A stretch of 53,857 bases of DNA, taken from positions 1 to 53,857 of the forward strand of contig CAZCME010000027.1 of NCBI GenBank assembly GCA_964499705.1. Reading direction: 5' to 3'. Shown piece after piece: positions 1 through 53,857 of the stretch. The position numbers and the translations under genes were made by a program. Source of the DNA: an uncultured bacterium. GTDB taxonomy: Bacteria > UBA8481. The notes below the pieces were generated by a model, which saw only the letters and a list, made by a program, of their open reading frames with translations, was not told the DNA's origin and did not search any database. Every line of letters starts with the position of its first letter. Within the stretch, counting starts at the first letter, position 1.

Positions 1-55
1 GTGGGAGGGGTCCCGGCGCGAGCCGGGCCCCTATCCCGATCATTCGTTAGACGAA
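1..55. repeat. Cassette-boundary element E0 (right end only, truncated by window)
   Basis: Ends ATCATTCGTTAGACGAA at 55, followed by TTCCACC as in the other copies. Confidence 0.75.
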
Positions 56-94
56 TTCCACCATCGGCACGTTGGTCGCTTCGCAGGCGGACTA

Positions 95-859
95 TCATGA
101 ATATATCATGTCCCATATCCATTGCATATATGACCCTGACCACTCAGGCTGTAAGAAAAGGATCATGTCGCATATTGCGTGCGAGATTACCAATGGAAAA
201 AGCTTGTTCGTCTTGAGATAGTACGCCGTGATGAAGATGCTTAACACGAAGGTGGAAGGGATATTGAATAGACCAGTTTCCCAGTGAATGTAAGAGAAGA
301 TGCAGGAGACTACCAAGACAATCATCGAACTGGACATGTTATAGCGACGGAAAAGAGCAACCAGCACCCCGCGATAGAGGAACTCTTCGACAACCCCTCC
401 GCCAATCGATCCGTATATCGCAATCATTGTCCGTGCTTGGATTGAGTCGGGAAGCACAGAGTGAAAACTAAACGCAGCGGGATAGGTCTGCCACGGGAAG
501 ATGCATAGAGTGAGCGCATAGAGCGTCAGAATGAGCCACGGAAACACAGCGATCCAAAACGCAGTGTGAACGAGAAGCACATTTGTTTCGCGGGTCGTGG
601 ACGGCAAAGTCAGACCGAACATGGCGGGCGAATATTTCCATTTCGAAAAGAGATAGAACCAGCATATGCCAGTAATAATGACAAATTGAATTGTATCGAC
701 TATCCAGAAGAGCAAAAGGTTTTCGCCGGTGAAGGGCAGAAGTAGTCCATTGAGCATGGGAAATGCAAGCATCGCAAAGGCGACCTTTTCCAGCCGTCGG
801 ACGACAAGTAGCGTTTCGGCATCAATCGGCAAGAACGTCGAAGTACCCGCTGTCGTCAT
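95..859 (-). CDS. CPBP-family (CAAX/Abi) intramembrane glutamic endopeptidase
   Basis: Multiple TM segments and motifs VVEEFLYRG, FSYIH, SHAICD; start moved to ATG 859 because the longer ORF runs into repeat E1. Confidence 0.85.
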   Translation of the reverse strand: MTTAGTSTFLPIDAETLLVVRRLEKVAFAMLAFPMLNGLLLPFTGENLLLFWIVDTIQFVIITGICWFYLFSKWKYSPAMFGLTLPSTTRETNVLLVHTAFWIAVFPWLILTLYALTLCIFPWQTYPAAFSFHSVLPDSIQARTMIAIYGSIGGGVVEEFLYRGVLVALFRRYNMSSSMIVLVVSCIFSYIHWETGLFNIPSTFVLSIFITAYYLKTNKLFPLVISHAICDMILFLQPEWSGSYMQWIWDMIYS

Positions 860-918
860 GATAGGGCGATAACCGCCTTCGACAATTGATGGCAAGAATA
901 TAGGCGACGCAGCGAGTC

Positions 919-1121
919 TTCGTCTAACGATGACGATTGCTGAACTGCGCGACATGAAACCAAACCATTCATAAACTATGCGCAATCATAGCAAATCGAC
1001 CTGATCCGGGCGCGCCATTTGCCGCCTCTGCAAATGGCGTGAACGGATCACTTAACAATAACCCGCGCAGTTGCGCGTAGCGACCGAAGGGAGCGAAGCC
1101 AGCAATCGTTCGTTAGACGAA
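919..1121. repeat. Cassette-boundary element E1
   Basis: TTCGTCTAACGA(TG)ACGATTGCTG ... CAGCAATCGTTCGTTAGACGAA; terminal stem with 2-nt bulge plus internal stems. Confidence 0.9.
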
Positions 1122-1145
1122 AACCACTGATGGAATGACATGATG

Positions 1146-2027
1146 CTAATGCATGCCAGTCTTTTTGACCATACCGCCCTCGACGTCGGCTAATGGATGC
1201 ATGGTGATAAAGGCGTTGCTATCATATTCGCGAACGATTGCTCGCACCCGAGAGATTTCAAGTCGAGTTACCACGCACAATAGAATGTCACGCTCTTCGT
1301 CAGTCAGACCGCCCCTGCCCCGGAATACGGTGACACCGCGCCCGAGATCCTTGGTTATTGCCAACCGAATGTCTGAACTGCGGGAACTGATGATGGTGAT
1401 GGACGTGTATTCCTCAAGACCATAGATGACAAAATTGAGAGTCTTTGCGGCGGCAAGATACGTCAGGATCGAGTACAGTGCGGCTTCGACACCGAGCACG
1501 GACATGGCTACGAGAAACAGCACTACGTTGAATCCCAATATCACATCACCAACGCGAACTATTCTAAAGCGCTTGCTGATTAGCAGAGCGGCGATTTCGG
1601 TTCCGTCCAGTACTGCTCCACCGCGTACAGCAAGGCCGATGCCTGCGCCGATAAAGAAGCCGCCGAATACTGCCGTAAGTACAAGATCCGGTGTTACATC
1701 AGGATAAGGAATAACCACCAAAGCAACCGCTAGACCCGATATTGCAAGTACGCTTCGAATGGCAAACACGCCGCTGATATGGCGATAGCCGACGATGACA
1801 AATGGAACATTGACTAGCGGGAGCCAAATGGCGAGTGGTATCGGCGTGATCTTTGAAAGTAACATAGACACACCGGTAACGCCGCCATCAATGAAATTGC
1901 TGGAGAGGAGAAATCCGTTGAGTCCCATTCCCGCCGATATGACGCCGAGGGATATGAGTAAGAAGTTGCACGTCTCCGGAAGGAATCGTGTGCGAAACGC
2001 ATGCCATCTGGTAATCTGCGTGCTCAT
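1146..2027 (-). CDS. YitT family membrane protein
   Basis: DGGVTGVS and GAVLDGTEI motifs, TM region, C-terminal GRGVT...DSNAFITM domain. Confidence 0.9.
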   Translation of the reverse strand: MSTQITRWHAFRTRFLPETCNFLLISLGVISAGMGLNGFLLSSNFIDGGVTGVSMLLSKITPIPLAIWLPLVNVPFVIVGYRHISGVFAIRSVLAISGLAVALVVIPYPDVTPDLVLTAVFGGFFIGAGIGLAVRGGAVLDGTEIAALLISKRFRIVRVGDVILGFNVVLFLVAMSVLGVEAALYSILTYLAAAKTLNFVIYGLEEYTSITIISSRSSDIRLAITKDLGRGVTVFRGRGGLTDEERDILLCVVTRLEISRVRAIVREYDSNAFITMHPLADVEGGMVKKTGMH

Positions 2028-2193
2028 CGGGAAGTATCACGGGCTGAGGGCGGCGGAGGGATAGGTTTGCCGCATGACTGACAGGGAACGGTGTCGGCCC
2101 GACGAGATTTGTCGACCATCTGCGTGCGCTTGCAACTTGGACAAGTGCGCTTCAGATGAAATACGGTTGCAATAATAGCTTGGAATATTGGAT

Positions 2194-2721
2194 TCATAAT
2201 GTCATCTTTCCGAGAAGTTCGCCGAGGTCAAGTCTCCCCGTCGTCATTGCCAATTTGCCTTCCGCATCGTGCGGCCACTCCTCGGGCGGACGATCGCGAT
2301 AAAGCTCGACTCCGTTTCCATCGGGGTCCTCGAGGTAAATCGCCTCCGAAACGCCGTGATCTGATGCTCCCGTGATGGGATATCCCGCTTCGATCAACCG
2401 CCTTACGGCGCGCGCCAGTTCGCGACGGTCCGGATAGAGAATCGCTACATGATAAAGCCCTGTCGACCGAGGAGGCGGAGCCGCGCCGTCCGAACTTTCC
2501 CATGTATTGAGACCGATGTGATGATGATATCCGCCTGCCGAGAGGAATGCGGCGCCGGGATAACGCTGTTGAACTTCGAAACCGAGGAGATCGCGCCAGA
2601 ACGAGAGCGACCGATCAAGATCGGAGACTTTAAGATGAACATGCCCGATCCGGACACTGGGATGAATCCTTGCGGATTGGGGCGAAGGGTCCGCAACGTC
2701 AGCTGCCATGTGGTTCGTCAT
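2194..2721 (-). CDS. VOC/glyoxalase family protein (CatE-like)
   Basis: IGHVHLKVSDL, GGYHHHIGLNTW, GLYHVAIL, DHGVSEAIYLEDPDGNGVELYRD. Confidence 0.9.
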   Translation of the reverse strand: MTNHMAADVADPSPQSARIHPSVRIGHVHLKVSDLDRSLSFWRDLLGFEVQQRYPGAAFLSAGGYHHHIGLNTWESSDGAAPPPRSTGLYHVAILYPDRRELARAVRRLIEAGYPITGASDHGVSEAIYLEDPDGNGVELYRDRPPEEWPHDAEGKLAMTTGRLDLGELLGKMTL

Positions 2722-2786
2722 CGCCTGTCATCTGGAAAAGCGAAGATGCAGAAGAATGGGAAACTATACAGCAACGACACCGACGC

Positions 2787-2979
2787 TTCGCCTAACGATT
2801 CAGTTTGTCGAACGTTTTGCACGGCGCGTCGCGTGCGGCATGCCAATAACCTACCCTGGATCATGACCATTACATTATCACAACCGATCCCGCGCAAGAA
2901 GCATTAGCACGCGGCGTGACGTGCAAAAGGTTGCGCGGAGGAGCGAAGCGACGTAGCCGACAAACTGACGTTAGACGAA
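2787..2979. repeat. Cassette-boundary element E2
   Basis: TTCGCCTAACG(AT)TCAGTTTGTCG ... CGACAAACTGACGTTAGACGAA. Confidence 0.9.
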
Positions 2980-3034
2980 AACCAGCGTAGGTAATCATTA
3001 TACCTATCGCGCGCATACCTATGGTAAATGGGTG

Positions 3035-4522
3035 CTAATAGACAGGTATACCCTGTCCCGATCTTTTGCCGTCGAAAGTGGGTATAAGCCGTAAGTTATC
3101 TACCGGTTTAGAAATGTCTCGTGGCGGCGCAAACTGTTTCTCAATGAGGTTGCGTAATATTTCGGCCCAATCAGAGGGACTTCCGTCTAGGATGCTAACG
3201 TGGAGAGGATTGTCGGGGTCATAATCTACAGCATCGAGTGGGTTCATCTCATAAAGCTGAGCCAAAGCGCTGCGCGCTTCGGATTCTCTTTCCAACTTTG
3301 TATAACATTCTCCGATGCGATACAGCTGCATGCGAACATCATATAATGACGTATCGCCCACACTGAATGCTCGTTCGTAGGCGCGTACGGCTTCAGAATA
3401 ATTGGCGGGGGGCGGACGATACACGCGTAAGTCGCCTAAGCGCGCCCAGAGCCTCCAATTATCAGGATCATTTCGAATAGTGCGAGAGACTAAATCAACG
3501 GCGCGGTCGAGTTCACCATTATGAGCTAATGAATAGCTAAAATCTAAGACGACCCCAGACATTGCAGATGGGGCGTGAGGTTCATCTTGTAGTAATTTTA
3601 TCGTGATTTCAAAATGTTCGATAGAATCATCTAAGGTGCATAATATAGGACCAATCCAGCCGCCGTCACCCTCATTCCATTCACGCGATTGATTAGCCAA
3701 GTGAAGCTGATAACAAACTCGAGCCAGCGAATAGTGCGCTTGGGCACTGTTCGGAAATGCGCGCACATACCTTTCTGCCGAATGAAGAGCATCGGGAGCA
3801 TCCCTTCGTGATGCGGCTTCTCTATGCGCGGTTAAGAACGGCAGTTCGTCCACGTTTAGCGAAAAGCTTGATCTGAGTGGACGTAGCTGTCGGCATTCAA
3901 TGTTCCTTATATACTTTGACGGAATAGCAAAGTTGATAGATTGACCGGCGAGAATAGAGGACGTAACAATGCCTATTACTCGTCCATTACGGTTTATGAT
4001 CGGCGAGCCACTCGATCCAGGTGAAATCGGCGCTGTGATTTGCAATTGACTGCGACTATTATGGGTACGAACACCAGAAACTATCCCGGTAGAAACTGTG
4101 CCTTGAAGGCCAAGTGGACTGCCAATTACAACGATTTCTTCTCCTATGGTCGGGTCAATCGTCTCGAGTCTAAGATAAGGAAGTCTGTCGCCGTCGATTT
4201 TTAATATCGCGAGGTCGCTATTCTTATCATAACCATAAATGCCAGAGACCTGGTAACGAACACCGTTGCTTGCGATTGCCCATATCGTCGTTCCTCCAGC
4301 CAGTGCATGAAAATTTGTTATCAGCTTACCGTCCTGAGAAATCAAGAAACCAGTGGCTGAACTAACTTCGTTGCCGCTTTCGCCAAAAACCTCTAGTAGG
4401 TACACGGCGTTCTTGGCAGAACCAGCAAGGCGTGCTGCATTGAGTGAATGGCCATTGGTGCTTGTGAAGGCGACTAGGAAAAGGAATCCGAGCAGCCTGA
4501 ATCTGGTCGTGCGTATTAACAT
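3035..4522 (-). CDS. Secreted trypsin-like (S1C) serine protease with TPR-like C-terminus
   Basis: Signal peptide; triad motifs TNFHAL, DLAILK, PGSSGSP; helical TPR-like repeats. Confidence 0.85.
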   Translation of the reverse strand: MLIRTTRFRLLGFLFLVAFTSTNGHSLNAARLAGSAKNAVYLLEVFGESGNEVSSATGFLISQDGKLITNFHALAGGTTIWAIASNGVRYQVSGIYGYDKNSDLAILKIDGDRLPYLRLETIDPTIGEEIVVIGSPLGLQGTVSTGIVSGVRTHNSRSQLQITAPISPGSSGSPIINRNGRVIGIVTSSILAGQSINFAIPSKYIRNIECRQLRPLRSSFSLNVDELPFLTAHREAASRRDAPDALHSAERYVRAFPNSAQAHYSLARVCYQLHLANQSREWNEGDGGWIGPILCTLDDSIEHFEITIKLLQDEPHAPSAMSGVVLDFSYSLAHNGELDRAVDLVSRTIRNDPDNWRLWARLGDLRVYRPPPANYSEAVRAYERAFSVGDTSLYDVRMQLYRIGECYTKLERESEARSALAQLYEMNPLDAVDYDPDNPLHVSILDGSPSDWAEILRNLIEKQFAPPRDISKPVDNLRLIPTFDGKRSGQGIPVY

Positions 4523-4735
4523 AAGTAATTCATAGTATAGAACTTAGTGCCTGATGTCGCCATTGTACATGCGATATGGAATTATGGGTAAGAGGAATCT
4601 TTGCACGCGAAGATGAATGGAAAATTGGATGGGCGCGCAATCTGCGGATAGGAAATAGCACGGTGTAAACGAGAGGGCTGCCATCGATATTCCTACGACG
4701 AGTCATTTTACCAATTCTGGAAGGAGGCGGAGGGG

Positions 4736-5545
4736 TCATTCCGCATGATCCTGATAATCGCCTATTGCTTGAATTAGTTCGCGTACTTCTGTGGGGCGAT
4801 AAATCCGGGGATTCCATGACAAGTGACATTGGGTGCCAATGGATGCCCAGTGGCCGTCGAGAACGATGTAGTCGCAATAGGCGAGAGGAACAACCGAATG
4901 GAAATAGTCCATAGCATGGTTTCTTGTAATCGGGAAATCCTGTTTACAGATTAGCTCTAATATCTTTCCGTTGGTAATATATGCGCGACGGTTGTTGGCG
5001 ACAGCAGAGACGTCGAATGCCTTTCCTTGAAGGCGCGGATTCGCTTTCCACTGAGCACGAGCTTTTGTGAGGAATCGGACAATGTCATCCGAAACAGCTA
5101 TTCTGCGCGGGGTTATCGAATCCTGATATTCCTTCTCGGCAACGGCATCGAAGATTGGGGCGATGGACATAGTGGTCGCGTCGATGAAATGACGGAACTC
5201 CTTCAGGAAACTGATGTCAAACCACACCTCATTTTCCCCCGGGCATAATTCGCGATCTGACACTGCCCCCGGCGTGGATTCAATAGGAATCCAATGTTGC
5301 CCCACACCAGCTATCACATTCTTGATCTTCATCAGGGAATCTGGACTGCTTGCCGAAAACTCCACCAAGTTCATTATGGAAACAGCGAGCGTACCATTCT
5401 TTGCGACGGCTGAAACCAGGTCTGCGAGAAGAGAGATGTCCTTTTCAAGGAGTATGAGCCCACAGTTATCAAGATAGACAAGAGGGCGACGACAAGGAAA
5501 AGAATAGGTCAGAATGCCCTCACTTTTCAAGGAGAGTTCAGGCAT
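4736..5545 (-). CDS. Hypothetical protein, possibly PIN-like nuclease fold
   Basis: ATG 5545 with GGAGG upstream; VYLDN near the N-terminus and DYFH...YCDYIVLD near the C-terminus resemble PIN-like acidic motifs. Confidence 0.55.
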   Translation of the reverse strand: MPELSLKSEGILTYSFPCRRPLVYLDNCGLILLEKDISLLADLVSAVAKNGTLAVSIMNLVEFSASSPDSLMKIKNVIAGVGQHWIPIESTPGAVSDRELCPGENEVWFDISFLKEFRHFIDATTMSIAPIFDAVAEKEYQDSITPRRIAVSDDIVRFLTKARAQWKANPRLQGKAFDVSAVANNRRAYITNGKILELICKQDFPITRNHAMDYFHSVVPLAYCDYIVLDGHWASIGTQCHLSWNPRIYRPTEVRELIQAIGDYQDHAE

Positions 5546-5752
5546 GAGGCCTCCGGCGCTGGCCTTCGCCTGGGACTCGCGATGAGCAACACCTCTCGTT
5601 GAGCTGGGCGGGGCGCTTGCAGAACGGTGTGCGTCGAGGTGAATCATCAAGCGATATTCGGAACGATGCCGTCATCAACATAGAGTGCTGCAAGCGCCAT
5701 GCACGGCGGGCGATGCCAGACAAAGGGGAGTAATCATGCTCTCCCGCGGGTC

Positions 5753-5948
5753 TTCGTCTAACGATGACGATGGCCGAACCTGGAGCCCGGCGCGGCGAAT
5801 GCGACACGATGACAACCCCTCGCGAATCATCGCCACGATCTTATCATGAGCTATCGCCAACTAGAAACCCCTGCATTCGCCGTGACGGGCGGAAGGTTGC
5901 GCGGAGCGGCCAACAGGCCGCGTAGCCGGCCATCGTTCGTTAGACGAA
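5753..5948. repeat. Cassette-boundary element E3
   Basis: TTCGTCTAACGA(TG)ACGATGGCCG ... CGGCCATCGTTCGTTAGACGAA-CT-CCACC. Confidence 0.9.
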
Positions 5949-6023
5949 CTCCACCGTAGGCTTCGTTCCGAGCCCTTGGGCGCATGCATTCAGCAAATCC
6001 GCCTATCGACATAGTCAGTCGAT

Positions 6024-6052
6024 TTGCAAGCAATCGTAAAATCAGAGACAAT
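6024..6052 (+). promoter_or_regulatory. Candidate sigma70 promoter of the PIN toxin module
   Basis: TTGCAA-17 bp-GACAAT ending 6 nt before ATG 6059. Confidence 0.4.
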
Positions 6053-6058
6053 ACGCTT

Positions 6059-6544
6059 ATGAGCACCGTGTATCTGGAAACAACGATTCCGAGCTACCTG
6101 TCCAAAGCAGCGAGCACTGATCAAGTGTTCGAAGTGCATCGGTCGCTGACGTGGCAGTGGTGGAAAGAGTCGCGGCGCGAGTACGACTGTTTCGTTTCAG
6201 AGGCTGTTATCAAGGAACTCTCCCTTGGAACGCCTGACGCGGCTTCGCGCAGACTTGCATTCGTGTCTGAAATTCCGATATTGGCGGTAATGCCGGAAAT
6301 TGAGACGATGGCGCGTGAGTATCTTGGTGCCCTGCGTCTCCCGGACAAGGCGATTATTGACGCGGTCCACCTGTCTTACGTTATCAGGTATCGAGTAGAC
6401 TATCTCTTGACGTGGAACTGTAAGCATCTCGCGAACGGTGTGGTGAGACGCCGACTGCAGGAGTATAATGTCCCTAGAGGCGTTCATCTGCCGGTCATCG
6501 TGACGCCAGAAGAGTTACTGACGTCGAATATGGAGGAATTGTGA
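6059..6544 (+). CDS. PIN-domain (VapC-like) toxin
   Basis: MSTVYLETTIPSYL...SEAVIKEL...DAVHLS...YLLTWNCKHLAN...IVTPEEL. Confidence 0.85.
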   Translation: MSTVYLETTIPSYLSKAASTDQVFEVHRSLTWQWWKESRREYDCFVSEAVIKELSLGTPDAASRRLAFVSEIPILAVMPEIETMAREYLGALRLPDKAIIDAVHLSYVIRYRVDYLLTWNCKHLANGVVRRRLQEYNVPRGVHLPVIVTPEELLTSNMEEL

Positions 6545-6723
6545 TGAGCGAAGATTCCGTGGTGAAGGAAGTCCGAGAGGCGCGTGATGCGTTCGCGAAA
6601 GAGTGCAAGTATGACCCGCACATTATTCTGGCGCGCCTTCGAGAAGATGAGACCAAGCATGGCGAGCGCCTTGTGACGCCCGACGCATTCCAGAAGAAGT
6701 ATCCGACGCGCAATATCGCGTAG
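6541..6723 (+). CDS. Small protein coupled to the PIN gene, putative antitoxin
   Basis: Overlaps the PIN stop codon; EDSVVKEVREARDAFAKECKYD resembles small partners of this PIN group. Confidence 0.6.
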   Translation: MMSEDSVVKEVREARDAFAKECKYDPHIILARLREDETKHGERLVTPDAFQKKYPTRNIA

Positions 6724-6748
6724 ATTCGTACAGTTCTTCATGAACATA

Positions 6749-7240
6749 TTAGCGCCTGCACTCCATTAGCACGGCCTCGCCCCATCGTGTGATAATTGGA
6801 CCGGCAACGAGGATAAAGCCTGCCTTCTCGTATGCTCTCCGCGCACGCATGTTATTAGGATTGGGATCAGTGCCAACAGTTGGAGCGCCCTGCGCAAACA
6901 ATCGTTGCACGTGCGCGCGAACAAACGCGGTGCCATGTCCCTTGCCCAACATGTCGGCCTCCCCAATATACTGATCAATCCCGCGCGCCCCTGACGGCAA
7001 GTACGAGAACGGGTGAGGATCCCAACCATGCACGTCATAGTCTTGAGCAAAGGCGAACGGTCGGTCGTTATGTTCCACGATCCACATGGAAATTCGAGAA
7101 TCCGCTAGTTTCTCTGTTTCCTTCTCGATTTCGGGCGCCCCCCACCACTCGACTACATGTTCTGCGGCTCGCCAGCCAGCCAAGAGCGGCAAATCCGATA
7201 CAATGACAGGACGAAAGCAGTATGCATCAGTCGTGTTCAT
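6749..7240 (-). CDS. GNAT acetyltransferase, AAC(6')-like subfamily
   Basis: HVVEWWG, RGIDQYIGEADMLGKGHG, TDPNPNNMRARRAYEKAGF. Confidence 0.85.
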   Translation of the reverse strand: MNTTDAYCFRPVIVSDLPLLAGWRAAEHVVEWWGAPEIEKETEKLADSRISMWIVEHNDRPFAFAQDYDVHGWDPHPFSYLPSGARGIDQYIGEADMLGKGHGTAFVRAHVQRLFAQGAPTVGTDPNPNNMRARRAYEKAGFILVAGPIITRWGEAVLMECRR

Positions 7241-7275
7241 GGCGTTGACCGGCCATACGATGAGCCTAGCGGGAC

Positions 7276-7359
7276 TTCGTCTAACGTTTCAATAGCCGCG
7301 CATGCACTTCGGCTATTGTGCCGTATCAGGGCATTAGGCGAAGTGCAACTTCGCCTATT
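7276..7359. repeat. Short variant element E4 resembling the array-head site
   Basis: TTCGTCTAAC, hairpin CAATAGCCG/CGGCTATTG, then palindrome ATTAGGCGAA-GTGCAAC-TTCGCCTATT. Confidence 0.7.
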
Positions 7360-7500
7360 TTTTGCAATAGATGAGACAAGAAAAAAATAATTATTCACGT
7401 TGCTTTCCCCCAGCTGAAAGTCATAAATTAAAATTTACCACAGTTCCCATAGATGATTCAAGGGCGGGATCGATCTATGCTGGAGTGCGGCCACGAAAAC

Positions 7501-7815
7501 TCAGACAGCTCGGCGACGACGAAGACGAGTCACTACCTCATCAGCCGTAGCTTTCGCGATTCGAGAGACAAGTGCACTTCTTGAAGGGGTGTCCGCAGCA
7601 AGGCCGCGTTCAATCAGATCTCTAGCGACCGAAGTATAACCGGATGCCCCGCGCTTCAATGCCTCTGCGGATAGACGTTTCTTAACTTCCGGGGGAACGC
7701 GAAGCGTAAGCAGTACCAAGCTTTGTCGGCGCTTCGGCATTCGATATTTTGGCGTCTCATCAAATTCGGCCATCACTTCATTTAGTGACATGTTCTCAAT
7801 TCGTTTTGCCATCAC
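7501..7815 (-). CDS. Putative BrnA/CopG-type antitoxin (RHH DNA-binding)
   Basis: LTLRVPPEVKKRLSAEALKRGASGYTSVARDLI; directly downstream of BrnT-like gene. Confidence 0.75.
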   Translation of the reverse strand: MMAKRIENMSLNEVMAEFDETPKYRMPKRRQSLVLLTLRVPPEVKKRLSAEALKRGASGYTSVARDLIERGLAADTPSRSALVSRIAKATADEVVTRLRRRRAV

Positions 7816-7824
7816 TTCCTCCTT

Positions 7825-8109
7825 TTAACGACCAAACGCGGTAACTGGTCGGATATGCCCGTCGTCAATCTTGTCAATGACGATCACAAGATTTCTACCG
7901 CCCATGGTCTGCCCAGTGACCAAGTATCGGCGTTGATACTTCGCCTCTTTCCTGCGTTTCTTATGCGGCCGAACTTCGTATGCAGAAAGCTCGAATATTT
8001 CATCAACCTCGGTCTGTGCAACGGCGTGCTGCGCGATGTGCTCCAAGTTAACGTCATCCCAATCGAGGATGGGAGTTTCCGACCACGGTGGACGAGGCAT
8101 AGGCGACAT
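7825..8109 (-). CDS. BrnT-family toxin
   Basis: LDWDDVNLEHIAQHAV...EVDEIF...YLVTGQTMGGRNLVIV...IRPVTA. Confidence 0.8.
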   Translation of the reverse strand: MSPMPRPPWSETPILDWDDVNLEHIAQHAVAQTEVDEIFELSAYEVRPHKKRRKEAKYQRRYLVTGQTMGGRNLVIVIDKIDDGHIRPVTAFGR

Positions 8110-8123
8110 GGAACGTAGTACGA

Positions 8124-8152
8124 ATGTTATACGATCGCTCAGTCTGTGTCAA
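8124..8152 (-). promoter_or_regulatory. Candidate sigma70 promoter for brnT/brnA
   Basis: Minus strand TTGACA (8152-8147), 17 bp, TAACAT (8129-8124). Confidence 0.55.
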
Positions 8153-8223
8153 CGGCGAACAAATGAAAATGATGCGCTAGAACCTGAGAAAGGAAAGGCA
8201 AGCGGCTCCGCGGAGCGGTCGAC

Positions 8224-8422
8224 TTCGTCTAACGTTTGAGATTGGCGAACGTTTCGCACGGCGCGACGTTCGCGAGACGAAAATATGCGATGTGAATTCA
8301 TGAGCCGAAACTTATCAGAAACCCTCGAATGAATTCCACCCATGCGAACGGCGTGACGGGCGAAAGGTTGCGCGGAACGGCCCGCAAGGGCCGTGGAGCC
8401 GCCAATCTTCACGTTAGACGAA
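8224..8422. repeat. Cassette-boundary element E5
   Basis: TTCGTCTAACGTTTGAGATTGGCG ... CGCCAATCTTCACGTTAGACGAA-CG-CCACC. Confidence 0.9.
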
Positions 8423-8514
8423 CGCCACCGTTGAAACGTATCAAGCAATTCCGCTGCCATATTCATTCAAGCGCGCCAATCATATATAGAGCGAACACCA
8501 CATTAGACAATGAG

Positions 8515-9039
8515 CTAATCATCACGATCCCGCCTTTGCTCATACCAATCATGGAACTTTTCACATAGGACTTCCGAATCATTGCGGTCGTTCCAATTCT
8601 CCCCATAGCGTTTGCTCAAATACGTATCTTGGGCTGAATTATATCGACCGAGCTCAAAGGCCTCCAGAAACTTATAGTGATTATCTGTAACCCTCTTCTT
8701 GTCGGCTGATTGATGGCACTTCCTGCAAAGAACCTCGACGTCTTCTGGACGTTCGTCATGAAAATGCTCATAAGTCTTGTGATGAACTTCAAGACGTACC
8801 CCGACAGCACCACATTTCTCGCAGCGGCTATTTCGGATAGAGATAATGCCCTTACAAAAAATCCTCCATCTTGCCGACGAGATATACGCCTTGTATGCGT
8901 TCAGGAACTCAGGTGTGCCGTACGTTTTCGCCAATCGATCCTGCTCGATCTGTGTATCGTGTTCACGCCGTGCGCGTCCATTATCCCCCTCGAACAGAGA
9001 GCCTTGATATTTCAATGCCATGAGATTCCGTGTGGCCAA
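8515..9039 (-). CDS. HNH endonuclease
   Basis: YISSARW...CEKCG...LEVHHKTY...VEVLCRKCH; alternative start at 9021. Confidence 0.85.
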   Translation of the reverse strand: MATRNLMALKYQGSLFEGDNGRARREHDTQIEQDRLAKTYGTPEFLNAYKAYISSARWRIFCKGIISIRNSRCEKCGAVGVRLEVHHKTYEHFHDERPEDVEVLCRKCHQSADKKRVTDNHYKFLEAFELGRYNSAQDTYLSKRYGENWNDRNDSEVLCEKFHDWYEQRRDRDD

Positions 9040-9059
9040 GCTGGCGACAAGAGGTCGTC

Positions 9060-9269
9060 TTCGGCTAACGATTGTGATTTCCGAACTTCGCGAAGTGAAA
9101 ATAAACCGTTCATTAACGATAGCCTATCATAGCCGATCGACCTGATCCGGGCGCGCCATTTGCTGCTTTTGCAAATGGCGTGAACGGATCACTCAACAAT
9201 AACCCGCGAAGTTGCGCGGAGGAGGCCCGCTTCTGGCCGACGTAGCCGGAAATCAGCGCGTTAGGCGAA
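9060..9269. repeat. Cassette-boundary element E6
   Basis: TTCGGCTAACGATTGTGATTTCCG ... CGGAAATCAGCGCGTTAGGCGAA-CG-CCACC. Confidence 0.9.
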
Positions 9270-9477
9270 CGCCACCGTATAGTGTATTCAGAGTCATCGC
9301 ACGCGGTATTTGCCAGTCGATACCCGTTATTAGTATTGATGATCCGGCGACTTATTTGCGTATCGGCGCTTCCCATAAATTCGATTAGATTGCGAACACC
9401 ACGTTTGTGCATTCTCCAGATCATGCCATCAGGCCCTATTGTTTCCGCTAGCTCGACCATTGACCATACTGACTTCA

Positions 9478-11034
9478 TCACTGATGCTGCCAACAGTAGC
9501 CGTCAGTGCCTGCACTACGGGAGCAACGATAGCCGCGCCTTGTCGTAGCTAGACAACGGCCATCGCTTTCATCTCGCGCGGGCCGTGAATAAGCAGCTGC
9601 TTCCGCTTCAGCTAATTTGGCCGCCCTCTCGACTTCCTGCTGGCGTCGCCGTTCTTCAACCTCAGCTTTCCGTTGTAGTCTCTTTGCTTCTGCATCAGCT
9701 TTCTCCTGTTGCCGCTTTGCCTCTGCGTAGACCTTCTGCTGTCGCCGCTTTTCCTCAGCCTCAACAATCTGCTGCTTTCGCTGTTCCTCAGCGATAGCTG
9801 ATCTAGCCTTTTGAATTAGTCGTCTCACCTCTGGCGATTGATCCGGTATCGAAATGTCAAAGATCACAGACATTCGTGCGACTTTTTCAGCAAGTGCGGA
9901 ATCTCCCGATGAAAGGTAGTTCTGCAATAAGACTCTGTAAACGTCCGTCAGATGCTCGCGAGAAACATTCTCCGGGGTAGCATGATCCAAATGAGTATTA
10001 TAGAGGATGACAGCAGCATCAGTATCGCCATTCAGCCACAGCGTATAAGCCTGGCTCAGTATCTGGTATGGTGTAGGCTGCTGATGGATGGCAGTAGTGG
10101 AAATAGTGTTTTGCGGGGGGCTTTGACTAGGAGCTGAATTTGATGAGTTCGCTTGCCGCGATGGCTGATAGGTCATTCCCACGATGAAGAAAGTTGCTAT
10201 GGTAATTACGGCTTTAGCTTTTCTACTATGCCATTTGTCTAACCAGAGCCAGATAAGACACACTGGCCAAACGCGGGAAGAAATAAAGAAATACAATATA
10301 AGATAATAAAATCTCCATTTTCCACGATTACGATACTTGTTCAGCTCGCTTGGGGCATCCAACCACGCTGTGAATTGATTCCATAAGCCATTCGAAATTG
10401 ATGAATTCTCTGCGGAAGGCTCTGTGACTTCGCGTTCATTTTCGATTCCGGCTGATGTTGAGTTCTGAGGGCGCTCAGAATCATCCGGATCAATGCCCAT
10501 CAATTCGAGCATATCCTTCGATAAAGTAAAAGCGCGGATCCCAGCGCGCTGGTATTTCTCTGTTTGATTGTTAATCGCAGCCTCGGCCATGTCGATGATA
10601 GCGTCGCAATAATGATCGTCTTTCTCGGCAATTTCCTGAGCAGCGCTGCCAATGGAAACGCGACGCCGAATCTTCGAAATAAGTTCTTTCCGTGCTTCGA
10701 TCGCCGATATTTGTTTTCGGATTTGTGCCTTTTGTTTACTTCCGGCGAGAATATTATTGACTGCTGCTTGGATATTCGTCGCCGCATTGCCTGGTTCCGT
10801 TACGTCCGTATTGGTCGATCGCATTGCCACTATGTATTCTTCCGCGCTGTTCAAATCTTGAATAATCGCCATTTCATTCTCGGAAACTAAACCACCGTTG
10901 GGAAGTTTCTCGATCCCTGTGACTACCCGTGCTGTCGCGATCTCGGAAATATCAGGCTGTATTGGAATCTCATTACTAACGAGGTGAAGATCCTTGAGAA
11001 ATGTCTCGATATTTAACTTATTGGCCACTATCAA
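9478..11034 (-). CDS. Hypothetical membrane protein with coiled coil and C-terminal Cys3-His motif
   Basis: 518 aa; central TM pair; E/K/R/Q-rich helix; ends CLATTRRGYRCSRSAGTDGYCWQHQ. Confidence 0.7.
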   Translation of the reverse strand: MIVANKLNIETFLKDLHLVSNEIPIQPDISEIATARVVTGIEKLPNGGLVSENEMAIIQDLNSAEEYIVAMRSTNTDVTEPGNAATNIQAAVNNILAGSKQKAQIRKQISAIEARKELISKIRRRVSIGSAAQEIAEKDDHYCDAIIDMAEAAINNQTEKYQRAGIRAFTLSKDMLELMGIDPDDSERPQNSTSAGIENEREVTEPSAENSSISNGLWNQFTAWLDAPSELNKYRNRGKWRFYYLILYFFISSRVWPVCLIWLWLDKWHSRKAKAVITIATFFIVGMTYQPSRQANSSNSAPSQSPPQNTISTTAIHQQPTPYQILSQAYTLWLNGDTDAAVILYNTHLDHATPENVSREHLTDVYRVLLQNYLSSGDSALAEKVARMSVIFDISIPDQSPEVRRLIQKARSAIAEEQRKQQIVEAEEKRRQQKVYAEAKRQQEKADAEAKRLQRKAEVEERRRQQEVERAAKLAEAEAAAYSRPARDESDGRCLATTRRGYRCSRSAGTDGYCWQHQ

Positions 11035-11651
11035 CCAAGCGTCATGTATTTATCAAGGAACTTCCGCGTAATGGCGTCCTCAAATACTTTTCGCGCCCGC
11101 TTGATGATATCGTCCGCTTCCAAATTAAAGTCTTTGGCAGATTCCCACGGCACTGGAACTGTTGCGAGCCCTACTGTTCCACCGCCACCCCATCCCATTT
11201 TCCGTGAACTGGAGCACTCCACGCCTTGAGGAAAGCAACTTATGATTTTCTCTTCTGCCTCCAAACCGCCTCGACACCAGACCCAAGGAAACAAACCACC
11301 GTTGTCGAGATAGATACCGATTTGGCGCACATATTTTCCTTCTTCATCTTTGCTTGGCGTACGAAGATCGAGTTTCAGCTGCCAGCTCTTTTGAACGGTA
11401 CTTGTTTTCGGAGATTTAAGCTTGAGCGATTCGATAGTCGCTAAGCGAGCCTGCAAATCCGAAACGCATGCTTCCAGCAAGGTGGCCGCCTCGATACAAG
11501 CCGCGTCACCAACAGCATTCACTTTCTTCTTGATAAGTTCAAGATCAGCGTGATGTTCGACTTCAGGAAGAGATTTTTCTTCCTCGTACAACTGGGTCAT
11601 CTCCGAATAATATTTTAGGTAGAACATGAGTGATTTTCCGATCGCCGCCAT
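11031..11651 (-). CDS. Hypothetical protein
   Basis: 206-aa ORF closely abutting or overlapping neighbours; GGAGG upstream. Confidence 0.7.
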   Translation of the reverse strand: MAAIGKSLMFYLKYYSEMTQLYEEEKSLPEVEHHADLELIKKKVNAVGDAACIEAATLLEACVSDLQARLATIESLKLKSPKTSTVQKSWQLKLDLRTPSKDEEGKYVRQIGIYLDNGGLFPWVWCRGGLEAEEKIISCFPQGVECSSSRKMGWGGGGTVGLATVPVPWESAKDFNLEADDIIKRARKVFEDAITRKFLDKYMTLG

Positions 11652-11653
11652 AT

Positions 11654-12580
11654 TTATTTTCCTCCTGTAAATCCTGATGAGAGATATTCGCTAATACGGT
11701 AAATGTCATCCTTCGTGGTAATATTTCCGCAATTCAGCAGGTAGAGATCTTTCAATACTCCAGTCATGTAGAGCCGTAGAAATTCGATTCCCGGCTTTTT
11801 ATCGAGTTTCGGTAGCTGCGTTCGAAATAGTGACATGAGTGTGATGAATGATATGGGAATCCATTGCGGTCCCCCACATTTGGATTTCGTTTCGGGCATC
11901 CTTCCTTGATCCGGAGTAAGAAAGACAAGGGCATGATGGTCCGAGAAAGAGATGCGTTCTTGAAGCAAGTTCTCATACCTCTCACACTGATCCTCTCCTT
12001 CGTCGGCCTCGACTTTGGCTTCCACGATCACCATCCATTCTTCAATCTTGTCGTCGGGCAGAGTCCATTTCCCGCGCATGAAGATATCGAGTCGATCACG
12101 GGTTTCCCCGCTGATTAACTCACACTCGATGCGCACGTCGTGCAGCTGTGGCTCGTGCGGCATTTCCATAAATATTTTCCCTAAAAATACACGGAGAAGT
12201 GCCTCTTTGAAACCATGGTCTTCATCGGGATTCATCAACCAACCAAGCGTGCGAGTATGGGCGGTTTCGCGAAGACCTAAATCGAGCGTGCCAAAGAGAC
12301 TGATTCGGCAGCGAAGGGGATCGTTGAGAGGTAGGTGTTCATACCAATCCGAACCGCCATCTAGCTTGTCGATCAACGTCAACTTCATGGTCTCAAACAG
12401 GCTCGCTAATTCTGAGTAATCATGATCCGTCAGTGTCTCGAGAAATTCACAGTCACGTGAAAGAGTTTTACTGACGACGTAAAGGTCGCTGACAAGCGCC
12501 TCGACATCTACACGCGTGGGATTGGGCGCGTATGCCAGATCGAGGTCGAAAATGAATTGCTTGGATATAGAGAGATTCAT
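11654..12580 (-). CDS. PD-(D/E)XK nuclease family protein
   Basis: ETAHTRTLGWLMNP...HGF, RLDIF, IVEAKV...EGEDQCERY. Confidence 0.8.
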   Translation of the reverse strand: MNLSISKQFIFDLDLAYAPNPTRVDVEALVSDLYVVSKTLSRDCEFLETLTDHDYSELASLFETMKLTLIDKLDGGSDWYEHLPLNDPLRCRISLFGTLDLGLRETAHTRTLGWLMNPDEDHGFKEALLRVFLGKIFMEMPHEPQLHDVRIECELISGETRDRLDIFMRGKWTLPDDKIEEWMVIVEAKVEADEGEDQCERYENLLQERISFSDHHALVFLTPDQGRMPETKSKCGGPQWIPISFITLMSLFRTQLPKLDKKPGIEFLRLYMTGVLKDLYLLNCGNITTKDDIYRISEYLSSGFTGGK

Positions 12581-12713
12581 GTGAGAACTATATGCTCCAA
12601 CGGTATTGTAGAAAGATTTTATTGTGGGCGAAAGCAGCGCGAGTCACACAAAAGGGGCGTGCACGGCGGGCGCCGCCAATCAAAGGAATGATATCAAGCT
12701 TCGTCTCAGAGAC

Positions 12714-12849
12714 TTCGCCTAATGTATAAGGTTCCGAAGCCGACGCGGAGCGCCACGGAAGAGAGGGGAACCGACGCTTCATCAGGTTCACCGAACGGTG
12801 GCGTGGAGCGTCGGGTTGCGCGCCAGCCGGAAAAGCGACGTCGGGCGAA
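12714..12849. repeat. Degenerate cassette-boundary element E7
   Basis: TTCGCCTAAT...TTCCGAAG...GGCGTG...GTTGCGCG...CGGAA...GTCGGGCGAA. Confidence 0.65.
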
Positions 12850-12941
12850 CTGACCGCCTTCCGTGATCGGGAGCTAATGAGAGAACGTAGCCCAAGCGTG
12901 CAACGAAACGCGCCCATCAGGCAAACCGACACGGAGGTCGG

Positions 12942-13138
12942 TTTGCCTGACGATTCGAATGGCCGAACTTGCAGACCGGCGTGACGTTTGCGGAATGACA
13001 ATGACCATCGCATATCAATTCAACTTCACAACTACACGAGCCATCATGATATAACAACCTCAGCAAACGGCATGACGGTTTGCAAGTTAGCGGGAGCGCC
13101 CGCCAGGGCGCGGACGCGGCCATTCGGCATTAGACGAA
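12942..13138. repeat. Cassette-boundary element E8
   Basis: TTTGCCTGACGATTCGAATGGCCG ... CGGCCATTCGGCATTAGACGAA-GC-CCACC. Confidence 0.8.
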
Positions 13139-13291
13139 GCCCACCCTTGATATGAATCAAGCTCAACCCACGAGAAGTTCATTCAAGCGCTCCGATCATG
13201 CATAAGTGCAGGCAACGGACTGAAATCTGCAGATACACGCAAACCCGTCATATTATTTTCACAATAGAGTAAGTGGATGCCCGTTGCCATA

Positions 13292-14146
13292 TCACTTTTG
13301 AAGGGACTCCAGCCGCCGCTTGCCATCATATGTCCATTTTATACGTACCCGCTGACCGATCTCGACGCGACCGACAGAGGCGGCAAATGTCTTCGTGTCC
13401 GCAATACCGCCGTTACGAGAAGTAAGCTTAGGAACGTAGCGTGTCGCAAATCCGGTATCGGAACGAATATCAATCCAATACTCACCGTCCCAATATTTGC
13501 CAATATCTGTGACAATACCTGATGTTCTACCAGATGTGGCGCGAGGTGTGAGAGTCTCAATCTTCACCATCCATGGCATCAATTCATTGTAATCGTATGA
13601 TTTCCATGAGAGGCGAATTATGCCTTCTGGAGGAATCTTTCCCATAAATTGCATTAGCGCCCTTCTGGCTGCCCTATGTTCGGGCAATTCTTCTCCCACG
13701 TAATAGGGATTGTCAGGAACAGGTGATAACCGATCTGCTACGAATTCAACCATGAGATGCGTACCTTCTTCAGAAATATTGCGGCGAACAGAGGAAGCGA
13801 TACAAATGATGCATTCAGAGTCGATTGTATAGTCTTTGAGACCGGCGTGATCGCGATCGCCCGTTTGACGGATGGCAACTCCCCGGGAAGTAGACTCAGT
13901 TTCAGCTTTCAATGTAATCGAACCAGGAAATAAGCCCGTCCCCACGTTTAGTTCTGTGAGTATTCCAACTATGCAGGCGTCCCATGACTCATTTGGCGTG
14001 GCGTCTTTCGGCGCGTCGTATCGTTTGGATTTATCAATGTCAGCAAGCTCTGATGCTGAAGCCCTTGTAGCAACCATGCCAATGAACAATATCGATACTG
14101 TGTATACCAACACATATCTGGACCGACGACGGTGATTGTCTACCAT
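13292..14146 (-). CDS. Hypothetical secreted protein
   Basis: 284 aa, N-terminal signal-like segment, GGAGG upstream. Confidence 0.65.
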   Translation of the reverse strand: MVDNHRRRSRYVLVYTVSILFIGMVATRASASELADIDKSKRYDAPKDATPNESWDACIVGILTELNVGTGLFPGSITLKAETESTSRGVAIRQTGDRDHAGLKDYTIDSECIICIASSVRRNISEEGTHLMVEFVADRLSPVPDNPYYVGEELPEHRAARRALMQFMGKIPPEGIIRLSWKSYDYNELMPWMVKIETLTPRATSGRTSGIVTDIGKYWDGEYWIDIRSDTGFATRYVPKLTSRNGGIADTKTFAASVGRVEIGQRVRIKWTYDGKRRLESLQK

Positions 14147-14175
14147 ATTTTCCTCCTAATTATAACGATTTGAGA

Positions 14176-14325
14176 TCATTGATGCTGCCAACAATAACCG
14201 TCAGCGCCAGCACTTCGCGAACAACGATCGCCTCGCCTAGTAATAGCAAGACAACGACCATCACTTTCATTGCGGGCGGGCCGTCCATAATTATAATTAT
14301 GGCTATTCCTCGCCATAATCCACAT
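14176..14325 (-). CDS. Small Cys3-His peptide ORF, not in the ORF track; could be the frameshifted tail of the 369-aa gene
   Basis: Translates MWIMARNSHNYNYGRPARNESDGRCLAITRRGDRCSRSAGADGYCWQHQ*, homologous to the C-terminus of 9478-11034. Confidence 0.6.
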   Translation of the reverse strand: MWIMARNSHNYNYGRPARNESDGRCLAITRRGDRCSRSAGADGYCWQHQ

Positions 14326-15412
14326 ATAGAATCTTTATTACTGGTAATCGCCTAACAAAGCGCCCTTCGCCGGTGATGATAGTTTTCATACCAGCGATTT
14401 TCGCAATTATTGTACCGTAGAAATCTGATAGATCGCTGTTAGCATATCTTGAGTTGGCCGCTGATAATATGAAGCCACTTCCGAAAAGATACATATTCTT
14501 ATTATCGGTAAATGGCTCAGATATTTGCCCCTGTAACTGGATAGTTTTACCGTTGAAACCTGAAAGATCTGCAAGAATATCTTCCGGATCAACTTCAGAC
14601 GGCATGAAATAGAATGTTGCAACATCGAGTGAATCAATCCGAGATGGATTTATTTTGCGCCTAATTTTAGCGGCTATTGATTTTCGAGATGCGCCCTCCT
14701 CCATACCGGAGGCAAATGCTATCGCTTTGACAAAGTCACCTTCTGCAAGGGCGCGTTGCGCTTCTACAAGATCCTCTTTTGACTCTTCATGAAGCCCTTT
14801 GCGAAAGGCTACTTTTGCTCGTTCGAGATAGACCAGAGCTTTCTCGGCTTCAATTGAGCCTGAGTAGCGCGAGTTCAACTCGGCGCATAATTCTTCCAAA
14901 TCCGACACCGAACCGAGATCTTCATACCAACTCGCAAGACGAAGAAGCGCTTTAAGATGACGACGGCGCAAGCCCGTCGCTGACGTATCTGAAACATGAA
15001 TGCTTACAGGTTTTCCAAATGCCGTTCTCTCGCTCGATGCGATGTATGACCCATTCAAGCAACAAAGGTCATCGCCGGTCAGAATCATGCTAAGATTCTC
15101 AGTATCTCGCATTACTATAGTCGCGAACGTCATGGCGCGAGTTAGACCACGCTCAGCAATCCGTTTATCAATATATTCGCGAAGCTGATACTGGCTGGAT
15201 AAATTTAGCTCGTCGGAATCAATTCGGATTATCACGTCGCCCGCTTCCAAGTCCGCCACGGGGTTCAATATTCCATTTGGTTTCGGGATACTAGTTACTA
15301 AGAAATCAGCAGTCACACATGTCGGAATTGATAAAATCATGAGAGTCAGGCAAATTCCTACCAATAATGTCCTTATCACAATATCACGCCTCCTTAAAAT
15401 CGTCAGTGTCAA
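14303..15412 (-). CDS. Hypothetical secreted protein with PDZ-like segment
   Basis: Signal-like N-terminus, LEAGDVIIRID, helical region; true start may lie slightly downstream. Confidence 0.6.
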   Translation of the reverse strand: MTLTILRRRDIVIRTLLVGICLTLMILSIPTCVTADFLVTSIPKPNGILNPVADLEAGDVIIRIDSDELNLSSQYQLREYIDKRIAERGLTRAMTFATIVMRDTENLSMILTGDDLCCLNGSYIASSERTAFGKPVSIHVSDTSATGLRRRHLKALLRLASWYEDLGSVSDLEELCAELNSRYSGSIEAEKALVYLERAKVAFRKGLHEESKEDLVEAQRALAEGDFVKAIAFASGMEEGASRKSIAAKIRRKINPSRIDSLDVATFYFMPSEVDPEDILADLSGFNGKTIQLQGQISEPFTDNKNMYLFGSGFILSAANSRYANSDLSDFYGTIIAKIAGMKTIITGEGRFVRRLPVIKILYVDYGEE

Positions 15413-16064
15413 ATCGGAATCCGCAATAACGGCATTTTACGGCCTCGTATTTGATCATTTCTGCACACTCAGGACATTTTTTGTTAGGTTCGCCACTCTC
15501 CACCGGCATTGGCATCGACAGAACGGATACCTTTGCCTCTCGCGTTTTATGCCACTGCTTATCTATCAATGAAAAGGCAAGGTTGACGCCTGCTGCCGCG
15601 GGGAGATACTCTTTAAAAAATGATGAGTTATTTCCTGATGCCCGCACAAATACATTTCCACCCTGTTCAACGCCGGTAAGATCACTGAAGAGGTTTTGCT
15701 CCACGACCATATGCCCCGTGGCAAGCATGCTGGTGGCGATTACTCGCCGCTCAGTAATGACAGAGATACCGTAAACGAGCGGACTACGGAATGATCTTGG
15801 CACTTCGCGCCAAAAGACGCCAATCGGTGGCTCCTTTCTCAAGTCGAGCCCCGGGATTCGCTGTGCGAGAATTACAGGAATATATGGTGGCAATCCTCGC
15901 GCGGTCGGTTCGAAATGCCAGACAACGGAGCTGAAGCAACCGCATCTGAATATTTTTCTGGTTGACATATTATTAGATATATTCCGGTTTCGCGCTCGAA
16001 TCAACATGTAATATCCACCCAATACTGGTGAAATCATAATAAGTATCAGAATAATAGCTACCAT
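15384..16064 (-). CDS. Membrane-anchored protein with C-terminal zinc ribbon
   Basis: N-terminal TM; KKCPECAEMIKYEAVKCRYCG. Confidence 0.75.
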   Translation of the reverse strand: MVAIILILIMISPVLGGYYMLIRARNRNISNNMSTRKIFRCGCFSSVVWHFEPTARGLPPYIPVILAQRIPGLDLRKEPPIGVFWREVPRSFRSPLVYGISVITERRVIATSMLATGHMVVEQNLFSDLTGVEQGGNVFVRASGNNSSFFKEYLPAAAGVNLAFSLIDKQWHKTREAKVSVLSMPMPVESGEPNKKCPECAEMIKYEAVKCRYCGFRFDTDDFKEA

Positions 16065-16167
16065 CTATCTAAACCCTCCGTAAACGAGATACACCTCGCC
16101 GAGTAGACTTGAACCGAGTGGCCGATATCACCACAGAGGGGATGTTATCAAGCGTCGGCACTGACAC

Positions 16168-16306
16168 TTCGCCTAACGATTGTGATTTCCGAACTTGCGG
16201 ATTGGCGCGACGGTTGCCGCTTTTGCAACCGGCGTGACGATTCGCAAGTTGCGCGGAAGCGGCCCGCTTCTGGCCGCTGTAGCCGGAAATCAGCGCGTTA
16301 GGCGAA
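16168..16306. repeat. Cassette-boundary element E9 (short)
   Basis: Arms nearly identical to E6: TTCGCCTAACGATTGTGATTTCCGAACTT ... CGGAAATCAGCGCGTTAGGCGAA-CT-CCACC. Confidence 0.9.
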
Positions 16307-16346
16307 CTCCACCGTTGAGAGATATATAACTTCGGGCACCCGCCCA

Positions 16347-16589
16347 TCACAACAAATATCTCCCGATTTTGAGAGATCCGTGAAATACACCAATAACATC
16401 TACATCCCGATCTTGCTTGATTAAATATGCAATTCGATAATGGCCGTACAGAAGAATCCGAATGTGGCGATCAGTGATATCCCAATACCGATATCCAGAT
16501 TCGGAGAAGTCTCGCAATATTTGAGAGTGGTCGTATATCGATTGGATAAGGTGGAGAGCCACGTCTGGGGTCGCGGCCTCGGCCATCAT
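16347..16589 (-). pseudogene. ParE/RelE-family toxin, N-terminally truncated
   Basis: LRDFSESG...RILLYGHYRIAYLI...VDVIGVFHGS; expected N-terminal strand/helix is missing and no antitoxin is adjacent. Confidence 0.65.
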
Positions 16590-16593
16590 CCTC

Positions 16594-16674
16594 CTCTTAC
16601 GTTGCCGATAAGCGGCCCGAAACGGCGGCGCAACGCGCCGCTGTTGGGGGTCCGTGTTCATCGACGGGTTAGAC
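16594..16674 (-). other. Canonical-type attC site
   Basis: Minus strand GTCTAAC-CCGTCGATGAACACGG...CCGCTTATCGGCAAC-GTAAGAG; R'' overlaps the TAA stop of the upstream gene; 81 bp; R' deviates from GTTRRRY. Confidence 0.75.
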
Positions 16675-17259
16675 CTGTGCTTGCGTAAGACGAATATCGA
16701 CTTCTCGGTCGACGTATTTCCATTCCTCTGACGCACGCAGTTCGGAAAGCAGCCTGTTGAACTCAACCTCATGAATTGGCGCGTATTCGAACCAATTCAG
16801 AAAATCGAACGGTTCATTCTCTGAGAGGTCCCGGCAGTGGTGGAGCTTGCGCGCTACTGCAGGCAAGTACTGAAGCCCGATTTGGACGTGCTTCGACTGT
16901 TCGAAAACGCTCCGGCGTTCGTCTTGCGTGAGATCCCACCAAGCTGCGTTCTTCCGGATCGGTATTAGCGCAGCGCACGTTGCTTCTGGGCGCGCCAGAC
17001 CTTGCTGCTTCGCTACAATTTCATTCTTCTCTGCGCGCATGACATATCGTTCATTGCTGGTTATTCCACGAAGTATCCAGGGTGCATTGGTTTCAGACTG
17101 CACCTCTGAAGCGGATACGACGTTGAGCCTTTTGGCTTCAGGCAGGGGCTCGCCAACTCTGGTTTCGGCTCTGACAATCCGCCAAGGGCCAATGTCTGCG
17201 CCGACGAATGCAAATAATCGTGTATTCGCCATCAAGTTCTGTTCAACGTATCCAGCCAT
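16669..17259 (-). CDS. Chlorite dismutase-family (Cld/DyP-like) heme protein
   Basis: LIPIRKNAAWWDLTQDERR...H...LPAVARKLHHCRDL...FDFLNWFEY...EEWKYVDRE; GAGGAG RBS. Confidence 0.85.
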   Translation of the reverse strand: MAGYVEQNLMANTRLFAFVGADIGPWRIVRAETRVGEPLPEAKRLNVVSASEVQSETNAPWILRGITSNERYVMRAEKNEIVAKQQGLARPEATCAALIPIRKNAAWWDLTQDERRSVFEQSKHVQIGLQYLPAVARKLHHCRDLSENEPFDFLNWFEYAPIHEVEFNRLLSELRASEEWKYVDREVDIRLTQAQV

Positions 17260-17372
17260 AACACTCTCCTCGAAGAATATTGTCTATCCTAATTACAAGC
17301 TACACAACAATGCGTCCAATAAATGCATCTCACCCGCAGGTAGGTCGATATTCAGTCGCCTCCGCGGAGCGG

Positions 17373-17574
17373 TTCGACTAACGTTGTGGCTGTCCGAACC
17401 GGGCGGCGGCACCCAGATCGAGAATCAAAAGCTGACAAGCACCAGGGCAAATGGACAGGGGCGGGCGCGTCGCTTGCGTCTTTTTGCAAGCGGCGTGAAC
17501 GACCCATCATCGCCACGCCCGGTTGCGCGAAACGACCGCAGGGAGTGGAGCCGGACAGCCGCACGTTAGACGAA
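17373..17574. repeat. Cassette-boundary element E10
   Basis: TTCGACTAACGTTGTGGCTGTCCG ... CGGACAGCCGCACGTTAGACGAA-CCC-CCACC. Confidence 0.9.
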
Positions 17575-18074
17575 CCCCCACCAATAAATGCCGTCAAGAT
17601 ATTACGGTTCCTTTCATGAGCGAAGAGCATCAAGAAATACGTTTAGCATTACTTTTTCTCAATGGCAAGAACAACAATTGTAGAAACAATGTAAAATAAT
17701 TCCCCAGCGCTATCAACATTTAATGCAGCCACGGTCATCGCGGTTTGATAGACAACGCGAAGCCACCTTCTTTTCCTGTTCGGCCGCGCGCAACGACGAG
17801 GAAGCGGTGCCGATAGTTAAACAAACGGACCTACGCCACTTACGGCTTCCATCGCGGTCAATGCGATTCATGAAGCATGTCCGATGTTATGGCCACTCGC
17901 GGTAAAGAAGCCATCATCAACAGTTGATGAGAGAGTATAAAACTCATTCGCATGGAATCCACGGTTGCGCATGCCGCGATCATTGGCATTTGATAGATGT
18001 CTTGGAGCAGCTTCCTCGCTGTATTGGAAGAGCTTTCGCATCTGGACTACGCGCCATGATGCATCACTGTGCGC

Positions 18075-18190
18075 TTCGTCTAACGACTGGTCTTCCGACC
18101 GTTGGAGCGGCCATACTTGGTAAGAATCCGCATGGACGGTTGGATACACCCGAGATTTTACAGGTTTGGGCGAACATATGTTCGCCCAAA
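18075..18190. other. Candidate array-head (attI-equivalent) site
   Basis: Last TTCGTCTAAC core before the recombinase, without the usual right arm; followed by a perfect 26-bp palindrome TTTGGGCGAACATATGTTCGCCCAAA (18165-18190). Confidence 0.6.
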
Positions 18191-18309
18191 GGGGGTTATT
18201 GGGGGTGGGGCGGGCGTTGGAGGAGTATGCCGGATTGCTCTCATTTGGCGTGGCGAGAGGGGCGGAGATTCTTGGTTCAATATAGTCAATGTATTTCATT
18301 TTTGCTTGG

Positions 18310-19665
18310 TCATGGACGATGAATTCGCTGGGGGAAGGGTGGTTGGGGGGCGGCATGATGGATAGGATTGATGCCGTTTGCCTGGTTGTTCGATTGTGAT
18401 GGGACTGGATGGGCGGTTGTTCTTGTCTTGGTTGCCTGCGCTGCGGCCGCCGTTTTGCTGTTGGTCGCGGGCGCAGTCACGGGCGAGGTTTCACTGTCGC
18501 TGTCGTGGTATCTGTTGTCGGTTCTTCTCCGCTTGTGCTGGTCGGGTTCGTTCATGGTGGCTTCCAGGGGGCTTTCGATCGCGGCGATGCTGGCGGCGCT
18601 TACGTGGGTGTAGATTTCTGTGGTCTGGCTGGAGCTGTGGCCCAGCATCTCCTGGATGAAGCGGATGTCGGTGCCGGATTCGAGGAGGTGGGTGGCGAAT
18701 GAATGGCGGAGTGTGTGGGGCGTGATCTTTTCGTCCTTGATGCCCATTCTCTGCTGGATGATTTCCTGGAGTCGCTTCTGGATGGCGCGCTCCGTGATGT
18801 GGTGGTGTTCCTCGCTCTTTCTGGATCTGGGGAAGATCCATGTGGTGGCGCCTATGGCCTGGATGTGCTGCTGGATCGCCTTGTAGGCGGTCGGGGAGAG
18901 CATGACGAAACGGTCCTTGCTGCCCTTGGCCTGGCGGACCCTGATCGTGCCTCGCTCCGGGTCGAAGTCGGTGATTTTCATCCTGACCAGTTCGCTTACT
19001 CTCAGGCCCGCGGAATAGGACAGCATCAGGATGGCGCGCTCGTAGGTGCCCCTGGCTTCTTCGATCATGCTGGCGATGAATCTTCTGCTTTTCACGACGG
19101 GGAGACGTCTTTCTTTCCTGGGCCTGGGGAAGTTGTCAGGAACCAGGGGTGTTGCGTGGACTTCGTTGAAGAGGATCTTCAATGAGCAGATGGATTGGTT
19201 CACGTAGGAACGCGACGCTTGTCGCGTTGTGATCAGGGTGTTGATGTACGCCCTGATGTCTTCCGTTGTGTATGTTGCGGGGGCCTTGTTCGTTTGTTCC
19301 AGGAATCGTTTGGCATGGTTCAGATACTCCTTGATGGTCTTGGGGCTGTAGACCTTCATCTTCAAGTGGGTACGAAATCTGTCGATGGCTTCTATCTGGG
19401 GCCTGGTCAGGCCGATGGTTTCGTCAAGACCCCTTTTCCATTCCCGGAAGGCTGGATGTACCATGATGTTGGCGTTGGTTCGCACCTTGCGTAGAAACTC
19501 CAAGAGTTGTTCGCTTTCCCTAGGAAGGCTCCAGAGCCGCTCCGCGTCGTGCCGCTTGACACCTGGCATGCCGCGGAGCTGCGCCTCGAATGCTGGCGAG
19601 GCCTTGATGCCGATTCTTCCGGCGCCACCTCCAGGACCTAACCAGATCTGCCCCCGGCTCACCAT
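18310..19665 (-). CDS. Tyrosine recombinase (integron-integrase-like, lacking the IntI-specific insertion)
   Basis: SAM-like YSPKTIKEY domain; catalytic motifs AGLRVSE, KGSKDR, HTLRHSFATHLLESG, LGH, TEIYTHV; low-complexity C-terminal tail. Confidence 0.92.
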   Translation of the reverse strand: MVSRGQIWLGPGGGAGRIGIKASPAFEAQLRGMPGVKRHDAERLWSLPRESEQLLEFLRKVRTNANIMVHPAFREWKRGLDETIGLTRPQIEAIDRFRTHLKMKVYSPKTIKEYLNHAKRFLEQTNKAPATYTTEDIRAYINTLITTRQASRSYVNQSICSLKILFNEVHATPLVPDNFPRPRKERRLPVVKSRRFIASMIEEARGTYERAILMLSYSAGLRVSELVRMKITDFDPERGTIRVRQAKGSKDRFVMLSPTAYKAIQQHIQAIGATTWIFPRSRKSEEHHHITERAIQKRLQEIIQQRMGIKDEKITPHTLRHSFATHLLESGTDIRFIQEMLGHSSSQTTEIYTHVSAASIAAIESPLEATMNEPDQHKRRRTDNRYHDSDSETSPVTAPATNSKTAAAAQATKTRTTAHPVPSQSNNQANGINPIHHAAPQPPFPQRIHRP

Positions 19666-19671
19666 GGATAG

Positions 19672-19700
19672 ATTGGATGCCTAGGGGGCTCGTTTGTCAA
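19672..19700 (-). promoter_or_regulatory. Candidate recombinase promoter
   Basis: TTGACA (19700-19695), 17 bp, TCCAAT (19677-19672), 6 nt, ATG 19665. Confidence 0.5.
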
Positions 19701-19710
19701 TATATCAATA

Positions 19711-19750
19711 TCTCACTCTCACTCTCACTCTCACTCTCGCTCTCGTTCTC
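19711..19750. repeat. (TCTCAC)n hexamer tandem repeat
   Basis: TCTCAC x4 followed by degenerate copies TCTCGC, TCTCGT. Confidence 0.85.
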
Positions 19751-19770
19751 CTTCACTCTCATTCGCTCAA

Positions 19771-20448
19771 TCACCTTGTCGGATGCTTTGTTTGGATGTT
19801 TCGCCTGGTTGTGAAGCTTGAAATGAGCACGAATCCTGCGGCGAAGCCTCCGATGTGGGCCCACCACGCGACTCCTCCTCCGGCGCCGCCTGTGGCCCAG
19901 CCGCTGGCAACCTGCATGGCGAACCAGATGACCAGAAGGAGGCCGGCCGGGATGTGGACGGTTTCGTAGAAGAATCCGAAGGGGATGAGAGTCAGGACTT
20001 TTGCTCGGGGGTATAAAAGCAGGTAAGCGCCCAGGATGCCGGAGACAGCACCGCTGGCGCCGATTGTGGGGATTGTTGACGTTGGATTATGCGCGATGTG
20101 CGCGGCGTGCGCGACGATTCCGCAGAGGGCGTAGAAGATGAGGAACTTGATGTGGCCGACCGCGTCTTCGATGTTGTTTCCGAAGATCCAGAGGTAGATC
20201 ATGTTGCCGGCCAGGTGCATGATGCCCGCGTGCAGAAACATCGATGTGAAGAGGGTGACGGCTTCCCTCCGGATGTCGGCGCTGACGATTTCGCCCGGGA
20301 TCATGGCGAAGGACATCACGAATTGCTGGGCTGATGCCAGCGTGGGCAGCGTCAGTTCGTATACGAATACCAGGATGTTGCCAGCGATCAACGCGATGGT
20401 GAAGAACGGTGTCGTTTCCGTCGGGTTGTCGTCGTGCAGAGGGATCAT
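19771..20448 (-). CDS. Rhomboid family intramembrane serine protease
   Basis: MIPLHDDNP, SMFLHAGIMHLAGNM, IGASGAVSG, AWWAHIGGF. Confidence 0.95.
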   Translation of the reverse strand: MIPLHDDNPTETTPFFTIALIAGNILVFVYELTLPTLASAQQFVMSFAMIPGEIVSADIRREAVTLFTSMFLHAGIMHLAGNMIYLWIFGNNIEDAVGHIKFLIFYALCGIVAHAAHIAHNPTSTIPTIGASGAVSGILGAYLLLYPRAKVLTLIPFGFFYETVHIPAGLLLVIWFAMQVASGWATGGAGGGVAWWAHIGGFAAGFVLISSFTTRRNIQTKHPTR

Positions 20449-20507
20449 GACTCTGCTCTATTATGTCATAATCCCCGCTCTCACTGGTACGTCCGGCTCG
20501 ATATTCC

Positions 20508-21791
20508 TTAGATCCTCGCGGGCTTCGGAGCCAGGGTCGGCTGGGTCTGGGTTGCTTCGATGGGCTGCGGAGATTTCGTGAGGGCCGTGAAGATCATGCC
20601 CAGCACGCAGGCGGCGGCCAGGATGGAGAAGGCGTTGAGCCATGCTCCGGTGGCCGCCCTGACCTGGACTCCTACTATGGGGCCGAGTACCCCGGCCGCT
20701 CCCCAGGCGCTGTAGACCCAGGCGTAGTTGTTGCCGATGTTTTTGGAGCCGAAGAAATCGGCGGTGATCGCGGGCATCAGGGAAAGAAATCCACCGTAGG
20801 AGAATCCGATCAGGCTTACTCCGATCGCGTAGATGGTGAAGTTGTCGGCGTTCGGGAGGACAATCATCAGGGCGGCGATCTCGATGGCGAAGGCGAGAAG
20901 CACGGCGCTCTTTCTTCCGATCCTGTCGGAGATGGCTCCGAAGGCCGGGCGGCCGAGTCCGTTGAAGATCGCCAGGATCGTGACGGCGCCGCCGGCTACC
21001 AGCGGGGTGAGGCCGGCCATCTCCTGGCCGATCGGGGAGACCTGGGAGATGACCATGAGGCCGACTCCGGAGCCGATGACGAAGCTGCCCCAGAGGAGAT
21101 AGAAGGGGAGGGTCTTCATCATTTCTTTCGGCGAGAACTGGTGGCGGACGATGCGCCGGGATTCGTCCTCCACTTTCGGCGGTGTCCATCCCGGAGTGCG
21201 GTATCCCTTCGGCGGATTCTTCAGAAAAGCGCCGCAGATCGTGATGATCGTTCCGAATGCGGCTCCGAAGATAATGAAGGTATTGAGGATGCCGACCTTG
21301 TCGATGAGGATGGGACCGCCGATGCCGCCGATGATGGATCCGGCTCCCATTCCCATAACCACGAGCCCGGTCATGAGACCGCGCTTGTCGGCCCACCACT
21401 TGATGGTCGTGGCCAGTGGCGTGACGTATGCACCGCCCATACCGATGCCTGCAACGATGCCAAAGGCGATGCAGAGACCTGTCAGGGTGCCGCCGAAGAT
21501 CCCGGAGAGGATGAAGCCGAGGCCAATCAGAATGCCTCCGGTCATGGCGACGGGCTTCGGGCCGGAACGATCCTGCCACCTTCCGGCAAAGATCATCGCG
21601 AGGGCGAAGACGGCGATCGAAATTTGGAAGGGCATCGTCGCTTCGGCGGCCGTCCAGCCGTAGGCCGCTTCCAGAGGTTTTCGGAAGACGGACCAGGCGT
21701 AGACGTTGCCGATGCAGAGCATCATCAGGGTTCCGAAGATCGGATACTGGACGCGGTTGGGCTGCGTCGCCGAATCAGTGATATTTGTCAT
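20508..21791 (-). CDS. OFA (oxalate/formate antiporter) family MFS transporter
   Basis: 12-TM pattern; YAWSVF, GRWQDRSGPK, KWWADKRGL, NGLGRPAFGAISDRIGR. Confidence 0.9.
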   Translation of the reverse strand: MTNITDSATQPNRVQYPIFGTLMMLCIGNVYAWSVFRKPLEAAYGWTAAEATMPFQISIAVFALAMIFAGRWQDRSGPKPVAMTGGILIGLGFILSGIFGGTLTGLCIAFGIVAGIGMGGAYVTPLATTIKWWADKRGLMTGLVVMGMGAGSIIGGIGGPILIDKVGILNTFIIFGAAFGTIITICGAFLKNPPKGYRTPGWTPPKVEDESRRIVRHQFSPKEMMKTLPFYLLWGSFVIGSGVGLMVISQVSPIGQEMAGLTPLVAGGAVTILAIFNGLGRPAFGAISDRIGRKSAVLLAFAIEIAALMIVLPNADNFTIYAIGVSLIGFSYGGFLSLMPAITADFFGSKNIGNNYAWVYSAWGAAGVLGPIVGVQVRAATGAWLNAFSILAAACVLGMIFTALTKSPQPIEATQTQPTLAPKPARI

Positions 21792-21909
21792 AGTCCCCCC
21801 CTGGACGTGTAATCGCCGCCGCGCACTTGCGGCGCGAATCCCTGGTCCGTGTGGATTTTAATTTTTGTGGAGCCGAGCAGCTTAGCGAATCCTTGGACAA
21901 CTATCCAAT

Positions 21910-23229
21910 CTATTTTGTTCCGGATCGAAAGATCTCGATTCGTGACGAGGGACTCTCGTGGAATGGGGTGGCCAGAGCGATGTTGGCAGCGTGGGCGACG
22001 TTCGCCCAGACTTCCCATTCGGCTCCCAGCATGCGGATCGACTTCGACCAGGAGGAGTCCTCATTCGCTCCCGGCGGCGGGCCGGATGCACTGAGTATGC
22101 TCTCGTACAACGATAGCGCTCTTGCCGCAGTCGTCTTCAACGAGAAGGCTTGCGCGGTTTCCCAGGCCGAGTTGGAAAGATTCTCCCGCATGGCTGGGTC
22201 CAGATTCTCAAACCATTCCAGCGCTTGCGTGAATGAGTTCCTGTCGTCGCCTTGAATCAGTCTTCCGTTCTCTCCATCGCGGATCACTTCCCGGACGCCG
22301 GGGGCGTCGAGGCCGATCACGGGTACGCCGGTCGCCATGGCCTCCGCAAGCACCATTCCCTGCGTTTCGCTCTTCGAGGCGAAGGCGAAGATATCCATGG
22401 CGTGGTAGGCGTCGATGAGCTCGGTTCCATCCCGGGAACCGGCGAAGTGAGTCCTGGATGCAAGGCCCGCGTTCTGAAAACAGGTCCGCAACTCCGTTTC
22501 AGACGGCCCGGATCCAATGATGAGGAAATGTGCTCGCGGTGTCCGCTCCATGAATGCGCTGACGGCGGCGGCCAGGAAATTCAGATTTTTTTCGGGGGCG
22601 AGCCGTCCCACGTGACCGACGATGAATGCGTCCCGCGATATTCCCATTTTCGCGCGGAATGATGCTCCATCGCCCGCCTTGAATCTTCCGACGTCCACCC
22701 CCGTCGGGATCGCCGCGATCGGAGTGGTGACCCCTCTCGATTGCAGAATCCCAGCGACGCTTTCGCTCGGAGCAATCACGCGATCGCAGAGATTCGCGTA
22801 TCCGGTCGCGAGCTCGATGGCGAAGGCGCGGATGGGCGGAGAATCTCCGGGGACGTAGTGGGTGTACTGCTCGTACATCGTATGGTGGGTGAAGATGAGT
22901 GGGATTCGCCTGGCGGCGGCCTCGCAGAGCGCGGTACCGCCGAGGAGAAACGGGTGGTGGCTGTGGATCAGGTGCGGGCGGAAATTGTCGAGGGCGTTTT
23001 TAAGGAAGCCTGGAATCGAGAGACGGATCGAGAAATCACTCCCGCTGTAATGCTGGATCGCCGGGACGCGGATGACATTGTCCTCGTGCTTCGGCATATC
23101 CGCGAAGACGGGGGCGACGACGAGGACCTGATGGCCGAGCTCGCGATAGGCGCGCGTGAAGGATTCTACGGATCGAGCGACACCTCCGACGTGCGGCGTG
23201 AAGGTGTTGGACATCATGCAGATGTTCAT
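21910..23229 (-). CDS. GT4 family glycosyltransferase
   Basis: FTPHVGGVARS, HSHHPF, VGRLAPEKN, SETQGMVLAEAMATGVPV. Confidence 0.92.
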   Translation of the reverse strand: MNICMMSNTFTPHVGGVARSVESFTRAYRELGHQVLVVAPVFADMPKHEDNVIRVPAIQHYSGSDFSIRLSIPGFLKNALDNFRPHLIHSHHPFLLGGTALCEAAARRIPLIFTHHTMYEQYTHYVPGDSPPIRAFAIELATGYANLCDRVIAPSESVAGILQSRGVTTPIAAIPTGVDVGRFKAGDGASFRAKMGISRDAFIVGHVGRLAPEKNLNFLAAAVSAFMERTPRAHFLIIGSGPSETELRTCFQNAGLASRTHFAGSRDGTELIDAYHAMDIFAFASKSETQGMVLAEAMATGVPVIGLDAPGVREVIRDGENGRLIQGDDRNSFTQALEWFENLDPAMRENLSNSAWETAQAFSLKTTAARALSLYESILSASGPPPGANEDSSWSKSIRMLGAEWEVWANVAHAANIALATPFHESPSSRIEIFRSGTK

Positions 23230-25523
23230 GCGGAGAGCTCGATCGAACCCGCGGCGGGATCGACGGGGCGAGGCTTGCGCCCGAGAAGTCCCACTTCAAA
23301 GCGGGCGGGCAGGGCGCGCCGGTCGATCCAGCGCCAATCGACGCGCACGGCGTTTTCCACACGCCTGATCGCGACGGAGAGGGCTCCGAAGGGCGTCGGC
23401 GTCGGGCCGAGCGAAATGCATTTCTCGGAGAGCCATTCCTCCGGCACTCCGGCTCCGATGATGAGCCCGTTCTCCTCTTGGTTCCAACATTCCTCGCGGA
23501 CGAAGCAGTTGCGGATGGCGAGCACCCACTCCGCGGCGGCCCACGCATGCTGGCCGTCTCCCATGCAACCTCCTCGCGTCGCGGGATGAATCGCCTCGGG
23601 CCATTGACCGGTCGGCGAGGCGAGTGAAGCGACCGATCTGATGAGATCCATGGATCTCTTGTCGCCGGCTCGAAGGAGGACCTGGGCGACGTGGAGGGTG
23701 AGATACGCGTTGATGCCCGAGTGGATCATGTCCTGGAAGAAGGCTCCGTGTTCGAAGCAGTCGCGGATCAGATATTCAGCGGTGTCCCTCAATCGCGGAT
23801 CGTTGCCGGGCCAAAGCTGGAGAGGATAACCGGCCACGATGGAACCGATCGCTCCGGCGTCCATGCGGCGATCGGGCGCGGCGGGAACCGACCTTGGAAA
23901 TACGTGGGAGGGATTATTCCTGTCTCTCTCCGATCCCGACTTGTGCTCGTCGCGGCGCTCGAAGATCGTGGAGAGACTTGCCTCGATGACGCGGAGAAAC
24001 TCATCGGCTTTGCTTTTCCAAAGCCGGGAGTTTTCCATGTCTCCGGCGGCCGCCGATAAATGCGAGGCGGCTTGAAGACCGGCGACTCCCCAGAAATCAT
24101 CCCAATAGTAGAAATCGTTCAGGCCGAGATGTTCCGCGCTGAATCCTGCGGGAAGGAGACCCGCATGGGCAGCCCCCTCTGGAATTCGTTTTCGGAGGAT
24201 CCATTCCGCAGCCTTTAGGATGGCAGGCATCCATTGCTTTTTGGGAACGGATCCGGTTCGGGAGCAGAATCTCCGCATGATCCAGAGCGCTTCGCCGTTG
24301 GAATCCCATTCGCCTTCCTGCGAGCGGAAATAGCCGTCGTGCGTCTGGAGCCCGGGGAACGTGTCCAGCGCGCGTTCGGCGCGGGAGATCATGCCGGCCG
24401 CGATGAGGCCGTCGATGATGAAGGCGGCATCGCGGAACCAGAAGCGCTTGTACGTGTAGGGGCCGGGATAGACTTCGCCCGGCGAATGAAGGACGAGAGT
24501 CCTGATCGCGGCATCGAAGAGAAATCGGATGCTTTCATCCGGGATGTCCAGTTCGCACGTTCCCTTCAGGGCGGATGGCCACGTTGTCCTGTTCCTGATG
24601 GTGGGTGATTTATCTGCGCTGTCGGAAAGGGGAACGGTGACGGAGATTTCGCGCATTGTGCCCGGTTCGAGGCGATACAACGCGGCGGCGGTCGCGAGTC
24701 CGACATCGCATGTGATATCCAGGGCGGGAGAATCGGCGGGGAGACGGACGTGTACGTCTCCGTGGCGGTAGTCGGAGAAACGGTGGCGGTCGGGTTTGTC
24801 CGAGAAGATGATGCGCCGGCGATGATCGACCAGCCATCCCCTTTCATCCCTTTTTATCGCGTGAATGAAACTGACTCCCTCCGGATTATAGGGTCGCAGC
24901 ACAGCCACGAGCCAACCGGGGGATCCGGTCTCGGCGGTCCAGCGGATCTTCAACACGGGATCATCAGGATTCGGGAGCACTTCCGCTTCGGACGAGAGCG
25001 ACATTTTCGAGAGAGTTGTCGTTGTTTCGACAGCGAGGTTCTCTTTCAACTCGAGGCGCTGGATCGAATCCGGAGCACGCGACGGCACCAGTTCGTTTCC
25101 GTCATCGGTGACAATCCAGGCATCCAGCGACCAACCGTCCCAATGCGGAGTGACAAGGCCGCGAGGATCGACGATCGGGAGGGAAGGGCAGTCGGGAATG
25201 CCGACGGCGGTCCAGTTGCGGTGCGTCAGATTCACGTGCGTCACGGAGAAGGCCCGCGGTATGAAGGAGATGTCCTTAGGATCGAATTGCTTCTCCACCC
25301 AGAACGGCCAGATCCAGTCGAGGTTGTGCTGGATGGCACGCGTGTTCATGAGGCCGCGGGCATGGAAGACGACACCGGCGCGGAGCAGTTCGATCGGCTC
25401 TCCGACTTCCGAGGGCTGCGCGAACCTGTGGAGCCGGGAGAGGACGCTCATGGGATCGAGAAATCCGTGCCGGCGCGCGAGACCGCGCACGAGGAAACGC
25501 CATGGCAGCCACTTCAACCACAT
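23226..25523 (-). CDS. Six-hairpin glycosidase-like protein
   Basis: YKRFWFRDAAF, EWDSNGEALW, YYWDDFWG, GQWPEA, HAWAAAE; overlaps the GT4 start. Confidence 0.65.
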   Translation of the reverse strand: MWLKWLPWRFLVRGLARRHGFLDPMSVLSRLHRFAQPSEVGEPIELLRAGVVFHARGLMNTRAIQHNLDWIWPFWVEKQFDPKDISFIPRAFSVTHVNLTHRNWTAVGIPDCPSLPIVDPRGLVTPHWDGWSLDAWIVTDDGNELVPSRAPDSIQRLELKENLAVETTTTLSKMSLSSEAEVLPNPDDPVLKIRWTAETGSPGWLVAVLRPYNPEGVSFIHAIKRDERGWLVDHRRRIIFSDKPDRHRFSDYRHGDVHVRLPADSPALDITCDVGLATAAALYRLEPGTMREISVTVPLSDSADKSPTIRNRTTWPSALKGTCELDIPDESIRFLFDAAIRTLVLHSPGEVYPGPYTYKRFWFRDAAFIIDGLIAAGMISRAERALDTFPGLQTHDGYFRSQEGEWDSNGEALWIMRRFCSRTGSVPKKQWMPAILKAAEWILRKRIPEGAAHAGLLPAGFSAEHLGLNDFYYWDDFWGVAGLQAASHLSAAAGDMENSRLWKSKADEFLRVIEASLSTIFERRDEHKSGSERDRNNPSHVFPRSVPAAPDRRMDAGAIGSIVAGYPLQLWPGNDPRLRDTAEYLIRDCFEHGAFFQDMIHSGINAYLTLHVAQVLLRAGDKRSMDLIRSVASLASPTGQWPEAIHPATRGGCMGDGQHAWAAAEWVLAIRNCFVREECWNQEENGLIIGAGVPEEWLSEKCISLGPTPTPFGALSVAIRRVENAVRVDWRWIDRRALPARFEVGLLGRKPRPVDPAAGSIELSA

Positions 25524-25634
25524 GCATTCATTATAGCGAATAAATCGGATGGATTATGTGTCCTACGATCACCGAGGAGTGATTGATTCAATGGGAGGAT
25601 GCTTCTATATTGAGATACGCCTGAAAGGGGACCC

Positions 25635-27734
25635 ATGTTGAAGAACCAGCTGTTCAAGCGGCGGTTGCTTGCCGGGTTTCTGATTTTGCTGGGAATGATG
25701 ACCGTTGCGTATGCGGGCGGGTTTATCGAGCCGAGCGAGGATATCCCCGAGGATTCAAGCGAAGAACAACCGGTTGCGGTACAGCCTGTTGTCTCACCGA
25801 CAGTCGCGTTCGAGCCGGCTTCGTATGAGGCATCATGGATGGATGGACGCATCCGGATCGTCGCATCGACGGTCGTTCACGCGGACAGCTCGAGTTCACT
25901 CCCTGAGTCCATGTCGATCGCTCCGCTTCCCTTCGGGAATCTCGTCATCGAGTCCGCGCGCCTGGATGGAGCCGAAGCCGATCTCATGGTGCGCGACGGA
26001 CATGTTCTCGTGCGCGTTCCCGTGGGACGCCATCTTCTCAAGGTGACCGGAGCGCTCGGTGTTTCGAGAACTCTGGGAGGGCGTCATGCGGAATGGAATC
26101 CTGGGTTGCCCGGTTCCGTGTCGGTCCCGCCGGAATTGCGCATCGACGGCGCGGTGTCTTCAGGCCTCGAGTATCTGCTGTCGGGATCGCCGGTGAAGGT
26201 GATCGTCGGTTCTCGCGCGGGAGGAACGGGCGCGGGGAGCTGGAACGTTTCCCTGCAGGACACGTTCGACGTCTCCGTGGGACTGCTGACTTCGGACGCC
26301 GTGATCGAGTATGAAGCCTTCGGGATGGCGCCGGAGACATTCGCGGTTCGATATCCGGTGAACCTTAATGTGATCTCGATCGACGGCGATGCGCAAGCGC
26401 TCGAAGTGGGGGAGGGACGCGCGATCCTGCTGCCTGTATCCGATGCTGGCAGAATCCGGATCAGGGCGGAAGGCGCGATCGCGCGGGATCGGCTCACGCT
26501 TGACGGGCTCGACATCGAGGGGGCAGGCCGCAAAGAAATCGTGTTCGGCGTCATTCCTGCGGCGGAACTGTACCTGGATCCCAGGGAGCAAACAGGGCTC
26601 GTTTCCGATCCAGCCGGCTATCGCGTGGCATCGTGGCCGTATCGATACGAGGCTGCGCTGACCGGCGCCGACGTGGCCGAGGGGCGCGGGCCGTCGATCG
26701 GCAGCGCGGATTACACGGTCTCCGTTCTGGATGACGGACGCTGCTTCGGGGAAGTGAGCGTGTATCTGGAGGAACCTCTCGCACAGGTGAGGCTATTTCT
26801 TCCGGAGGGCGCGGAATTGTTGTCCGCGGTTGCGGGGGACAAGGCGGTCGCGCCGGTCCGGGCTGATTCGGGAGTGGTGATTCCCACGCTCAACGCCGAG
26901 GTCGCCACGGTGGTCTATCGGCTCAAGGCGGGAGTTGCCTCCATCGGTTCCTATGATCTGCCATTGCCGCGCATCGAGCCGACCGTGCGGTCATCGAGCC
27001 TCGACCTCTGGACGCCGAGCGGCACAGTGATCTTCCGAGCCGACGGAGCGTGGATGGAGCGGGATGGACGAATGTCGGTGCTGGAGATGCTGGACGAGAG
27101 CGGGCATTTCATCGGGCAAGCCTGGGCGCTGATTCTGAAAGTTGCATTCTGGATCATTCTTTGCGGCGCGGTCGTGTGGTTGCTGATCTTTATCGCAAGG
27201 CAAAGAAAACTGGCGCTGGCGATGGCACTCGCAGCGACCGGGATCCTGATCGTCGTCTTTGCGATGATGTTCATGCCCCTCTTTGACATGGGGAGTCACG
27301 TCGGCAAGGAAACGATGGGCCATAACCAGGCCGCGCTGTCGGGCGGCATTTATGGCGGGGACGACGCTCCGGCGGAAATCGCGGATAAGGTTGCGGCAAT
27401 CCCCCTGGCATCATCCTCGCGGCGATCGGGCGGGTATTCCATCCTCATGGAAATCCCGACAGAAGGCGTGCAGCAGACGTTCGAATCGATCGAGCCGTTC
27501 GAAACGGGGCCGCTGCATCTGACAGTGGCGCATCGCGCTCTCTGGTCGGTCCTCATCATCCTGGTCGTCGCTTTCTGCGGGTTCCTGCTTTTTCGCAGGC
27601 CGGGTCGGATACCGATTGTGGCGGTAACGTTCGCATTCGCCGATTCCGTCATACCGGGCGCGTTCATCGCATCATGGGGAGGCATGGCGGCCGCGGCCGT
27701 CGCACTTATTGTTCGGAGGTTAAGGTCATCATGA
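25635..27734 (+). CDS. Large hypothetical membrane protein
   Basis: 699 aa; signal peptide, beta-rich body, C-terminal TM helices. Confidence 0.75.
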   Translation: MLKNQLFKRRLLAGFLILLGMMTVAYAGGFIEPSEDIPEDSSEEQPVAVQPVVSPTVAFEPASYEASWMDGRIRIVASTVVHADSSSSLPESMSIAPLPFGNLVIESARLDGAEADLMVRDGHVLVRVPVGRHLLKVTGALGVSRTLGGRHAEWNPGLPGSVSVPPELRIDGAVSSGLEYLLSGSPVKVIVGSRAGGTGAGSWNVSLQDTFDVSVGLLTSDAVIEYEAFGMAPETFAVRYPVNLNVISIDGDAQALEVGEGRAILLPVSDAGRIRIRAEGAIARDRLTLDGLDIEGAGRKEIVFGVIPAAELYLDPREQTGLVSDPAGYRVASWPYRYEAALTGADVAEGRGPSIGSADYTVSVLDDGRCFGEVSVYLEEPLAQVRLFLPEGAELLSAVAGDKAVAPVRADSGVVIPTLNAEVATVVYRLKAGVASIGSYDLPLPRIEPTVRSSSLDLWTPSGTVIFRADGAWMERDGRMSVLEMLDESGHFIGQAWALILKVAFWIILCGAVVWLLIFIARQRKLALAMALAATGILIVVFAMMFMPLFDMGSHVGKETMGHNQAALSGGIYGGDDAPAEIADKVAAIPLASSSRRSGGYSILMEIPTEGVQQTFESIEPFETGPLHLTVAHRALWSVLIILVVAFCGFLLFRRPGRIPIVAVTFAFADSVIPGAFIASWGGMAAAAVALIVRRLRSS

Positions 27735-29797
27735 AAAAATACTTCGGTCACACCATATCGGGTGCGCTTTGTATTCTGACGGCCGGGACCTTCATCGCGG
27801 CCTGGGCGGCGGGGGAAGTGTCGATACCGCTGGACGAATGGAACACGCTGCAGAAAGAAGTCGAGACGCTGCGGACGGACGCGAAGAAGAAGGCGCCGGA
27901 TCTTCCTCCGGATGCGGCGATCTCGTCCGCGTCCTATTCCGCACGGCCGGTGCGCGGTGGATTGAAGATAACCGCGAAACTTTTCGTCATCGCTCTCGGG
28001 AATGGAAAGACGATGTTGCCTCTTTTCGGAGGCACGGCGGCGGTGACATCCAGCGTGCTTCCGACCGGCTGCGCGCTCTCGGCGGGAACCGGCGGGACGG
28101 CCCTGATGGTGCAGGCACCGGGCCGGTATGCGATCGACTTGGAGCTGGTCGCGGCGGGTGAAGGGACATCGGTGGAGTTCGGACTCCCGCGCGCCGGCGC
28201 GAACCTGTTCCGGATCGCTCTGCCCGGAGCGACGGCGACCGCGAAGATCGAGCCGTCGGTGGGGATCACGAGGACATCCACGGGAGGAGTGACGACACTG
28301 GAGACGGTGCTTCCTCCGACGGATCGGTTGAAGGTGGAGTGGTCATCGGTGGGCGGCGCGATCCAGCAGGAGCAGGGCGAGGGCCGGATCTATCTCACGA
28401 CGCATATCGCCACGATGATCGAGCAGGAGACGATCCGCGGGCGAACGCGGCTGGATTATGAAGTGAAGGGAGGGGTCGCGTTCGAGTTCGCGCTGCGCAT
28501 ACCGCGCGATCTCGCGGTCGCCGATGTGACGGGAGATGGGATTTCGCACTGGAAGGTGGAGACAGGCGAGGAGGAATCGCTGCTTGTCATTCATCCGCAA
28601 TCTCCGCTCGCGGGAGCGGCGCGATTCACGATCTCCTGGGATGCTCCGCTTTCGAGCTCATCGCAGATCGCGGAGATTCCGCGGTTTCGCGGAGTCAAGG
28701 TGGCGCGCGAGGCGGGCATGATCGGAGTCGCGGCGGGTGAAGCGACGGAGATCGGCTCCGCGGAGGCGGGCGGCGTCGTGTCGCTGGATCCTCGCACGGC
28801 ACCGAAGGCTCTTACGGAGATGATCGATCGACCATTGACGTATGCGGGACGATTTTCGAGCGAGTCGTGGTCGGTGAATGTGGCGGTCCGCAGGCTGGAA
28901 GCGGTGGACGTGGTGGCGGCGCGGATCGAGGAGGCGATGGGAGCGAGCGTGCTCCTGCCGTCAGGGCGGATCGTTCACCGGTACGTGGCGCTCGTTCGGA
29001 ATTCCACGGTCGATTTCCTCGACCTTCGTCTTCCACCGGGATCGCGCATCTGGGGAGCCGCGGTGGGGGCGAAGATCGTGCGGGCGATCCGGGGGCAGGA
29101 ACCGGATCAATACCGCCTGCCGCTGGCGCGGGCTCAGTCCGCCGAGGCGGGAGGAACCGTCTTCGGCGTCGAGATCGTTTATTCCGTCGACCGGGACGCG
29201 AATTTCGCCGGCGGGCAGATGGAGATCCAGCCTCCGATCGTATCGCTCGACGCGGGACGACAGGCGTGGGCCCTGCATGTTCCACCCGACTACAGCGTCG
29301 CGGGCACCTGGGGGAGCGGGGACTGGGAGGCGGCCGATCCGACGGAATGGAGCGTCGTCGCGGATTCGCTCCGGAACGCGGGGCATGACGCTCCGGCTTC
29401 TTCGCTCGGATTCCCGACGGAGGCGCTGGACGGGCCGGTGAGGATGTTCACGCTTTCGTCGAACGATGCGAACATCGATCCTCGATCCGTCTCGCTGTTT
29501 TTCCTCACGAATAAATTCAACGTGATGCTTGAGGTACTGGTGCTTCTTGCGGGACTCCTGGGGATGTATGTTCCGCTCCGCCATCTTGCATTTCCGCGGC
29601 GCCTGCGTATTTGTGTCGTGGCGATCGCGGGCGCGGCGATTTTCCTGGAGCTCGTGTTCGGGGGCATGCTGGTGCGCCTGTTGCAGGGATGTGGTGGCGG
29701 GCTCCTGCTGGCCATCGCGTGGCACCTGATGAAGCGGGAAGAGCTGGCCGTGTTGAAGACCGCGAAGCCTGAGCAGATGACGGGGGATTCCGCATGA
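27731..29797 (+). CDS. Large hypothetical membrane protein with similar architecture to the upstream gene
   Basis: ATG 27731 overlaps the upstream TGA; signal peptide, LRLPPGSRIWGA segment, C-terminal TMs. Confidence 0.75.
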   Translation: MKKYFGHTISGALCILTAGTFIAAWAAGEVSIPLDEWNTLQKEVETLRTDAKKKAPDLPPDAAISSASYSARPVRGGLKITAKLFVIALGNGKTMLPLFGGTAAVTSSVLPTGCALSAGTGGTALMVQAPGRYAIDLELVAAGEGTSVEFGLPRAGANLFRIALPGATATAKIEPSVGITRTSTGGVTTLETVLPPTDRLKVEWSSVGGAIQQEQGEGRIYLTTHIATMIEQETIRGRTRLDYEVKGGVAFEFALRIPRDLAVADVTGDGISHWKVETGEEESLLVIHPQSPLAGAARFTISWDAPLSSSSQIAEIPRFRGVKVAREAGMIGVAAGEATEIGSAEAGGVVSLDPRTAPKALTEMIDRPLTYAGRFSSESWSVNVAVRRLEAVDVVAARIEEAMGASVLLPSGRIVHRYVALVRNSTVDFLDLRLPPGSRIWGAAVGAKIVRAIRGQEPDQYRLPLARAQSAEAGGTVFGVEIVYSVDRDANFAGGQMEIQPPIVSLDAGRQAWALHVPPDYSVAGTWGSGDWEAADPTEWSVVADSLRNAGHDAPASSLGFPTEALDGPVRMFTLSSNDANIDPRSVSLFFLTNKFNVMLEVLVLLAGLLGMYVPLRHLAFPRRLRICVVAIAGAAIFLELVFGGMLVRLLQGCGGGLLLAIAWHLMKREELAVLKTAKPEQMTGDSA

Positions 29798-29828
29798 TGA
29801 AAGGAAGAGTCGGGAGGAAAGCGGACTC

Positions 29829-30836
29829 ATGAGAAAATTTCTTTTCTGCATCCTCGCGCTATTCTGTGTCGCGTCGTCGTCGTTCGCTCAATTCAATCCC
29901 CCACCACACCAGCAGAACGATCCGCATCGCTATCCGGATCCGAATCGAAATCCGCGGCAGCCGTATCGACCGCCCACTTCGCCGCCGATAAGCCCGCGCG
30001 GACCGCAGCAGGGGAGCGGGCCGTGGCAGAGGGATCTCGTGATCCGATCGAGCGCCGATGGAAATCAATTCGGCGAGGAGCGCGTGTTCATCGAGGCGGG
30101 CGGAGTGCCGAGCGCGATCCGGCATCCCGACGGGCGACTCCTCGTGACATTCCAGTGGTTTCCCCTGGATCGCGCCGACCAATTCGACAAGGTGGCGGTG
30201 GTGATCTCGAACGATGACGGCCTGACGTGGTCGGCGCCCGTTCCCATCGTGATCGAGGGCATGCCTTTTTCCTATACACGTGCGTTCGATCCGACTCTTG
30301 CGGTGACGGATGACGGCGGGATTCGCGTGTATTTCTCCAGCGATCCATCCGGCAAGCGAACGATGAGTCCGAACATCGGCACGCACTCGGCGCTCTCGCG
30401 GGACGGCATTCACTACCAGTTCGAGACGGGAGCGCGAATGACCGTGCCGGGGGATCGGGTGATCGATCCGGCCGTCTGGAAATTGAAGGACACCTGGCAC
30501 CTGACGGCGCCGATCAGCACGACACCACTCTCGGGGGCGTATCATGCCGTATCGGCGGACGGGCTTCATTTCCAGCGGGTGGCGGACATTCTTTCCGTGA
30601 ACCGGGAGAACTGGACAGGGAACCTGGTGGGATATGGGCGGGGAATGCGATTCTATGGCGGAGGGCGTGACGGGATCTGGTGGTCGTACACGGAGGACGG
30701 GCGGACCTGGACGAGGCCCGCAACGACGGGAATCGCGGGAGGAGATCCGACGGTAGTGCAGACGGGCGCGGGCGATTACATCATCATCAGTGTCGGGGAC
30801 GAAATTCACAGCGACCGCAAGCGCCCGGGCGCGTAG
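29829..30836 (+). CDS. Secreted BNR/Asp-box beta-propeller-like protein
   Basis: Signal peptide; repeated SxDGxxF/W motifs (SADGNQF, SNDDGLTW, SRDGIHY, SADGLHF, TEDGRTW). Confidence 0.7.
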   Translation: MRKFLFCILALFCVASSSFAQFNPPPHQQNDPHRYPDPNRNPRQPYRPPTSPPISPRGPQQGSGPWQRDLVIRSSADGNQFGEERVFIEAGGVPSAIRHPDGRLLVTFQWFPLDRADQFDKVAVVISNDDGLTWSAPVPIVIEGMPFSYTRAFDPTLAVTDDGGIRVYFSSDPSGKRTMSPNIGTHSALSRDGIHYQFETGARMTVPGDRVIDPAVWKLKDTWHLTAPISTTPLSGAYHAVSADGLHFQRVADILSVNRENWTGNLVGYGRGMRFYGGGRDGIWWSYTEDGRTWTRPATTGIAGGDPTVVQTGAGDYIIISVGDEIHSDRKRPGA

Positions 30837-30898
30837 CGCCTTAGCGCGGTGGAACCGAAGAGGTAGCCATTCCGCGTAGACGCACTTATGATCATGCC

Positions 30899-32986
30899 GT
30901 GAGACGACTTATATCCATACCGGCGCTAATGATCGGTGGTTTCTGTCTTGCCGCGCATGCCGAGCCGGTACGGACCGATCATGTCGAAGTCGAGCTTGTT
31001 TCCGAGGTGAGAACCGTCCGGTCCGGGGAAGCGTTCTACGTCGGGCTCCGGATGAAGATGGATCCTGAATGGCATACCTACTGGCAGAACCCGGGGAGCT
31101 CCGGCGAGCCGACATCGATCGAATGGACGCTGCCTGAAGGATTCACGGCTTCGCCGATTCGCTGGCCGGTTCCCCGGCGGATCGAAATTCCTCCGCTTGT
31201 CTCGTACGCGTATGAAGGGGAGATCCTTCTGCCGGTTCAGATCACTCCGCCCGATACCATTCCTGCCGGCGTCCGCGTGAGGATCTCCGCGCGCGCGAAG
31301 TGGCTTGTCTGCAAGGAATTGTGCCTGCCGGGCAGGGCGAACGTGGAATTGAATCTCCCCGTTGCGAACGACGCAGGCGATTCGGATCCGCGATGGATCA
31401 GTATGTTCGAGACAGCCAGAAAAAATCTTCCGCGGAGACTTGAGGAGTGGGGAGTGACGGCGGAGCGGATCCCAGGCGGATATCGCCTGGCGATCGAGCC
31501 GCCACGGGAAGCGGAATGGAAGCGCGGCGCGTATTTCTTCGCTTCGGATCGAGGAGTCATCGATCCCACCGCGCCGCAAAACATGATCACGGATGACCAT
31601 GAACTGGTGCTGGACCTGGCGGGTTCGGCTTATGCATCGGGATCGAGCTCGCGCCTTACGGGGGTCCTCTGGAGCGACGAGGGATGGGATACGCAAGGTA
31701 ATGTGAAAGCCATGGCCATCGATGTGGATGTGCGCGAGCCGAATGCTTCATCCGTCGCGCCCGGTCGCGGCTCGTCCGCAAGTTTACCGGTGACCATCGC
31801 GCTTGCATTTCTCGGCGGCCTGATCCTGAATCTCATGCCGTGCGTCTTCCCGATCCTCTCCATCAAGATACTGGGATTCGTCCGGCAGGCCGGAGAGGAT
31901 CACGGTCGCGTGCGAACGCACGGACTCGTCTTCGCGGCCGGCGTCATGATCTCGTTCTGGATCCTGGCCGCGGTGTTCCTGGCGCTGCGGTCGGTGGGGC
32001 AGGAGATCGGCTGGGGATTCCAGCTTCAGTCCCCGGGATTCGTGATCCTCATGAGCTTCGTCTTCCTGATTCTCGCGCTGAATCTCTTCGGCGTTTTCGA
32101 ATGGGGGGATTCTCTGATGGGAGTGGGAGGGACGCTGGCTCGGAGAGCGGGCTATGCCGGCTCGTTCTGGGATGGGGTTCTCGCGACGCTGGTTGCGACG
32201 CCCTGCACGGCTCCGTTCATGGGCACGGCACTGGGCGTTGCGATAGTCCTGCCCGCGCTGGAAGCGTGGCTGCTGTTCACGGCGCTGGCGCTGGGGCTGG
32301 CGGTTCCGTATGCGATCCTCTCCGTCTATCCGGGATGGGTGAAATCGCTGCCAAGGCCGGGACCATGGATGGAAACATTTCAGCAGGCGATGGCGTTTCC
32401 CTTGCTTGGCGCATCCATCTGGCTGGTGAGCGTCTACGCTCAGCTGACGGATGCGAGCGGCGCAACGAGGCTTTTGACGGGGCTCCTGCTGGGCGCAATC
32501 GGCGCGTGGATATTCGGGAGGTGGGCCTTACCTGACCGCACGCGGGGCGTGCGAATCGCGGCGCGCGTCATCGCGCTTGCGTTTGTGCTGGGCGGCGCCG
32601 CGAGCGTGGCGCGACCAGAGGGGACGGTCGCGTGGGAAAAGTTTTCGCCGAAGCGCGTGGCGGAACTGCGCGCCGAGGGGCGACCGGTCTTCATCGATTT
32701 CACGGCGGCGTGGTGCGTCACGTGCCAGGTGAACAAGGCGACAACGCTTTCGACGCGCGAGGTCGAGGAAGCCTTTCGCGAAAAAAATGTCGCGATGCTG
32801 CGGGCGGACTGGACTCGGAACGATCCGGAGATCACGCGCGCGCTGGAAGCGCTGAACCGAAACGCGGTACCCGTGTATGTGTTGTATCCTCCCGGATCGG
32901 AAGCCGTGCTCCTGCCTGAGATACTGACACCCGGGATCTTGAAGGAAGCGCTGCTGTGGAAAACGAAAGATGAGGCGGATGACTGA
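30899..32986 (+). CDS. dsbD: Protein-disulfide reductase DsbD family
   Basis: WHTYWQNPG, VCKELC, LNLMPCVFP, ATPCTAPF, DFTAAWCVTC thioredoxin domain. Confidence 0.9.
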   Translation: MRRLISIPALMIGGFCLAAHAEPVRTDHVEVELVSEVRTVRSGEAFYVGLRMKMDPEWHTYWQNPGSSGEPTSIEWTLPEGFTASPIRWPVPRRIEIPPLVSYAYEGEILLPVQITPPDTIPAGVRVRISARAKWLVCKELCLPGRANVELNLPVANDAGDSDPRWISMFETARKNLPRRLEEWGVTAERIPGGYRLAIEPPREAEWKRGAYFFASDRGVIDPTAPQNMITDDHELVLDLAGSAYASGSSSRLTGVLWSDEGWDTQGNVKAMAIDVDVREPNASSVAPGRGSSASLPVTIALAFLGGLILNLMPCVFPILSIKILGFVRQAGEDHGRVRTHGLVFAAGVMISFWILAAVFLALRSVGQEIGWGFQLQSPGFVILMSFVFLILALNLFGVFEWGDSLMGVGGTLARRAGYAGSFWDGVLATLVATPCTAPFMGTALGVAIVLPALEAWLLFTALALGLAVPYAILSVYPGWVKSLPRPGPWMETFQQAMAFPLLGASIWLVSVYAQLTDASGATRLLTGLLLGAIGAWIFGRWALPDRTRGVRIAARVIALAFVLGGAASVARPEGTVAWEKFSPKRVAELRAEGRPVFIDFTAAWCVTCQVNKATTLSTREVEEAFREKNVAMLRADWTRNDPEITRALEALNRNAVPVYVLYPPGSEAVLLPEILTPGILKEALLWKTKDEADD

Positions 32987-33013
32987 GCCTGGATTTTCCG
33001 GTACATTGCCAGC

Positions 33014-33742
33014 ATGAAGACATCGATCAGTTTCAACTCAAGAATTTCGGCTCACGTTTCGGGTTTCTCTCTTATTGCCGTCATCTCCGTCATCTCCGTC
33101 ATCTCCGTGACGGGCTGCGGCCAGGCCGCTCCACCGCCCGCCGTCGAGACGGCCGCTCCGCCGGCCAGCCAGCCGGCCGCCGAGACGATGACCATGGCGG
33201 CGAGCGATACAGCCGCGATGGATTTCGAGCTCATCGATACGCTTGGCAAGACGCATAAGCTTTCGGATTACAAGGGGAAGTTCGTCGTGCTGGAGTGGGT
33301 GAACCACGGATGTCCGTTCGTGAAGAAGCACTACGGCGCGAAGAACATGCAGGCTCTGCAGAAGCGCGCCGTCGACAGCGGAGCCATCTGGCTCTCGATC
33401 TGCTCGTCCGCGGCGGGCCAGGAAGGGACCATGACAACCGAGGAGTGGAACAAGACGATTGCCTCCACGGGAACATCCGCCACGGCGGTATTGCTGGACG
33501 GCGACGGCAAGGTGGGGATGGCCTACGGCGCGCGCACGACGCCGCACATGTTCGTGGTGAGCCCCGAGGGCGCGATCATCTACAAAGGCGCGATCGACGA
33601 CAAGCCGACGGCGGATCCGGCGGACATCCCGGGCGCGAAGAATTACGTGGCCGCGGCGCTGGATGAAGCGATGGCGGGTCAACCGGTGACGATGGCTTCC
33701 AGCGAACCCTACGGCTGCTCGGTCAAGTACGCGAAGCCCTGA
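33014..33742 (+). CDS. Redoxin/thioredoxin-like lipoprotein
   Basis: Lipobox VTGC; LSDYKGKFVVLEWVNHGCPFV, YGARTTPHMF, YKGAIDD, PYGCSVKY. Confidence 0.88.
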   Translation: MKTSISFNSRISAHVSGFSLIAVISVISVISVTGCGQAAPPPAVETAAPPASQPAAETMTMAASDTAAMDFELIDTLGKTHKLSDYKGKFVVLEWVNHGCPFVKKHYGAKNMQALQKRAVDSGAIWLSICSSAAGQEGTMTTEEWNKTIASTGTSATAVLLDGDGKVGMAYGARTTPHMFVVSPEGAIIYKGAIDDKPTADPADIPGAKNYVAAALDEAMAGQPVTMASSEPYGCSVKYAKP

Positions 33743-33764
33743 ATCCGGCGAGCGAGAATCCCTC

Positions 33765-34151
33765 ATGCGTTTTCTCCACACGATGATCCGGGTACGCGAT
33801 CTCGAAAAAGCGAAAGCATTCTACACGCTGCTGGGAATGGAAATCATCCGTGAGACGGAGTATCCGGCCGGGAAATTCACGCTCGTGTTCCTGCGCTTTC
33901 CGGGCGACGCGGGGGGCGAGATCGAGCTGACGTGGAACTGGGAGCGCGAGAAGGATTACGAGCAGGGAGACGCGTGGGGGCATGTCGCATTCGCGGTGCC
34001 GGACATCCACGCGACGTGCGAGCGACTGCGGGCGCAGGGCGTGCGGATCACTCGGGAACCGGGGCCGATGAAGCACGGCACGACCGTGCTGGCGTTTCTG
34101 GACGATCCGGACGGGCACAAGATCGAGCTGATCGAGCGGAAGCAGGATTGA
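33765..34151 (+). CDS. gloA: Lactoylglutathione lyase (glyoxalase I)
   Basis: MRFLHTMIRV, IELTWNW, GHVAF, REPGPMKHG, DPDGHKIELI. Confidence 0.92.
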   Translation: MRFLHTMIRVRDLEKAKAFYTLLGMEIIRETEYPAGKFTLVFLRFPGDAGGEIELTWNWEREKDYEQGDAWGHVAFAVPDIHATCERLRAQGVRITREPGPMKHGTTVLAFLDDPDGHKIELIERKQD

Positions 34152-34185
34152 CCGCTCTGTAAGAAAAATCCGGGTCCTAGAATTT

Positions 34186-34968
34186 TCAGAAGGCCGAGTA
34201 TGTGAGGCTGATGCCGCCGCCCCAATCCGGGACACTGGACGTGAAGCCAGCTCTCAGGAATACCGAGCCTTTCGTATGCTCGTCCAGCGGAGCGATGTAG
34301 TAGACGGTGGCTTCCGCTCGACCGGCGATCCCGGCGCTGGCTCGCTCCTTGAGATCGAAGTATGCGCCGACGCTCTCCTTATCTGCCCAGGCGTAATCGA
34401 TTCCGATGCGGCCGTACGCGGTGTTGTTCAGATTGAGGCCGGCGGGATCGCCGACAAATGTGTAGCCGGCGTGCCCGAAAGCGGTCCAGTCCTGCATGAC
34501 CCTGGCGAAATCGAGCTGCAAGGAGTAGTCGTTCTCTCCGGTGCCGAGACCGCGCGATTCATCCGCGGTGCCGAGCTTCACGATTCCGGTGGGCGTGATG
34601 TACCAGTTGGATTCGAAATCCCATATGGCTCTGTAACCAAGCGAGAGCAGCACGTCGCCTATGCCGGAGCTTGTGTTGACGACGGGACGCGCAGGGGGCC
34701 TGTTCACGAGCGTGGGGTTGCGGCCTCCTGTTACGAGTTTTCCGGCGCCGGTGTTGGATATGGAAAGAAACGGGATGGAGAGTTTCCCGACGAAACGATC
34801 GCGGACGTATTCGGCTTCGAGCGGAACATACCAGATGCCTGTATGAGTGGGTGTGCCGTAACGGCCGGAACTGTAATCGAGGGACAGCGATAGATTGAGA
34901 TGATCTTCCGCCCGCGCGTTCAGGCAGGTAAGGAGAAGCGCGACGAGCATGAAGAGCCTGCAGGCCAT
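34186..34968 (-). CDS. Putative outer-membrane beta-barrel protein
   Basis: Signal peptide, SGIGDVLL, GLGTGEND, alternating beta strands, C-terminal Phe. Confidence 0.65.
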   Translation of the reverse strand: MACRLFMLVALLLTCLNARAEDHLNLSLSLDYSSGRYGTPTHTGIWYVPLEAEYVRDRFVGKLSIPFLSISNTGAGKLVTGGRNPTLVNRPPARPVVNTSSGIGDVLLSLGYRAIWDFESNWYITPTGIVKLGTADESRGLGTGENDYSLQLDFARVMQDWTAFGHAGYTFVGDPAGLNLNNTAYGRIGIDYAWADKESVGAYFDLKERASAGIAGRAEATVYYIAPLDEHTKGSVFLRAGFTSSVPDWGGGISLTYSAF

Positions 34969-35139
34969 TCGGGAATCGTATCGGATTATTGCGTCGGGTG
35001 GATGAGAAATTGACGTGGGTGCTCATCCGAGAAAATCCATAACCACGAACCACACGAACCACACGAAATGAAGATGTGACCGGGGAAATGGGATCAATGG
35101 GGAATTCTCAAGAAGTCGCAGCTACGATCCCGGAAACTT

Positions 35140-38100
35140 CTACCGGATCACCATGACCTTCCTGATCGTTTGCTCGCCGGAGGAGGTGCGGAAGATGACG
35201 ATGTACATGCCGGAGGCGAGCTCGCGGCCGTCGTCGTTGCGGGCGTCCCACTGGTAGCGGCCTTCGCTCGAGCTCTTCGCCATCGTGGTGACGCGGCGGC
35301 CGGCGGAATTGAAGACTTCGATGGTGACCGTCGCGGGCAGGGAGTCGAAGAGGATGCCGGACGTGGGGTCGGCGGCATTATAGGGGGAGCCGGTCTTTGC
35401 CTGGCCGTCGTAGGGGATGAAGGGGTTCGGGTAGACGATGACGTTGCCGAGGCCGGCGGCGACAGGCTGGCCGGCGAGGACGGCGAAAATGGTGAAGTGC
35501 TTCACCCTGGCGGAGACGACATTTCTCTTGCCGTCGACCGTGGATGAGTTCTCCTTCACCCAGGTCTTGAGGACTTCCTCCCATCGGTAGATCGCGAGGT
35601 TCTCTTCGAGGACGGATGTCGTTCCGACGAAGTCCGTCTGGAGATCGGTGTCGGCATACGGGATCTCGATATCGATCTCCTTTTCGAATGTCCGTTTTCC
35701 GTCCTCGCGGATAAAGACGCGGAAGGCGCCGGAATCAGGAACGCGGAATCCTCCTGTCGTCGGCGTCGTGTCGAAGGCCTTGTTGAGGACAGTCACCTTG
35801 ATCCATACGCTCTCCGCGACAGCGCCCCTGGGAATGCTCAGCATCGTGCCGCCGTCGGCGATCATCATGACGGTCGACGATTCGGGGAAGAATCTCTGCC
35901 TCCGGATGTGGTGCAACGTTCCGGCCTCGCGGTACTCGTGAACGGTCGACTCGGAGTGATCGACGACGACGCGAATGAAGCTTGGATTGGGATCGACTCG
36001 GCCGGCGGTGTCCGTCCCGACGGCGCGGACATCATACGTTCCCTGCGGAAGTCCCGAGATATCCCAGTAGATGCCCCAGAACGGCGCCTGCGTGTCCGGA
36101 TTCGGCCGCAGGAGCGTCGTGCACGGCATCCAGTCGCCTCCTGCCGGGCGATACTCGTAATAGATGGACGTGTACGAATCTCCGTACGTGGAGATGATCG
36201 AGAATTCGTCGCCCGCGGCGCGGACCTCGAGAAGGGGGGAGTCGATGATGAGTGAGAGCGACCCGGTCGTATCCATCACGATGACGCGGATCGTTGTCGT
36301 GCCGGAGTTCGAAACGGCGTCGAAGAGCCTCACGATGAAATCATACGTGTCTCCCACGACGCGGCTGTCGAAAACAGCGGTGCATTGCCAGGTGATCGAG
36401 TCGATCTGCGTGAAGCGCGTCGATTCGGCCTGATCCACGGGCAGGAGATTGACGACGATCGAATCGACGAAGGAGGAGTCCTTCGCCCTGACGGTGAATA
36501 CCACAGTCGTGGTTCCCGTGTTGAAGAGACTCGACGGCGAAGCGGACGCGGAGAGGACGATCGGCGGCGTCGTGTCCGTGCCGATGATCCGGAACGAATC
36601 GGCCGCCACGGCCGTCGTGTTACCGAGATCATCGATCGCGATGACGCGCCAGAAGTAGGTTGCCATTCCGAAGGAAAGAATCGTATCCGGCGTCGCGGTC
36701 GTGGAATCGGCCACGAAGACGCCCGTGAAGGCGCCCGAGGTGTCGATCTGCAGCCTGTAACGGTTGAAGCCGGCGATGGCATCGGTCGAAGCATTCCAGT
36801 CCAGGAAAGCGGGCGACGTGAGCGACATTCCTCCGGTGGGGGAGACGAGCGACGGCGCCGTCGGCCCGGCCGTGTCCACGACGATACGGGAATCGCCGAC
36901 CGTCGTCGAGTTGCCGCGGTTGTCCGTGGCGATGACGCGCCAGAGATACGTATCGTTGGCGGCGAGCGTGACCGTCACGAAGGTGTCGAGGAGGGACGTA
37001 TCGAGCGCGAAGGGCGCGAGAAGATCCTGGTCCACGAGGAGCCGATACGTGACGGGCGGCGAGCTGTCCCTGGCCGTGCTCCAGCGGAATGTCAATCGCA
37101 CATCGTTTGTCTCGGTTCCGTTGCCGGGCGCGGTCAGGTTGAAGGTATCAGGTCCAGCCGAGTCGATGCTGTTACGGACGGAGAACGTCTCGATGATCGA
37201 GAGGGATGAGTTTCCGGCCTGATCGAGCGCCGTGACGATCCAATAATAGGTGTCCGCCGTGAGATCGACGGTGATCGTGAGCGAGGTGACGAACGTGTCG
37301 ATCTTCGGCGCGCCGAAGGCCGGCGAGGTGTCGATACGGATGCGATAGGAATCGAGCCCCGCGAGGGTGTCCACGGAGAGCGACCAGCGGAATTGGACCG
37401 GCGACGCCGTATCGATGAGCATCGTCGGCGTGTCGAGAGCAGGGATGGAAGGCGGCGTCGTGTCGATGACGAAGATGGAGTCGCCGACAGCGGTCGTATT
37501 GCCGGCGTCGTCGGTCGCGAGGATCCGCCAGTGGAATGTGTCATTGGGCGCCAGGAGGAGCGTACCCGATGTCGCTGCGATTCCGACGTTGGAGTCGAAG
37601 AGCAGCGTCGTGAAGGCACCCGAAGTATCGACCTGGAGACGCTGGCCGGCGAGACCGGTGAAGGCATCCGTCGCGAGCGCCCACGTGAAGACAATCTGCG
37701 TCGAGCTGGTTTCCAGGAGATGAGCGGGCGTCGCCTGAAGCGCCGGTGACGGCGGCGTCGTGTCGACAAAGAGCACGGAATCCGACGACGTCGTCGTGTT
37801 GCCGGCATCATCGGCCGTTATGATCCGCCAGAAATAGCTGTCATTCGGAGCGAGCAGCACGGTGGTTGAATTGGCCAGACCGTTCACGGAGTCGACGACC
37901 AGAGAGGCGAATGTGGACGTTCGGGATATCTGGAGACGGTACGATGCGATGCCGCTTCCGGAATCCACGCATGTATCCCACGTGAAGAGGAAGATGAGCG
38001 ATCGTGTTTCGAGCCCGTTCACCGGCGTCGATGGCTGCGCGGCTGTCGCAAGAGCCGTATCGATCACGATCGTGTCGATCCGGGACCAGGATCTGTTTCC

Positions 38101-41100
38101 CACCCGGTCGGTTGTCGTGATCCGCCAGAAGTAGGTCTCGTTCGCGGGAAGCGACAGCGTCACGGACGTGGTCGTGACCGTCGTGTCGAGAACGAGCAGA
38201 GCATATGAGCCGGACGTGTCGATCTGCAACCGATAGGACGAGACGCCTGCTCCGGAATCCGCGGAAGCGGTCCACGAGAAGGTCAAGGAAGTGGCGCGCG
38301 TCTCGGTTCCAGCCGGGGGACCCGATGGAGTCACTGTGTCCGGAACGACCGTGTCGTTCTCGAACCAGATGGATCTCGTCTGCGAGAGACCACCGGAGTC
38401 GGTGACCGTGATCGAGACGAGCGCCGACGAAGAATCCTGGGGAATCCTGTAGATGAGCGTGTACGTGTCCTTGTTCACGCCGGTATCGGAGCCGCGAATC
38501 ACGGTGAAGGGCGCGGAACCCGCCACGAGCGTATCGTTCACATCCGTGATCGAGACGATGATCGTGCAGACCTGGTTCGCGCCGGATCCCGTCGGATTAA
38601 AGTAGACCGTGTCGGGCGCGGTACCGACCGTGATCGGCGCCGCGTCGTAAAAGTGCGTCGAGTCGGACGACGAGACGGCGAAGGCCGTGATGACCGGCGT
38701 GTCGTTGATGACGGCCTGCGATGTGTCGACCACGATGCCGGCGACGGAATCGGAGAAGAACCCCTCGTTGATGAATCGCGCGCTGCCCGTGTCCGCCGTT
38801 GTGACGCGGTAGTATAACGTCTCGCCATGAACGACCGCTCCGTCCGAATATGTATCCGCCGGAGCGGCGACGCGCCCCAGGTAAAGCCAGTGATTCGTAT
38901 CGGCCGTGCGCGAACGGTAGATCCGGTACTCCGTGACGGCGGGCGCGAAGGGATCGGCTTCCTCGTCGAGCGTCGTCGCCTTCCACGAGACGATGACGCT
39001 GCCCGCGAGGCTGTCCATGCGGGTCGAGACCGTATCCGGCGCATCCGGAGCCACCGTGTCGGCTCCGAGGAACGTATCGACCATGCCCAGGCGGAAGGGC
39101 GCATAGCGCGCCGTGAACGAGCCCGTGCCCTGGATGAAGTTCCTCACCTTTGTCGTGTCCGCCGTTCCCCACCAGTTCCGCGTCATGTCCATGAAGGCCG
39201 AATCGGAGTAGACGCCGGTCGTATCGGTGATGGCGTAGATGTTGCTCTTCCGGATGGACGTCAGCCGGGAAGTGCCGTCGACGTAGAAGCCCAGCGAGCG
39301 GTTGGAGTCGGCCTCGCAGGCCTCGAAGATGACGCTACGGGAGAATCCGGTGACGAAGCCGACGAGCTTGTTGCGGGCGGCGCGGTTCCGCGCCACGAGC
39401 ACATTGTCCGATGCGGCCCAGATGATGAAGCCGTCGCCGCCGTTCGAGTCGGCTTCGTTGCCGACGATCGCCGCGCCTGTCTCTCCGGCCTGGACCCGGA
39501 AGCCGGCGACGAGATTCGCGTGCGCCCTGTTTCCGATGATGAGGGGTGACAACGACGTGTCGCTCACCTGGAATCCATCCTGCGTGTTCGATTCGGCGAC
39601 GTTGTTGACGAGGAGGAGGATGTCGCAGTTCGGGGTCACCTGGAAACCATCCTCGTTGTTGAACCGCGAGACATTTCCACGAAGGACGGCGGAATCGGAA
39701 TTGTTCAGGATCCAGACGCCGACGAAAGTGCTGCCGAGGATCGTCGAACTTTCCAGGAGGTTCGAATCGCCGTCGTCGAACTTCAAGCCGGCGCCGGTGA
39801 CATTCTGGATCCAGCTCCTCCGGATAAGGTTCTGCGAGGATTGGACAGTAAAGCCGTCGTTGAGTGAGTTGAAGACGGAGTTCGAATCGAATGTGTTCCC
39901 GCCCTGGAGAACGATGTATCCCTGCTGGCGCGGTTTCGTGCAGGTGTTGTACTCGAAGAGGTTATTCGGGGAATTGATATAGTACCCCTGGCCCGTGTCC
40001 CACTGGGAGATATTCGAGACGAACCGGTTGGAGTCCGAGTAATTGTGGATTGTGTAGCCCGCTCCGGTGTTCGTCGAGGCGACATTCCATCCGATGAGGT
40101 TCGAGTCCGCGTTGATATCCATCTGATATCCCGCGGAAACGTTCGATTCGGATCGGTTGTACCGCAGCATGTTCGCGAACGACGTCTCCTGGATCGCGAA
40201 TCCGTGCTCCAGCGCGGCCAGCGTCGCCGTGTTCGAGTCGATGACATTCCAGTTCGCGGTCTGAAAGCCGAAGCCGCGGAATCCGTTACGAGTGGCGGTG
40301 TTGAACGTCAGCGTGTTTGTGTCGGACGTGATGATGAAGCCGTAGCCGGCGTCCTGGAGGGAGGCGTTTGATATCACGACGTTCCGGTTGGAGTTATTCA
40401 CGAGGTTGTATCCGTCCGAGAGATTCCGGTATGTGCTGTTCGAGGTGAAGACGTGCGAGCCGGAGTCGTCGCAGTAGAAGCCCTTCAGAGTGTTCGAGTC
40501 CGAGACGTTCCAACGGAATGTGTCGGCCTGCGCGCCGTTGACACCGATCCAGCCGTAGCCCGCGTTCGACCGGGCGAGGCACGAATCGTAATTGTTTCCC
40601 GTTGCGCCGTTCACTTCGAATCCGCTCGCGGCGCCCGCGATCGCCGTATCCTCCCGAAAGAGATTGTTGTTTCCCGGGCAGAAGAAGCCCTGAGCTCCGG
40701 CGCTCCATGCGAGATTCCTGATGAACGTATTCGACGAAGCGTTCACGAAGAAACCCTGTCCCGTATCGTCGCTCGACGTGTTGCCGATGTAGAAGTTCTG
40801 GTCTGACAGATTGTGAATCGAGTAGCCCGCGCCGGCGGAGTGCGTCGTCAGGTTCCAGCCGATCGTGTTCGAGTCGGAGTTGACCGTCACCTGGATGCCG
40901 TCCGCGGCCGAGGAATCGACCCGGTTGAAGCGAATAAGGTTGTTTGAGGCCGAATCCGTCACGGCGATGCCGAGGCTGGAACGCGGCCGCGTGATCGCGT
41001 TCGAATCGACGACGCAGTTCGAGTCGCCGTTCAGCTCGATGCCGCGGTATCCCGGCGTCAGGATCGTATTGCCGATGACGGCGACGCCTCCGGCGCCGAC

Positions 41101-44100
41101 GATGAAGACGCCGTAGCCTGTCGCGCTGTCGGAGGTGTTCGAGAGAATCAGGTTATTCCGCGCGGCGTTGGCCAGGACGTAGTGCCCCTGGAGCCCGCCG
41201 CTTGCGTAGTTCCCGGTCAGCAGGTTCGACTCGGATGCGTTCAGGTTGAACGCATCCTGCGTCGTCGTCTCCGCGCGGTTCCAGCGGAGCATATTGGTGT
41301 CGGAGCCCGCGAGGAGCCGGAAGCCCATCAGGGATTGGGTTGCGGTGTTCGAGTCGATCGTGTTCCGGTCGGATGCGTTCAGGTAGAATCCTTCGCCCAA
41401 TCCTCGGAGCGCGATGTTCGAAATGAGCCGGTTGTTGTCCGATCCGGAGACGAGCGAGAAGGCCGCGAACCGGTTCGACTCCGCCGTGTTGCCGGAGAGA
41501 TACGACGAGTCGGACGCGTCGAGCTTGAATCCCTCCTCGATGTTGAAGCGCGCGGTGTTTCCGATCAGGAGGTTCGAGTCGGCGGAGACGACCGTGTATC
41601 CGCTGTTCCCGTTCGACTCGGACGTATTGGCGAGAAGCGTGTTTCGGCTTCCTCCTCCGATGTAGTAGCCCCAGTTGGAGTTGTCGCGCGCGATCGAGTT
41701 CTGGATGAACGCGGAGTCTGTGCCCAGCTGGAGGAGGACACCGATCCCGCAACGCTCGGTCAGGACGTTCTCGATCCGCGCCGTGTCGACGCCCATCAAT
41801 TCGATCCCGTGCCAGGCATCTCGGACCGCGAGATTCGAGATGGAGATCTGATTGACGAAAGCCGCGATGATCCTTCTGCTCGAACCGGATCCGGAGTCGT
41901 TGAAGTCGACGATCGTCGTCAGGGAATCGACACCGATGATCCAGAGCGGCCCGGTGTCGATCGCATACGTGTCGCCCTCGAAGAACGTCCCGGCGTCGAC
42001 GTAGATCGTGTCGCCCGATCGGACGAGACCTTCGAGGTTATTGAGGAACCGCTTCGGCGAATCGGGCGTGTTACCGGAGTTCGCCGTGTCTCCGACGGCA
42101 GAGGTGAACGAGTCGCCGACCATCGCGCCGTCGTTGACGTACCATTTCGAAGAAGGAGGAGCGGCGGCGGCGCTCTCGACGACCACGGTATCCCAACCAG
42201 TCGAAGTGACGCCGAATAGAATCGAAAGTGTTGTCGTTCCGGTCGAGGTCTGGAATTGGATGGAAGAAGTACAGACGCCGTTCGTGAAGGATAACGTCGT
42301 AATGTTGATCGTCGGGGCGCCTGTGCAAGTGATCGAGACGTTGTCTGTTGTGAAGGCGGTGACGGTTTCACCCGCGGCGTCGATGGCGAGGATGCGGAGC
42401 GCGGTCGATTCGTTCAGGCGTGCGGTGTCCGGACTGACGATCCGGAAACGCATGTTCGCGTTGGAATCGCGCGCCGACGCGGGAAGGGTGGGCGTTTCCG
42501 CGCCCGGCGTGGCGCGCGCGCCCGTCCGGAAGGCGGTCGCGCCATCCCATGCGCGCATGTAGGGAGAATCGGTCGAGATCGACGGGAACGCCACCTGATC
42601 GAGCGTGTCATTGGCGGCGTTGGTGAGCGTCACGGTGTCGCCGGTGTTCGTAAGCGGGCCGAGCGCGCCCGTTGTGAAGCCGACATTTCTGACAAAAGCC
42701 TGACGCGAGTCGTAGAAGTATCCTTCGGCGGTTCCGGATGTGCGCCGGTATACGGTGAGATAGCCGCGGGGTGTGATCGTGTCAGAGAGCGTCACGCGCG
42801 ACGCGGTGAGCCTTCCGATCTTCCAGCCCGCGAGCGCGACGAAGGAATCGGACGAGTTGTACAGCTCCACCCATTCATCCCGGTTCACGTCGGCCCCAGC
42901 GCCGTCACCCTCCCAGTCCGTGCCCGGAAGGGCGATGATCTCGTTGATGAGGACGTTCGATTCCACGCTCGACGCGGTCGCGAAGGGAATGGAATCGGAG
43001 AGGAAAGACTCGTTGACCCAGGTTCCTGTGTCGGAGGCGGTGACGCGGTAGGAGTACGATTCCCCGTTCACGACGTTCTGGTCGGTGAACGAGAGCGCCG
43101 AGGGAAGCGCGGTGCCGATGCGGAGCCATTGGGTTGTGTCGGCCGTTCGCGATCGGTAGATCCGAAAGAGATCGAGTCCCGTCGCGAAGGGATCTCCTTC
43201 TTCATCGAGCGTCACGGGCGACCAGGTGACCCGGAGCGAGAGCGGAGTCGCCACGGCGGCCGCGGCGACGGTATCGGGCGCGCGCGGCGCGACCGTATCG
43301 GCGATGAAAGAGGTGTCGACGGCGGCGAGGCGGAAGGGAATGTAGAGGGCGGAGGAGAATTGTCCGCCCGCGATCCGCGCCTTGATCGCCGCCGTGTCGG
43401 TTGTGCCCCACCAGTTACGAGCGAGGTCGAGGTTGGACGTGTCGGCATTCATCCAGTTCGTGGTGGAGAGAATGTTGTTCTTATGGAGCGTGACTCCGGC
43501 GGAGTGGCTGTCGACGGAGAAGGCGAAGATCGTATTGGCGCGGGCTTCATTGGCTTCGAAGACCGTGGCGTTGGACGTGAGATTGACAAATCCATGACCG
43601 TTGTTTCGGACTGCGGAGTTATTGAGGAAATAGTTCGATGCGGCGCCGCTCTCGACCATGAAGCCCATCAGCGTATTCGAATCCGCGACGTTGCCGCGGA
43701 GCATGTTCGAAAGAGCCGCGTTGAAGATGTAGAAGCCGTGAGCCGCGTTCGATTCCGCGCGGTTATTTCTGAGGATGTTCGCGTCGGCGCCGTTGACGAA
43801 GAACCCGTGACCGCCGACGCTTTTCCGGGCCGTATTGGAGTCCAGGGTGTTCTGTCCGGCCGCCGCCTCGATCTGGAAGCCCGCGGCGCTCGTGGAGTCG
43901 GAAAGATTTCCTGTCAACGTGTTCATGCTCGATGTGACCAGGAAGCCCTGAGCCAGAACGATGTTGGACGCGGTGTTGTTGGTCAGGGAGGTGAAGGCTC
44001 CGGAAATGAGAAAGCCCTGCGCCTGGAGGATCGATGAGGAGGTGTTGCCTGTCAATGTGTTCGTATCGCCGGAAATGTTGAAACCTTGTGCGAGCTTCGC

Positions 44101-47100
44101 GCCGGCCGCGGTGTTCGTCTCAAGCGTGTTCCTGACCGCGCTGACAAGAAAGCCCTGGCTCGTGTCGAGTGTCGAACTGTTATTCCGCAGGGTGTTGAAT
44201 CGGGATGTCAGAAGAACTTCGAATCCGATGTTATTGCCGGTGGAGGTATTGCCGAGGAGGAAATTCCAATCCGAGTTGTTGACCTGGAAACCATCCGAGG
44301 GATGAGCGCTGACAGCATTATACCGGACAGTATTGGAGTCAGCGAAGGCGGCGAAGAGAATACCCACAGAGTTGCCGCCGGAGATCGTATTGGATTCGAT
44401 CGTATTGATGTCTCCTCCGACGATCTCGATGCCGTTGGAGCGCGAAACCGCGACCCGGTTCGATGTGAAGCGGTTGCGGACGGCGTCGAGAATCTGGATG
44501 CCGGTCGTGCAGAAACTCATGGCGGAATTCGAGATGACGCATCCCCGCGTCGTGACCTCCGCGAGGAATCCGGTGGCATTGGAGGAGAGGTTGACGCGAT
44601 CGACGGTGCAGGTTTCGGCGGTGATGAAGTGGAGCCCGATGCCGGCATTGCGGATTCCGATGTCGGCGATGGAGACCAGGGACTTGGCGTTGATGAGCAC
44701 TTTCCTGGTCGAAGAGGGCGAGGAGTCGAGGAAATCAAGGATCGAGGATGCGGAGTCGATGCCGATTATCCAGAGCGGACCGGTCTCGATCGAGACGGCC
44801 TCCGTTTCGTTAAAGATTCCCCGGTCGATGCAGATGGTGTCGCCCGCTCGGACGAGGCCTTTCAACTGATTGAGGAATCTCTTGGGAGCGCCGGGGGAAT
44901 CGCCGGAGTTATTCGTATCGCCGACGGCCGCCGAGAAGGAGTCGCTCGTCGTGGACGTATCGTTGACATACCATTTTTTCGGCGGTGGGGTCTGGACGAC
45001 GAATGTCTCGATGTCGAGACCTGAAAGGGCACGGTTGCCGACACGGTCGACCGCAATAACGCGCCAGAAGTAGGGGCTGTCCGAGAGGGGAGTCGTGACG
45101 ACGACGTCGGTGTCGGGATGCGTCGTCGATTCGGTCGAGATGATCTGATCGAAGGCGGCCGTCGAAGCGATCTGGATGGTGTAGAAGGCGACGCCCGAGC
45201 GGGAGTCCGCGGCGGCTGTCCAACGGAGCGTGGGCTGTTTTGCGGTGGACTCGCCGTTCGCGGGCTGGATCAATTGCGCGACGGTATCCGGAGGCGTCGT
45301 GTCGGGACGGAACAGGATGGTGAGCGAATCGGATTGCGTCGCCGTGGACGACACGGTGAGGATCGCGGTCGTGTCGCTTACGGCATGGCGGGGATTTACG
45401 AAGAAGAAGGCCTGATAGGAATCGTTCGTGTCGGTCTGCGTGACCGAATCGAAGACGGCGGTCACGCTGATGGATTCTCTTGTTGTCGCGGAGTATAGAA
45501 CAGTCAGAGTCACGACCTGCGTCTCCGCGCCGAACCAGACCGTGTCTCCGGTTGGCGCCGTGTCGAAGGGAGCTCCGTCGAAGAATCGATCCGGCGTGTC
45601 GCTTGCGAATTGAAGGAGAGAGATGACCGGAGTATCGACCGGCGTCACCATAACCGCGACCGTATCGGAGCCGCGCGATGTGAACGCGTATTGGACGGTC
45701 AACCTTGCCGTGCCGGAATCTGTGAGGAAACGGATGGTTGTGGAGCAGACTCCGCTTGTGAAGTCGACCGTTGCGATATTGATCGTAGGCGTGCCCGTGG
45801 CTGTGATGGCGACCCCTGCGGACGAGAACGTGGTCACGGTGTCGCCCGAGGCATCGATAGCAATCACGCGAAGCGTCACCGATTCGCCGAATAGAGCGGT
45901 GTCCGGGCCTTCGATTCGGAACCGCATGTTCGCGTTCGAATCCCGGACGCCGGACGGCAGAGCAGGCGTCTCCCATCCTGAAGTCGGCCTGGCCAGATTC
46001 CTGAACGTATCGGCTCCGTCCCACGCGCGGCCATAGCTCGAATCGGTGGTCGCAGACGGATAGACCACTTTGTCGACGGTATCGCCCGCCGCGTTCGTCA
46101 GCGTGACGGTGGCGCCACCGTTTGTGAGTGCGCCCAGAGAACCGGTCGTAAAGAGCTGGTTACCGACGAAGACCTGGTTGGAATCGAAGAAGTAGCCGCC
46201 GACGACGCCAGCCGCGCGGCGGTATACGATGAGATATCCGCGCGGTTGAAGCAATCCGGACAGAGTCACGCGCGATGCGGAGTCTTCGCCGATTTTCCAG
46301 GAGGCGAGATTAATGACGGAATCGTTCCTGTTATAGAGCTCGACCCATTCATCGGCCGAAGCGCTGACACCGGAGTTGCCGTCCCAATCGGTGTTGGGCA
46401 GGGGCAGGATCTCGTTGATGGCGATGCCGGTGTCCGCGACGGCGGCGACGGCGGTAGCGGAGGGGATGGAATCGGAGAAGAAGGATTCGTTCGGGAGGGG
46501 CGATGCCGAGTCGGTAGAAGTGATGCGATAATAGTAGGTCTCGCCGTTCACGACGGCGGCATCGCTGTATGTGAGAGCCGCGGCGGTCGCGGTGCTGAGC
46601 TGAACCCAGAGCGAAGTGTCGGGAGTACGCGAGCGATAGATCTTGAAGCCGGCGAGAGCAACCGCGAAGGGGTTGGCTTCCTCGTCGGCGGTGACGGGCG
46701 ACCATGTGAGGGTGATGGAGCCGGTCGAAGTGTCGGCGATTGCGGCGACTGTATCGGGAGCGCGAGGCGCCACGGTGTCGGCTCCAGCTGACGTGTCTAC
46801 GGCCCCGAGCCGGAAGGGGGTGTAGATAATGGAGTCGCGTCCGATGCCGGAAATGCGTTGCTTGATCTGAGCGGTATCGGTGGTGTTCCAGAAGTTGCGC
46901 GTGAAATTAAATGATTGGTTGGTTTTATTCCAGATGACGCTGTCAGGATTTGTAGCGGACGAGGCAAAATTGTTTTTTTGGAAGGTATCCGAACTAGAAG
47001 CGCTATCGAGACTGATTTGATAAAGTGTGTTGAACGAAATATCGTTTTGATGAAAAATATTAAATCGAGACGAGGTGATAAAAACGCCTGTACTGTCGAA

Positions 47101-50100
47101 TTGAATCCTGTTTCGATAGAATGAATTGGAATCCGCGCCTGCGTCAAGATACACGCCATAGCTGTCATTTTCACTTATGTCGTTATCGGCGAATATATTG
47201 AGATAGCTGCTGTAAAGATACAAAGCCGCATCATTATTGTTCCTGAGAATATTGCCGATTACGGTCATGTTCGAAGGAGTCGTGCTGAACCTGATTCCGA
47301 GAGATCCGTTTCCACATGCCGAGTTCCCTATGATGCTGTCGAAGCTGGCCGTGCCGCTCACGTTCAATCCCATCACGCGGTTGGAATCGAACTGATTATT
47401 TGTGATGCTGTCATATATGCAGTTGAGGAGGTTGACGCCCTCAGTGTTCCGCCGCGCGATATTGTTCCTCAACACAGTAAAAGTATCCAAGATCATTTGT
47501 ATTCCATAAACGTTGGACTCGATTCGATTATTGATGAAAGAGCCGTGCTCACCCTGAGTGTAATAAATGCCGGAGGTGCCGTTTGTTTCAATTCGATTAT
47601 CCATAACGAGGATGCTGTCTGAGCCGAGCCATATGTAGATGCCAGCGCTGCCGTTGGCGGAAATGCTGTCGTTAGCGACTCGCGCGCGATCTGTATTTGT
47701 CAGCCAAATTCCATAGTATGCTCCCGTCAACCCCAAATTTTCAATAGAAACCCCTGTGCGATTGTCAGCCTGAATGGCTGCGAGAGAGACAATTGTCTTC
47801 GCTCCCGGGGGATCGATGACCGTAGAGACAGAATCCTTCCCGATGAGCGCAACCCAATCCGTGTCGATGACGACGGTCTCCGTGTAATAGCCGGCGTCGA
47901 TGTAGATGGTATCGCCCTGTGTCAGGAACGGCCTCAATGCCGTGTAGGTCCGGCGTGGAGTGCCGGGGGAGAGGCCGCTCGCTGTGTCATATCCGATCGA
48001 TGATGTGAACGAATCGCCGCTCGTCGACGTGTCGTTCAAATACCAGATATTCGGGCCCGATGTGTCGACGTTCGCGACCCCCATTCCGACGGAGTCGGAA
48101 TAGTATGCTTCATTGAAATAGGTGCTGGCGATGGTGTCCGCGCTTGTGACGCGGTAGTAGTATGTCTCGCCGTTGACCGCGGTCGCGTCGCGGTAGGTAG
48201 TCAATCCGGCGGCGACCGTTGTCAGGTATGTCCAGAGATTCGTATCGGATGTTCGGGACCTGTAGATCCGGTATGCATCGAGGTTCACGGCGAAGGGGCT
48301 CGAATCCTCATCGAGCGTGACGGCCGACCACGTGACGTTGATCCCGCCAATCGATGCGGCGGCGGCTCCTACCGTATCCGGCGCCTTTGGCGCAACCGTG
48401 TCGGCGCCGCGAGTCGTGTCGACCTGCGCCAAGCGATACGGGATATAGCTGCAGGTTGCAGCTCCGGCGCCGGCGATGTAGCTGCGGATCACCACAGAGT
48501 CGATCGTTTTCCAGTAGTTTCTCGTCATCGTGACATTCGCGGCGGGATTGTCGAATCCCAGCGTCGTGCCGGGCTTGACGACGATGTTGTTCTTCCGGAA
48601 TTGGACCTTCGCCGTCGCGTCGATCGAGATATTCCAGTTGTTGTTGGAGTCGATCCTGTTGGCGTCGACGTAGAAGGAATCGATGCCGTTCTCGAGCCGG
48701 AAGCCCATGTTAAGGTTGTTGCGGGAGAGATTCGACGTGGCGATGACGGAGTTGACGGCGTTGAAAAGGAAGCCGTGAATGCCGTTCGATTCCGCGATGT
48801 TGCCGGAAATTCCGGCAAAGTGGGAACCGTTCATCACGAAGAGGCCGCTCTGCGTGTTGCCGCGCGCTTCGTTCGCGATGAGATTGGCGTAGGGGCTGGA
48901 GTCGATCTGGAAGCCGGCCTGGCCGTTGGCGTAGGCGATGTTCGAATCGAGCCTGGACCAGCGGGTGCTGTAGACGAAGAGGCCGGCCTGAGCGCCGCTT
49001 CGGGCCGCGTTGCCAACGAGGTATGCGCTGTCGGAGAGGTCGATGTGGATTCCGGCATTGGCGCAGGAGACGGCCTGGTTGTATCGCAACGTCGCATGGC
49101 GGGAGAAGTTGGCGAGCTGGATGCCCTGGTTCGTGGCGCTCGTGACCGTGTTGGAATCGATCGTCGTATAGAGCGCGGAGTCGAGGATGATACCCTGCGC
49201 GCCGGGGGCCGCGATGACATTATTCCTGATCCAGTTCGAGTCCGAACCGGCGACGACCTGCATCCCGGAAACGAGGCCGTTCGAGATCGAGTTGCCGTCG
49301 ATCGTGTTGGTGTCCGCGTTGGTCATGAGGATGCCGACGGACTTGGGAGCGACGACGCTGTTGCCGATCAGGGTGACCCGGTTGGTGGAGACGATCGAGA
49401 GCCCGGTCGTGCAGAATCGGAGTTGCGAGTACTGGACGGTGCAATTGTTCGTCGCGGCTTCGAGGAAGATGCCGTCGGAGGCCGCGTAGACGAGGACATT
49501 ATCGACGATGGAGTTTGTGGTGTTGAGGAAATGCACGCCCTTGTTGGCGTTTCGGATCTGGATCTTCCTGATCGTGATGCCGGACTTGCCATTAGCGACG
49601 AGTTTCCGGTCTCCGGCCGCGAAGGAATCTCCGTAATCGAGAATGGTAACAGCGGAGTCGGCGCCGATCACCCACAGCGGCCCGGTATCGAATGTGAAGG
49701 AAGCGGTCTCGTTGTACGTGCCGGCGTCGACGTAGACCGTCTCGCCGGCCCGGACGAGCGACTGGATCTCCTTCAAGAATCGCTTCGGTGTGGCGGGGGA
49801 CGTGCCGGTATTCGTCGAGGCGCCTACGGCGGTGGAATACACGTCGCCAGACGTCGACGTGTCGTTGATGTACCAGACACCTGACGGAGGTGTCGTCTTT
49901 ACGAACGTGAAGAAGGTGCAGCCGTTCGTCGTGACGTTGCCGACGCGGTCATAGGAAAGGACACGCCAGAAATAGGAGGAGTCGGCCAGCGTGGTAACGG
50001 TGAGATCCGTGTCGGGATGCGCCGTTGTTTCAGAGGCGAGAACCGAATCGAAATTGGAGTTGACGGCGATCTGAACGCGGTAGTACGCGACGCCCGCTCC

Positions 50101-53100
50101 ACCGGGATCCTGCGAAGGGAGCCAGCGGAACGTCGGGGTCGATGTCACCGAAGCGCTGTCGGCGGGGAAGGAGGGCGTGACCGTATCCGGCGCCGTGGTA
50201 TCCGGCTTGAAGCGAATCAGAACCGTGTCCGATCGGAAGGCGGATGTTTCCGCGACCGTAACGACAACCGTGGTTTCGTTCGAGGCATGCGCGGTACGGA
50301 TATGGAAGTAAGCCAGATACGGAGATGAAGTGTCGTATTGAATTCCTGAATCGAAGATCGCGTCGACGCGGAGAGAGTCCGGATTGTTCGTGGAGAAAGC
50401 GACGGTGCACGTGATCGCCTGCGCCACGCCGGCAAACCAGATCGTGTCGGCCGTCGTTGCCGTATCGAATGGCGAATCATCCCAGAAGCGCGCGGGAGTA
50501 TCGCTCACAAATTGCAACAATGAGATGGACGGAGTATCAAAGGAATCGACGAGAAAAGTATCGATAAGGGCACCCGAGACATTCGCATTTCCAACCTGAT
50601 CGGCTGCGAGTACGCGCCAATTCCAGACAGTGTCCAAAAGATCTACCGTACACGTAAAGTCGGTGTCTGGATGACTAATTTGGAAGTCATACGCAAACTG
50701 AGAGAAACCGTCCACTCGCCAGATCCTTAATTTGTAATTGGAGACTCCAGATTGTGAATCGTTCGAAAGACCCCAGCGGAAATAGGGGCGTTTTCCGACA
50801 GTGGCTCCGACTGGTGAATCATGCGTCACGGTATCGGGCGCGGTCGTATCGGGGCGGAACCAGAGGAGCATTGTGTCGATAAGTCCGGCTGTATCGGTTG
50901 CGGTGATAGTGATGAACGTATCTTTGGCGGCATGCTGCGGCTTGATTCTGTATCTTGCCGTGTAAGGTGTCGTAGTGTCGCTGGAGATTGGCGAATCGAA
51001 TGCAGCGCTGAATGTCAGCGTATCAGGATTCGCCGGAAGTATGGTAATGGTACAAGTGATCGTCTGCGTTTCAGAGCTGAACCATACCGTGTCGCCGGCA
51101 GGCGAAGTATCGATTGGAGCGGAATCAAAAAAGCGCGACGCCGTGTCGCTTGTTGCTGAGACGACCGTGATGACCGGCGTCTCCGTGACGGGAGTCAGGA
51201 AATGCTCCACGCGGATCGAATTCGCGGGGACGCTCATGGAGCCCTTCAGGACTCCGTTGTCGTAGAACTTGACGGTGAGGGGCGTCGCGCCGGGATTATG
51301 CGCGACATAGCTGCGGAGGCCGACCGTGTCGAAGGTGCTGGACAGCGGATAGTCAGCGTAGACATTGTCGGCGATGTAGCCGAGCTTGTTGAAATTGTGG
51401 ATGTGATGGTAGATGTAGGAGTAATTCTGGTACTGCCCTTCGTTGATGAAGAATCCGCTGTCGTAATCGTTGCAGGCGCCCTGCGCATTGTAGGTCGCCT
51501 TCCATTTCCAGTGGACGCCCTGCCATGTATTGAATGCTTCCTCCGCATACATCTCCGTGTGCTGCGCCTGGATGTAGGATGACTCGCGCCCGAGATACAT
51601 GCCGGTCGTCAGAAACGGCGTCGCCTGGATGCCGTGGATCTGCTCCGCCTGTGAACCGAAAAACGTGGTATGCTCGGCTTTTCCTCCCCATACGATCCCG
51701 ATCAGTTCCTTCGGAAATGTCCCGTCGTAGACATCGTTGTCGATATCGAACCAGTATTTCCGGACAGCTTGATACTCCGTCGCATAGGCCCACGCCAGAG
51801 CGTCGCGCTGCGTGGTGTTATTGTTCCGAACGAGGTTCCACAGGAGGGCTGCTCCGAGCGAATTCATCGCCTCGCCGGACGACTCCTGGTTGTTTCCATC
51901 GTCGAACGGGCTCATGCCGTGCGCCTCCGCGCGCCCCTCGTACGGATTGATGAAGCGCATGAACGGGAAATCGGGATCGGTCCGTGTGGCCTCGTAGAGA
52001 TGCTTCACCACGAGGTCGTAGAAGCTACCGTAATTCGTGAGGAATGTGGAATCGTAGAGCCCGATGATCGCCGCGGCATAGAGATGATAGCCGAGGGCAT
52101 AGTGCTGGTCGGTGTAGGCCCACGACTGGAAGGTTTCGTTGTAGGGAATGAAGCCACGGAACGTGGTGTCGTAGTAGTAGTATCCCTTGTCCTCTCCCAT
52201 CGTGTATGTCGCCCAGTTCTCGAGCGCAGTCCGGACGCGGACGATCAGGGTGTCGCGGGAGATCGTGTCGCCCATCTGTTCGGCGATCGGAATGAGCGAC
52301 GCTTCGCTGGCCATCTGCTGGCCTCCGATGTACATCGCATAGGCTTGCTGGTCCGTATCGATCCGCTGGCGATCCTGCTTGATGAGATCCGTGAGATTTC
52401 TCCGGACGTATGTACCGGAGTCGGGAAGATACGGGAGAATACCGGGCAGTTTGCTGTTGGTGGTGAAGGAGTTCGCGTTCAGCATCTGGACCTGACCGCG
52501 GAGCGTGTTGTATGTGAGGATGCCGGCGCCGGCGCCCATGGCGCGGTGATGGGGCATGGTACCGAGGAGCGTATTGGTCTGGCTGAGGCGACGGCTTTCG
52601 GTCGTCATCTCGTACAGGCTCGAGACGTTCTGCGTCGTCGGGTTGTACGTCCACGAGACGCGCGACTGCGTCGGCCAGGCGTACGCGTGATTGTACATCG
52701 TCGTGAGGTCACCGGCGGCGGTCATGCCTGCGATGGAGAGATAGTGCGAATCGGTGGCGGGAAAACGTATGGAGAGTTGGCTGAAGCCCGCGAGGTTCGT
52801 GACTGTGAAGGAGCAACGCGACGGACCGAAGAAAGCCCAGTGAGTGTTATTGCCGAAGACGGTCCGGATGCGAAGCTGATCGTCAATGACGACGCTGTCT
52901 TTGGCGAGCGCGACGCCCGCCGAATCGAAGAAGTCCACCTGTCCCGGAAAATCGATGAGAATGTTGAGAGAGTCCGGAAGATCCCAGTAGACGTATGGCG
53001 TACCCTGACCGATCGTGAGGCGGGCGGTGTCGTTGTTGGTCTTCGACTTGTATTCCGTCGAGACGAACCAGTCCGACCACGTGTCGAGATAGGCCGCGCT

Positions 53101-53625
53101 GGCGCGAAACGTATCGCCGTTTACATACGACAGGCGGATGTTCATGTCGGCGACGAATGTCGCAATCTGGAACGCGGTGGCGCCGCCATTGACCGTGCCC
53201 GCTCCGGGCATATCGAGAAAGAGTCCGGAATCGACGATGCGCATCGCGATCGGAAAGGCGTACATGTTGTTCGGGTAGCCGTAGCGTGAATTCGGATCGG
53301 ACCAGTTCAAAGTGGAGTCGGTCGCGCGGATGACCATGGAGGAGAACCAGCGGTTGGTGGGAATCGGGATCTGGCGCGCGCGGAGCCGATCGGTGAGGTA
53401 CATCTTGGGATAGATTTCGGCGCCGTTGGAGAACGTCGAATTCAGGAGTACCTGCGAACCGCCGGCGGAATATTCGCCAACGTGGACCGTGTCGGCATAG
53501 GAAGCGAGACCTCCTGGGGGATTGGTCATGATGCCGGCCCGGGAGGCGAGAGACGAGAAGAGGAGCAGGAGGCAGGCACCGAGGAACGGCCCGAGACATC
53601 GCGGCCCCCTGCGGTCATATCTCAT
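35140..53625 (-). CDS. Giant (6161 aa) secreted multidomain protein: GH81 endo-beta-1,3-glucanase, FN3/Ig-like domains, four parallel beta-helix modules, two lamin-tail domains, C-terminal FlgD-Ig/T9SS-like domain
   Basis: Signal peptide; IPTNRWFSS and DGNNQESSGEAMN (GH81); WY(I/L/V)ND-initiated beta-helix units; INEI...DEWVELYN; ends VYPNPF...WDARNDDGRELASGMY...KVMVIR. Confidence 0.85.
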   Translation of the reverse strand: MRYDRRGPRCLGPFLGACLLLLFSSLASRAGIMTNPPGGLASYADTVHVGEYSAGGSQVLLNSTFSNGAEIYPKMYLTDRLRARQIPIPTNRWFSSMVIRATDSTLNWSDPNSRYGYPNNMYAFPIAMRIVDSGLFLDMPGAGTVNGGATAFQIATFVADMNIRLSYVNGDTFRASAAYLDTWSDWFVSTEYKSKTNNDTARLTIGQGTPYVYWDLPDSLNILIDFPGQVDFFDSAGVALAKDSVVIDDQLRIRTVFGNNTHWAFFGPSRCSFTVTNLAGFSQLSIRFPATDSHYLSIAGMTAAGDLTTMYNHAYAWPTQSRVSWTYNPTTQNVSSLYEMTTESRRLSQTNTLLGTMPHHRAMGAGAGILTYNTLRGQVQMLNANSFTTNSKLPGILPYLPDSGTYVRRNLTDLIKQDRQRIDTDQQAYAMYIGGQQMASEASLIPIAEQMGDTISRDTLIVRVRTALENWATYTMGEDKGYYYYDTTFRGFIPYNETFQSWAYTDQHYALGYHLYAAAIIGLYDSTFLTNYGSFYDLVVKHLYEATRTDPDFPFMRFINPYEGRAEAHGMSPFDDGNNQESSGEAMNSLGAALLWNLVRNNNTTQRDALAWAYATEYQAVRKYWFDIDNDVYDGTFPKELIGIVWGGKAEHTTFFGSQAEQIHGIQATPFLTTGMYLGRESSYIQAQHTEMYAEEAFNTWQGVHWKWKATYNAQGACNDYDSGFFINEGQYQNYSYIYHHIHNFNKLGYIADNVYADYPLSSTFDTVGLRSYVAHNPGATPLTVKFYDNGVLKGSMSVPANSIRVEHFLTPVTETPVITVVSATSDTASRFFDSAPIDTSPAGDTVWFSSETQTITCTITILPANPDTLTFSAAFDSPISSDTTTPYTARYRIKPQHAAKDTFITITATDTAGLIDTMLLWFRPDTTAPDTVTHDSPVGATVGKRPYFRWGLSNDSQSGVSNYKLRIWRVDGFSQFAYDFQISHPDTDFTCTVDLLDTVWNWRVLAADQVGNANVSGALIDTFLVDSFDTPSISLLQFVSDTPARFWDDSPFDTATTADTIWFAGVAQAITCTVAFSTNNPDSLRVDAIFDSGIQYDTSSPYLAYFHIRTAHASNETTVVVTVAETSAFRSDTVLIRFKPDTTAPDTVTPSFPADSASVTSTPTFRWLPSQDPGGAGVAYYRVQIAVNSNFDSVLASETTAHPDTDLTVTTLADSSYFWRVLSYDRVGNVTTNGCTFFTFVKTTPPSGVWYINDTSTSGDVYSTAVGASTNTGTSPATPKRFLKEIQSLVRAGETVYVDAGTYNETASFTFDTGPLWVIGADSAVTILDYGDSFAAGDRKLVANGKSGITIRKIQIRNANKGVHFLNTTNSIVDNVLVYAASDGIFLEAATNNCTVQYSQLRFCTTGLSIVSTNRVTLIGNSVVAPKSVGILMTNADTNTIDGNSISNGLVSGMQVVAGSDSNWIRNNVIAAPGAQGIILDSALYTTIDSNTVTSATNQGIQLANFSRHATLRYNQAVSCANAGIHIDLSDSAYLVGNAARSGAQAGLFVYSTRWSRLDSNIAYANGQAGFQIDSSPYANLIANEARGNTQSGLFVMNGSHFAGISGNIAESNGIHGFLFNAVNSVIATSNLSRNNLNMGFRLENGIDSFYVDANRIDSNNNWNISIDATAKVQFRKNNIVVKPGTTLGFDNPAANVTMTRNYWKTIDSVVIRSYIAGAGAATCSYIPYRLAQVDTTRGADTVAPKAPDTVGAAAASIGGINVTWSAVTLDEDSSPFAVNLDAYRIYRSRTSDTNLWTYLTTVAAGLTTYRDATAVNGETYYYRVTSADTIASTYFNEAYYSDSVGMGVANVDTSGPNIWYLNDTSTSGDSFTSSIGYDTASGLSPGTPRRTYTALRPFLTQGDTIYIDAGYYTETVVIDTDWVALIGKDSVSTVIDPPGAKTIVSLAAIQADNRTGVSIENLGLTGAYYGIWLTNTDRARVANDSISANGSAGIYIWLGSDSILVMDNRIETNGTSGIYYTQGEHGSFINNRIESNVYGIQMILDTFTVLRNNIARRNTEGVNLLNCIYDSITNNQFDSNRVMGLNVSGTASFDSIIGNSACGNGSLGIRFSTTPSNMTVIGNILRNNNDAALYLYSSYLNIFADNDISENDSYGVYLDAGADSNSFYRNRIQFDSTGVFITSSRFNIFHQNDISFNTLYQISLDSASSSDTFQKNNFASSATNPDSVIWNKTNQSFNFTRNFWNTTDTAQIKQRISGIGRDSIIYTPFRLGAVDTSAGADTVAPRAPDTVAAIADTSTGSITLTWSPVTADEEANPFAVALAGFKIYRSRTPDTSLWVQLSTATAAALTYSDAAVVNGETYYYRITSTDSASPLPNESFFSDSIPSATAVAAVADTGIAINEILPLPNTDWDGNSGVSASADEWVELYNRNDSVINLASWKIGEDSASRVTLSGLLQPRGYLIVYRRAAGVVGGYFFDSNQVFVGNQLFTTGSLGALTNGGATVTLTNAAGDTVDKVVYPSATTDSSYGRAWDGADTFRNLARPTSGWETPALPSGVRDSNANMRFRIEGPDTALFGESVTLRVIAIDASGDTVTTFSSAGVAITATGTPTINIATVDFTSGVCSTTIRFLTDSGTARLTVQYAFTSRGSDTVAVMVTPVDTPVISLLQFASDTPDRFFDGAPFDTAPTGDTVWFGAETQVVTLTVLYSATTRESISVTAVFDSVTQTDTNDSYQAFFFVNPRHAVSDTTAILTVSSTATQSDSLTILFRPDTTPPDTVAQLIQPANGESTAKQPTLRWTAAADSRSGVAFYTIQIASTAAFDQIISTESTTHPDTDVVVTTPLSDSPYFWRVIAVDRVGNRALSGLDIETFVVQTPPPKKWYVNDTSTTSDSFSAAVGDTNNSGDSPGAPKRFLNQLKGLVRAGDTICIDRGIFNETEAVSIETGPLWIIGIDSASSILDFLDSSPSSTRKVLINAKSLVSIADIGIRNAGIGLHFITAETCTVDRVNLSSNATGFLAEVTTRGCVISNSAMSFCTTGIQILDAVRNRFTSNRVAVSRSNGIEIVGGDINTIESNTISGGNSVGILFAAFADSNTVRYNAVSAHPSDGFQVNNSDWNFLLGNTSTGNNIGFEVLLTSRFNTLRNNSSTLDTSQGFLVSAVRNTLETNTAAGAKLAQGFNISGDTNTLTGNTSSSILQAQGFLISGAFTSLTNNTASNIVLAQGFLVTSSMNTLTGNLSDSTSAAGFQIEAAAGQNTLDSNTARKSVGGHGFFVNGADANILRNNRAESNAAHGFYIFNAALSNMLRGNVADSNTLMGFMVESGAASNYFLNNSAVRNNGHGFVNLTSNATVFEANEARANTIFAFSVDSHSAGVTLHKNNILSTTNWMNADTSNLDLARNWWGTTDTAAIKARIAGGQFSSALYIPFRLAAVDTSFIADTVAPRAPDTVAAAAVATPLSLRVTWSPVTLDEEGDPFATGLDLFRIYRSRTADTTQWLRIGTALPSALSFTDQNVVNGESYSYRVTASDTGTWVNESFLSDSIPFATASSVESNVLINEIIALPGTDWEGDGAGADVNRDEWVELYNSSDSFVALAGWKIGRLTASRVTLSDTITPRGYLTVYRRTSGTAEGYFYDSRQAFVRNVGFTTGALGPLTNTGDTVTLTNAANDTLDQVAFPSISTDSPYMRAWDGATAFRTGARATPGAETPTLPASARDSNANMRFRIVSPDTARLNESTALRILAIDAAGETVTAFTTDNVSITCTGAPTINITTLSFTNGVCTSSIQFQTSTGTTTLSILFGVTSTGWDTVVVESAAAAPPSSKWYVNDGAMVGDSFTSAVGDTANSGNTPDSPKRFLNNLEGLVRSGDTIYVDAGTFFEGDTYAIDTGPLWIIGVDSLTTIVDFNDSGSGSSRRIIAAFVNQISISNLAVRDAWHGIELMGVDTARIENVLTERCGIGVLLQLGTDSAFIQNSIARDNSNWGYYIGGGSRNTLLANTSESNGNSGYTVVSADSNLLIGNTARFNIEEGFKLDASDSSYLSGNTAESNRFAAFSLVSGSDNNRLISNIALRGLGEGFYLNASDRNTIDSNTATQSLMGFRLLAGSDTNMLRWNRAETTTQDAFNLNASESNLLTGNYASGGLQGHYVLANAARNNLILSNTSDSATGYGVFIVGAGGVAVIGNTILTPGYRGIELNGDSNCVVDSNAITRPRSSLGIAVTDSASNNLIRFNRVDSSAADGIQVTVNSDSNTIGWNLTTHSAGAGYSIHNLSDQNFYIGNTSSDDTGQGFFVNASSNTFIRNLAWSAGAQGFFCPGNNNLFREDTAIAGAASGFEVNGATGNNYDSCLARSNAGYGWIGVNGAQADTFRWNVSDSNTLKGFYCDDSGSHVFTSNSTYRNLSDGYNLVNNSNRNVVISNASLQDAGYGFIITSDTNTLTFNTATRNGFRGFGFQTANWNVIDSNTATLAALEHGFAIQETSFANMLRYNRSESNVSAGYQMDINADSNLIGWNVASTNTGAGYTIHNYSDSNRFVSNISQWDTGQGYYINSPNNLFEYNTCTKPRQQGYIVLQGGNTFDSNSVFNSLNDGFTVQSSQNLIRRSWIQNVTGAGLKFDDGDSNLLESSTILGSTFVGVWILNNSDSAVLRGNVSRFNNEDGFQVTPNCDILLLVNNVAESNTQDGFQVSDTSLSPLIIGNRAHANLVAGFRVQAGETGAAIVGNEADSNGGDGFIIWAASDNVLVARNRAARNKLVGFVTGFSRSVIFEACEADSNRSLGFYVDGTSRLTSIRKSNIYAITDTTGVYSDSAFMDMTRNWWGTADTTKVRNFIQGTGSFTARYAPFRLGMVDTFLGADTVAPDAPDTVSTRMDSLAGSVIVSWKATTLDEEADPFAPAVTEYRIYRSRTADTNHWLYLGRVAAPADTYSDGAVVHGETLYYRVTTADTGSARFINEGFFSDSVAGIVVDTSQAVINDTPVITAFAVSSSDSTHFYDAAPITVGTAPDTVYFNPTGSGANQVCTIIVSITDVNDTLVAGSAPFTVIRGSDTGVNKDTYTLIYRIPQDSSSALVSITVTDSGGLSQTRSIWFENDTVVPDTVTPSGPPAGTETRATSLTFSWTASADSGAGVSSYRLQIDTSGSYALLVLDTTVTTTSVTLSLPANETYFWRITTTDRVGNRSWSRIDTIVIDTALATAAQPSTPVNGLETRSLIFLFTWDTCVDSGSGIASYRLQISRTSTFASLVVDSVNGLANSTTVLLAPNDSYFWRIITADDAGNTTTSSDSVLFVDTTPPSPALQATPAHLLETSSTQIVFTWALATDAFTGLAGQRLQVDTSGAFTTLLFDSNVGIAATSGTLLLAPNDTFHWRILATDDAGNTTAVGDSIFVIDTTPPSIPALDTPTMLIDTASPVQFRWSLSVDTLAGLDSYRIRIDTSPAFGAPKIDTFVTSLTITVDLTADTYYWIVTALDQAGNSSLSIIETFSVRNSIDSAGPDTFNLTAPGNGTETNDVRLTFRWSTARDSSPPVTYRLLVDQDLLAPFALDTSLLDTFVTVTLAANDTYLWRVIATDNRGNSTTVGDSRIVVDTAGPTAPSLVSPTGGMSLTSPAFLDWNASTDAIAGFNRYRLQIDTSGAFTGVFVADSTTATPDTILSFGMATYFWRVIAIDDLGNTTAVAADSFRIIGTDTTPPIVLSASASPSSLFNTGTTTVVFTVRAKDSSFVDSIVVNLLPVDQAESTRFTQIDSITWQCTAVFDSRVVGDTYDFIVRLFDAVSNSGTTTIRVIVMDTTGSLSLIIDSPLLEVRAAGDEFSIISTYGDSYTSIYYEYRPAGGDWMPCTTLLRPNPDTQAPFWGIYWDISGLPQGTYDVRAVGTDTAGRVDPNPSFIRVVVDHSESTVHEYREAGTLHHIRRQRFFPESSTVMMIADGGTMLSIPRGAVAESVWIKVTVLNKAFDTTPTTGGFRVPDSGAFRVFIREDGKRTFEKEIDIEIPYADTDLQTDFVGTTSVLEENLAIYRWEEVLKTWVKENSSTVDGKRNVVSARVKHFTIFAVLAGQPVAAGLGNVIVYPNPFIPYDGQAKTGSPYNAADPTSGILFDSLPATVTIEVFNSAGRRVTTMAKSSSEGRYQWDARNDDGRELASGMYIVIFRTSSGEQTIRKVMVIR

Positions 53626-53857
53626 GCCGCGGACAGGCGCTCCTGCGACTTCGGATTCTTCACCGGACCCGTCGAATCGCGGACGACGAGCTCCTGATCC
53701 CAGCTCAACCTGGGCTTTGTCTTGTTGCCATGGATCTGGTAATGCAGAAACGTCATGGCGGCATCTCCCATTTCGAAGGCGAGCTGCCTGACGGTTGTCA
53801 GCTTCGGCCGGACGATCCGGCAGTCGACGCTGTCGTCGAAACCGACGACGGAATAAT
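53622..53857 (-). CDS. LacI-family regulator / sugar-binding domain, C-terminal part (truncated by window)
   Basis: Minus strand translates YSVVGFDDSVDCRIVRPKLTTVRQLAFEMG...ELVVRDSTGP...LSAA*; ATGA overlap with the giant gene. Confidence 0.85.
   Translation of the reverse strand, partial: YSVVGFDDSVDCRIVRPKLTTVRQLAFEMGDAAMTFLHYQIHGNKTKPRLSWDQELVVRDSTGPVKNPKSQERLSAA

Follow-up and report, generated by a model that had tools for sequence, protein, structure and literature searches.

The window analyzed here is a contig of 53,857 nucleotides from an uncultured groundwater bacterium. An earlier note, made from its sequence alone, had described nine complete repeat elements (E1 to E3 and E5 to E10), a partial one (E0), and a short variant (E4) between unrelated cargo genes, beside an intact tyrosine recombinase gene. 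We confirmed this observation of array and recombinase with small corrections: positions 1-18084 contain eight full elements (139 to 210 nt), one 67-nt variant, the contig-cut E0, the left-arm-only E10, and a degenerate copy that has to be added to the inventory (Table 1). E0 and E4 were both recovered by R1, a covariance model trained on the eight full elements within E1 to E9. E10, previously counted as complete, has no R1 match at E ≤ 1 and is more plausibly an attI-like half-site than a tenth element; its block ACGGT..TCGTTAGAC is also conserved in G003, a relative of another genus. Its core lies 225 nt from the recombinase stop codon; the earlier note had given about 120 to 230 bp for the distance of the array end from the 3' end of the gene. 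Between the half-site and the stop codon, sequence and fold reveal a perfect palindrome of unknown role, for which a terminator and a binding site are candidates. At its other end, the array probably continues past the contig start. The block at 12714-13010, at the degenerate copy, is conserved beside an element in a second relative, G002 (tblastx to L205, 3308-3604).

The proposed boundary cores, TTCGYCTAAC and GTTAGRCGAA, conform to the RYYYAAC/GTTRRRY cores of attC sites. The window has 15 exact matches to them, confined to 46-18084, against a shuffle expectation of 0.10 to 0.13 (15 was reached in 0 of 100 shuffles). Because 15 of the 16 exact cores in the 4.67-Mb assembly (the remaining one is on contig C15) and all strong R1 matches in this genome are located there, the array is real and local. 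Genome-wide scatter of the REP/MITE type, which would have told against the earlier proposal, was not seen.

The array has a GC content of 46 to 52%, versus 57 to 64% in the rest of the window and 60.9% in the genome. With its co-oriented, low-GC GNAT, glyoxalase, toxin-antitoxin-like, and nuclease genes, the cargo looks like that of cassettes. Unlike typical integron cassettes, those of the array are large, and many hold two or three genes. The two genes of the cassette ending in E4 are likely a toxin-antitoxin pair, and the start codon of the 95-985 ORF probably lies further in. No convincing ORF was found between E9 and E10, and arrays of different genera had no cargo in common. As a side observation, the protease domain of the E2 cassette is similar to the protease part of PADLOC RT-Protease_XI, and the E6 cassette matches the PADLOC candidate PDC-S26 (3.1e-21); the E7-cassette genes had no PADLOC match.

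Table 1. Features of the array and recombinase region
Feature	Position	Strand	Description
E0	1-55	+	3' part of element, cut by contig start; R1 14.8 bits at 1-65 (model positions 155-218, 5'-truncated); core 46-55
Protease-like gene	95-985	-	Rce1/CAAX-type protease-like membrane protein (PF02517, E 2.9e-16)
E1	919-1121	+	full attC-like element, 203 nt; R1 169.8 bits (training sequence)
Cassette ending in E1	1146-2721	-	YitT-family membrane protein, 1146-2027 (PF02588, PF10035); 57-aa ORF; glyoxalase/bleomycin-resistance-fold protein, 2194-2721 (PF00903)
E2	2787-2979	+	full element, 193 nt
Cassette ending in E2	3035-5650	-	trypsin-like protease with TPR repeats, 3035-4522 (PF13365, TPR families); 304-aa ORF, 4736-5650, no family match
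E3	5753-5948	+	full element, 196 nt; nearest relative G003c of another genus, 75%
Cassette ending in E3	6197-7240	-	GNAT acetyltransferase, 6749-7240 (PF13523); two small ORFs
E4	7276-7342	+	short attC-like variant, 67 nt; R-box cores as in the others; R1 25.3 bits
Cassette ending in E4	7501-8109	-	BrnT-like toxin, 7825-8109 (PF04365, E 2.8e-5, weak, below gathering score); 104-aa partner
E5	8224-8422	+	full element, 199 nt; R1 196.1 bits
Cassette ending in E5	8515-9039	-	HNH-motif protein, weak (PF01844, E 4e-4); ZorE-like HNH, 2.7e-5
E6	9060-9269	+	full element, 210 nt; identity to E1 74-84%
Cassette ending in E6	9478-12580	-	three co-directional genes: 518 aa, 206 aa, 308-aa PD-(D/E)XK nuclease (PF14281, E 1.9e-17)
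Degenerate copy	12713-12849	+	directly before E7; R1 17.3 bits at 12704-12861
E7	12942-13138	+	full element, 197 nt; cores slightly degenerate; nearest relative G002b, 71%
Cassette ending in E7	13292-16064	-	three genes: 284 aa, 369 aa, 226 aa with zinc ribbon (PF10571 only)
E8	16168-16306	+	full element, 139 nt; central stem short; R1 134.7 bits
Cassette ending in E8	16347-17259	-	ParE-like ORF (PF05016, E 5e-4, weak); chlorite-dismutase-fold ORF (PF06778, E 1.2e-9)
E9	17373-17574	+	full element, 202 nt
E10	18075-18140	+	R box and L box as in element left arm; local hairpin; no right arm
Palindrome	18163-18192		perfect, 13+13
Tyrosine recombinase	18310-19665	-	451 aa, intact ORF

Fold of the elements

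On the plus strand, the elements fold into an R box of 11 bp, which is conserved in sequence and carries the cores, an asymmetric internal loop, an L box of 9 to 10 bp, whose structure but not sequence is conserved, a long variable stem, and a conserved side hairpin. The polarity is constant: in every element, the spacer is longer by one or two bases on the plus-strand 5' arm, and it is the 3' arm that bears the side hairpin. In the window, in G003 (contig C1), in G002 (contig C98), and in a Firmicutes locus described below, the cargo genes run antisense to the strand of the model. This three-way-junction fold is supported by 17 elements from four genomes of the small phylum to which the bacterium belongs. 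Compensatory changes occur at 21 of 28 pairs, and none of 500 shuffles reaches any of five measures. When these elements were aligned independently with MAFFT, 93.7% of cells pair, versus 75.2% in shuffles; slid partners pair in 30 to 41% of cells only. Judged by this covariation, the element fold is under selection. Element subtypes cross genera (E3 with G003c, E7 with G002b; Table 1), which would fit sites that move together with their cassettes.

Stable hairpins at the 3' ends of genes could also be structured intergenic repeats of some other role (terminators, RNA elements, or REP-like sequences) that lie near a recombinase by chance, and covariation alone cannot separate DNA from RNA structure. 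However, the elements are limited to one locus or a few clustered places per genome, carry integron-type recombination cores, and flank low-GC, nonsyntenic cargo. Comparison of the window with Rfam gave no family at gathering scores, and the subtypes common to different genera do not have common neighboring genes. This explanation can be given hardly any weight.

The recombinase

The recombinase gene is transcribed toward the array and lies at the array end where an integrase is expected. The protein consists of an N-terminal beta-alpha module (1-90), a SAM-like domain (95-173), a catalytic domain (195-357), and a low-complexity tail. Alignments with relatives show no variation at its catalytic positions (R, K, H, R, H, and Y). 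The earlier note had described it as lacking the IntI insertion, which is borne out by alignment with VchIntIA (PDB 2a3v): query residues 98-268 and 286-368 correspond to 10-181 and 238-318, so that 17 query residues stand opposite 56 IntI residues and about 39 residues of the insertion have no counterpart. The best NCBIfam match, TIGR02249 (IntI), is likewise split into two stretches (profile 2-180 and 224-314). Its 213.1 bits fall short of the cut-off of 265; with the insertion missing as well, the protein does not score as a bona fide IntI.

An IQ-TREE quick tree grouped 11 insertion-bearing IntI and 42 insertion-less rows apart from Xer (SH-aLRT 99, branch 0.63) and placed the recombinase (P0001) inside the insertion-less part; FastTree (167 rows) agreed. 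By phylogenetic placement, the recombinase is a member of an insertion-less sister group of the integron integrases, not a Xer protein. IntI is also its best PDB sequence match, with SAM-like and catalytic domains that align end to end, but the window recombinase is extended at both ends, by the N-terminal module (about 90 residues) and by a tail of about 85 residues at the C terminus. Archaeal XerA (NF040815; PDB 5hxy and 4a8e) aligns contiguously over 92-360, without insertion, at 211 bits, near the IntI score. XerA acts at a single dif site, where it resolves dimeric chromosomes. In contrast, the window recombinase scores below the family cut-off of 220 and is a third recombinase, located at a cassette array, in a genome with two further Xer-type genes (on contigs C21 and C5). 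The window recombinase, the closest kin of the integron integrases, lacks a segment thought to be needed to handle hairpin sites. Against an active enzyme of this kind stand publications according to which the insertion is required for activity (Messier and Roy 2001, as cited in PMC9668308; PMC7790495).

Related loci

With the covariance model, clustered copies of the elements were found in three of the four other genomes of the phylum. G003 encodes an orthologue of the recombinase (49% identity) that is followed, 55 nt past its stop codon, by a left-arm-only site, then an element arm, and then the contig end; contig C1 of this genome begins with an array of at least four strong elements in matching orientation. 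The layout of recombinase, half-site, and array is, on these contigs, conserved between two genera. Clustering next to orthologues, which the earlier note had proposed to test, is thus seen in the one genome with the orthologue, G003, but in two relatives with elements, G002 (arrays on C98 and C114; 88% complete) and G001 (two solo elements; 86% complete), no orthologue was detected at E ≤ 1e-30. Contig C15 of G002 encodes a C-terminal fragment of 85 aa with an IntI-profile score of 108 bits, for which reason the lineage may formerly have had a classical-type integrase; the surroundings of the fragment are free of elements to a distance of 10 kb.

A second lineage shows the same pairing of site and recombinase. 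In a Firmicutes MAG locus (L054), five elements of 278 to 390 nt with cores TTTCGCCTAACG and GTTAGGCGATG, near-identical to those of the window, adjoin a 290-aa insertion-less recombinase (TIGR02249 230.8 bits, in two stretches) in the classical divergent layout. R1 matched only 5 of 160 other loci at E ≤ 0.01, all of them insertion-less, and none of 22 IntI loci. The link between recombinase and array across the wider insertion-less group was not quantified: a self-similarity screen gave false positives in 13 of 100 background windows, and a strict detector of canonical cores found two or more sites at only 1 of 73 insertion-less loci, but also at only 3 of 18 true IntI loci.

These loci bear on whether the array is what is left of a classical integron, beside an unrelated Xer-like gene; a canonical IntI, lost or not assembled, would then have made the array and would service it or have done so in the past. 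Clusters of attC sites without an integron integrase are defined as CALINs in IntegronFinder, and a tool that requires an IntI-specific domain would call this locus a CALIN, provided that its attC model fires. The canonical R-box cores, the unseen far end of an array that runs off the contig at position 1, the elements without orthologue in G002 and G001, and the IntI-like fragment are all compatible with such a remnant. Nevertheless, none of the five phylum genomes yielded an intact IntI above the cut-off, and cargo orientation and site polarity put the integrase end at the right, where an IntI-related recombinase and a half-site are located. The same layout recurs in G003 despite the divergence of the protein, the recombinase falls within the IntI sister group and not with XerC/D, and the pairing is repeated in L054. 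We regard a CALIN-type remnant as unlikely.

Comparison with known systems and proposed mechanism

The locus resembles sedentary chromosomal integrons, with a tyrosine recombinase at one end, an insertion site beside it, and a row of co-oriented cassettes that end in imperfect palindromes with RYYYAAC/GTTRRRY cores and R-box/spacer/L-box/variable-stem anatomy; the kinds of cargo and the low GC content of the array are also the usual ones. Especially close are integrons of the "inverted integrase" group, such as that of Treponema denticola, in which the integrase gene is co-oriented with the cassettes. Unlike these systems, the window has a recombinase without I2, an R box extended to 11 bp, and sites of 139 to 210 nt that form three-way junctions and have a conserved side hairpin instead of single extrahelical bases.

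Xer-dependent mobile modules are also similar in some respects. In Acinetobacter, pdif modules are sets of genes bounded by short sites and depend on Xer. In IMEX of the CTX phage type, the substrate of the Xer-type enzyme, which has no insertion, is a folded single strand (PMC7790495). The elements could be mimics of a dif-like site, in folded or duplex form, that are moved by the host XerC/XerD, with no need for a third recombinase; R box, spacer, and L box are similar to a two-arm core site, and the genome has the two Xer-type genes. However, Xer-dependent modules use the host pair and dif-like 28-bp sites and have no dedicated recombinase, long structured sites, or ordered array with a docking site, whereas two genera here share a dedicated recombinase with a matching half-site at the end of the array. 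Nearly all exact cores are confined to one array (the C15 core was not inspected, nor was a dif site sought), and the long stem and side hairpin, unneeded in a dif mimic, are kept by covariation. Movement by the host pair is thus very improbable.

We consider it probable that the locus is a chromosomal integron-like cassette capture system run by an insertion-less relative of IntI. The earlier note had proposed a system for cassette capture and shuffling parallel to integrons, and the checks run that might have refuted this reading support it; recombination itself was not shown. No recombination event was observed; public runs gave contigs only, with every joint inside repeats. We found no description of such a system in the literature searched. 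At least ten putative cassettes would extend from the half-site, with cargo on the minus strand and each closed by its own attC-like site. By analogy with integrons, the recombinase would bind the R and L boxes of the folded strand, recombination from site to site would excise cassettes as circles, and these would be inserted at the half-site from 18075. The side hairpin and the loop asymmetry may serve as orienting features, a role played in classical integrons by extrahelical bases and the I2 helix. The N-terminal module, which is similar to branched-DNA recognition domains, possibly assists. It is not a general substitute for I2, since the L054 recombinase lacks this module.

Elements of the array and their cargo

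The motif TTCGYCTAAC and its complement GTTAGRCGAA occur at 15 exact sites in the window, all between positions 46 and 18084, against about 0.1 in shuffled sequences. They form the paired ends of imperfect palindromes, and an array of these elements lies beside the tyrosine recombinase, P0001, as had been observed. Genome-wide scatter of the REP or MITE kind, which the earlier note had named as a refuting case, is ruled out: 15 of the 16 exact 10-nt cores of the whole assembly (4.67 Mb in 45 contigs, of which the window is C27; 96% complete) and all strong matches to R1, the covariance model of the eight full elements, fall in this one array. No Rfam family was matched at gathering scores anywhere in the window.

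The full copies, the partial E0 and the short E4 of the original description stand, whereas E10 was wrongly taken for a complete element, so that the full elements number eight and not nine. They span 139 to 210 nt, seven of them 193 to 210 nt, and score 135 to 196 bits with R1 on the plus strand, as is expected for the sequences from which the model was constructed. E10 consists of an R box, a spacer, an L-box-like stretch, and a local hairpin, with the right core absent; because it has only the left arm and no R1 match in the window scan, it is not counted as a further element (see table).

Array elements, recombinase, and cargo of the window
Feature	Coordinates	Description	R1 score or evidence
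E0	1-55	3' part of element at contig start	15 bits, truncated
E1	919-1121	full element	
E2	2787-2979	full element	
E3	5753-5948	full element	
E4	7276-7342	67-nt variant	25 bits
E5	8224-8422	full element	
E6	9060-9269	full element	
degenerate copy	12704-12861		17 bits
E7	12942-13138	full element	
E8	16168-16306	full element, 139 nt	
E9	17373-17574	full element	
E10	from 18075	left-arm-only half-site	
P0001	18310-19665 (-)	tyrosine recombinase	
weak distant R1 match	53032-53077		11 bits, E 0.011
cargo		CAAX-type protease	Pfam
cargo		YitT membrane protein and glyoxalase-fold protein	Pfam
cargo		trypsin-TPR protein	Pfam; protease resembles protease part of RT-Protease_XI (PADLOC)
cargo		GNAT acetyltransferase	Pfam
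cargo		BrnT-like toxin (weak) and small partner	Pfam
cargo		HNH protein (weak)	Pfam
cargo		three-gene block with PD-(D/E)XK nuclease	Pfam; nuclease matches PADLOC candidate family PDC-S26
cargo		three-gene block without families	Pfam
cargo		ParE-like ORF (weak) and chlorite-dismutase-fold ORF	Pfam

The larger open reading frames between the elements, which were taken as genes, are all on the minus strand; the interval from E9 to E10 contains no convincing one. GC content is 46 to 52% over positions 1 to 18000, compared with 57 to 64% beyond and 60.9% for the genome. Past the recombinase lie genes for a rhomboid protease, an MFS transporter, a glycosyltransferase, DsbD, and a peroxiredoxin, and a single minus-strand frame of more than 6,238 residues (35140-53856) runs off the contig end.

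Two minor repeat families accompany the array. A conserved stretch of about 38 nt (GGRATGWTATCAAGC...CTTCGCCTAA; family D10) immediately flanks the left core of three elements on the outer side (2758-2795, 12685-12722, and 16139-16176), where it forms the first part of the next cassette on the cargo strand and may be a shared cassette leader or promoter. A 116-nt segment (family D7) exists in two copies, 82% alike, in separate cassettes (9477-9592 and 14175-14290), where it sits at or after gene 3' ends.

Fold of the elements compared with attC

Integron attC sites have the consensus cores RYYYAAC and GTTRRRY, and the inner seven letters of the window's cores (GYCTAAC and GTTAGRC) fit them exactly when read from the sequence. 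RNAalifold predicts for the eight full elements an R-box helix, an internal loop, a second helix of 9 to 10 bp (L box), and a three-way junction, from which a long variable stem and, on the 3' arm, a short conserved side hairpin extend. For 17 elements from four genomes, aligned by MAFFT independently of R1, the consensus fold comprises 28 pairs, with compensatory changes in 21 of them. Paired cells make up 93.7% in this alignment and 75.2% after shuffling, none of 500 shuffles reaches any of five measures, and sliding the partners by 1 to 3 columns leaves pairing at only 30 to 41%. The R box is nearly invariant, while eight of the nine L-box pairs vary yet stay paired. In this the window elements show the attC-type pattern, in which the cores are read by sequence and the stem by structure.

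Polarity is constant: in all elements the plus-strand 5' arm exceeds the 3' arm by one or two spacer bases, and the side hairpin (30 to 45 nt) is always on the plus-strand 3' arm. In a classical attC, strand choice is set by two or three single extrahelical bases, which lie on the 3' arm of the recombined (bottom) strand; that strand is antisense to the cassette genes. Single bulged bases are absent from the L box of the window elements, which instead have the spacer asymmetry and the side hairpin; that these play an equivalent role is inferred. By analogy with this rule, the plus strand of the window elements would correspond to the bottom strand, with the side hairpin in the place of the extrahelical bases. 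The elements also differ in length, since attC sites measure about 55 to 150 nt and only E4 and E8 fall within that range. Complementarity between the cores of neighboring elements, tried as a test of crossover direction, was uninformative, because the pairs predicted are identical for both directions and a single base prevails.

The recombinase and its missing insertion

P0001 (451 aa) has Phage_int_SAM_4 and Phage_integrase domains (PF00589, E 3.1e-41), and its catalytic residues R222, K247/K250, H317, R320, H343, and Y352 are invariant in two alignments (A2 and A3). A tandem CTCACT-like hexamer of about eight units (19712-19760), 47 to 95 nt upstream of the start codon, could be regulatory or slippage-prone. 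The best NCBIfam match of the protein is the integron integrase model TIGR02249, at 213.1 bits against a cutoff of 265 and split into two stretches (profile positions 2-180 and 224-314); a true IntI (L059) scores 487.8 bits in one stretch. Archaeal XerA (NF040815) is nearly equal (211.1 bits; cutoff 220), and P0001 also stays below the cutoffs of XerC (170.1 against 335) and XerD (167.3 against 329.6). XerA structures (5hxy and 4a8e) align to P0001 unbroken. The integrase VchIntIA (2a3v) aligns in two pieces, with 56 IntI residues facing 17, which together with the score below the TIGR02249 cutoff bears out the proposal that the recombinase lacks the IntI insertion (I2, near patch III) and is not a bona fide IntI.

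In 80 loci fetched with a family alignment, the distance from the GKGxKxR motif to the HxLRH motif is bimodal, at about 100 residues in 22 loci and 58 to 65 in 52, with no call in the remaining 6; in P0001 it is 64. In a FastTree phylogeny of 167 core sequences, the 22 insertion-bearing proteins lie on one side of a branch with support 100, and P0001 falls outside them, in a clade with its closest proteins, P0002 to P0005 (support 99).

The genome of the window has two further Xer-type genes, on C21 and C5. In a quick IQ-TREE phylogeny of 58 rows rooted on these genes, a long branch (SH-aLRT 99, length 0.63) splits 53 rows, P0001 among them, from the Xer-type rows, and within the 53 are found 11 IntI (support 99) and 42 insertion-less rows (support 88), the latter including P0001, the recombinase of a Firmicutes metagenome-assembled genome (L054), and array-linked loci. 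Because this long branch separates the IntI-containing group from Xer, P0001 is IntI-like rather than Xer-like. The lineage of P0001 shows no sign of a former insertion; both statements rest on quick trees without bootstraps, and whether the insertion-less proteins are a sister group or an ancestral grade is undecided. TIGR02249 finds nothing over its cutoff in the genome of the window or in any of the four other species genomes of the phylum. A scan of genome contigs with P0001 alone gave 65 pattern matches, none of them confirmed.

Residues 1 to 90 of P0001 form an N-terminal module that is conserved in many relatives (W38 and W45) and is modeled by AlphaFold, from a 35-row alignment, at a pLDDT of 87.9. 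Foldseek returned nothing for it from the PDB at E <= 0.001, with archaeal XPB N-terminal domains recurring among the weak rows. A wide structure search (VIA) placed the T4 UvsW N-terminal domain at the top (Z 6.1 and 5.9, rmsd 2.4, 63 aligned residues), and also gave XPB (Z 4.5 and 4.1) and the SMARCAL1 HARP domain (4o66; Z 3.1), all of these scores being in the range that the tool calls common. Pfam HARP matches weakly in 3 of 16 relatives (best E 0.006) and does not match P0001 itself. HARP, UvsW, and XPB domains reportedly make up one class recognizing branched DNA (Mason et al. 2014, PNAS). That the modeled module might be related to such domains is a lead only.

Array and recombinase in other genomes

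The orientation of the cargo puts the integrase end of the array on the right, where the recombinase, co-oriented with the cassettes, and the half-site E10 are located. This left-arm-only site ends in a GTTAGAC core 225 nt past the recombinase stop and is partly conserved in G003, another genome of the phylum. From its position and layout it is attI-like and may correspond to the insertion site that integrons have beside the integrase gene. A perfect palindrome of 13+13 nt (TTTGGGCGAACAT|ATGTTCGCCCAAA, 18163-18192) is present between the stop and the half-site.

The phylum is represented by only five species genomes. With R1, three of the other four yield elements and G004 yields none: (i) in G003, the first 15 kb of contig C1 contain four strong elements and two or three weak ones; (ii) in G002, C98 carries two strong elements along with one short and one weak copy, and C114 a further element; and (iii) G001 has two solo elements. 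Of these genomes, G003 alone has a P0001 orthologue (49% identity; minus strand of C83, positions 109-1308), which is interrupted by a single in-frame TGA. Its stop is followed, after about 55 nt, by a left-arm-only site (TTTGTCTAACGA, spacer, L box), and about 15 to 20 nt beyond this half-site lies the right arm of another element, followed by the contig end. The block ACGGT..TCGTTAGAC of G003 aligns with the half-site region of the window, and the G003 array on C1 has the strand expected if it continues from C83. The check that the earlier note had proposed, whether model hits elsewhere cluster next to orthologous recombinases, came out in favor of the link in G003, where the orthologue adjoins sites; in G002 and G001, elements exist without such an orthologue at E <= 1e-30.

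In tblastx comparisons between the arrays, only the elements and one element-adjacent block match, and no cargo is common. The gene purH adjoins the G003 orthologue but lies on C10 in the genome of the window, so the chromosomal site is not common to the two. The closest relatives of individual elements cross genera (E3 and G003c, 75%; E7 and G002b, 71%; E9 and G003b, 65%), whereas E3 and E8 of the same array are only 40% alike. Subtypes common to different genera are expected if each site travels with its cassette. The two solo elements of G001 look like single cassettes outside any array; one (L207, 2890-3104) is beside a D12 adenine methyltransferase gene and the other (L208, 2447-2667) beside a MazF/PemK-like toxin gene.

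The following observations count against the reading of the locus as one system of recombinase and array. First, G002 (88% complete) and G001 (86%) have elements but no P0001 orthologue at E <= 1e-30. Second, an 85-aa open frame on C15 of G002 (L209, about 9460-9640, minus strand) scores 108 bits on TIGR02249 positions 256-315, and from its sequence appears to be a remnant of the C-terminal end of a classical IntI. The frame is about 700 nt from the contig end, and no R1-type element exists within the visible 10 kb around it. Third, no recombination event is seen: in four public DNA runs, which come from two studies, the stretch is present only in the form of contigs, and the 11 joints listed all lie inside repeats, with sides of 20 to 34 nt, and are ambiguous as to excision. 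No RNA run containing the stretch was listed.

On balance, we consider it probable that the window is an integron-like platform composed of an insertion-less IntI relative and junction-type sites. The cassette system proposed in the earlier note thus has comparative support, with no recombination event observed. Its inferred function is like that of a sedentary chromosomal integron, with the difference that P0001 lacks the IntI-specific domain, by which integron integrases are defined and searched. If the platform works, it represents a second structural solution to the reading of folded sites and a direct handle on the origin of integrons, and integron surveys of poorly sampled phyla undercount cassette platforms and label some of them as orphan arrays. 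Both the recombinase, being small, and the long sites of the junction type would be easy to test in E. coli recombination assays.

In the literature, the IntI-specific domain is described as defining, with only six IntIs in an archaeal set (PMC9668308), and the gain of I2 is presented as the step to single-strand recombination (PMC7790495). The current view is that this gain let integron integrases recombine folded single-stranded attC, which is why search tools define integrons by the I2 insertion (PMC7790495, PMC9668308). Full-text searches, which did not extend to survey supplements that possibly list arrays of this phylum, brought up no account of an insertion-less integrase with a cassette array.

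A wider proposal, which we put forward tentatively and with doubts slightly outweighing confidence, is that insertion-less IntI relatives constitute a class of integron integrases, either sister or ancestral, that runs hairpin-site cassette arrays in many phyla, reported by integron searches as empty or as attC clusters without integrase (CALIN) only. In the lineage of the window, a three-way-junction site with a side hairpin, perhaps helped by a branched-DNA-binding N-terminal module, would replace the read-out of extrahelical bases by I2. If this is true, cassettes can be recombined as folded single strands without the I2 helix, and cassette capture is older than I2.

Of the strict detectors of canonical-core hairpins, one recovered the window elements and a few IntI arrays and missed known arrays. 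A second found two or more sites in 3 of 18 IntI loci, in 1 of 73 loci without the insertion, and in none of 80 background windows, and is too insensitive to measure the association of arrays with recombinases in the wider group. A third, specific to the 11-bp R box, gave 35 candidates, with two or more in the window and only four loci. Weak R1 matches (19 to 30 bits) are confined to L054, L108, L112, L128, and L144, with none in 22 IntI loci. A self-similarity screen, which also fires in 13 of 100 background windows owing to intragenic repeats, served only to pick loci for reading by eye. By this reading, AAC/GTT-core arrays lie just downstream of insertion-less homologues in L130, L144, and L035 and on both sides in L140.

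Outside the phylum, the pairing of array and recombinase recurs in the Firmicutes locus L054. Its five elements of 278 to 390 nt (229-4733) have TTTCGCCTAACG and GTTAGGCGATG as cores and share the spacer asymmetry of the window elements; to our knowledge, Firmicutes do not usually feature in reports of integron arrays. The L054 cargo lies on the opposite strand and is followed by a divergently transcribed recombinase of 290 aa, which scores 230.8 bits on TIGR02249 in two stretches and groups in the trees with Patescibacteria-type proteins next to IntI. Because this locus lacks the N-terminal module, the module cannot be a general substitute for I2. About a third of each L054 repeat unit, roughly 1 kb long, consists of element sequence.

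Follow-up and report, generated by a model that had tools for sequence, protein, structure and literature searches.

The window analysed here, a stretch of 53,857 nt, opens with an array of gene cassettes that occupies positions 1-17574 and is followed by a lone half-site and the gene for a tyrosine recombinase, P0001. The cassettes are separated by nine whole copies of a structured element, one copy truncated by the start of the contig and one degenerate copy. By position in the window, the features are:

E0: 1-55, + strand, 3' remnant truncated by the contig start, with the side-branch hairpin, the 3' arm of the variable stem and the right box CGTTAGACGAA at 46-55
E1: 919-1121, + strand, three-way-junction element of 203 nt, listed on the folding (bottom) strand, 167 bits
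E2: 2787-2979, + strand, element of 193 nt, 173.5 bits
E3: 5753-5948, + strand, element of 196 nt, 181.4 bits
E4: 7276-7342, + strand, short form of 67 nt with the same boxes, a single stem and a small 3'-arm hairpin, 24.4 bits
E5: 8224-8422, + strand, element of 199 nt, 180.5 bits
E6: 9060-9269, + strand, element of 210 nt whose outer stem and side branch resemble E8 and whose long inner arm resembles E1
E7a: 12712-12855, + strand, degenerate element without a side branch
E7: 12942-13138, + strand, element of 197 nt with degenerate boxes GCCTGAC / ATTAGAC, 172.5 bits
E8: 16168-16306, + strand, minimal version of the same fold, 139 nt, inner arm short, 127.4 bits
E9 (E10 of the sequence-only reading): 17373-17574, + strand, 202 nt, final element before the lone half-site, 152.7 bits
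Candidate attI-like site: 18075-18110, + strand, lone left-type box CTTCGTCTAAC, then sequence spaced like the 5' arm of an element; conserved beside the orthologous recombinase of the related genome G002
Tyrosine recombinase P0001: 18310-19665, - strand, 451 aa, in the orientation of the cassette genes, with all catalytic residues present, the IntI-specific insertion absent and a putatively HARP-like N-terminal domain

Seven of the nine whole elements are 193-210 nt long, the others being E8 (139 nt) and E4 (67 nt). Both ends of all nine carry integron core motifs, GTCTAAC / GTTAGAC or close variants. With at most one mismatch allowed, the core motif GTTAGRCGAA occurs 24 times in the window, as compared with a mean of 4.9 and a maximum of 12 in shuffles, and a genome-wide search finds box pairs on one contig of the genome only. 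Several copies (E7, G2d, G2e, G4a and G4b) have degenerate left (R') boxes, and parts of the arrays may therefore be immobile. Each cassette consists of one to three genes, nearly all on the - strand, closed by one element; one cassette carries in addition a two-gene pair on the + strand. With a G+C content of 49.4-50.1%, against 60.9% for the genome, the cassettes are foreign in composition, and their contents (toxin-antitoxin pairs, GNAT acetyltransferase, glyoxalase and nuclease-containing modules) are typical of chromosomal integrons. E7a, a right-arm remnant at 12895-12928 and E7 together make up a non-coding unit. The half-site at 18075-18084 is unpaired and lies 225 nt downstream of the P0001 stop codon, with a flank that is conserved in G002; judged from its sequence, it would be an attI-like site beside the recombinase, heading the co-oriented cassette array.

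The sequence-only reading of this DNA had described a shared branched fold in which a different self-complementary stem lies next to the core of each element, and every stem that it quoted is present: in E1, ACGATTGCTG at 933-942 pairs with CAGCAATCGT at 1100-1109, in E2 TCAGTTTGTCG with CGACAAACTGA, in E3 ACGATGGCCG with CGGCCATCGT, and in E9 GGCTGTCCG with CGGACAGCC. Minimum-energy folds with DNA parameters have the described architecture in all nine whole elements, and the three-way-junction fold is common to eight. Its outer part comprises the R-box helix, a net bulge of 1-2 nt on the 5' arm of the + strand and a variable stem of 9-11 bp; its inner part comprises an invariant AAC:GTT pairing, a branch on the 3' arm only and an inner GGCGCG...GGCGTGA stem. 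The bulge of 1-2 nt beside the stem and the pairing of a conserved GAAC with GTT had both been read from the letters, and both are recovered in these folds. The variable stem is free of bulges, and the spacer ahead of the perfect stem measures 3-5 nt on the 5' arm versus 1-4 nt on the 3' arm; the 5' (R') arm is the longer by a net 1-2 nt (seven window elements measured, E7 judged by eye).

Other parts of the described fold hold less uniformly among 18 copies, that is the eight long copies of the window and ten from three other genomes. The side hairpin said to occur only in the right arm is indeed a branch of the 3' arm alone, with a 5-bp base in all 18 copies, but a clear G+C-rich distal hairpin is found in nine of them, the other nine having a conserved purine-rich loop. 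The inner GGCGCG stem is seen in the minimum-energy folds, but a strict search that disallows bulges finds a stem of 12-15 bp in 10 of the 18. The elements had also been said to differ from classical attC in having no unpaired spacer between the R and L boxes; this spacer is mostly but not wholly paired, with small asymmetric internal loops in E5, E6, E8 and E9. The inner AAC/GTT pair was considered as a second "L box" and set aside, because its orientation to the R box is direct and not inverted.

Selection acts on the structure rather than the sequence of the elements, as compensatory changes in their pairs show. In a MAFFT alignment of the eight long window copies, both partners have changed in 15 of 34 pairs and the paired fraction of cells is 94.8%, values reached by none of 500 shuffles, and slid controls give 25-41%. 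When all 18 copies (four genomes) are used, compensatory changes are seen in 21 of 34 pairs and 89.5% of cells are paired, again with 0 of 500 shuffles reaching the observed values and with slid controls at 27-40%. The covariation on which the sequence-only reading had staked its claim of structural selection is thus significant by shuffling. An already described family was the other outcome that it had set against its claim; Rfam has no match at gathering scores in the whole window, and at E values up to 1 over positions 1-20000 the sole match is a chance lncRNA outside the elements.

It is the + strand that folds, antisense to the genes of the cassettes. This follows from the excess of G·T over A·C wobbles (33 versus 13 cells in the 18 copies, 13 versus 1 in the window copies only), and the + strand is also the stabler one in nine of nine elements, by 2.0-8.8 kcal/mol. 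Since the fold is on the strand antisense to the genes, a cassette mRNA would carry the weaker fold, which points to single-stranded DNA, not mRNA, as the folded molecule.

The site family is defined by our own covariance model of the fold. In its own genome the model finds eight copies, all on contig C27, plus a weak reverse-strand match on one of them. Other genomes of the same family yield 11 further copies, six in G002 (all within C1:784-14183), three in G003 and two in G004, and no copy was found in G001. Elements are thus present in four of the five genomes of the phylum set, and a P0001 orthologue was found in two of the five; G003 (88% complete) and G004 (86% complete) have elements, and the P0001 orthologue was not found there. 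Between genomes, the arrays resemble each other only in the elements and in the non-coding unit, which G003 retains and G002 retains in part. The one exception is a weak match at protein level (1874-1990, a YitT-like gene, 33% identity over 39 residues to a stretch of G002). The sites are therefore kept while the contents turn over. Four public DNA runs carry the stretch, in short contigs only, and no RNA run carrying it was listed. Joints in the DNA runs, 41 to 5936 and 16237 to 1064 among them, were rejected as excision products and are read as other copies of the family, because they lie inside elements with sides of 20-34 nt; loose ends at 1100 and 13096 point to further copies with other variable stems.

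P0001 belongs among the tyrosine recombinases (PF00589, E 3e-41), and its catalytic residues R222, K247, H317, R320, H343 and Y352 are invariant in a five-protein alignment. Its top NCBIfam match is the integron integrase model TIGR02249, at 213 bits versus a cut-off of 265, and no protein of its own genome reaches that cut-off. P0001 skips positions 181-223 of the model, with four residues between the matched stretches, and has 17 residues where its closest solved structure, VchIntIA (2a3v), has 56. The KGxKxR-to-HxLRH distance is 70 residues in P0001, 106 in IntI1 and 69-70 in the two Xer proteins of the same genome; it is 64-70 in 37 of 37 family members and 106-107 in 28 of 28 measured IntI. 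The IntI-specific insertion is thus absent from P0001. A quick-search tree with those two Xer proteins as outgroup separates 30 of 30 IntI (SH-aLRT 100) from 37 of 37 family rows (SH-aLRT 80) at a branch, so that the family is sister to IntI for this sampling only. As a single query, P0001 found no relatives in genome contigs or metagenome contigs; the five-protein alignment as query found relatives in both sets.

The N-terminal domain of P0001 is modelled by AlphaFold2 as five strands and two helices (mean pLDDT 86.5). Its best structural match is residues 1-87 of T4 UvsW, with a moderate Z of 6.5, below the stated background of the tool (7-8), and an rmsd of 2.4 over 63 residues, and Foldseek matches the N-terminal domain of XPB at E 0.05. 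Pfam has no HARP match to the N-terminal 97 residues of P0001 at E values up to 10, and neither HARP nor any other DNA-binding family in those residues or in P0002-P0005. In the available part of PMC4666394, the UvsW N-terminus is termed a HARP domain, with a five-stranded sheet on two helices, and HARP is listed among junction-specific DNA-binding domains.

Arrays of AAC...GTT hairpins in the same orientation follow homologues of P0001 in distant genomes: nine sites each in an Ignavibacteriota MAG (L091) and in Desulfitobacterium sp. Sab5 (L081), and likewise at loci L153, L089, L041, L090, L101 and L005. Here too the R' side has the longer spacer, and at L091 repeat copies of one cassette start and stop at G|TTAG of R'. 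The strict finder, which demands exact box complementarity, detects at least two sites in only 12 of 160 homologue loci, many of them short contigs; as it missed five of nine window elements, a relaxed version was used. The order recombinase, half-site, array, all in the same orientation, recurs in G002 and in several phyla.

Core-motif ends and a lone half-site beside a co-oriented tyrosine recombinase make it probable that the gene-cassette array is a chromosomal, integron-like one and that its elements are recombination sites of attC type. Canonical core motifs would equally be expected at the site ends of an ordinary integron remnant, that is an attC cluster without an integrase, whose true IntI was lost or left unassembled and to which P0001 is an unrelated Xer-type neighbour. 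The genome is a draft of 45 contigs at 96% completeness, the array runs off the contig start, and G003 and G004 have elements where the orthologue of P0001 was not found. We nevertheless consider a remnant unlikely: no protein of the genome reaches the integron-integrase cut-off, the order and orientation of recombinase, half-site and array recur in G002 and several phyla, the P0001 family stands beside IntI and not with the Xer proteins of its own genome, and the sites have none of the extrahelical bases read by the IntI domain.

The sequence-only reading had offered two roles for the fold, a single-stranded DNA substrate and a structured RNA. The former fits and the latter does not, because of the integron-motif ends, the foreign cassettes, the terminal half-site by a tyrosine recombinase and the wobble bias to the antisense strand. 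Structured RNAs, which could stabilise or terminate cassette transcripts at their 3' ends or act as antisense RNAs, with the fold selected as RNA, would suit the position of every element immediately past the 3' end of the final gene in its cassette and the stable, covarying fold, but 33 G·T versus 13 A·C wobbles and the stability difference favour the gene-antisense strand, no Rfam family matches, and a promoter and terminator scan near the array end (17300-20000) is at chance level. An RNA role, which we regard as quite improbable, also fails to account for the inversion of the core motifs, for the single half-site, for the restriction to one locus or for the adjacent recombinase. It is very improbable that the elements are dispersed extragenic palindromes of REP or MITE type, clustered by chance and with no role in cassette exchange. 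They are imperfect, intergenic palindromes with a common core, as such repeats would be, but the copies lie in one array per genome (C27 of their own genome, C1:784-14183 of G002) and are not scattered, they are co-oriented with each other and with the genes, and the DNA that they bound is compositionally foreign.

When single-stranded, the + (bottom) strand folds with an R-box helix of TTCGNCTAACG with CGTTAGNCGAA, followed by a short, mostly paired spacer, in which the 5' (R') arm bulges by a net 1-2 nt, and by the variable stem of 9-11 bp; beyond the stem comes the three-way junction, with a long variable arm beginning AAC...GTT and the side branch of the 3' arm. If the elements are attC-type sites, P0001 would bind the folded site and cut the R' box within CTAA|C, and the cleaved strand would be exchanged with that of a second element or of the attI-like half-site (18075-18084), the product being resolved by replication as in integrons. 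The HARP-like N-terminal domain may read the junction or the bulge, replacing the missing IntI domain. That an insert-less enzyme is active on folded DNA is an assumption on our part, because the elements lack two defining attC features, the unpaired central spacer and the extrahelical bases near L'', and IntI activity is reported to require the extra domain, according to literature cited in the available parts of PMC9024848 and 10.1101/2022.02.06.479319. Tentatively, a widespread sister lineage of the integrases might run cassette arrays without the IntI domain, reading the bulge of the cleaved arm (and the three-way junction in the present element family) by means of a HARP-like domain at the N-terminus that binds junctions. 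This would amount to a second way, independent or ancestral in origin, of recombining single strands by their structure. Were this so, such arrays may escape current finders, which demand the IntI domain and rely on models of classical attC.

What defines an integron is an integrase with an extra domain that recognises the extrahelical bases of folded attC, and this domain is held to have made single-strand cassette capture possible. Here, a covarying site family without extrahelical bases adjoins an insert-less relative of IntI, and the pairing recurs in distant phyla; sites and recombinase both being unlike those of textbook integrons, the system bears on the origin of gene capture. If such platforms are active, folded-DNA gene capture reaches further than present surveys indicate, the transition from Xer-type recombinase to integron integrase is open to study in living intermediates, and a second set of structure-specific recombination sites is available as genetic tools. 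If they are inactive relics, they are still a clean case of structure-only conservation in DNA.

In the literature outside supplementary files, we found no description of insert-less integrons or of attC-like sites with Xer-type recombinases. Comparison with known systems begins with classical attC, which in the available part of PMC5027507 are 57-141 bp long with an unpaired central spacer of 5-6 bases per arm and two or three extrahelical bases near L'' (the 3' arm of the bottom strand). The elements here are mostly 190-210 nt, only E8 and E4 falling within that range, their R-L spacer is mostly paired, and their extra bases, rather than being near L'', lie in the R'-L' arm and adjoin the point where cleavage is presumed. 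Two class 1 attC controls, read by eye, have the extra bases in L''; the class 1 attC of the blaIMP cassette has a side hairpin on the L'' arm, as the elements do. The attC of sedentary chromosomal integrons, such as the Vibrio cholerae repeats, share several features with the elements: as far as the same part of PMC5027507 describes them, they likewise end in RYYYAAC / GTTRRRY, conserve fold and not sequence with the bottom strand stabler, have a long variable terminal structure that can branch, and close each cassette with one site, the sites being alike within an array. The perfect three-way junction and the invariant second AAC/GTT pair further set the present elements apart from them.

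The layout is shared with the co-oriented ("inverted") integrase integrons of Treponema and other Spirochaetota and with archaeal integrons, in which, according to the available parts of PMC4889954 and 10.1101/2022.02.06.479319, intI also points into the array, attI is downstream of the integrase and the cassettes are co-oriented. The same sources report those integrases with the IntI-specific domain, whereas P0001 and 37 of 37 measured family members are without it. In the available part of PMC5027507, XerC/XerD acting on folded single-stranded phage DNA are the only other tyrosine recombinases known with single-stranded substrates; like P0001 they are insert-less, and a folded single strand is in principle usable by such a Xer-type enzyme. 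In that system a phage integrates at dif, with no cassette array, attI or covarying site family, unlike the locus described here, and P0001 itself groups with IntI rather than with the Xer proteins of its own genome.

The attC-like elements of the window form an imperfect palindrome with nine whole copies within positions 1-17574, and they are predicted from their sequence to be recombination sites that act as single-stranded DNA, are defined by their fold and separate the cassettes of an integron-like array.

Copies of the element and the recombinase gene beside the array
1-55, truncated copy, interrupted by the contig start
919-1121, whole copy (E1)
2787-2979, whole copy (E2)
5753-5948, whole copy (E3)
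7276-7342, whole copy (E4), weak covariance-model match (24.4 bits)
8224-8422, whole copy (E5)
9060-9269, whole copy (E6)
12712-12855, degenerate copy (E7a)
12942-13138, whole copy (E7)
16168-16306, whole copy (E8)
17373-17574, whole copy (E9)
18310-19665, - strand, tyrosine recombinase (P0001)

Every copy starts with TTCGNCTAACG and ends with CGTTAGNCGAA, and the window has 24 matches to the 10-letter core when at most one mismatch is allowed; shuffles give 4.9 (maximum 12). The paired boxes are absent from all other contigs of the 4.67-Mb genome, and a covariance model run on this genome finds no copy beyond its training set.

The four stems quoted for E1, E2, E3 and E9 (then called E10) in the sequence-only reading were all located in the sequence. 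Folding the nine whole elements for minimum energy with DNA parameters yields one plan in all cases, with a box helix of 11 bp, a spacer that is mostly paired, a stem of 9-11 bp that differs between copies, and a junction without unpaired linkers at which an invariant AAC/GTT pairing opens the long arm; there is a net excess of 1-2 nt in the 5' arm of the + strand. These folds bear out the variable stem, the small bulge, the conserved pairing and, for the most part, the lack of an unpaired spacer that had been described. When the eight long window copies are aligned with MAFFT, RNAalifold predicts a three-way-junction structure in which 94.8% of cells are paired and 15 of 34 pairs show compensatory (both-sided) changes; none of 500 shuffles reaches either value, and shifting the partners by 1-3 columns lowers the paired cells to 25-41%. 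A covariance model of the fold recovers 11 further copies from the three other genomes of the same taxonomic family (six in G002, three in G003 and two in G004), and none in G001, which belongs to a different family. When ten new full-length copies and the eight window copies are realigned with MAFFT, independently of the model, 21 of 34 pairs are compensatory and 89.5% of cells are paired (0/500 shuffles match; slid controls 27-40%). The compensatory changes in both sets support the earlier proposal that structure rather than sequence is selected.

Two other parts of the proposed fold hold for some copies only. The side branch (GCGCG...CG.AGC) is indeed restricted to the 3' arm (+ strand), but its G+C-rich distal hairpin, the sequence of which differs between copies, is present in 9 of the 18 copies, and a conserved purine-rich loop replaces it in the other nine. 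The inner GGCGCG...GGCGTGA stem forms a helix of 12-15 bp in 10/18 copies under a strict search with bulges disallowed, and its inner sequences vary between those ten.

Whether such a fold serves as single-stranded DNA or as a structured RNA had been left open. Rfam contains no family matching the elements. In DNA folds, the + strand is the more stable in all nine elements, and in the paired columns of the 18 copies G·T cells number 33 and A·C cells 13 (in the window copies alone, 13 and 1), an A·C cell on one strand being a wobble pair on the opposite one. Together, the stability and the G·T excess place the selected fold on the strand antisense to the cassette genes, the “bottom strand”, as in integrons. 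Selection on cassette mRNA would favour the opposite strand from the one seen.

The layout of the array is consistent with the reading as DNA recombination sites. An unpartnered box lies at 18075-18084, and the recombinase stop codon is 225 nt beyond it. The ORFs between elements are on the - strand, with the exception of one two-gene pair, and so is P0001; cassette genes, P0001 and the lone box thus share one orientation. The G+C content of the array is 50.1%, compared with 60.3% for the rest of the window and 60.9% for the genome. Cassettes encode BrnT/BrnA-like and ParE-like modules, a GNAT acetyltransferase, a glyoxalase, a YitT membrane protein, a trypsin-TPR protein, an HNH protein and a three-gene unit with a PD-(D/E)XK nuclease. 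The arrays of four related genomes resemble one another only in the elements and in a single non-coding unit (E7a plus E7), the sole exception being a weak protein-level match (33% identity over 39 residues) between the YitT-like gene at 1874-1990 and a stretch of G002. The sites are therefore kept and the contents differ.

Several features of the array were observed in passing. The non-coding unit (12712-13138) is a compound of the branch-less degenerate E7a, a right-arm remnant (12895-12928) and E7; it has 71% identity over ~390 nt in G003, is partly present in G002, adjoining the recombinase, and could be a conserved ORF-less cassette with its own role. The three-gene cassette at 9478-12580, which may be a defence module, encodes the nuclease, a 206-aa protein without a family match and a 518-aa protein with a DUF5763-like Cys motif at its C-terminus; the region of this motif (9477-9592) recurs in the next cassette at 14175-14290 with 82% identity. 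The GNAT cassette contains, at 5984-6723, a reversed pair of overlapping genes on the + strand (186 and 60 aa, neither with a family match), a layout like that typical of toxin-antitoxin pairs of chromosomal integrons. The interval from the lone half-site to the recombinase stop codon contains a perfect 26-nt palindrome (18165-18192, TTTGGGCGAAC ATAT GTTCGCCCAAA), partly conserved in G002, which may serve the attI region as an additional binding site or act as a terminator lacking a T tract. Immediately upstream of the recombinase start codon, CTCACT/CTCGCT hexamers form a run (19712-19766) at which public contigs appear to break.

P0001 carries all six catalytic residues. Its top NCBIfam match is the integron integrase TIGR02249 (213 bits, under the cut-off of 265, which no protein of the genome passes), followed by XerA/integron-integrase NF040815 (211 bits), XerC (170) and XerD (167). 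TIGR02249 aligns to P0001 over its positions 2-180 and again over 224-314, four residues of P0001 separating the two segments, and because the match skips from 180 to 224, the positions of the IntI-specific domain are missing from P0001. The closest solved structure is VchIntIA (2a3v), with 56 residues where P0001 has 17. The KGxKxR box and HxLRH are 64-70 residues apart in all 37 members of the P0001 family and 69-70 in the genome's own two Xer proteins, versus 106-107 in all 28 measured IntI representatives (two of 30 lack the exact motif and were left out). A quick maximum likelihood tree of 69 rows was rooted with these two Xer proteins; columns filled in fewer than half of the rows were dropped, which should remove the insert carried only by the 30 IntI rows. 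The tree separates a group of all 30 IntI (SH-aLRT 100) from a group of all 37 family rows (SH-aLRT 80). With so small an outgroup, it shows no more than that P0001's family lies closer to IntI than to the XerC/D proteins of this genome.

The N-terminal ~90 residues of P0001 are conserved among its closest relatives and have no Pfam match. They are modelled as five strands and two helices (mean pLDDT 86.5), with the N-terminal domains of T4 UvsW (Z 6.5, rmsd 2.4, 63 residues) and of archaeal XPB (Foldseek E 0.05) as best structural matches. According to PMC4666394, the N-terminus of UvsW is a HARP domain built of a five-stranded sheet on two helices, and HARP is counted among junction-specific DNA-binding domains. 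The structural scores are moderate, and a HARP-like identity is suggestive only. Many canonical-length IntI matches start at residue 100-170 of proteins of 400-520 residues, so N-terminal extensions also occur on integrases with the IntI insertion.

Similar arrays recur beside other homologues. An alignment of the five closest proteins retrieved 160 loci, and in 12 of these a strict search for AAC...GTT hairpins detects at least two sites. Clear downstream arrays in the same orientation are found in an Ignavibacteriota MAG (L091, nine sites of ~130 nt), in Desulfitobacterium sp. Sab5 (L081, nine of ~75 nt) and in L153 (three sites); L089, L041, L005 and others have site pairs, and further sites were seen in L101 and L090. 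Across all 160 loci, perfect hairpins of at least 10 bp number 0.705/kb downstream versus 0.437/kb upstream. The array of L091 includes, at 10916-14290, four copies of a ~320-nt cassette that has no ORF, and one of these copies begins at a lone GTTAGCC (attI-like site) directly after the recombinase gene. Since the copies start at G|TTAGCC and finish at the G of the next core, the cassette boundaries are in R', as in integrons. The G002 orthologue of P0001 (identical to P0003; 49% identity) is followed by sequence alignable to the attI-like region and element arms of the window.

The elements lack extrahelical bases in L'', and P0001 lacks the IntI-specific domain. In the VchIntIA-attC structure this domain reportedly binds those bases, and their joint absence would make mechanistic sense. 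In parts of the literature on integron integrases these enzymes are defined by the extra domain, and our search found no paper describing insert-less integron-like systems. PMC5027507 describes classical attC sites as 57-141 bp long; R' of their bottom strand reads 5'-RYYYAAC-3', extrahelical bases lie close to L'', and the central spacer has 5-6 unpaired bases per arm. The sites of chromosomal integrons have long terminal structures, which are sometimes branched. In two class 1 attC sites from a plasmid, L'' has two extra bases in one, whose spacer is 5-by-5, and a single extra base in the other, which bears a side hairpin on its L'' arm. With the bottom strand fixed by gene orientation, the lone half-site and the wobble bias, the window elements differ in having their extra bases on the opposite arm, between R' and a variable stem without bulges. 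The same arrangement is seen in the arrays of L091, L081, L089, L153 and L005, with 2-4 nt more in the spacer on the R' side. The elements would thus be sites of the same kind as those of known integrons, in a variant that differs in length, geometry and adjoining enzyme.

Follow-up and report, generated by a model that had tools for sequence, protein, structure and literature searches.

Strand bias in the folding of branched attC-like sites from an integron-like cassette array of an uncultured bacterium

Background

The attC sites of integron cassettes are usually 57 to 141 nt long. Canonical sites, or 59-base elements, such as the aadA7 attC and the Vibrio VCRs, end in RYYYAAC ... GTTRRRY sequences whose pairing forms the R box (Nivina et al. 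2016, PMC5027507; Bouvier et al. 2009, PMC2727003). Beside the R box lies an unpaired spacer, and the rest of the site forms an imperfect hairpin whose stems are free in sequence and covary, with single extrahelical bases on the arm that faces the AAC triplet. In Nivina et al. (2016, PMC5027507), the bottom strand of 263 canonical attC sites is reported to fold 2.12 kcal/mol (7.6%) lower, to carry 1.24 G:T mispairs compared with 0.39, and to be skewed towards purines, with a difference of 1.28 kcal/mol left after the G:T pairs are removed.

Canonical integrases need an IntI-specific insertion (I2) for attC recombination. IntegronFinder defines IntI by PF00589 together with the intI_Cterm profile, and attC clusters that have no integron integrase are termed CALINs (Cury et al. 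2016, PMC4889954). In Treponema-type integrons, as described in PMC3607928, intI is transcribed towards attI, the integrase is upstream of and co-oriented with the cassettes, and the enzymes are described as integron integrases.

Results and discussion

The cassette array

The window, that is, the whole stretch of 53,857 nt that was analysed, contains a gene-cassette array at positions 1 to 18084, in which ten attC-like repeats, all in one orientation, are separated by unrelated cargo genes located mostly on the minus strand (Table 1). As in canonical integrons, one site is found behind each cassette, and the element ends are of the RYYYAAC / GTTRRRY type. The cargo includes genes for a CPBP protease, YitT, a glyoxalase, a trypsin-TPR protein, GNAT, BrnT-like, HNH, ParE-like and chlorite-dismutase-like proteins and a PD-(D/E)XK nuclease operon, and has a G+C content of approximately 0.45-0.55 against 0.60 in the remaining window. 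Only one half-site is solitary, a GTCTAAC at 18078 (GTTAGAC when the minus strand is read); it lies where the array gives way to the 3' end of the integrase gene. The repeat type was present in all four genomes of the family and was not found in the one genome of the same order that was searched. Starts resembling that of E7 also occur in loci L004 and L016.

We put at roughly 0.8 the probability that this is a sedentary chromosomal, integron-like cassette array, that its elements are attC-type recombination sites, and that the plus strand is their bottom strand. When contigs were searched for repeat-repeat joints, only short-sided joints were obtained, and there was no direct sign of recombination. 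The earlier note on this DNA had named the plus strand as the one that folds, which is the bottom strand in integron terms, and four independent lines agree: the cassette genes are on the minus strand; the solitary half-site is at the integrase end, as expected of attI if the minus strand is the top strand; an extra hairpin, described below, faces the AAC of the plus strand, the side on which canonical extrahelical bases lie; and the asymmetry in energies and mismatches fits the published bottom-strand bias of attC sites in kind and size.

Table 1. Features of the array and its surroundings (CM, covariance-model score in bits; MFE, minimum free energy with DNA parameters on the plus and minus strands)
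Feature	Position	Strand	CM	MFE, plus	MFE, minus	Remarks
attC-like element, 3' end	1..57	+	8.9			cut by contig start; R'' GTTAGAC 46-52; weak match, model positions 149-202
Cassette cargo	53..18084	-				unrelated genes, mostly minus strand
E1	917..1123	+	68.2	-55.2	-51.5	type b; 112-nt central module enclosing a compact central hairpin
E2	2785..2981	+	180.7	-48.2	-45.7	type a; 70-nt loop
E3	5751..5950	+	186.4	-60.4	-57.3	type a
E4	7274..7344	+	22.6	-18.1	-16.1	short, 71 nt; GTCTAAC ... ATTAGGC; weak match, scored on minus strand
E5	8222..8424	+	183.7	-59.5	-51.1	type a
E6	9058..9271	+	82	-50.7	-47.0	type b; inner module resembles E1, outer module resembles E9
E7	12712..12851	+	22.4			degenerate; second repeat type; R'' unclear
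E8	12940..13140	+	170	-43.7	-36.2	type a; degenerate R box GCCTGAC / ATTAGAC
E9	16166..16308	+	137.3	-51.2	-43.7	minimal, 143 nt; 7-nt apical loop
E10	17371..17576	+	70.7	-58.5	-49.7	type b; nearest to integrase
attI-like region	18075..18309	.				solitary R' half-site CTTCGTCTAACG; GTCTAAC 18078-18084, no partner arm
Tyrosine recombinase	18310..19665	-				451 aa; transcribed towards array

Structure of the sites

The sites are three-way junctions of 143-214 nt and so differ from canonical attC sites in both length and shape. An R box of 11-13 bp (CTTCGYCTAACG / CGTTAGRCGAA) encloses an unpaired spacer (5' side, 4 nt; 3' side, 2-3 nt), followed inwards by a 9-bp stem and a central arm; E9 is the core architecture of the elements. 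The likeness to canonical sites extends to the spacer beside the R box, the imperfect and covarying stems, and an extrahelical feature that faces the AAC triplet from the other arm. None of the sites has single extrahelical bases; the sole large extrahelical feature is instead a hairpin of 25-33 nt on the 3' arm, opposite the AAC triplet of the plus strand, with conserved flanks (GTTGCGCGGA ... GTAGCC). Further differences from canonical sites are a further AAC/GTT pair where the central arm begins, its polarity being that of the R box, loops of constant length (70-74 nt) and conserved sequence, and a conserved box in the central arm (5' G-CGCG-R / 3' N-CGTG-A), where a fixed G.T wobble stands between two purine.purine mismatches. 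Compensatory changes were found in 27 of the 50 predicted pairs, and 94.1% of cells were paired; none of 500 shuffles reached the observed values, and slid controls gave at most 11 such pairs.

On the observed structure, covariation, bias and genomic layout, a course of recombination can be proposed. The plus strand, as single-stranded DNA, would fold into the junction with its R box, spacer, 9-bp stem, central arm and extra hairpin; the adjacent tyrosine recombinase would then cleave the folded strand within the R box, at AA|C, and the exchange would be with the attI-like site beside its own gene. The same design is found in a distant genome (G043), where the start of a cassette and the distal end of the attC belonging to it are 96% complementary over 23-25 nt in three of three cassettes, which places the crossover of that design in the R box. 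For the window elements, as read from their sequences, the variable base of the R box matched its own-cassette partner in 5/10 cases and its in-array partner in 4/9; since the first match is no better than the second, the R-box crossover of this array is a position that we infer.

Strand asymmetry

With DNA parameters, the plus strand was more stable in all nine window elements (differences of 2.0-8.8 kcal/mol) and in seven of nine from relatives, giving 16/18 overall with a mean difference of -5.26 kcal/mol (Wilcoxon p = 3e-4). The asymmetry was absent in the three G043 sites. On the plus strand the mismatches are preferentially of the G.T and purine.purine types, which the minus strand turns into A.C and pyrimidine.pyrimidine; the bottom strand therefore probably adopts the recombinogenic fold with a stability gain of about 5 kcal/mol (about 10%) over the top strand. 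The bias is of the kind described for canonical attC sites, whose bottom strands are likewise enriched in G:T mispairs and purines and fold a few kcal/mol better (Nivina et al. 2016, PMC5027507).

RNA parameters gave a different result, with the plus strand lower in 10/18 elements (p = 0.2) and the strands equally stable. The earlier note had taken the bias to argue against a role in cargo mRNA, a step that does not hold, as with equal RNA stabilities the cargo mRNA would still carry strong structure. It is very improbable that the elements are structured RNAs made from the plus strand, antisense to the cargo, with G.U and G.A as ordinary RNA features. One-strand G.U and purine.purine mismatches are typical of RNA motifs, and the consensus energy with RNA parameters is lower on the plus strand (-64.55 vs -48.27), but the per-element energies differ only with DNA parameters, an Rfam search gave no family match, promoter-like sites were not in excess (23 found, 22.2 expected), and the ends are integron core sites in a cassette-site-cassette layout beside a recombinase.

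Mismatches were counted on the pair cells of a covariance-model alignment of 21 elements, eight long ones from the window and 13 from relatives, these being 21 of the 32 rows of alignment A4, whose structure is supported by covariation. The 11 rows left out were eight opposite-strand re-matches, one truncated copy, the short E7279 (E4) and the degenerate E12717 (E7). Besides 796 Watson-Crick cells there were 37 G.T against 11 A.C (p = 2e-4) and 39 purine.purine against 13 pyrimidine.pyrimidine (p = 4e-4), the cells not being independent; per element this is 1.76 vs 0.52 G.T, beside 1.24 vs 0.39 in the canonical sites. The window elements alone gave 10 vs 1 and 13 vs 0. When the structure was defined on the minus strand, an additional R-box pair rich in C.A was obtained; the union of both strand-defined structures, on a 10-sequence seed, gave 23 G.T vs 11 A.C, and a naive self-alignment with loops forced to pair only 17 vs 13.

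The four G-T stem examples given in the earlier note were all located: CGCGTCGCGTGC 2825-2836 / GCACGCGGCGTG 2907-2918 in E2, CGCGCC / GGCGTG in the central hairpins at 1002-1050 (E1) and 9143-9191 (E6), which are identical, TGTGG / CCGCA in E10, and TTCGAATGG / CCATTCGG in E8. The bias that it reported is real, but to call the wobbles many was an overstatement, several examples being the same conserved position. The bias is moreover a known hallmark of attC sites, published by Nivina et al. (2016), and its finding here is a rediscovery rather than a new clue.

The distal R box is exchanged in each recombination event and was unbiased (10 G.T vs 7 A.C); inward of the crossover the counts were 27 vs 8 (p = 0.002). 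It is hardly credible that the bias is purely mutational, arising without selection from strand-specific deamination in the course of replication or transcription. The flank at 20-53.8 kb has a GC skew of +0.119 on the plus strand, and C-to-T changes on that strand would convert C-G pairs to T.G; against this, the array outside the elements is unskewed (GC -0.015, AT +0.013), a purine.purine excess cannot arise from transitions, the inherited stems are biased while the reshuffled distal R box is not, and cargo transcription would expose the minus strand and predict the opposite bias. The purine fraction is 0.499 outside the elements and 0.530 inside, and background composition does not account for the G.T bias.

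Nine of the 27 inward G.T cells share one conserved column, in which the T on the 3' side is invariant and faces G nine times and A twice on the 5' side, and the remainder is 18 vs 8 (p = 0.076). As a considerable part of the excess lies in this column, it may reflect recognition of a motif by a protein rather than selection for stability. In that case the box of GCGC opposite GTGA and the hairpin flanks would be read by the recombinase or a partner, and the stability of the plus strand would be a by-product; recombination of the bottom strand fits this reading too, but the bias takes on another meaning. Both mismatches flanking the wobble are purine.purine in nearly all copies, as such a footprint would have it. 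We consider this somewhat unlikely, since inward purine.purine mismatches (30, vs 8 pyrimidine.pyrimidine) are dispersed over 17 vs 11 columns, the plus strand remains lower in 8/9 window elements when G-T pairing is forbidden, and the same diffuse bias is reported for the 263 unrelated canonical sites (PMC5027507).

The neighbouring recombinase

The recombinase consists of an extra N-terminal domain (residues 1-89), a SAM-like domain (PF13495, 95-173), a catalytic domain (PF00589, 195-357) and a disordered tail (approximately 385-451), and the catalytic residues (R, K, H-x-x-R, H and Y) are aligned and conserved. It resembles IntI in this domain pair and full catalytic set, in adjoining an attI-like site and array, in its closest solved structure (VchIntIA 2a3v, Foldseek E 4e-16, 30% identity) and in its best NCBIfam match, TIGR02249. 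It differs from IntI in its additional N-terminal domain and tail, in its score (213, cut-off 265) and in lacking the I2 insertion in both alignments: TIGR02249 positions 181-223 and 2a3v residues 182-237 are unmatched, and the recombinase has 17 residues there. The XerA model NF040815 gave 211 bits, and Xer proteins (5hxy, 4a8e) share the contiguous alignment without the insertion, but this score is also below its cut-off (220), the gene is at a cassette array and not a dif site, and two more Xer-like genes are present in the genome, on contigs C21 and C5. By the IntegronFinder definition the array would have no IntI, as in CALINs, from which it differs in that an attI-like half-site and a recombinase whose catalytic set is intact are directly attached to it. 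The recombinase gene has the orientation of the cassettes and is upstream of them, an arrangement shared with Treponema-type integrons.

It is improbable that the array is a relic beside an unrelated Xer-like or phage-type recombinase, its bias inherited from a former canonical IntI. Such a history would agree with the missing insertion, with the absence of any IntI above cut-off from this 96%-complete genome, with the in-frame TGA in the homologue of G003, and with G002 (88% complete), where elements are present and no close integrase homologue was found. Yet in G003 the homologue, at 49% identity, is followed by the same half-site (L068), so that the half-site lies directly after the recombinase gene in two genomes; the two other Xer-like genes are available for chromosome resolution; the sites lack the extrahelical bases read by canonical IntI; and two unrelated genomes, G043 and G032, also have a recombinase without I2 ahead of a cassette array.

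The preferred reading is an integron-like array served by its neighbouring recombinase. Unusual in it are the branching of the sites, an integrase without the I2 insertion and the co-orientation of that integrase with the cassettes; the I2 domain that this integrase does without is the one thought to define integron integrases.

Array, cargo and genome setting

The window forms the first 53.9 kb of contig C27, in a genome assembly of 4.67 Mb that is 96% complete. The array at its left end has a G+C content of approximately 0.45-0.55, compared with approximately 0.60 in the rest of the window, and carries unrelated genes, most of them on the minus strand. Pfam names among this cargo include a CPBP protease, a YitT membrane protein, a glyoxalase, a trypsin-TPR protein, a GNAT acetyltransferase, a BrnT-like toxin, an HNH protein, a PD-(D/E)XK nuclease operon, and ParE-like and chlorite-dismutase-like proteins. 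Between the cargo genes lie ten repeats in a single orientation (the elements E1 to E10 of the earlier note), and the contig start holds the end of an eleventh. Read on the + strand, each repeat starts with CTTCGYCTAACG and ends with CGTTAGRCGAA, and no copies were found in the rest of the assembly. The layout is that of attC sites, with one site behind each cassette ORF, all in the same orientation, adjoining an attI-like site and an integrase gene. A solitary half-site lies 225 nt from the 3' end of the recombinase gene.

Cassette content is not uniform: some cassettes have two or three genes, and one ORF pair is on the + strand. For one cassette, the interval with three co-directional genes is large, and it may represent a module for defence. 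A search of positions 1-20000 against Rfam gave no family matches, and a promoter and terminator scan gave counts equal to those of shuffled sequences, with no site inside the attC loops. GC skew on the + strand is +0.119 over positions 20001-53857. Should this be a signature of replication, the attC bottom strands would be on the lagging-strand template, but gene orientation may confound the skew; in sedentary integrons this is the rarer orientation, found in 5 of 30 (Loot 2017, PMC5371416).

Features of the array, its recombinase gene and related loci (window positions unless a locus is named)
Feature	Position	Strand	Remarks
Array of attC-like repeats	1-18084
Element E1	917-1123
Element E6	9058-9271
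Element E9	16166-16308		minimal, 143 nt
Apical loops of long elements	2837-2906, 5803-5872, 8274-8343, 12992-13062		relatives at columns 55-129 of element alignment A2
Opposed ORF pair	5984-6723	+	two overlapping ORFs (186 and 60 aa), no Pfam match, opposed to other cargo; same cassette interval as GNAT gene
Three-gene interval	9478-12580	-	single between-site interval; 518, 206 and 308 aa, the last a PD-(D/E)XK nuclease
Second repeat type	12712-12851		degenerate
Second repeat type, locus L016	5315-5410
Second repeat type, locus L004	~4414	reverse
Half-site CTTCGTCTAACG	18075-18086		solitary, no partner arm; right end of array
Tyrosine recombinase gene	18310-19665	-	451 residues
Low-complexity recombinase tail	18310-18560	-	last ~65 residues
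GC/AT-skew anomaly	18001-19000		sharp
CTCACT-type simple repeat	19712-19774		just upstream of recombinase gene
Giant protein gene	35140-53856	-	single ORF of at least 6238 codons, running off the window end
Tandem 132-nt repeats, locus L110 (G043:C33)	13005-13835		one cassette region; three adjacent, a fourth 435 nt further

Structure of the sites

A consensus structure was predicted using RNAalifold on alignment A2, a good alignment of ten elements from four sources. Of 50 predicted pairs, 27 showed compensatory changes. In a pair-count test 94.1% of cells were paired, none of 500 shuffles reached the observed covariation, and slid controls gave at most 11 such pairs. The element is an imperfect palindrome, a hairpin conserved by structure and not by sequence, as is typical of attC. 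The outer ends (the R box) have the RYYYAAC and GTTRRRY form and are mutually complementary, pairing over 11-13 bp. The 5' arms read GTCTAAC (four elements), GCCTAAC (two), GGCTAAC, GACTAAC, GCCTGAC and GCCTAAT, and the 3' arms GTTAGAC (six), GTTAGGC (two), ATTAGAC and ATTAGGC. An unpaired internal loop of 4 nt on the 5' side and 2-3 nt on the 3' side, corresponding to the central spacer of attC, is present in all 17 aligned elements.

All long elements share one plan. From the + strand start, the R box of 11-13 bp is followed by the 4-nt 5' spacer, stem 1 of 9 bp, then directly AAC with 6-10 more pairs (stem 2), a box G/CGCG/R, stem 3 of 7 bp and an apical part. The return arm runs through N/CGTG/A, stem 2', GTT, an extra hairpin of 25-33 nt, stem 1', the 2-3 nt spacer and the R box, so that the overall fold is a three-way junction. 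The extra hairpin has conserved flanks, GCGCGGA and GTAGC, and five of its seven pairs covary. None of the 17 elements has a single-base bulge in stems 1-3, and the two or three single extrahelical bases of attC sites, which PMC5027507 places on the L'' arm, facing the bottom strand's AAC triplet, are lacking; that arm holds the 25-33 nt hairpin instead. The branch point is approximately 20 nt from the outer end of R'', the 3' arm of the R box. Canonical extrahelical bases are placed at 16-24 in the same source, and the branch falls within this range if counting starts at the outer end of R'', a numbering that we assume.

The apical part takes three forms: 7 nt in the minimal element E9, a loop of 70-74 nt, or a module of 110-114 nt that contains a compact hairpin, again with a GCGC / GTGA box. 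The 70-74 nt loops are constant in length and partly conserved in sequence, also across genomes; read on the minus (cargo) strand they share a TGATAA-like motif with an invariant ATG approximately 13 nt further on, and a simple sigma-70 scan of these loops found no promoter.

Elements E1 and E6 have a common inner module, between AAC and GTT, but differ in outer stem and extra hairpin, whereas E6 and E9 have a common outer module and different inner modules. This mosaicism points to exchange, either at the inner AAC/GTT or within the conserved flanks, a pattern beyond what canonical R-box recombination explains. A second, shorter repeat type, CTAATG... followed by CCGAAGCC.GCCGGTAGCGACAGGAAGGGCGGC-like sequence, was observed within these same arrays in three family genomes.

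Strand bias in folding energy and mismatches

The earlier note had proposed, from an excess of G-T wobbles in the stems, that the + strand is the one that folds, like the bottom strand of integron sites. All four stem pairs that it quoted occur in the sequence exactly as written. With DNA parameters the + strand was more stable in all nine window elements, by 2.0-8.8 kcal/mol, and in 7 of 9 elements from related DNA. Over both sets this amounts to 16 of 18 elements (Wilcoxon p=3e-4), and the mean difference of 5.26 kcal/mol is roughly one tenth of the total energy; the Mathews-1999 DNA parameters gave numbers identical to the 2004 set and so do not serve as an independent check. When G-T pairing was forbidden the + strand was still lower in 8 of 9 elements, indicating that wobbles are not the whole story.

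Mismatches were counted on a structure fixed beforehand, which keeps the counts free of the energy model. A covariance model built on A2 was used, and 21 of the 32 rows of the second element alignment, A4, were counted; the 11 rows left out were eight opposite-strand re-matches, one truncated copy, the short E4 and the degenerate E7. A naive whole-element self-alignment (G.T 17, A.C 13) forced loops to pair and blurred the count, and was replaced by the covariation-supported structure. The 21 elements contained 796 Watson-Crick, 37 G.T, 11 A.C, 39 purine.purine (R.R) and 13 pyrimidine.pyrimidine (Y.Y) pairs, and the eight long window elements 10 G.T, 1 A.C, 13 R.R and no Y.Y. The consensus predicted on the minus strand has one extra R-box pair, rich in C.A, and the union of the two gave G.T 23 and A.C 11 on the seed alignment. 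This pair falls on the far side of the crossover, in a section of the R box that integrons derive from the neighbouring cassette.

The distal R box showed no bias (G.T 10, A.C 7). Inward from the crossover, in the portion whose two arms are inherited together, there were 27 G.T against 8 A.C (p=0.002) and 30 R.R against 8 Y.Y (p=5e-4). A bias that is present only inward is what selection on the co-inherited hairpin predicts, and it argues against regional mutation bias. Composition does not explain it either: the array outside the elements has a GC skew of -0.015 and a purine fraction of 0.499, compared with a purine fraction of 0.530 inside them. These p-values are generous, since cells from related copies are non-independent, and one column holds 9 of the 27 inward G.T cells; without it the count is 18 against 8 (p=0.076). 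Several of the wobbles cited in the earlier note are this same homologous position. The observation is real and the strand assignment right, while part of the bias reduces to that one conserved position.

The same bias had been taken to speak against a role of the repeats in cargo mRNA, and this found no support. RNA parameters gave no strand difference (+ lower in 10 of 18, p=0.2), and a cargo transcript would still fold very stably, so that little can be read from the bias on an mRNA role.

In Nivina et al. (PMC5027507), the bottom strand of canonical attC sites folds better by 2.12 kcal/mol (7.6%) and has 1.24 G:T mispairs compared with 0.39 on the top strand. With G:T pairs removed it is still 1.28 kcal/mol better, which is ascribed there to a purine skew on the bottom strand. 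The sites studied here have 1.76 compared with 0.52 G.T per element, an advantage of approximately 10% of the energy, a residual edge without G-T and an excess of purine.purine mismatches. They thus show the G:T and purine excess and the better folding of an attC bottom strand. As these figures have the same shape, the wobble bias is a published hallmark rediscovered, and it marks the + strand as the bottom strand. Besides the bias, the cargo on the minus strand, the polarity of the half-site and the arm of the extra hairpin independently back this assignment. On the minus strand the half-site beside the recombinase gene reads GTTAGAC, the attI core expected if minus is the top strand. Only one extrahelical feature is large, and its arm is the one opposite the AAC triplet of the + strand; according to Nivina et al., extrahelical bases sit opposite the triplet in the bottom strand and share its arm in the top strand.

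The recombinase

The best NCBIfam matches of the recombinase were the integron-integrase model TIGR02249 (213.1 bits; cut-off 265) and XerA NF040815 (211.1 bits; cut-off 220), and neither curated cut-off was reached. No other gene of the genome matched TIGR02249 better. The match covers only model positions 2-180 and 224-314, and against VchIntIA (2a3v) the protein also aligned in two pieces, skipping chain residues 182-237, where it has 17 residues. The IntI-specific additional domain (the I2 helix region), which in IntI separates the conserved patches, is absent, and the AF2 model has no extra helix there. By the criterion that defines IntI (Messier and Roy 2001; the intI_Cterm profile), in the form in which PMC4889954 cites it, the protein is not an integron integrase. 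The AlphaFold model (pLDDT 84.6) is closest to 2a3v, then to XerA, and the catalytic residues R222, K247, H317, R320, H343 and Y352 are invariant or nearly so in an alignment of 86 sequences. The gene points towards the array, an orientation of the integrase gene known from Treponema integrons (PMC3607928).

An additional N-terminal domain of 89 residues (strand-strand-helix-strand-strand-helix-strand-helix, pLDDT 85.8) is conserved in a large family, with 6668 proteins at E <= 1e-20 among 8000 scored. VIA-align matched it to T4 UvsW (1rif_B, Z 6.3, rmsd 2.4 over 63 aligned residues), 2oca (Z 5.7), XPB (2fz4, Z 4.4) and SMARCAL1 HARP (4o66, Z 3.2), all in a range that the tool calls common. 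Foldseek matched it to XPB (probability 0.87, E 0.17), and one homologue gave a Pfam HARP match (E 0.95). We take the likeness of the modelled residues 1-89 to the UvsW N-terminal, XPB damage-recognition and HARP domains, which bind structured DNA, as a lead only. The C-terminal tail of the recombinase is low-complexity and predicted to be disordered (pLDDT below 50), and coincides with a sharp skew anomaly.

Related loci in other genomes

Each of the bacterial family's four genomes carries the repeat type (in 8, 2, 3 and 4 copies); the one same-order genome searched had none. In one genome, G003, the recombinase is 49% identical and its gene has one in-frame TGA; the same half-site comes after it. 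A pattern scan of genome contigs gave 66 loci, compared with approximately 110 expected by chance on our own estimate with equal base frequencies; by nhmmer, related elements occurred in two contigs only (L003/L004 and L016). Among 11 loci from a scan of metagenome contigs only L075 and L079 were related.

Recombinase homologues at E <= 1e-40 were present in 5 of 60 other genomes sampled, all five near contig ends. In genome G043 the homologue (29% identity) has the N-terminal domain, again matches the IntI model in two pieces, and is followed by at least four cassettes on the same strand. The sites, of approximately 125 nt, form the same kind of three-way junction, with an extra hairpin on the same bottom-strand arm. 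In 3 of 3 cassettes the cassette opens with 23-25 nt that are 96% complementary to its own site at the far end, a pattern diagnostic of crossover within the R box. No energy asymmetry between strands was seen in the three G043 sites. One cassette region of this genome also has tandem repeats. In G032 the homologue has 280 residues, too few to hold the insertion, and lacks the N-terminal domain. After it come GTTGTGTGCT, a single ORF and then a site starting with the exact complement AGCACACAAC. No repeat family was found in the 5.4 kb downstream of the integrase homologue of G034, and in G053 and G011 the sequence stops 112 and 302 nt past the gene, respectively. A co-oriented cassette array lies behind the gene in 2 of the 3 sampled homologue loci with more than 1 kb downstream.

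Recombination and significance

The variable R-box base was tried as a locator of the crossover and gave no discrimination (5 of 10 compared with 4 of 9 matches). Contigs from four DNA runs showed joints between repeats, with sides of 20-34 letters, and loose ends diverging at the borders of elements. Other cassettes or collapsed repeats may account for these, which are not counted as evidence.

The locus combines a conserved, covarying three-way junction, mismatches that favour one strand, an integron-type layout, an intact recombinase and a half-site. In the mechanism we propose, the + strand would be extruded or exposed as single-stranded DNA and fold, and the recombinase would bind the R box along with its neighbouring stem. 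The extra hairpin, together with its fixed G.T and purine.purine box, would mark the correct strand and perhaps block the second cleavage, functions that in canonical integrons belong to extrahelical bases and the I2 helix together (Escudero 2016, PMC4792948). Cleavage would take place at AA|C, and the strand would be exchanged with the attI-like site.

The boldest reading, to which we give a probability of roughly 0.4, is that this is one member of a distinct and widespread kind of integron, in which Xer-like integrases that never had, or have lost, I2 recombine folded single-stranded sites. Asymmetry would come from the extra hairpin of the three-way junction and from fixed G.T and purine.purine mismatches, not from extrahelical bases, and here an added domain of the UvsW/XPB/HARP kind would read the branched or mismatched DNA. 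A literature search, covering work outside subscription journals, yielded no account of branched attC sites or of attC arrays that go with I2-less integrases.

The wobble bias alone adds little, as it is already a published hallmark of attC bottom strands. Its bearer is a new integron variant, with branched sites devoid of extrahelical bases and an integrase that lacks the defining domain, so that the same strand signature is found on differently shaped sites beside an enzyme without the domain held essential for single-strand recombination. If the boldest reading is true, bottom-strand recombination and the G.T and purine bias exist without I2, which bears on the 'chicken-and-egg' question of the origins of I2 and attC (Escudero 2016, PMC4792948). 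Canonical IntI may not be alone in carrying out single-strand cassette recombination, and many arrays scored as integrase-less may have an unrecognised integrase. Such systems could serve as living intermediates or alternatives for studying the origin of the IntI-specific domain.

Follow-up and report, generated by a model that had tools for sequence, protein, structure and literature searches.

In an uncultured groundwater bacterium (genome G000, 4.67 Mb, 96% complete), a sedentary chromosomal array of integron-like build is probably served by its own dedicated site-specific recombinase, a tyrosine recombinase that lacks the I2 insertion, is fused to a HARP domain and belongs to a lineage sister to the integron integrases (IntI). 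The recombinase presumably catalyses cassette exchange, and its substrate would be folded single-stranded DNA. The stretch of DNA analysed, referred to here as the window, comprises 53,857 nt and begins at contig position 1. Its features are listed below with the type of evidence in brackets.

18310..19665, minus strand: tyrosine recombinase gene, an ORF of 451 aa (Pfam domains; AlphaFold2 model, pLDDT 84)
19411..19665, minus strand: HARP-like N-terminal domain, residues 1-85 (pLDDT ~90; family profile; fold search)
18811..18861, minus strand: short loop at the position of the IntI insertion (I2 region), residues 269-285 (split alignment to 2a3v)
18313..18549, minus strand: low-complexity C-terminal tail, residues 373-451 (pLDDT, alignment, composition skew)
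18074..18190, minus strand: attI-like region (lone R box, GGTCG motif, palindrome)
57..18073, minus strand: ten cassettes of 0.5-3.7 kb (composition, Pfam)
1..56, plus strand: truncated attC-like element, of which only the right arm lies on the contig (R box at 46-55)
918..1122, plus strand: attC-like element a1, 205 nt (inverted R boxes, fold)
2786..2980, plus strand: attC-like element a2, 195 nt (inverted R boxes, fold)
5752..5949, plus strand: attC-like element a3, 198 nt (inverted R boxes, fold)
7275..7343, plus strand: attC-like element a4, a short form of 69 nt (inverted R boxes, fold)
8223..8423, plus strand: attC-like element a5, 201 nt (inverted R boxes, fold, alignment)
9059..9270, plus strand: attC-like element a6, chimeric, 212 nt (repeat comparison, fold)
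12941..13139, plus strand: attC-like element a7, with degenerate R boxes, 199 nt (repeat comparison, fold)
16167..16307, plus strand: attC-like element a8, 141 nt (inverted R boxes, fold, alignment, covariation)
17372..17575, plus strand: attC-like element a9, 204 nt (inverted R boxes; fold of -56.7 kcal/mol; alignment)

The recombinase contains the Pfam domains Phage_int_SAM_4 at residues 95-173 and Phage_integrase (PF00589, E 3e-41) at residues 195-357, and has a tyrosine-recombinase core with the R-K-H-R-H-Y set. The candidate catalytic residues R222, K247, H317, R320, H343 and Y352 were invariant across the family alignment. The IntI-specific I2 insertion between the beta-hairpin lysine and HxLRH was absent. 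The preliminary description had counted 23 residues separating KGSKDR from WIFP, and this count is exact (FVMLSPTAYKAIQQHIQAIGATT, translation of 18310-19665, minus strand). Comparison with VchIntIA (2a3v) using phmmer gave two blocks, with query residues 98-268 aligned to chain residues 10-181 and query residues 286-368 aligned to 238-318; between the blocks lie 17 residues in the query compared to 56 in VchIntIA, a gap of ~39 residues. Similarly, the TIGR02249 profile matched the recombinase over positions 2-180 and 224-314 and skipped positions 181-223. The spacing from KGxKDR to HxLRHS, measured with a motif regex, was 64 residues in the recombinase and exactly 100 in all 27 measurable proteins above the TIGR02249 cut-off, plasmid IntI1 included (three further canonical IntI rows were not matched by the regex and are left out of this count). 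Among 31 measurable insertion-less relatives the spacing was 58-62 in 30, the sole exception being L033, from an IS91-linked subclade, with 68; the XerD-like protein encoded by the same genome as the recombinase has 63. The alignments bear out the claim that the insertion is missing, but its size, first put at about 30 residues, was slightly underestimated, since the difference is 36-39 residues.

The best family match of the recombinase was to TIGR02249 (integron integrase), at 213.1 bits and under the cut-off of 265. The NF011946 score was 145.5 bits against a cut-off of 435, the XerA model NF040815 was a near miss (211.1 bits against 220), and the XerC and XerD models TIGR02224 and TIGR02225 scored 170 against 335 bits and 167 against 330 bits, respectively, which places the protein below the curated cut-offs of IntI, XerC, XerD and XerA. 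VchIntIA (2a3v) was both its best solved sequence match and its best fold match, and XerA was the second-best solved match. NF040815 is also the model from which many members of the recombinase family have received their NCBI names.

A tree of 69 rows over 292 shared columns, built by a quick search with SH-aLRT as its support measure, placed the recombinase outside the IntI clade (30 rows, support 100). It grouped with P0001-P0004 and the G003 orthologue (support 100) within a 25-row clade (support 89), and this larger clade was the sister group to the IntI clade. The two Xer-like genes of the genome (on C21 and C5) formed a distant pair, apart from the recombinase, so the protein is not a housekeeping Xer. 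Nine insertion-less relatives in the IntI sister group were paired with IS91-family transposases, and a missing insertion is therefore by itself no marker of an integron-like enzyme. A single-protein scan of the genome collection found no relative.

As initially described, the recombinase ends in a low-complexity tail. Residues 387-451 had pLDDT values below 50 and are predicted to be disordered, and the DNA encoding the tail showed a strong composition skew (bin 18001-19000). The tail is not conserved: within the family alignment only P0003 and P0004 also have tails, and these are unrelated in sequence.

The gene had been said to point toward the array on the strand of the cargo, and this holds, with the recombinase on the minus strand, the array at lower coordinates and every cassette ORF with a Pfam match (14/14) on the minus strand. 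The cassettes are bounded by imperfect palindromes with inverse-core/core boxes and conserved stems. Nine complete attC-like elements and one partial element were found, most of them ~200 nt long, and the array continues past the contig start and off the assembly. The R-box motif occurred 24 times in the window compared to 4.9 expected, 23 of these within positions 1-18100, and elsewhere in the genome it was found only as scattered singles. Element a6 is a chimera, with a left portion like a1 and a right portion like a8 (D2, 84%; D8, 93%), and a7 is preceded by an accessory repeat at 12714-12940. An Rfam search of the repeats returned no relevant family. The G+C content of the cassettes is ~50% compared to ~60% in the flank, and their predicted cargo comprises CAAX protease, YitT, glyoxalase, trypsin-TPR, GNAT, BrnT, HNH, PD-(D/E)XK, ParE and chlorite-dismutase-like proteins; it includes toxin-antitoxin genes and is typical of chromosomal integrons. 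A promoter and terminator scan of 15900-20000 gave sites that were no commoner than in shuffled sequences. When public contigs from three runs were compared with the array, many branch points fell at the repeats, with contigs of two groundwater runs breaking and branching there, and one cassette gene had a 98.6%-identical copy in another context. Junction molecules are not visible in contigs, so these data permit no conclusion on excision or insertion activity.

Directly behind the recombinase gene is a candidate primary site. The attI-like region begins 120 nt from the stop codon and ends in an R box (CGTTAGACGAAG, 18074-18085), 225 nt from the stop codon, which has no inverted partner. A GGTCG motif lies ~10 nt inward of this box in the arrangement GGTCG-N9-N1-CGTTAGAC, and a perfect 26-nt palindrome occupies 18165-18190. 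The layout is that of a single-R-box primary site beside an integrase gene, suggesting that the lone R-box site works as attI.

A similar layout was found in other genomes. In G003, an orthologue with 49% identity is followed by GTTCG-N9-N2-GTTAGAC and then by the contig end. Arrays of the same ~190-nt element are present on G003:C1 and G002:C98, with no cargo in common with the window; a3 is 78% identical over 201 nt to G003:C1 6220-6420, and the a7 unit at 12754-13138 is 71% identical to G002:C98 3348-3733. The R-box pattern was not found in the other two genomes among the four nearest, G001 (86% complete) and G004 (94% complete). In a wider sample of 401 genomes, 46 contained matches to the recombinase family. 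Eight of the relative loci have two ~20-nt palindromic repeats and a GTTA box directly after the stop codon, and in two genomes, G301 (complete) and G099, a cassette ORF and a hairpin come next, the G301 hairpin terminating in the same 14-nt box as the G301 attI-like site. A hairpin scan detected a single site in each of G301 and G099, and none near the gene in G375, G330, G350, G043 or G032, and direct-repeat scans of the G301, G375 and G099 flanks found no repeat family. Across 49 family matches, with that of the window left out, a contig end lay within 600 nt 3' of the gene in at least 12, compared to one within 600 nt and three within 1000 nt on the 5' side. Elsewhere, what comes after a related recombinase is an attI-like site, cassettes or a contig end. 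Two outcomes had been named beforehand as counting against the original interpretation, namely that alignment would reveal the insertion, or that the protein would group with housekeeping XerD and have orthologues without neighbouring arrays. Both were looked for and neither was seen; the orthologue and wider relatives, in G003, G301, G099 and others, adjoin attI-like sites or cassette arrays.

These observations bear on the idea that the recombinase is a bystander, either Xer-like or a mobile-element integrase, and that the array is a CALIN left behind or serviced by a canonical IntI that was lost or is missing from the assembly. Since the array runs off the contig, a second recombinase could be located at or beyond its far end. 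Canonical IntIs are also common, being present in 62 of the 401 sampled genomes, and the nine sister-group members coupled to IS91 transposases show that insertion-less enzymes may be associated with something other than an array. However, no protein in G000 reached the TIGR02249 cut-off, and no canonical IntI was found in G001-G004. A solitary copy of the array's R box lies 225 nt past the stop codon of this very gene, the G003 orthologue has the same layout, an attI-like site immediately follows the gene in eight more distant relatives, of which two also have a cassette and a matching hairpin, and contig ends are far commoner 3' than 5' of the gene. We therefore consider a bystander role unlikely and favour a dedicated recombinase of the array.

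The predicted structure of the repeats suggests that they act as folded strands. The consensus fold of the attC-like elements has 34 pairs, 15 of which show compensatory changes, with covariation in the L stem and no variation in the R box. In all seven long sites with a predicted R stem (7/7), one arm carries one or two extra unpaired bases. When the cargo strand is taken as the top strand, these bases fall on the R'/L' arm. In canonical attC sites the extrahelical bases are on the R''/L'' arm, opposite to the arm seen here, which implies either that strand choice differs in this array or that the polarity assignment is wrong.

The enzyme could instead service the array in the manner of dif-module exchange, through double-stranded, Xer-type recombination of duplex R/L core sites. 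In that case I2 would need no substitute, and the HARP-like domain would be used otherwise, for example in replication-fork coupling or regulation. The enzyme does resemble XerA and XerC/D, which lack I2 and act on duplex sites, and the attI-like site mimics one repeat arm in duplex form, with GGTCG set N9-N1 from its R box. Duplex-site recombination by IntI is moreover given as an ancestral activity in Escudero et al. 2016. Against this, the differing L stems stay paired through the compensatory changes (15/34 pairs), which argues for selection for intramolecular folding rather than for a duplex protein-binding sequence. In addition, the two R boxes of one element are 60-200 nt apart, unlike a dif-type core of 28-30 bp, and the bulge is consistently one-sided. 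Duplex recombination is thus an improbable explanation, and folded single strands remain the preferred substrate. It is very improbable that the repeats are palindromic intergenic elements (REP- or MITE-like) spread in a low-G+C island beside an unrelated recombinase. Elements of ~200 nt with 60-90% mutual sequence similarity do resemble a repeat family more closely than they do typical attC sites of 60-130 nt. However, the motif occurs outside the locus only as scattered singles, the lone site next to the recombinase has the same terminal box as the elements, the ORF units between the elements are co-oriented and carry the usual kinds of cassette cargo, and related genomes retain the elements but none of the cargo, as in chromosomal integrons.

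The Pfam domains of the recombinase begin only at residue 94-95. The ~85 aa before them, which the preliminary description had read as an extra, HARP-like domain, are predicted with pLDDT ~90 to fold in the order b-b-a-b-b-a-b-a. In the alignment, residues 1-85 are matched by the N-termini of homologues, and P0002 has its start codon at the same position as the query. Pfam HARP (PF07443) gave weak matches in eight of 15 family members (best E 0.0028), and a profile of the N-domain family searched against the PDB (177,635 sequences) returned one match, SMARCAL1 HARP (4o66; E 0.0029). The N-domain profile also matched 4,853 cluster representatives, ten of which, chosen by length and mostly with multiple domain copies, were scanned with Pfam. 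Six of these were recombinases with 3-4 N-domain copies and three were SNF2 helicases, two of them with Pfam HARP scores of 49.5 and 27.6 bits (cut-off 25). The query's own copy did not match Pfam HARP at E values up to 1, and it lacks the family's first conserved tryptophan and the F-x-Y motif. In the fold search, the nearest structures were the T4 UvsW N-domain (Z 6.3, rmsd 2.5, 63 aligned residues) and next the XPB N-domain (Z 5.1-5.2), both in the 'middling' range of Z; SMARCAL1 4o66 was absent from both fold-search lists. Foldseek with the N-domain gave nothing at E 0.001 or better, and the ESM Atlas gave only chance-level scores (0.80-0.82) for residues 1-90. Judged by the profile matches, the N-domain is a member of the HARP family, so the earlier reading holds at the level of the family. 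A metagenome scan with the clade's N-terminal alignment recovered one locus, at 28% identity, which was set aside.

In the arrangement that we propose, the enzyme would bind the R box (GTTAGRCGAA) both at the attI-like site behind its own gene and at the foot of every attC-like element. The elements would function as folded single-stranded hairpins of ~200 nt, built from an R stem, an asymmetric bulge of 1-2 nt, a covarying L stem, a three-way junction bearing a conserved side hairpin, and finally the inner stem. Cassettes would enter at the attI-like site, would leave by excision between attC-like sites and would be read away from the recombinase, on the recombinase's strand. The HARP-like domain may take over from I2 and the extrahelical bases by reading the geometry of branched DNA or of single-strand/double-strand junctions, a role to which we give slightly less than even weight. 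HARP-type domains are known for binding to forked or branched DNA, and the suggestion of ssDNA or fork recognition fits this known role. The array-associated relatives L028 and L031 (285-286 aa) do not have the N-terminal domain, which suggests that it may be accessory rather than strictly required.

The system shares many properties with IntI integrons, including those of IntI1 and VchIntIA and the sedentary chromosomal integrons. The nearest profile, solved sequence and fold of the recombinase are all those of an IntI, a lone R-box site lies beside the gene, and the cassettes are bounded by RYYYAAC/GTTRRRY-type boxes and covarying stems. As in chromosomal integrons, the cargo is lower in G+C and contains toxin-antitoxin genes, and the repeats are lineage-specific, with unrelated cargo in relatives. 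In contrast, the recombinase has no I2 insertion, scores under the family cut-off, lies outside the IntI clade and carries an N-domain of the HARP family, and the repeats, unlike canonical attC sites, are mostly ~200 nt long and include a three-way junction as well as a conserved side hairpin. In Treponema, attI lies behind the integrase gene. The layout described here is similar, with the gene co-oriented with the cassettes and an attI-like site behind it. An integrase that is co-oriented with its cassettes is uncommon, though already described by Cury 2016 for the 'inverted integron-integrase group', of which Treponema is an example; by the definition given there the enzymes of that group are canonical IntIs with the insertion, whereas the enzyme described here has none. 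The two-domain core without an insertion is like that of XerA, XerC and XerD, but the recombinase scores under the Xer cut-offs, has a HARP-like domain and is tied to a cassette array and not to a dif site. The N-domain is related in sequence, at the family level, to SMARCAL1 HARP (PF07443, 4o66), and its predicted small alpha/beta fold may be similar to those of T4 UvsW and archaeal XPB. Unlike in SMARCAL1, it is fused to a tyrosine recombinase and not to an SNF2 motor, and the query copy is divergent. The IS91-linked tyrosine recombinases are likewise part of the insertion-less group that is sister to IntI, but they form a separate subclade, have no N-domain and are immediately followed by a gene for a Y2/IS91 transposase rather than by an attI-like site.

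In the literature searched, we found no description of a HARP-fused, insertion-less recombinase with a cassette array. As set out in Escudero 2016, the I2 insertion is held to let the integrase handle folded attC hairpins. The standard detection tool (Cury 2016) does not treat recombinases without the IntI-specific region near attC as integron integrases, and Supplementary Figure S1 of that paper contains four recombinases 'intermediate between IntI and Xer', which may be members of the HARP-fused family. It is conceivable, though we lean slightly against it, that HARP-fused, insertion-less recombinases and their co-oriented attI/attC arrays constitute a second ancient integron lineage, sister to the IntI integrons, present in many phyla and missed by searches for the IntI region. 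In such a lineage the HARP module, not the I2 helix, would read the folded site, and capture of folded strands would predate I2 or be independent of it.

The only candidate integrase of this ten-cassette array is insertion-less and HARP-fused, and its layout recurs in unrelated genomes, suggesting that a whole class of cassette platforms may be uncounted. With an extant intermediate or sister form at hand, the descent of integrons from Xer-like ancestors would become testable, and there would be a natural alternative mode of structured single-stranded DNA recognition to study and exploit.

The minus-strand open reading frame at 18310-19665 encodes a tyrosine recombinase of 451 aa, in which Pfam recognised a SAM-like core-binding domain (residues 95-173) and a Phage_integrase catalytic domain (residues 195-357). 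The presumed catalytic residues, R222, K247, H317, R320, H343 and Y352, do not vary in the family alignment. In the translation, KGSKDR and WIFP are separated by exactly 23 residues, as stated in the preliminary description. The best solved match was VchIntIA (PDB 2a3v); the alignment was split into residues 98-268 and 286-368, with 17 query residues at the break compared to 56 in the VchIntIA chain. The top NCBIfam match was the integron-integrase profile TIGR02249, at 213 bits, below its cut-off of 265, and it matched in two pieces with profile positions 181-223 skipped. The distance from KGxKDR to HxLRHS was then measured on proteins from 401 sampled genomes. Each of the 27 measurable proteins that exceed the TIGR02249 cut-off, plasmid IntI1 included, gave a value of 100; three more canonical IntI rows, whose motifs were not matched by the regular expression, fell outside this measurement. 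The distance was 64 in the query, 63 in the XerD-like protein of the same genome and 58-62 in 30 of 31 measurable insertion-less relatives, the other being L033 of an IS91-linked subclade, at 68. Collectively, the split alignment, the skipped profile positions and the spacing of 64 versus 100 show that the IntI insertion is absent, as had been claimed. The I2 insertion is described by Escudero et al. 2016 as the domain that accommodates extrahelical bases.

Phylogeny was performed on 69 rows and 292 shared columns using the quick search of IQ-TREE with SH-aLRT support. Insertion and N-domain columns were excluded because they were filled in fewer than 60% of rows. Eight rows were removed beforehand: three duplicates (L004 and L006, of L003 and L005, and L020, of the window's own gene) and five that were broken or short (L027, L032, L043, L047 and L068). 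This analysis, proposed in the preliminary description, placed the query outside the single clade of the 30 canonical IntIs (support 100) and apart from the genome's own two Xer-like proteins, which formed a long, separate pair. The query grouped with database homologues P0001-P0004 and the orthologue from the related genome G003 (support 100). This group was nested in a 25-row clade (support 89), which belongs to an insertion-less sister group of 37 rows (support 81); the deep branches are provisional, since the search was quick and the tree had no XerA outgroup.

Residues 1-85 align to the N-termini of thousands of ~360-aa homologues; of 8,000 scored sequences, 6,668 matched at E ≤ 1e-20. 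The region is predicted to fold as β-β-α-β-β-α-β-α with a pLDDT of ~90. The query sequence alone did not match HARP, the SMARCAL1-type domain, in Pfam; the Pfam HARP profile was matched weakly by 8 of 15 family members. A profile built from 21 N-domains had a sole match among 177,635 PDB sequences, the SMARCAL1 HARP domain (4o66, E 0.0029), and matched 4,853 cluster representatives among 1.84 billion proteins. Ten representatives, chosen by length and mostly for multiple domain copies, were scanned against Pfam: six were tyrosine recombinases with three or four N-domain copies, three were SNF2 helicases (two with Pfam HARP above cut-off) and one had the SAM-like domain alone. P0246, P0249, P0256, P0257, P0259 and P0265 are tyrosine recombinases of 539-789 aa with 3-4 tandem HARP-like N-domains before the core, and two array-associated relatives, L028 and L031, have no N-domain; the copy number of the module thus ranges from 0 to 4 in the family. 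A fold search with the N-domain ranked the T4 UvsW N-domain top (Z 6.3, rmsd 2.5, 63 aligned), followed by the XPB N-domain (Z 5.1-5.2) and, below it, MutS domain I (Z 3.6-3.8), all three reportedly structural kin of HARP. As these Z values are modest, the case for HARP is mainly one of sequence. At family level, these HARP matches bear out the earlier reading of an N-terminal ~85-aa, HARP-like extension. The C-terminal tail also noted there (residues 387-451) is predicted to be disordered, is not conserved and is probably the translation of a compositionally skewed spacer.

The box GTTAGRCGAA (at most one mismatch) occurs 24 times in the window compared to 4.9 expected, 23 of them within 1-18100; elsewhere in the genome only scattered singles were found. 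Inverted box pairs define nine complete attC-like elements (205, 195, 198, 69, 201, 212, 199, 141 and 204 nt) and a tenth one represented by its right arm, at the start of the contig. The long elements are predicted to fold with an R stem of 11-12 bp, an L stem of 9-10 bp with CGAAC behind it, a three-way junction with GTTGCGCGGAG ahead of its side hairpin, and an inner stem with conserved CGGCGCG/GGCGTGA mismatches. An excess of 1-2 nt on one arm was present in 7/7 sites with a predicted R stem. RNAalifold on eight sites gave 34 pairs, of which 15 show compensatory changes; the R stem was invariant, and the L and inner stems covaried. This pattern is the attC signature and favours intramolecular folding. 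The sixth element, a6 (9059-9270), is chimeric, resembling a1 (916-1080) at 84% over its left 165 nt and a8 (16246-16315) at 93% over its right 70 nt. The switch is close to the three-way junction and its conserved GTTGCGCGGAG motif. In the plus-strand flanks, six of the ten sites have CCACC 2 nt outside the high-coordinate R box, with near-matches in three more, and a GGRATGWTATCAAGC-like motif lies ~20 nt ahead of the low-coordinate R box in four. Since conservation continues past both R boxes, the crossover point is not readable from sequence alone.

An attI-like site is formed by a single unpaired box at 18074-18085 (gene strand: CGTTAGACGAAG), 225 nt past the recombinase stop codon, with a GGTCG motif ~10 nt inward and a perfect 26-nt palindrome at 18165-18190. 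The final base of the box (G) recurs in the low-coordinate box of seven of nine elements and in the high-coordinate box of only one of nine. Together with the ORF direction, this indicates that the minus strand is the 'top' strand and that the array is proximal to the recombinase gene. With this strand as top, the extra unpaired bases are on the R'/L' arm; canonical attC sites have extrahelical bases on the R''/L'' arm. The R'/L' position in the window may stem from another choice of strand, which would suit an enzyme without the I2 pocket for extrahelical bases described by Escudero et al. 2016. The recombinase and the cassette ORFs are all on the minus strand, as the preliminary description had it, an inverted-integrase orientation of the kind documented by Cury et al. 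2016. Upstream, CTCACT-type hexamer repeats (19706-19760) lie between the recombinase start codon (19665) and a rhomboid-like gene (19771-20448); a promoter-like match overlaps them, and such matches were no commoner than chance in our scan.

The ten intervening units are 0.5-3.7 kb long, with a G+C content of ~50% compared to ~60% in the flank, and their ORFs are co-oriented.

Cassette cargo.
Minus strand, CAAX protease
Minus strand, YitT-family membrane protein
Minus strand, glyoxalase
Minus strand, trypsin-like protease with TPR repeats
Minus strand, GNAT acetyltransferase
Minus strand, BrnT toxin
Minus strand, HNH endonuclease
9270-12941 (cassette), minus strand, PD-(D/E)XK nuclease, last of three ORFs
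Minus strand, ParE toxin
16598-17225, minus strand, chlorite-dismutase-like protein

The longest cassette (9270-12941, 3.7 kb) has three co-oriented ORFs of 518, 206 and 308 aa and may be a multi-gene defence-type cassette. A 98.6% identical copy of the chlorite-dismutase-like gene (8 differences in 557 nt) is present on a 5.5-kb contig of the public sequencing run X21 at much higher depth. Both flanks differ and the breakpoints are not at attC-like sites; the near-identity suggests that the gene was recently shared with another organism of the same community.

The host genome is 4.67 Mb and 96% complete, and the window is the start of its contig C27. The nearest matches of its RpoB are MAG proteins with the labels Candidatus Lindowbacteria (78% identity) and Candidatus Hydrogenedentota (77%), all further matches being below 70%, and the two runs containing more than a small share of the window sequence were groundwater metagenomes. 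Close relatives were represented by four genomes of the same family or order. The preliminary description would have been undermined by an alignment showing the insertion, or by grouping with housekeeping XerD together with orthologues lacking neighbouring arrays; neither was observed. In G003, a genome of the same family, the orthologue (identical to P0002; 49% identity) has an attI-like box, GTTCG-N9-N2-GTTAGAC, behind it and then the contig end, and arrays of the same ~190-nt element occur on other contigs, G003:C1 (1-6420) and, in the relative G002, G002:C98 (~2200-5400). The elements alone match the window, at 70-85% identity; the cargo is unmatched. The 67 nt past the G003 box (G003:C83 3-69, locus L008) are 83% identical to the start of the window's fourth cassette, a hint that the same cassette start may sit at a different place in the array of each genome. 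At 12714-12968, the R box of the seventh element, a7, is followed by a small 'inside-out' hairpin (box, stem, loop, stem, inverted box), which is also present after the L008 box, at 83% identity with compensatory stem changes. The unit 12754-13138 is kept as a block in G002:C98 (71% over 390 nt).

With a threshold of E 1e-60, the family profile matched 46 of the 401 genomes sampled. At least 12 of 49 matches (the window's own excluded) lie less than 600 nt from a contig end on the 3' side, compared to one within 600 nt and three within 1000 nt on the 5' side, nine plus-strand matches having no assessable contig ends. This excess is as expected from a repeat array or variable junction just downstream. 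At eight loci (L018, L021, L022, L023, L026, L027, L028 and L031), two ~20-nt palindromic repeats and then an (A/G)AC-N1-2-GTT(A/G) box directly follow the stop codon, and two of these contigs terminate at or just beyond the box. G301, a complete genome, has a DUF262-like ORF (by translation reading) after the box, and then a near-perfect hairpin with the same 14-nt box at its end; the layout in G099 is similar. An array was sought at five other family loci and not found. In a separate subclade, nine N-domain-less, insertion-less relatives (L029, L033, L037, L038, L040, L041, L044, L045 and L046) have an IS91-family transposase gene (Y2_Tnp and Zn_Tnp_IS91) in place of an array, beginning a few bases past the recombinase and assigned by Pfam at one locus and by conserved zinc-motif coding sequence at the others. 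These loci are a separate recombinase-transposase pairing. Of the 401 genomes, 62 encode a canonical IntI that scores above the TIGR02249 cut-off, and at least 12 genomes, such as G099, G065, G358 and G133, have both a canonical IntI and an insertion-less family member.

Literature searches on HARP, integrons, attC/CALIN and Xer returned no description of HARP-fused recombinases with cassette arrays. Cury et al. 2016 report 50 recombinases near attC sites without the IntI-specific region, of which four, with fewer than three attC sites, are called 'intermediate between IntI and Xer', and conclude that recombinases without this region are not IntI. Every part of the preliminary observation proved correct. 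The reading that fits best, and which we consider probable, is that an insertion-less, HARP-fused sister of IntI serves a cassette platform of integron-like type. The HARP domain could plausibly act in place of I2. The platform has unusually large, branched attC-like sites, and its host is a candidate-phylum groundwater bacterium.
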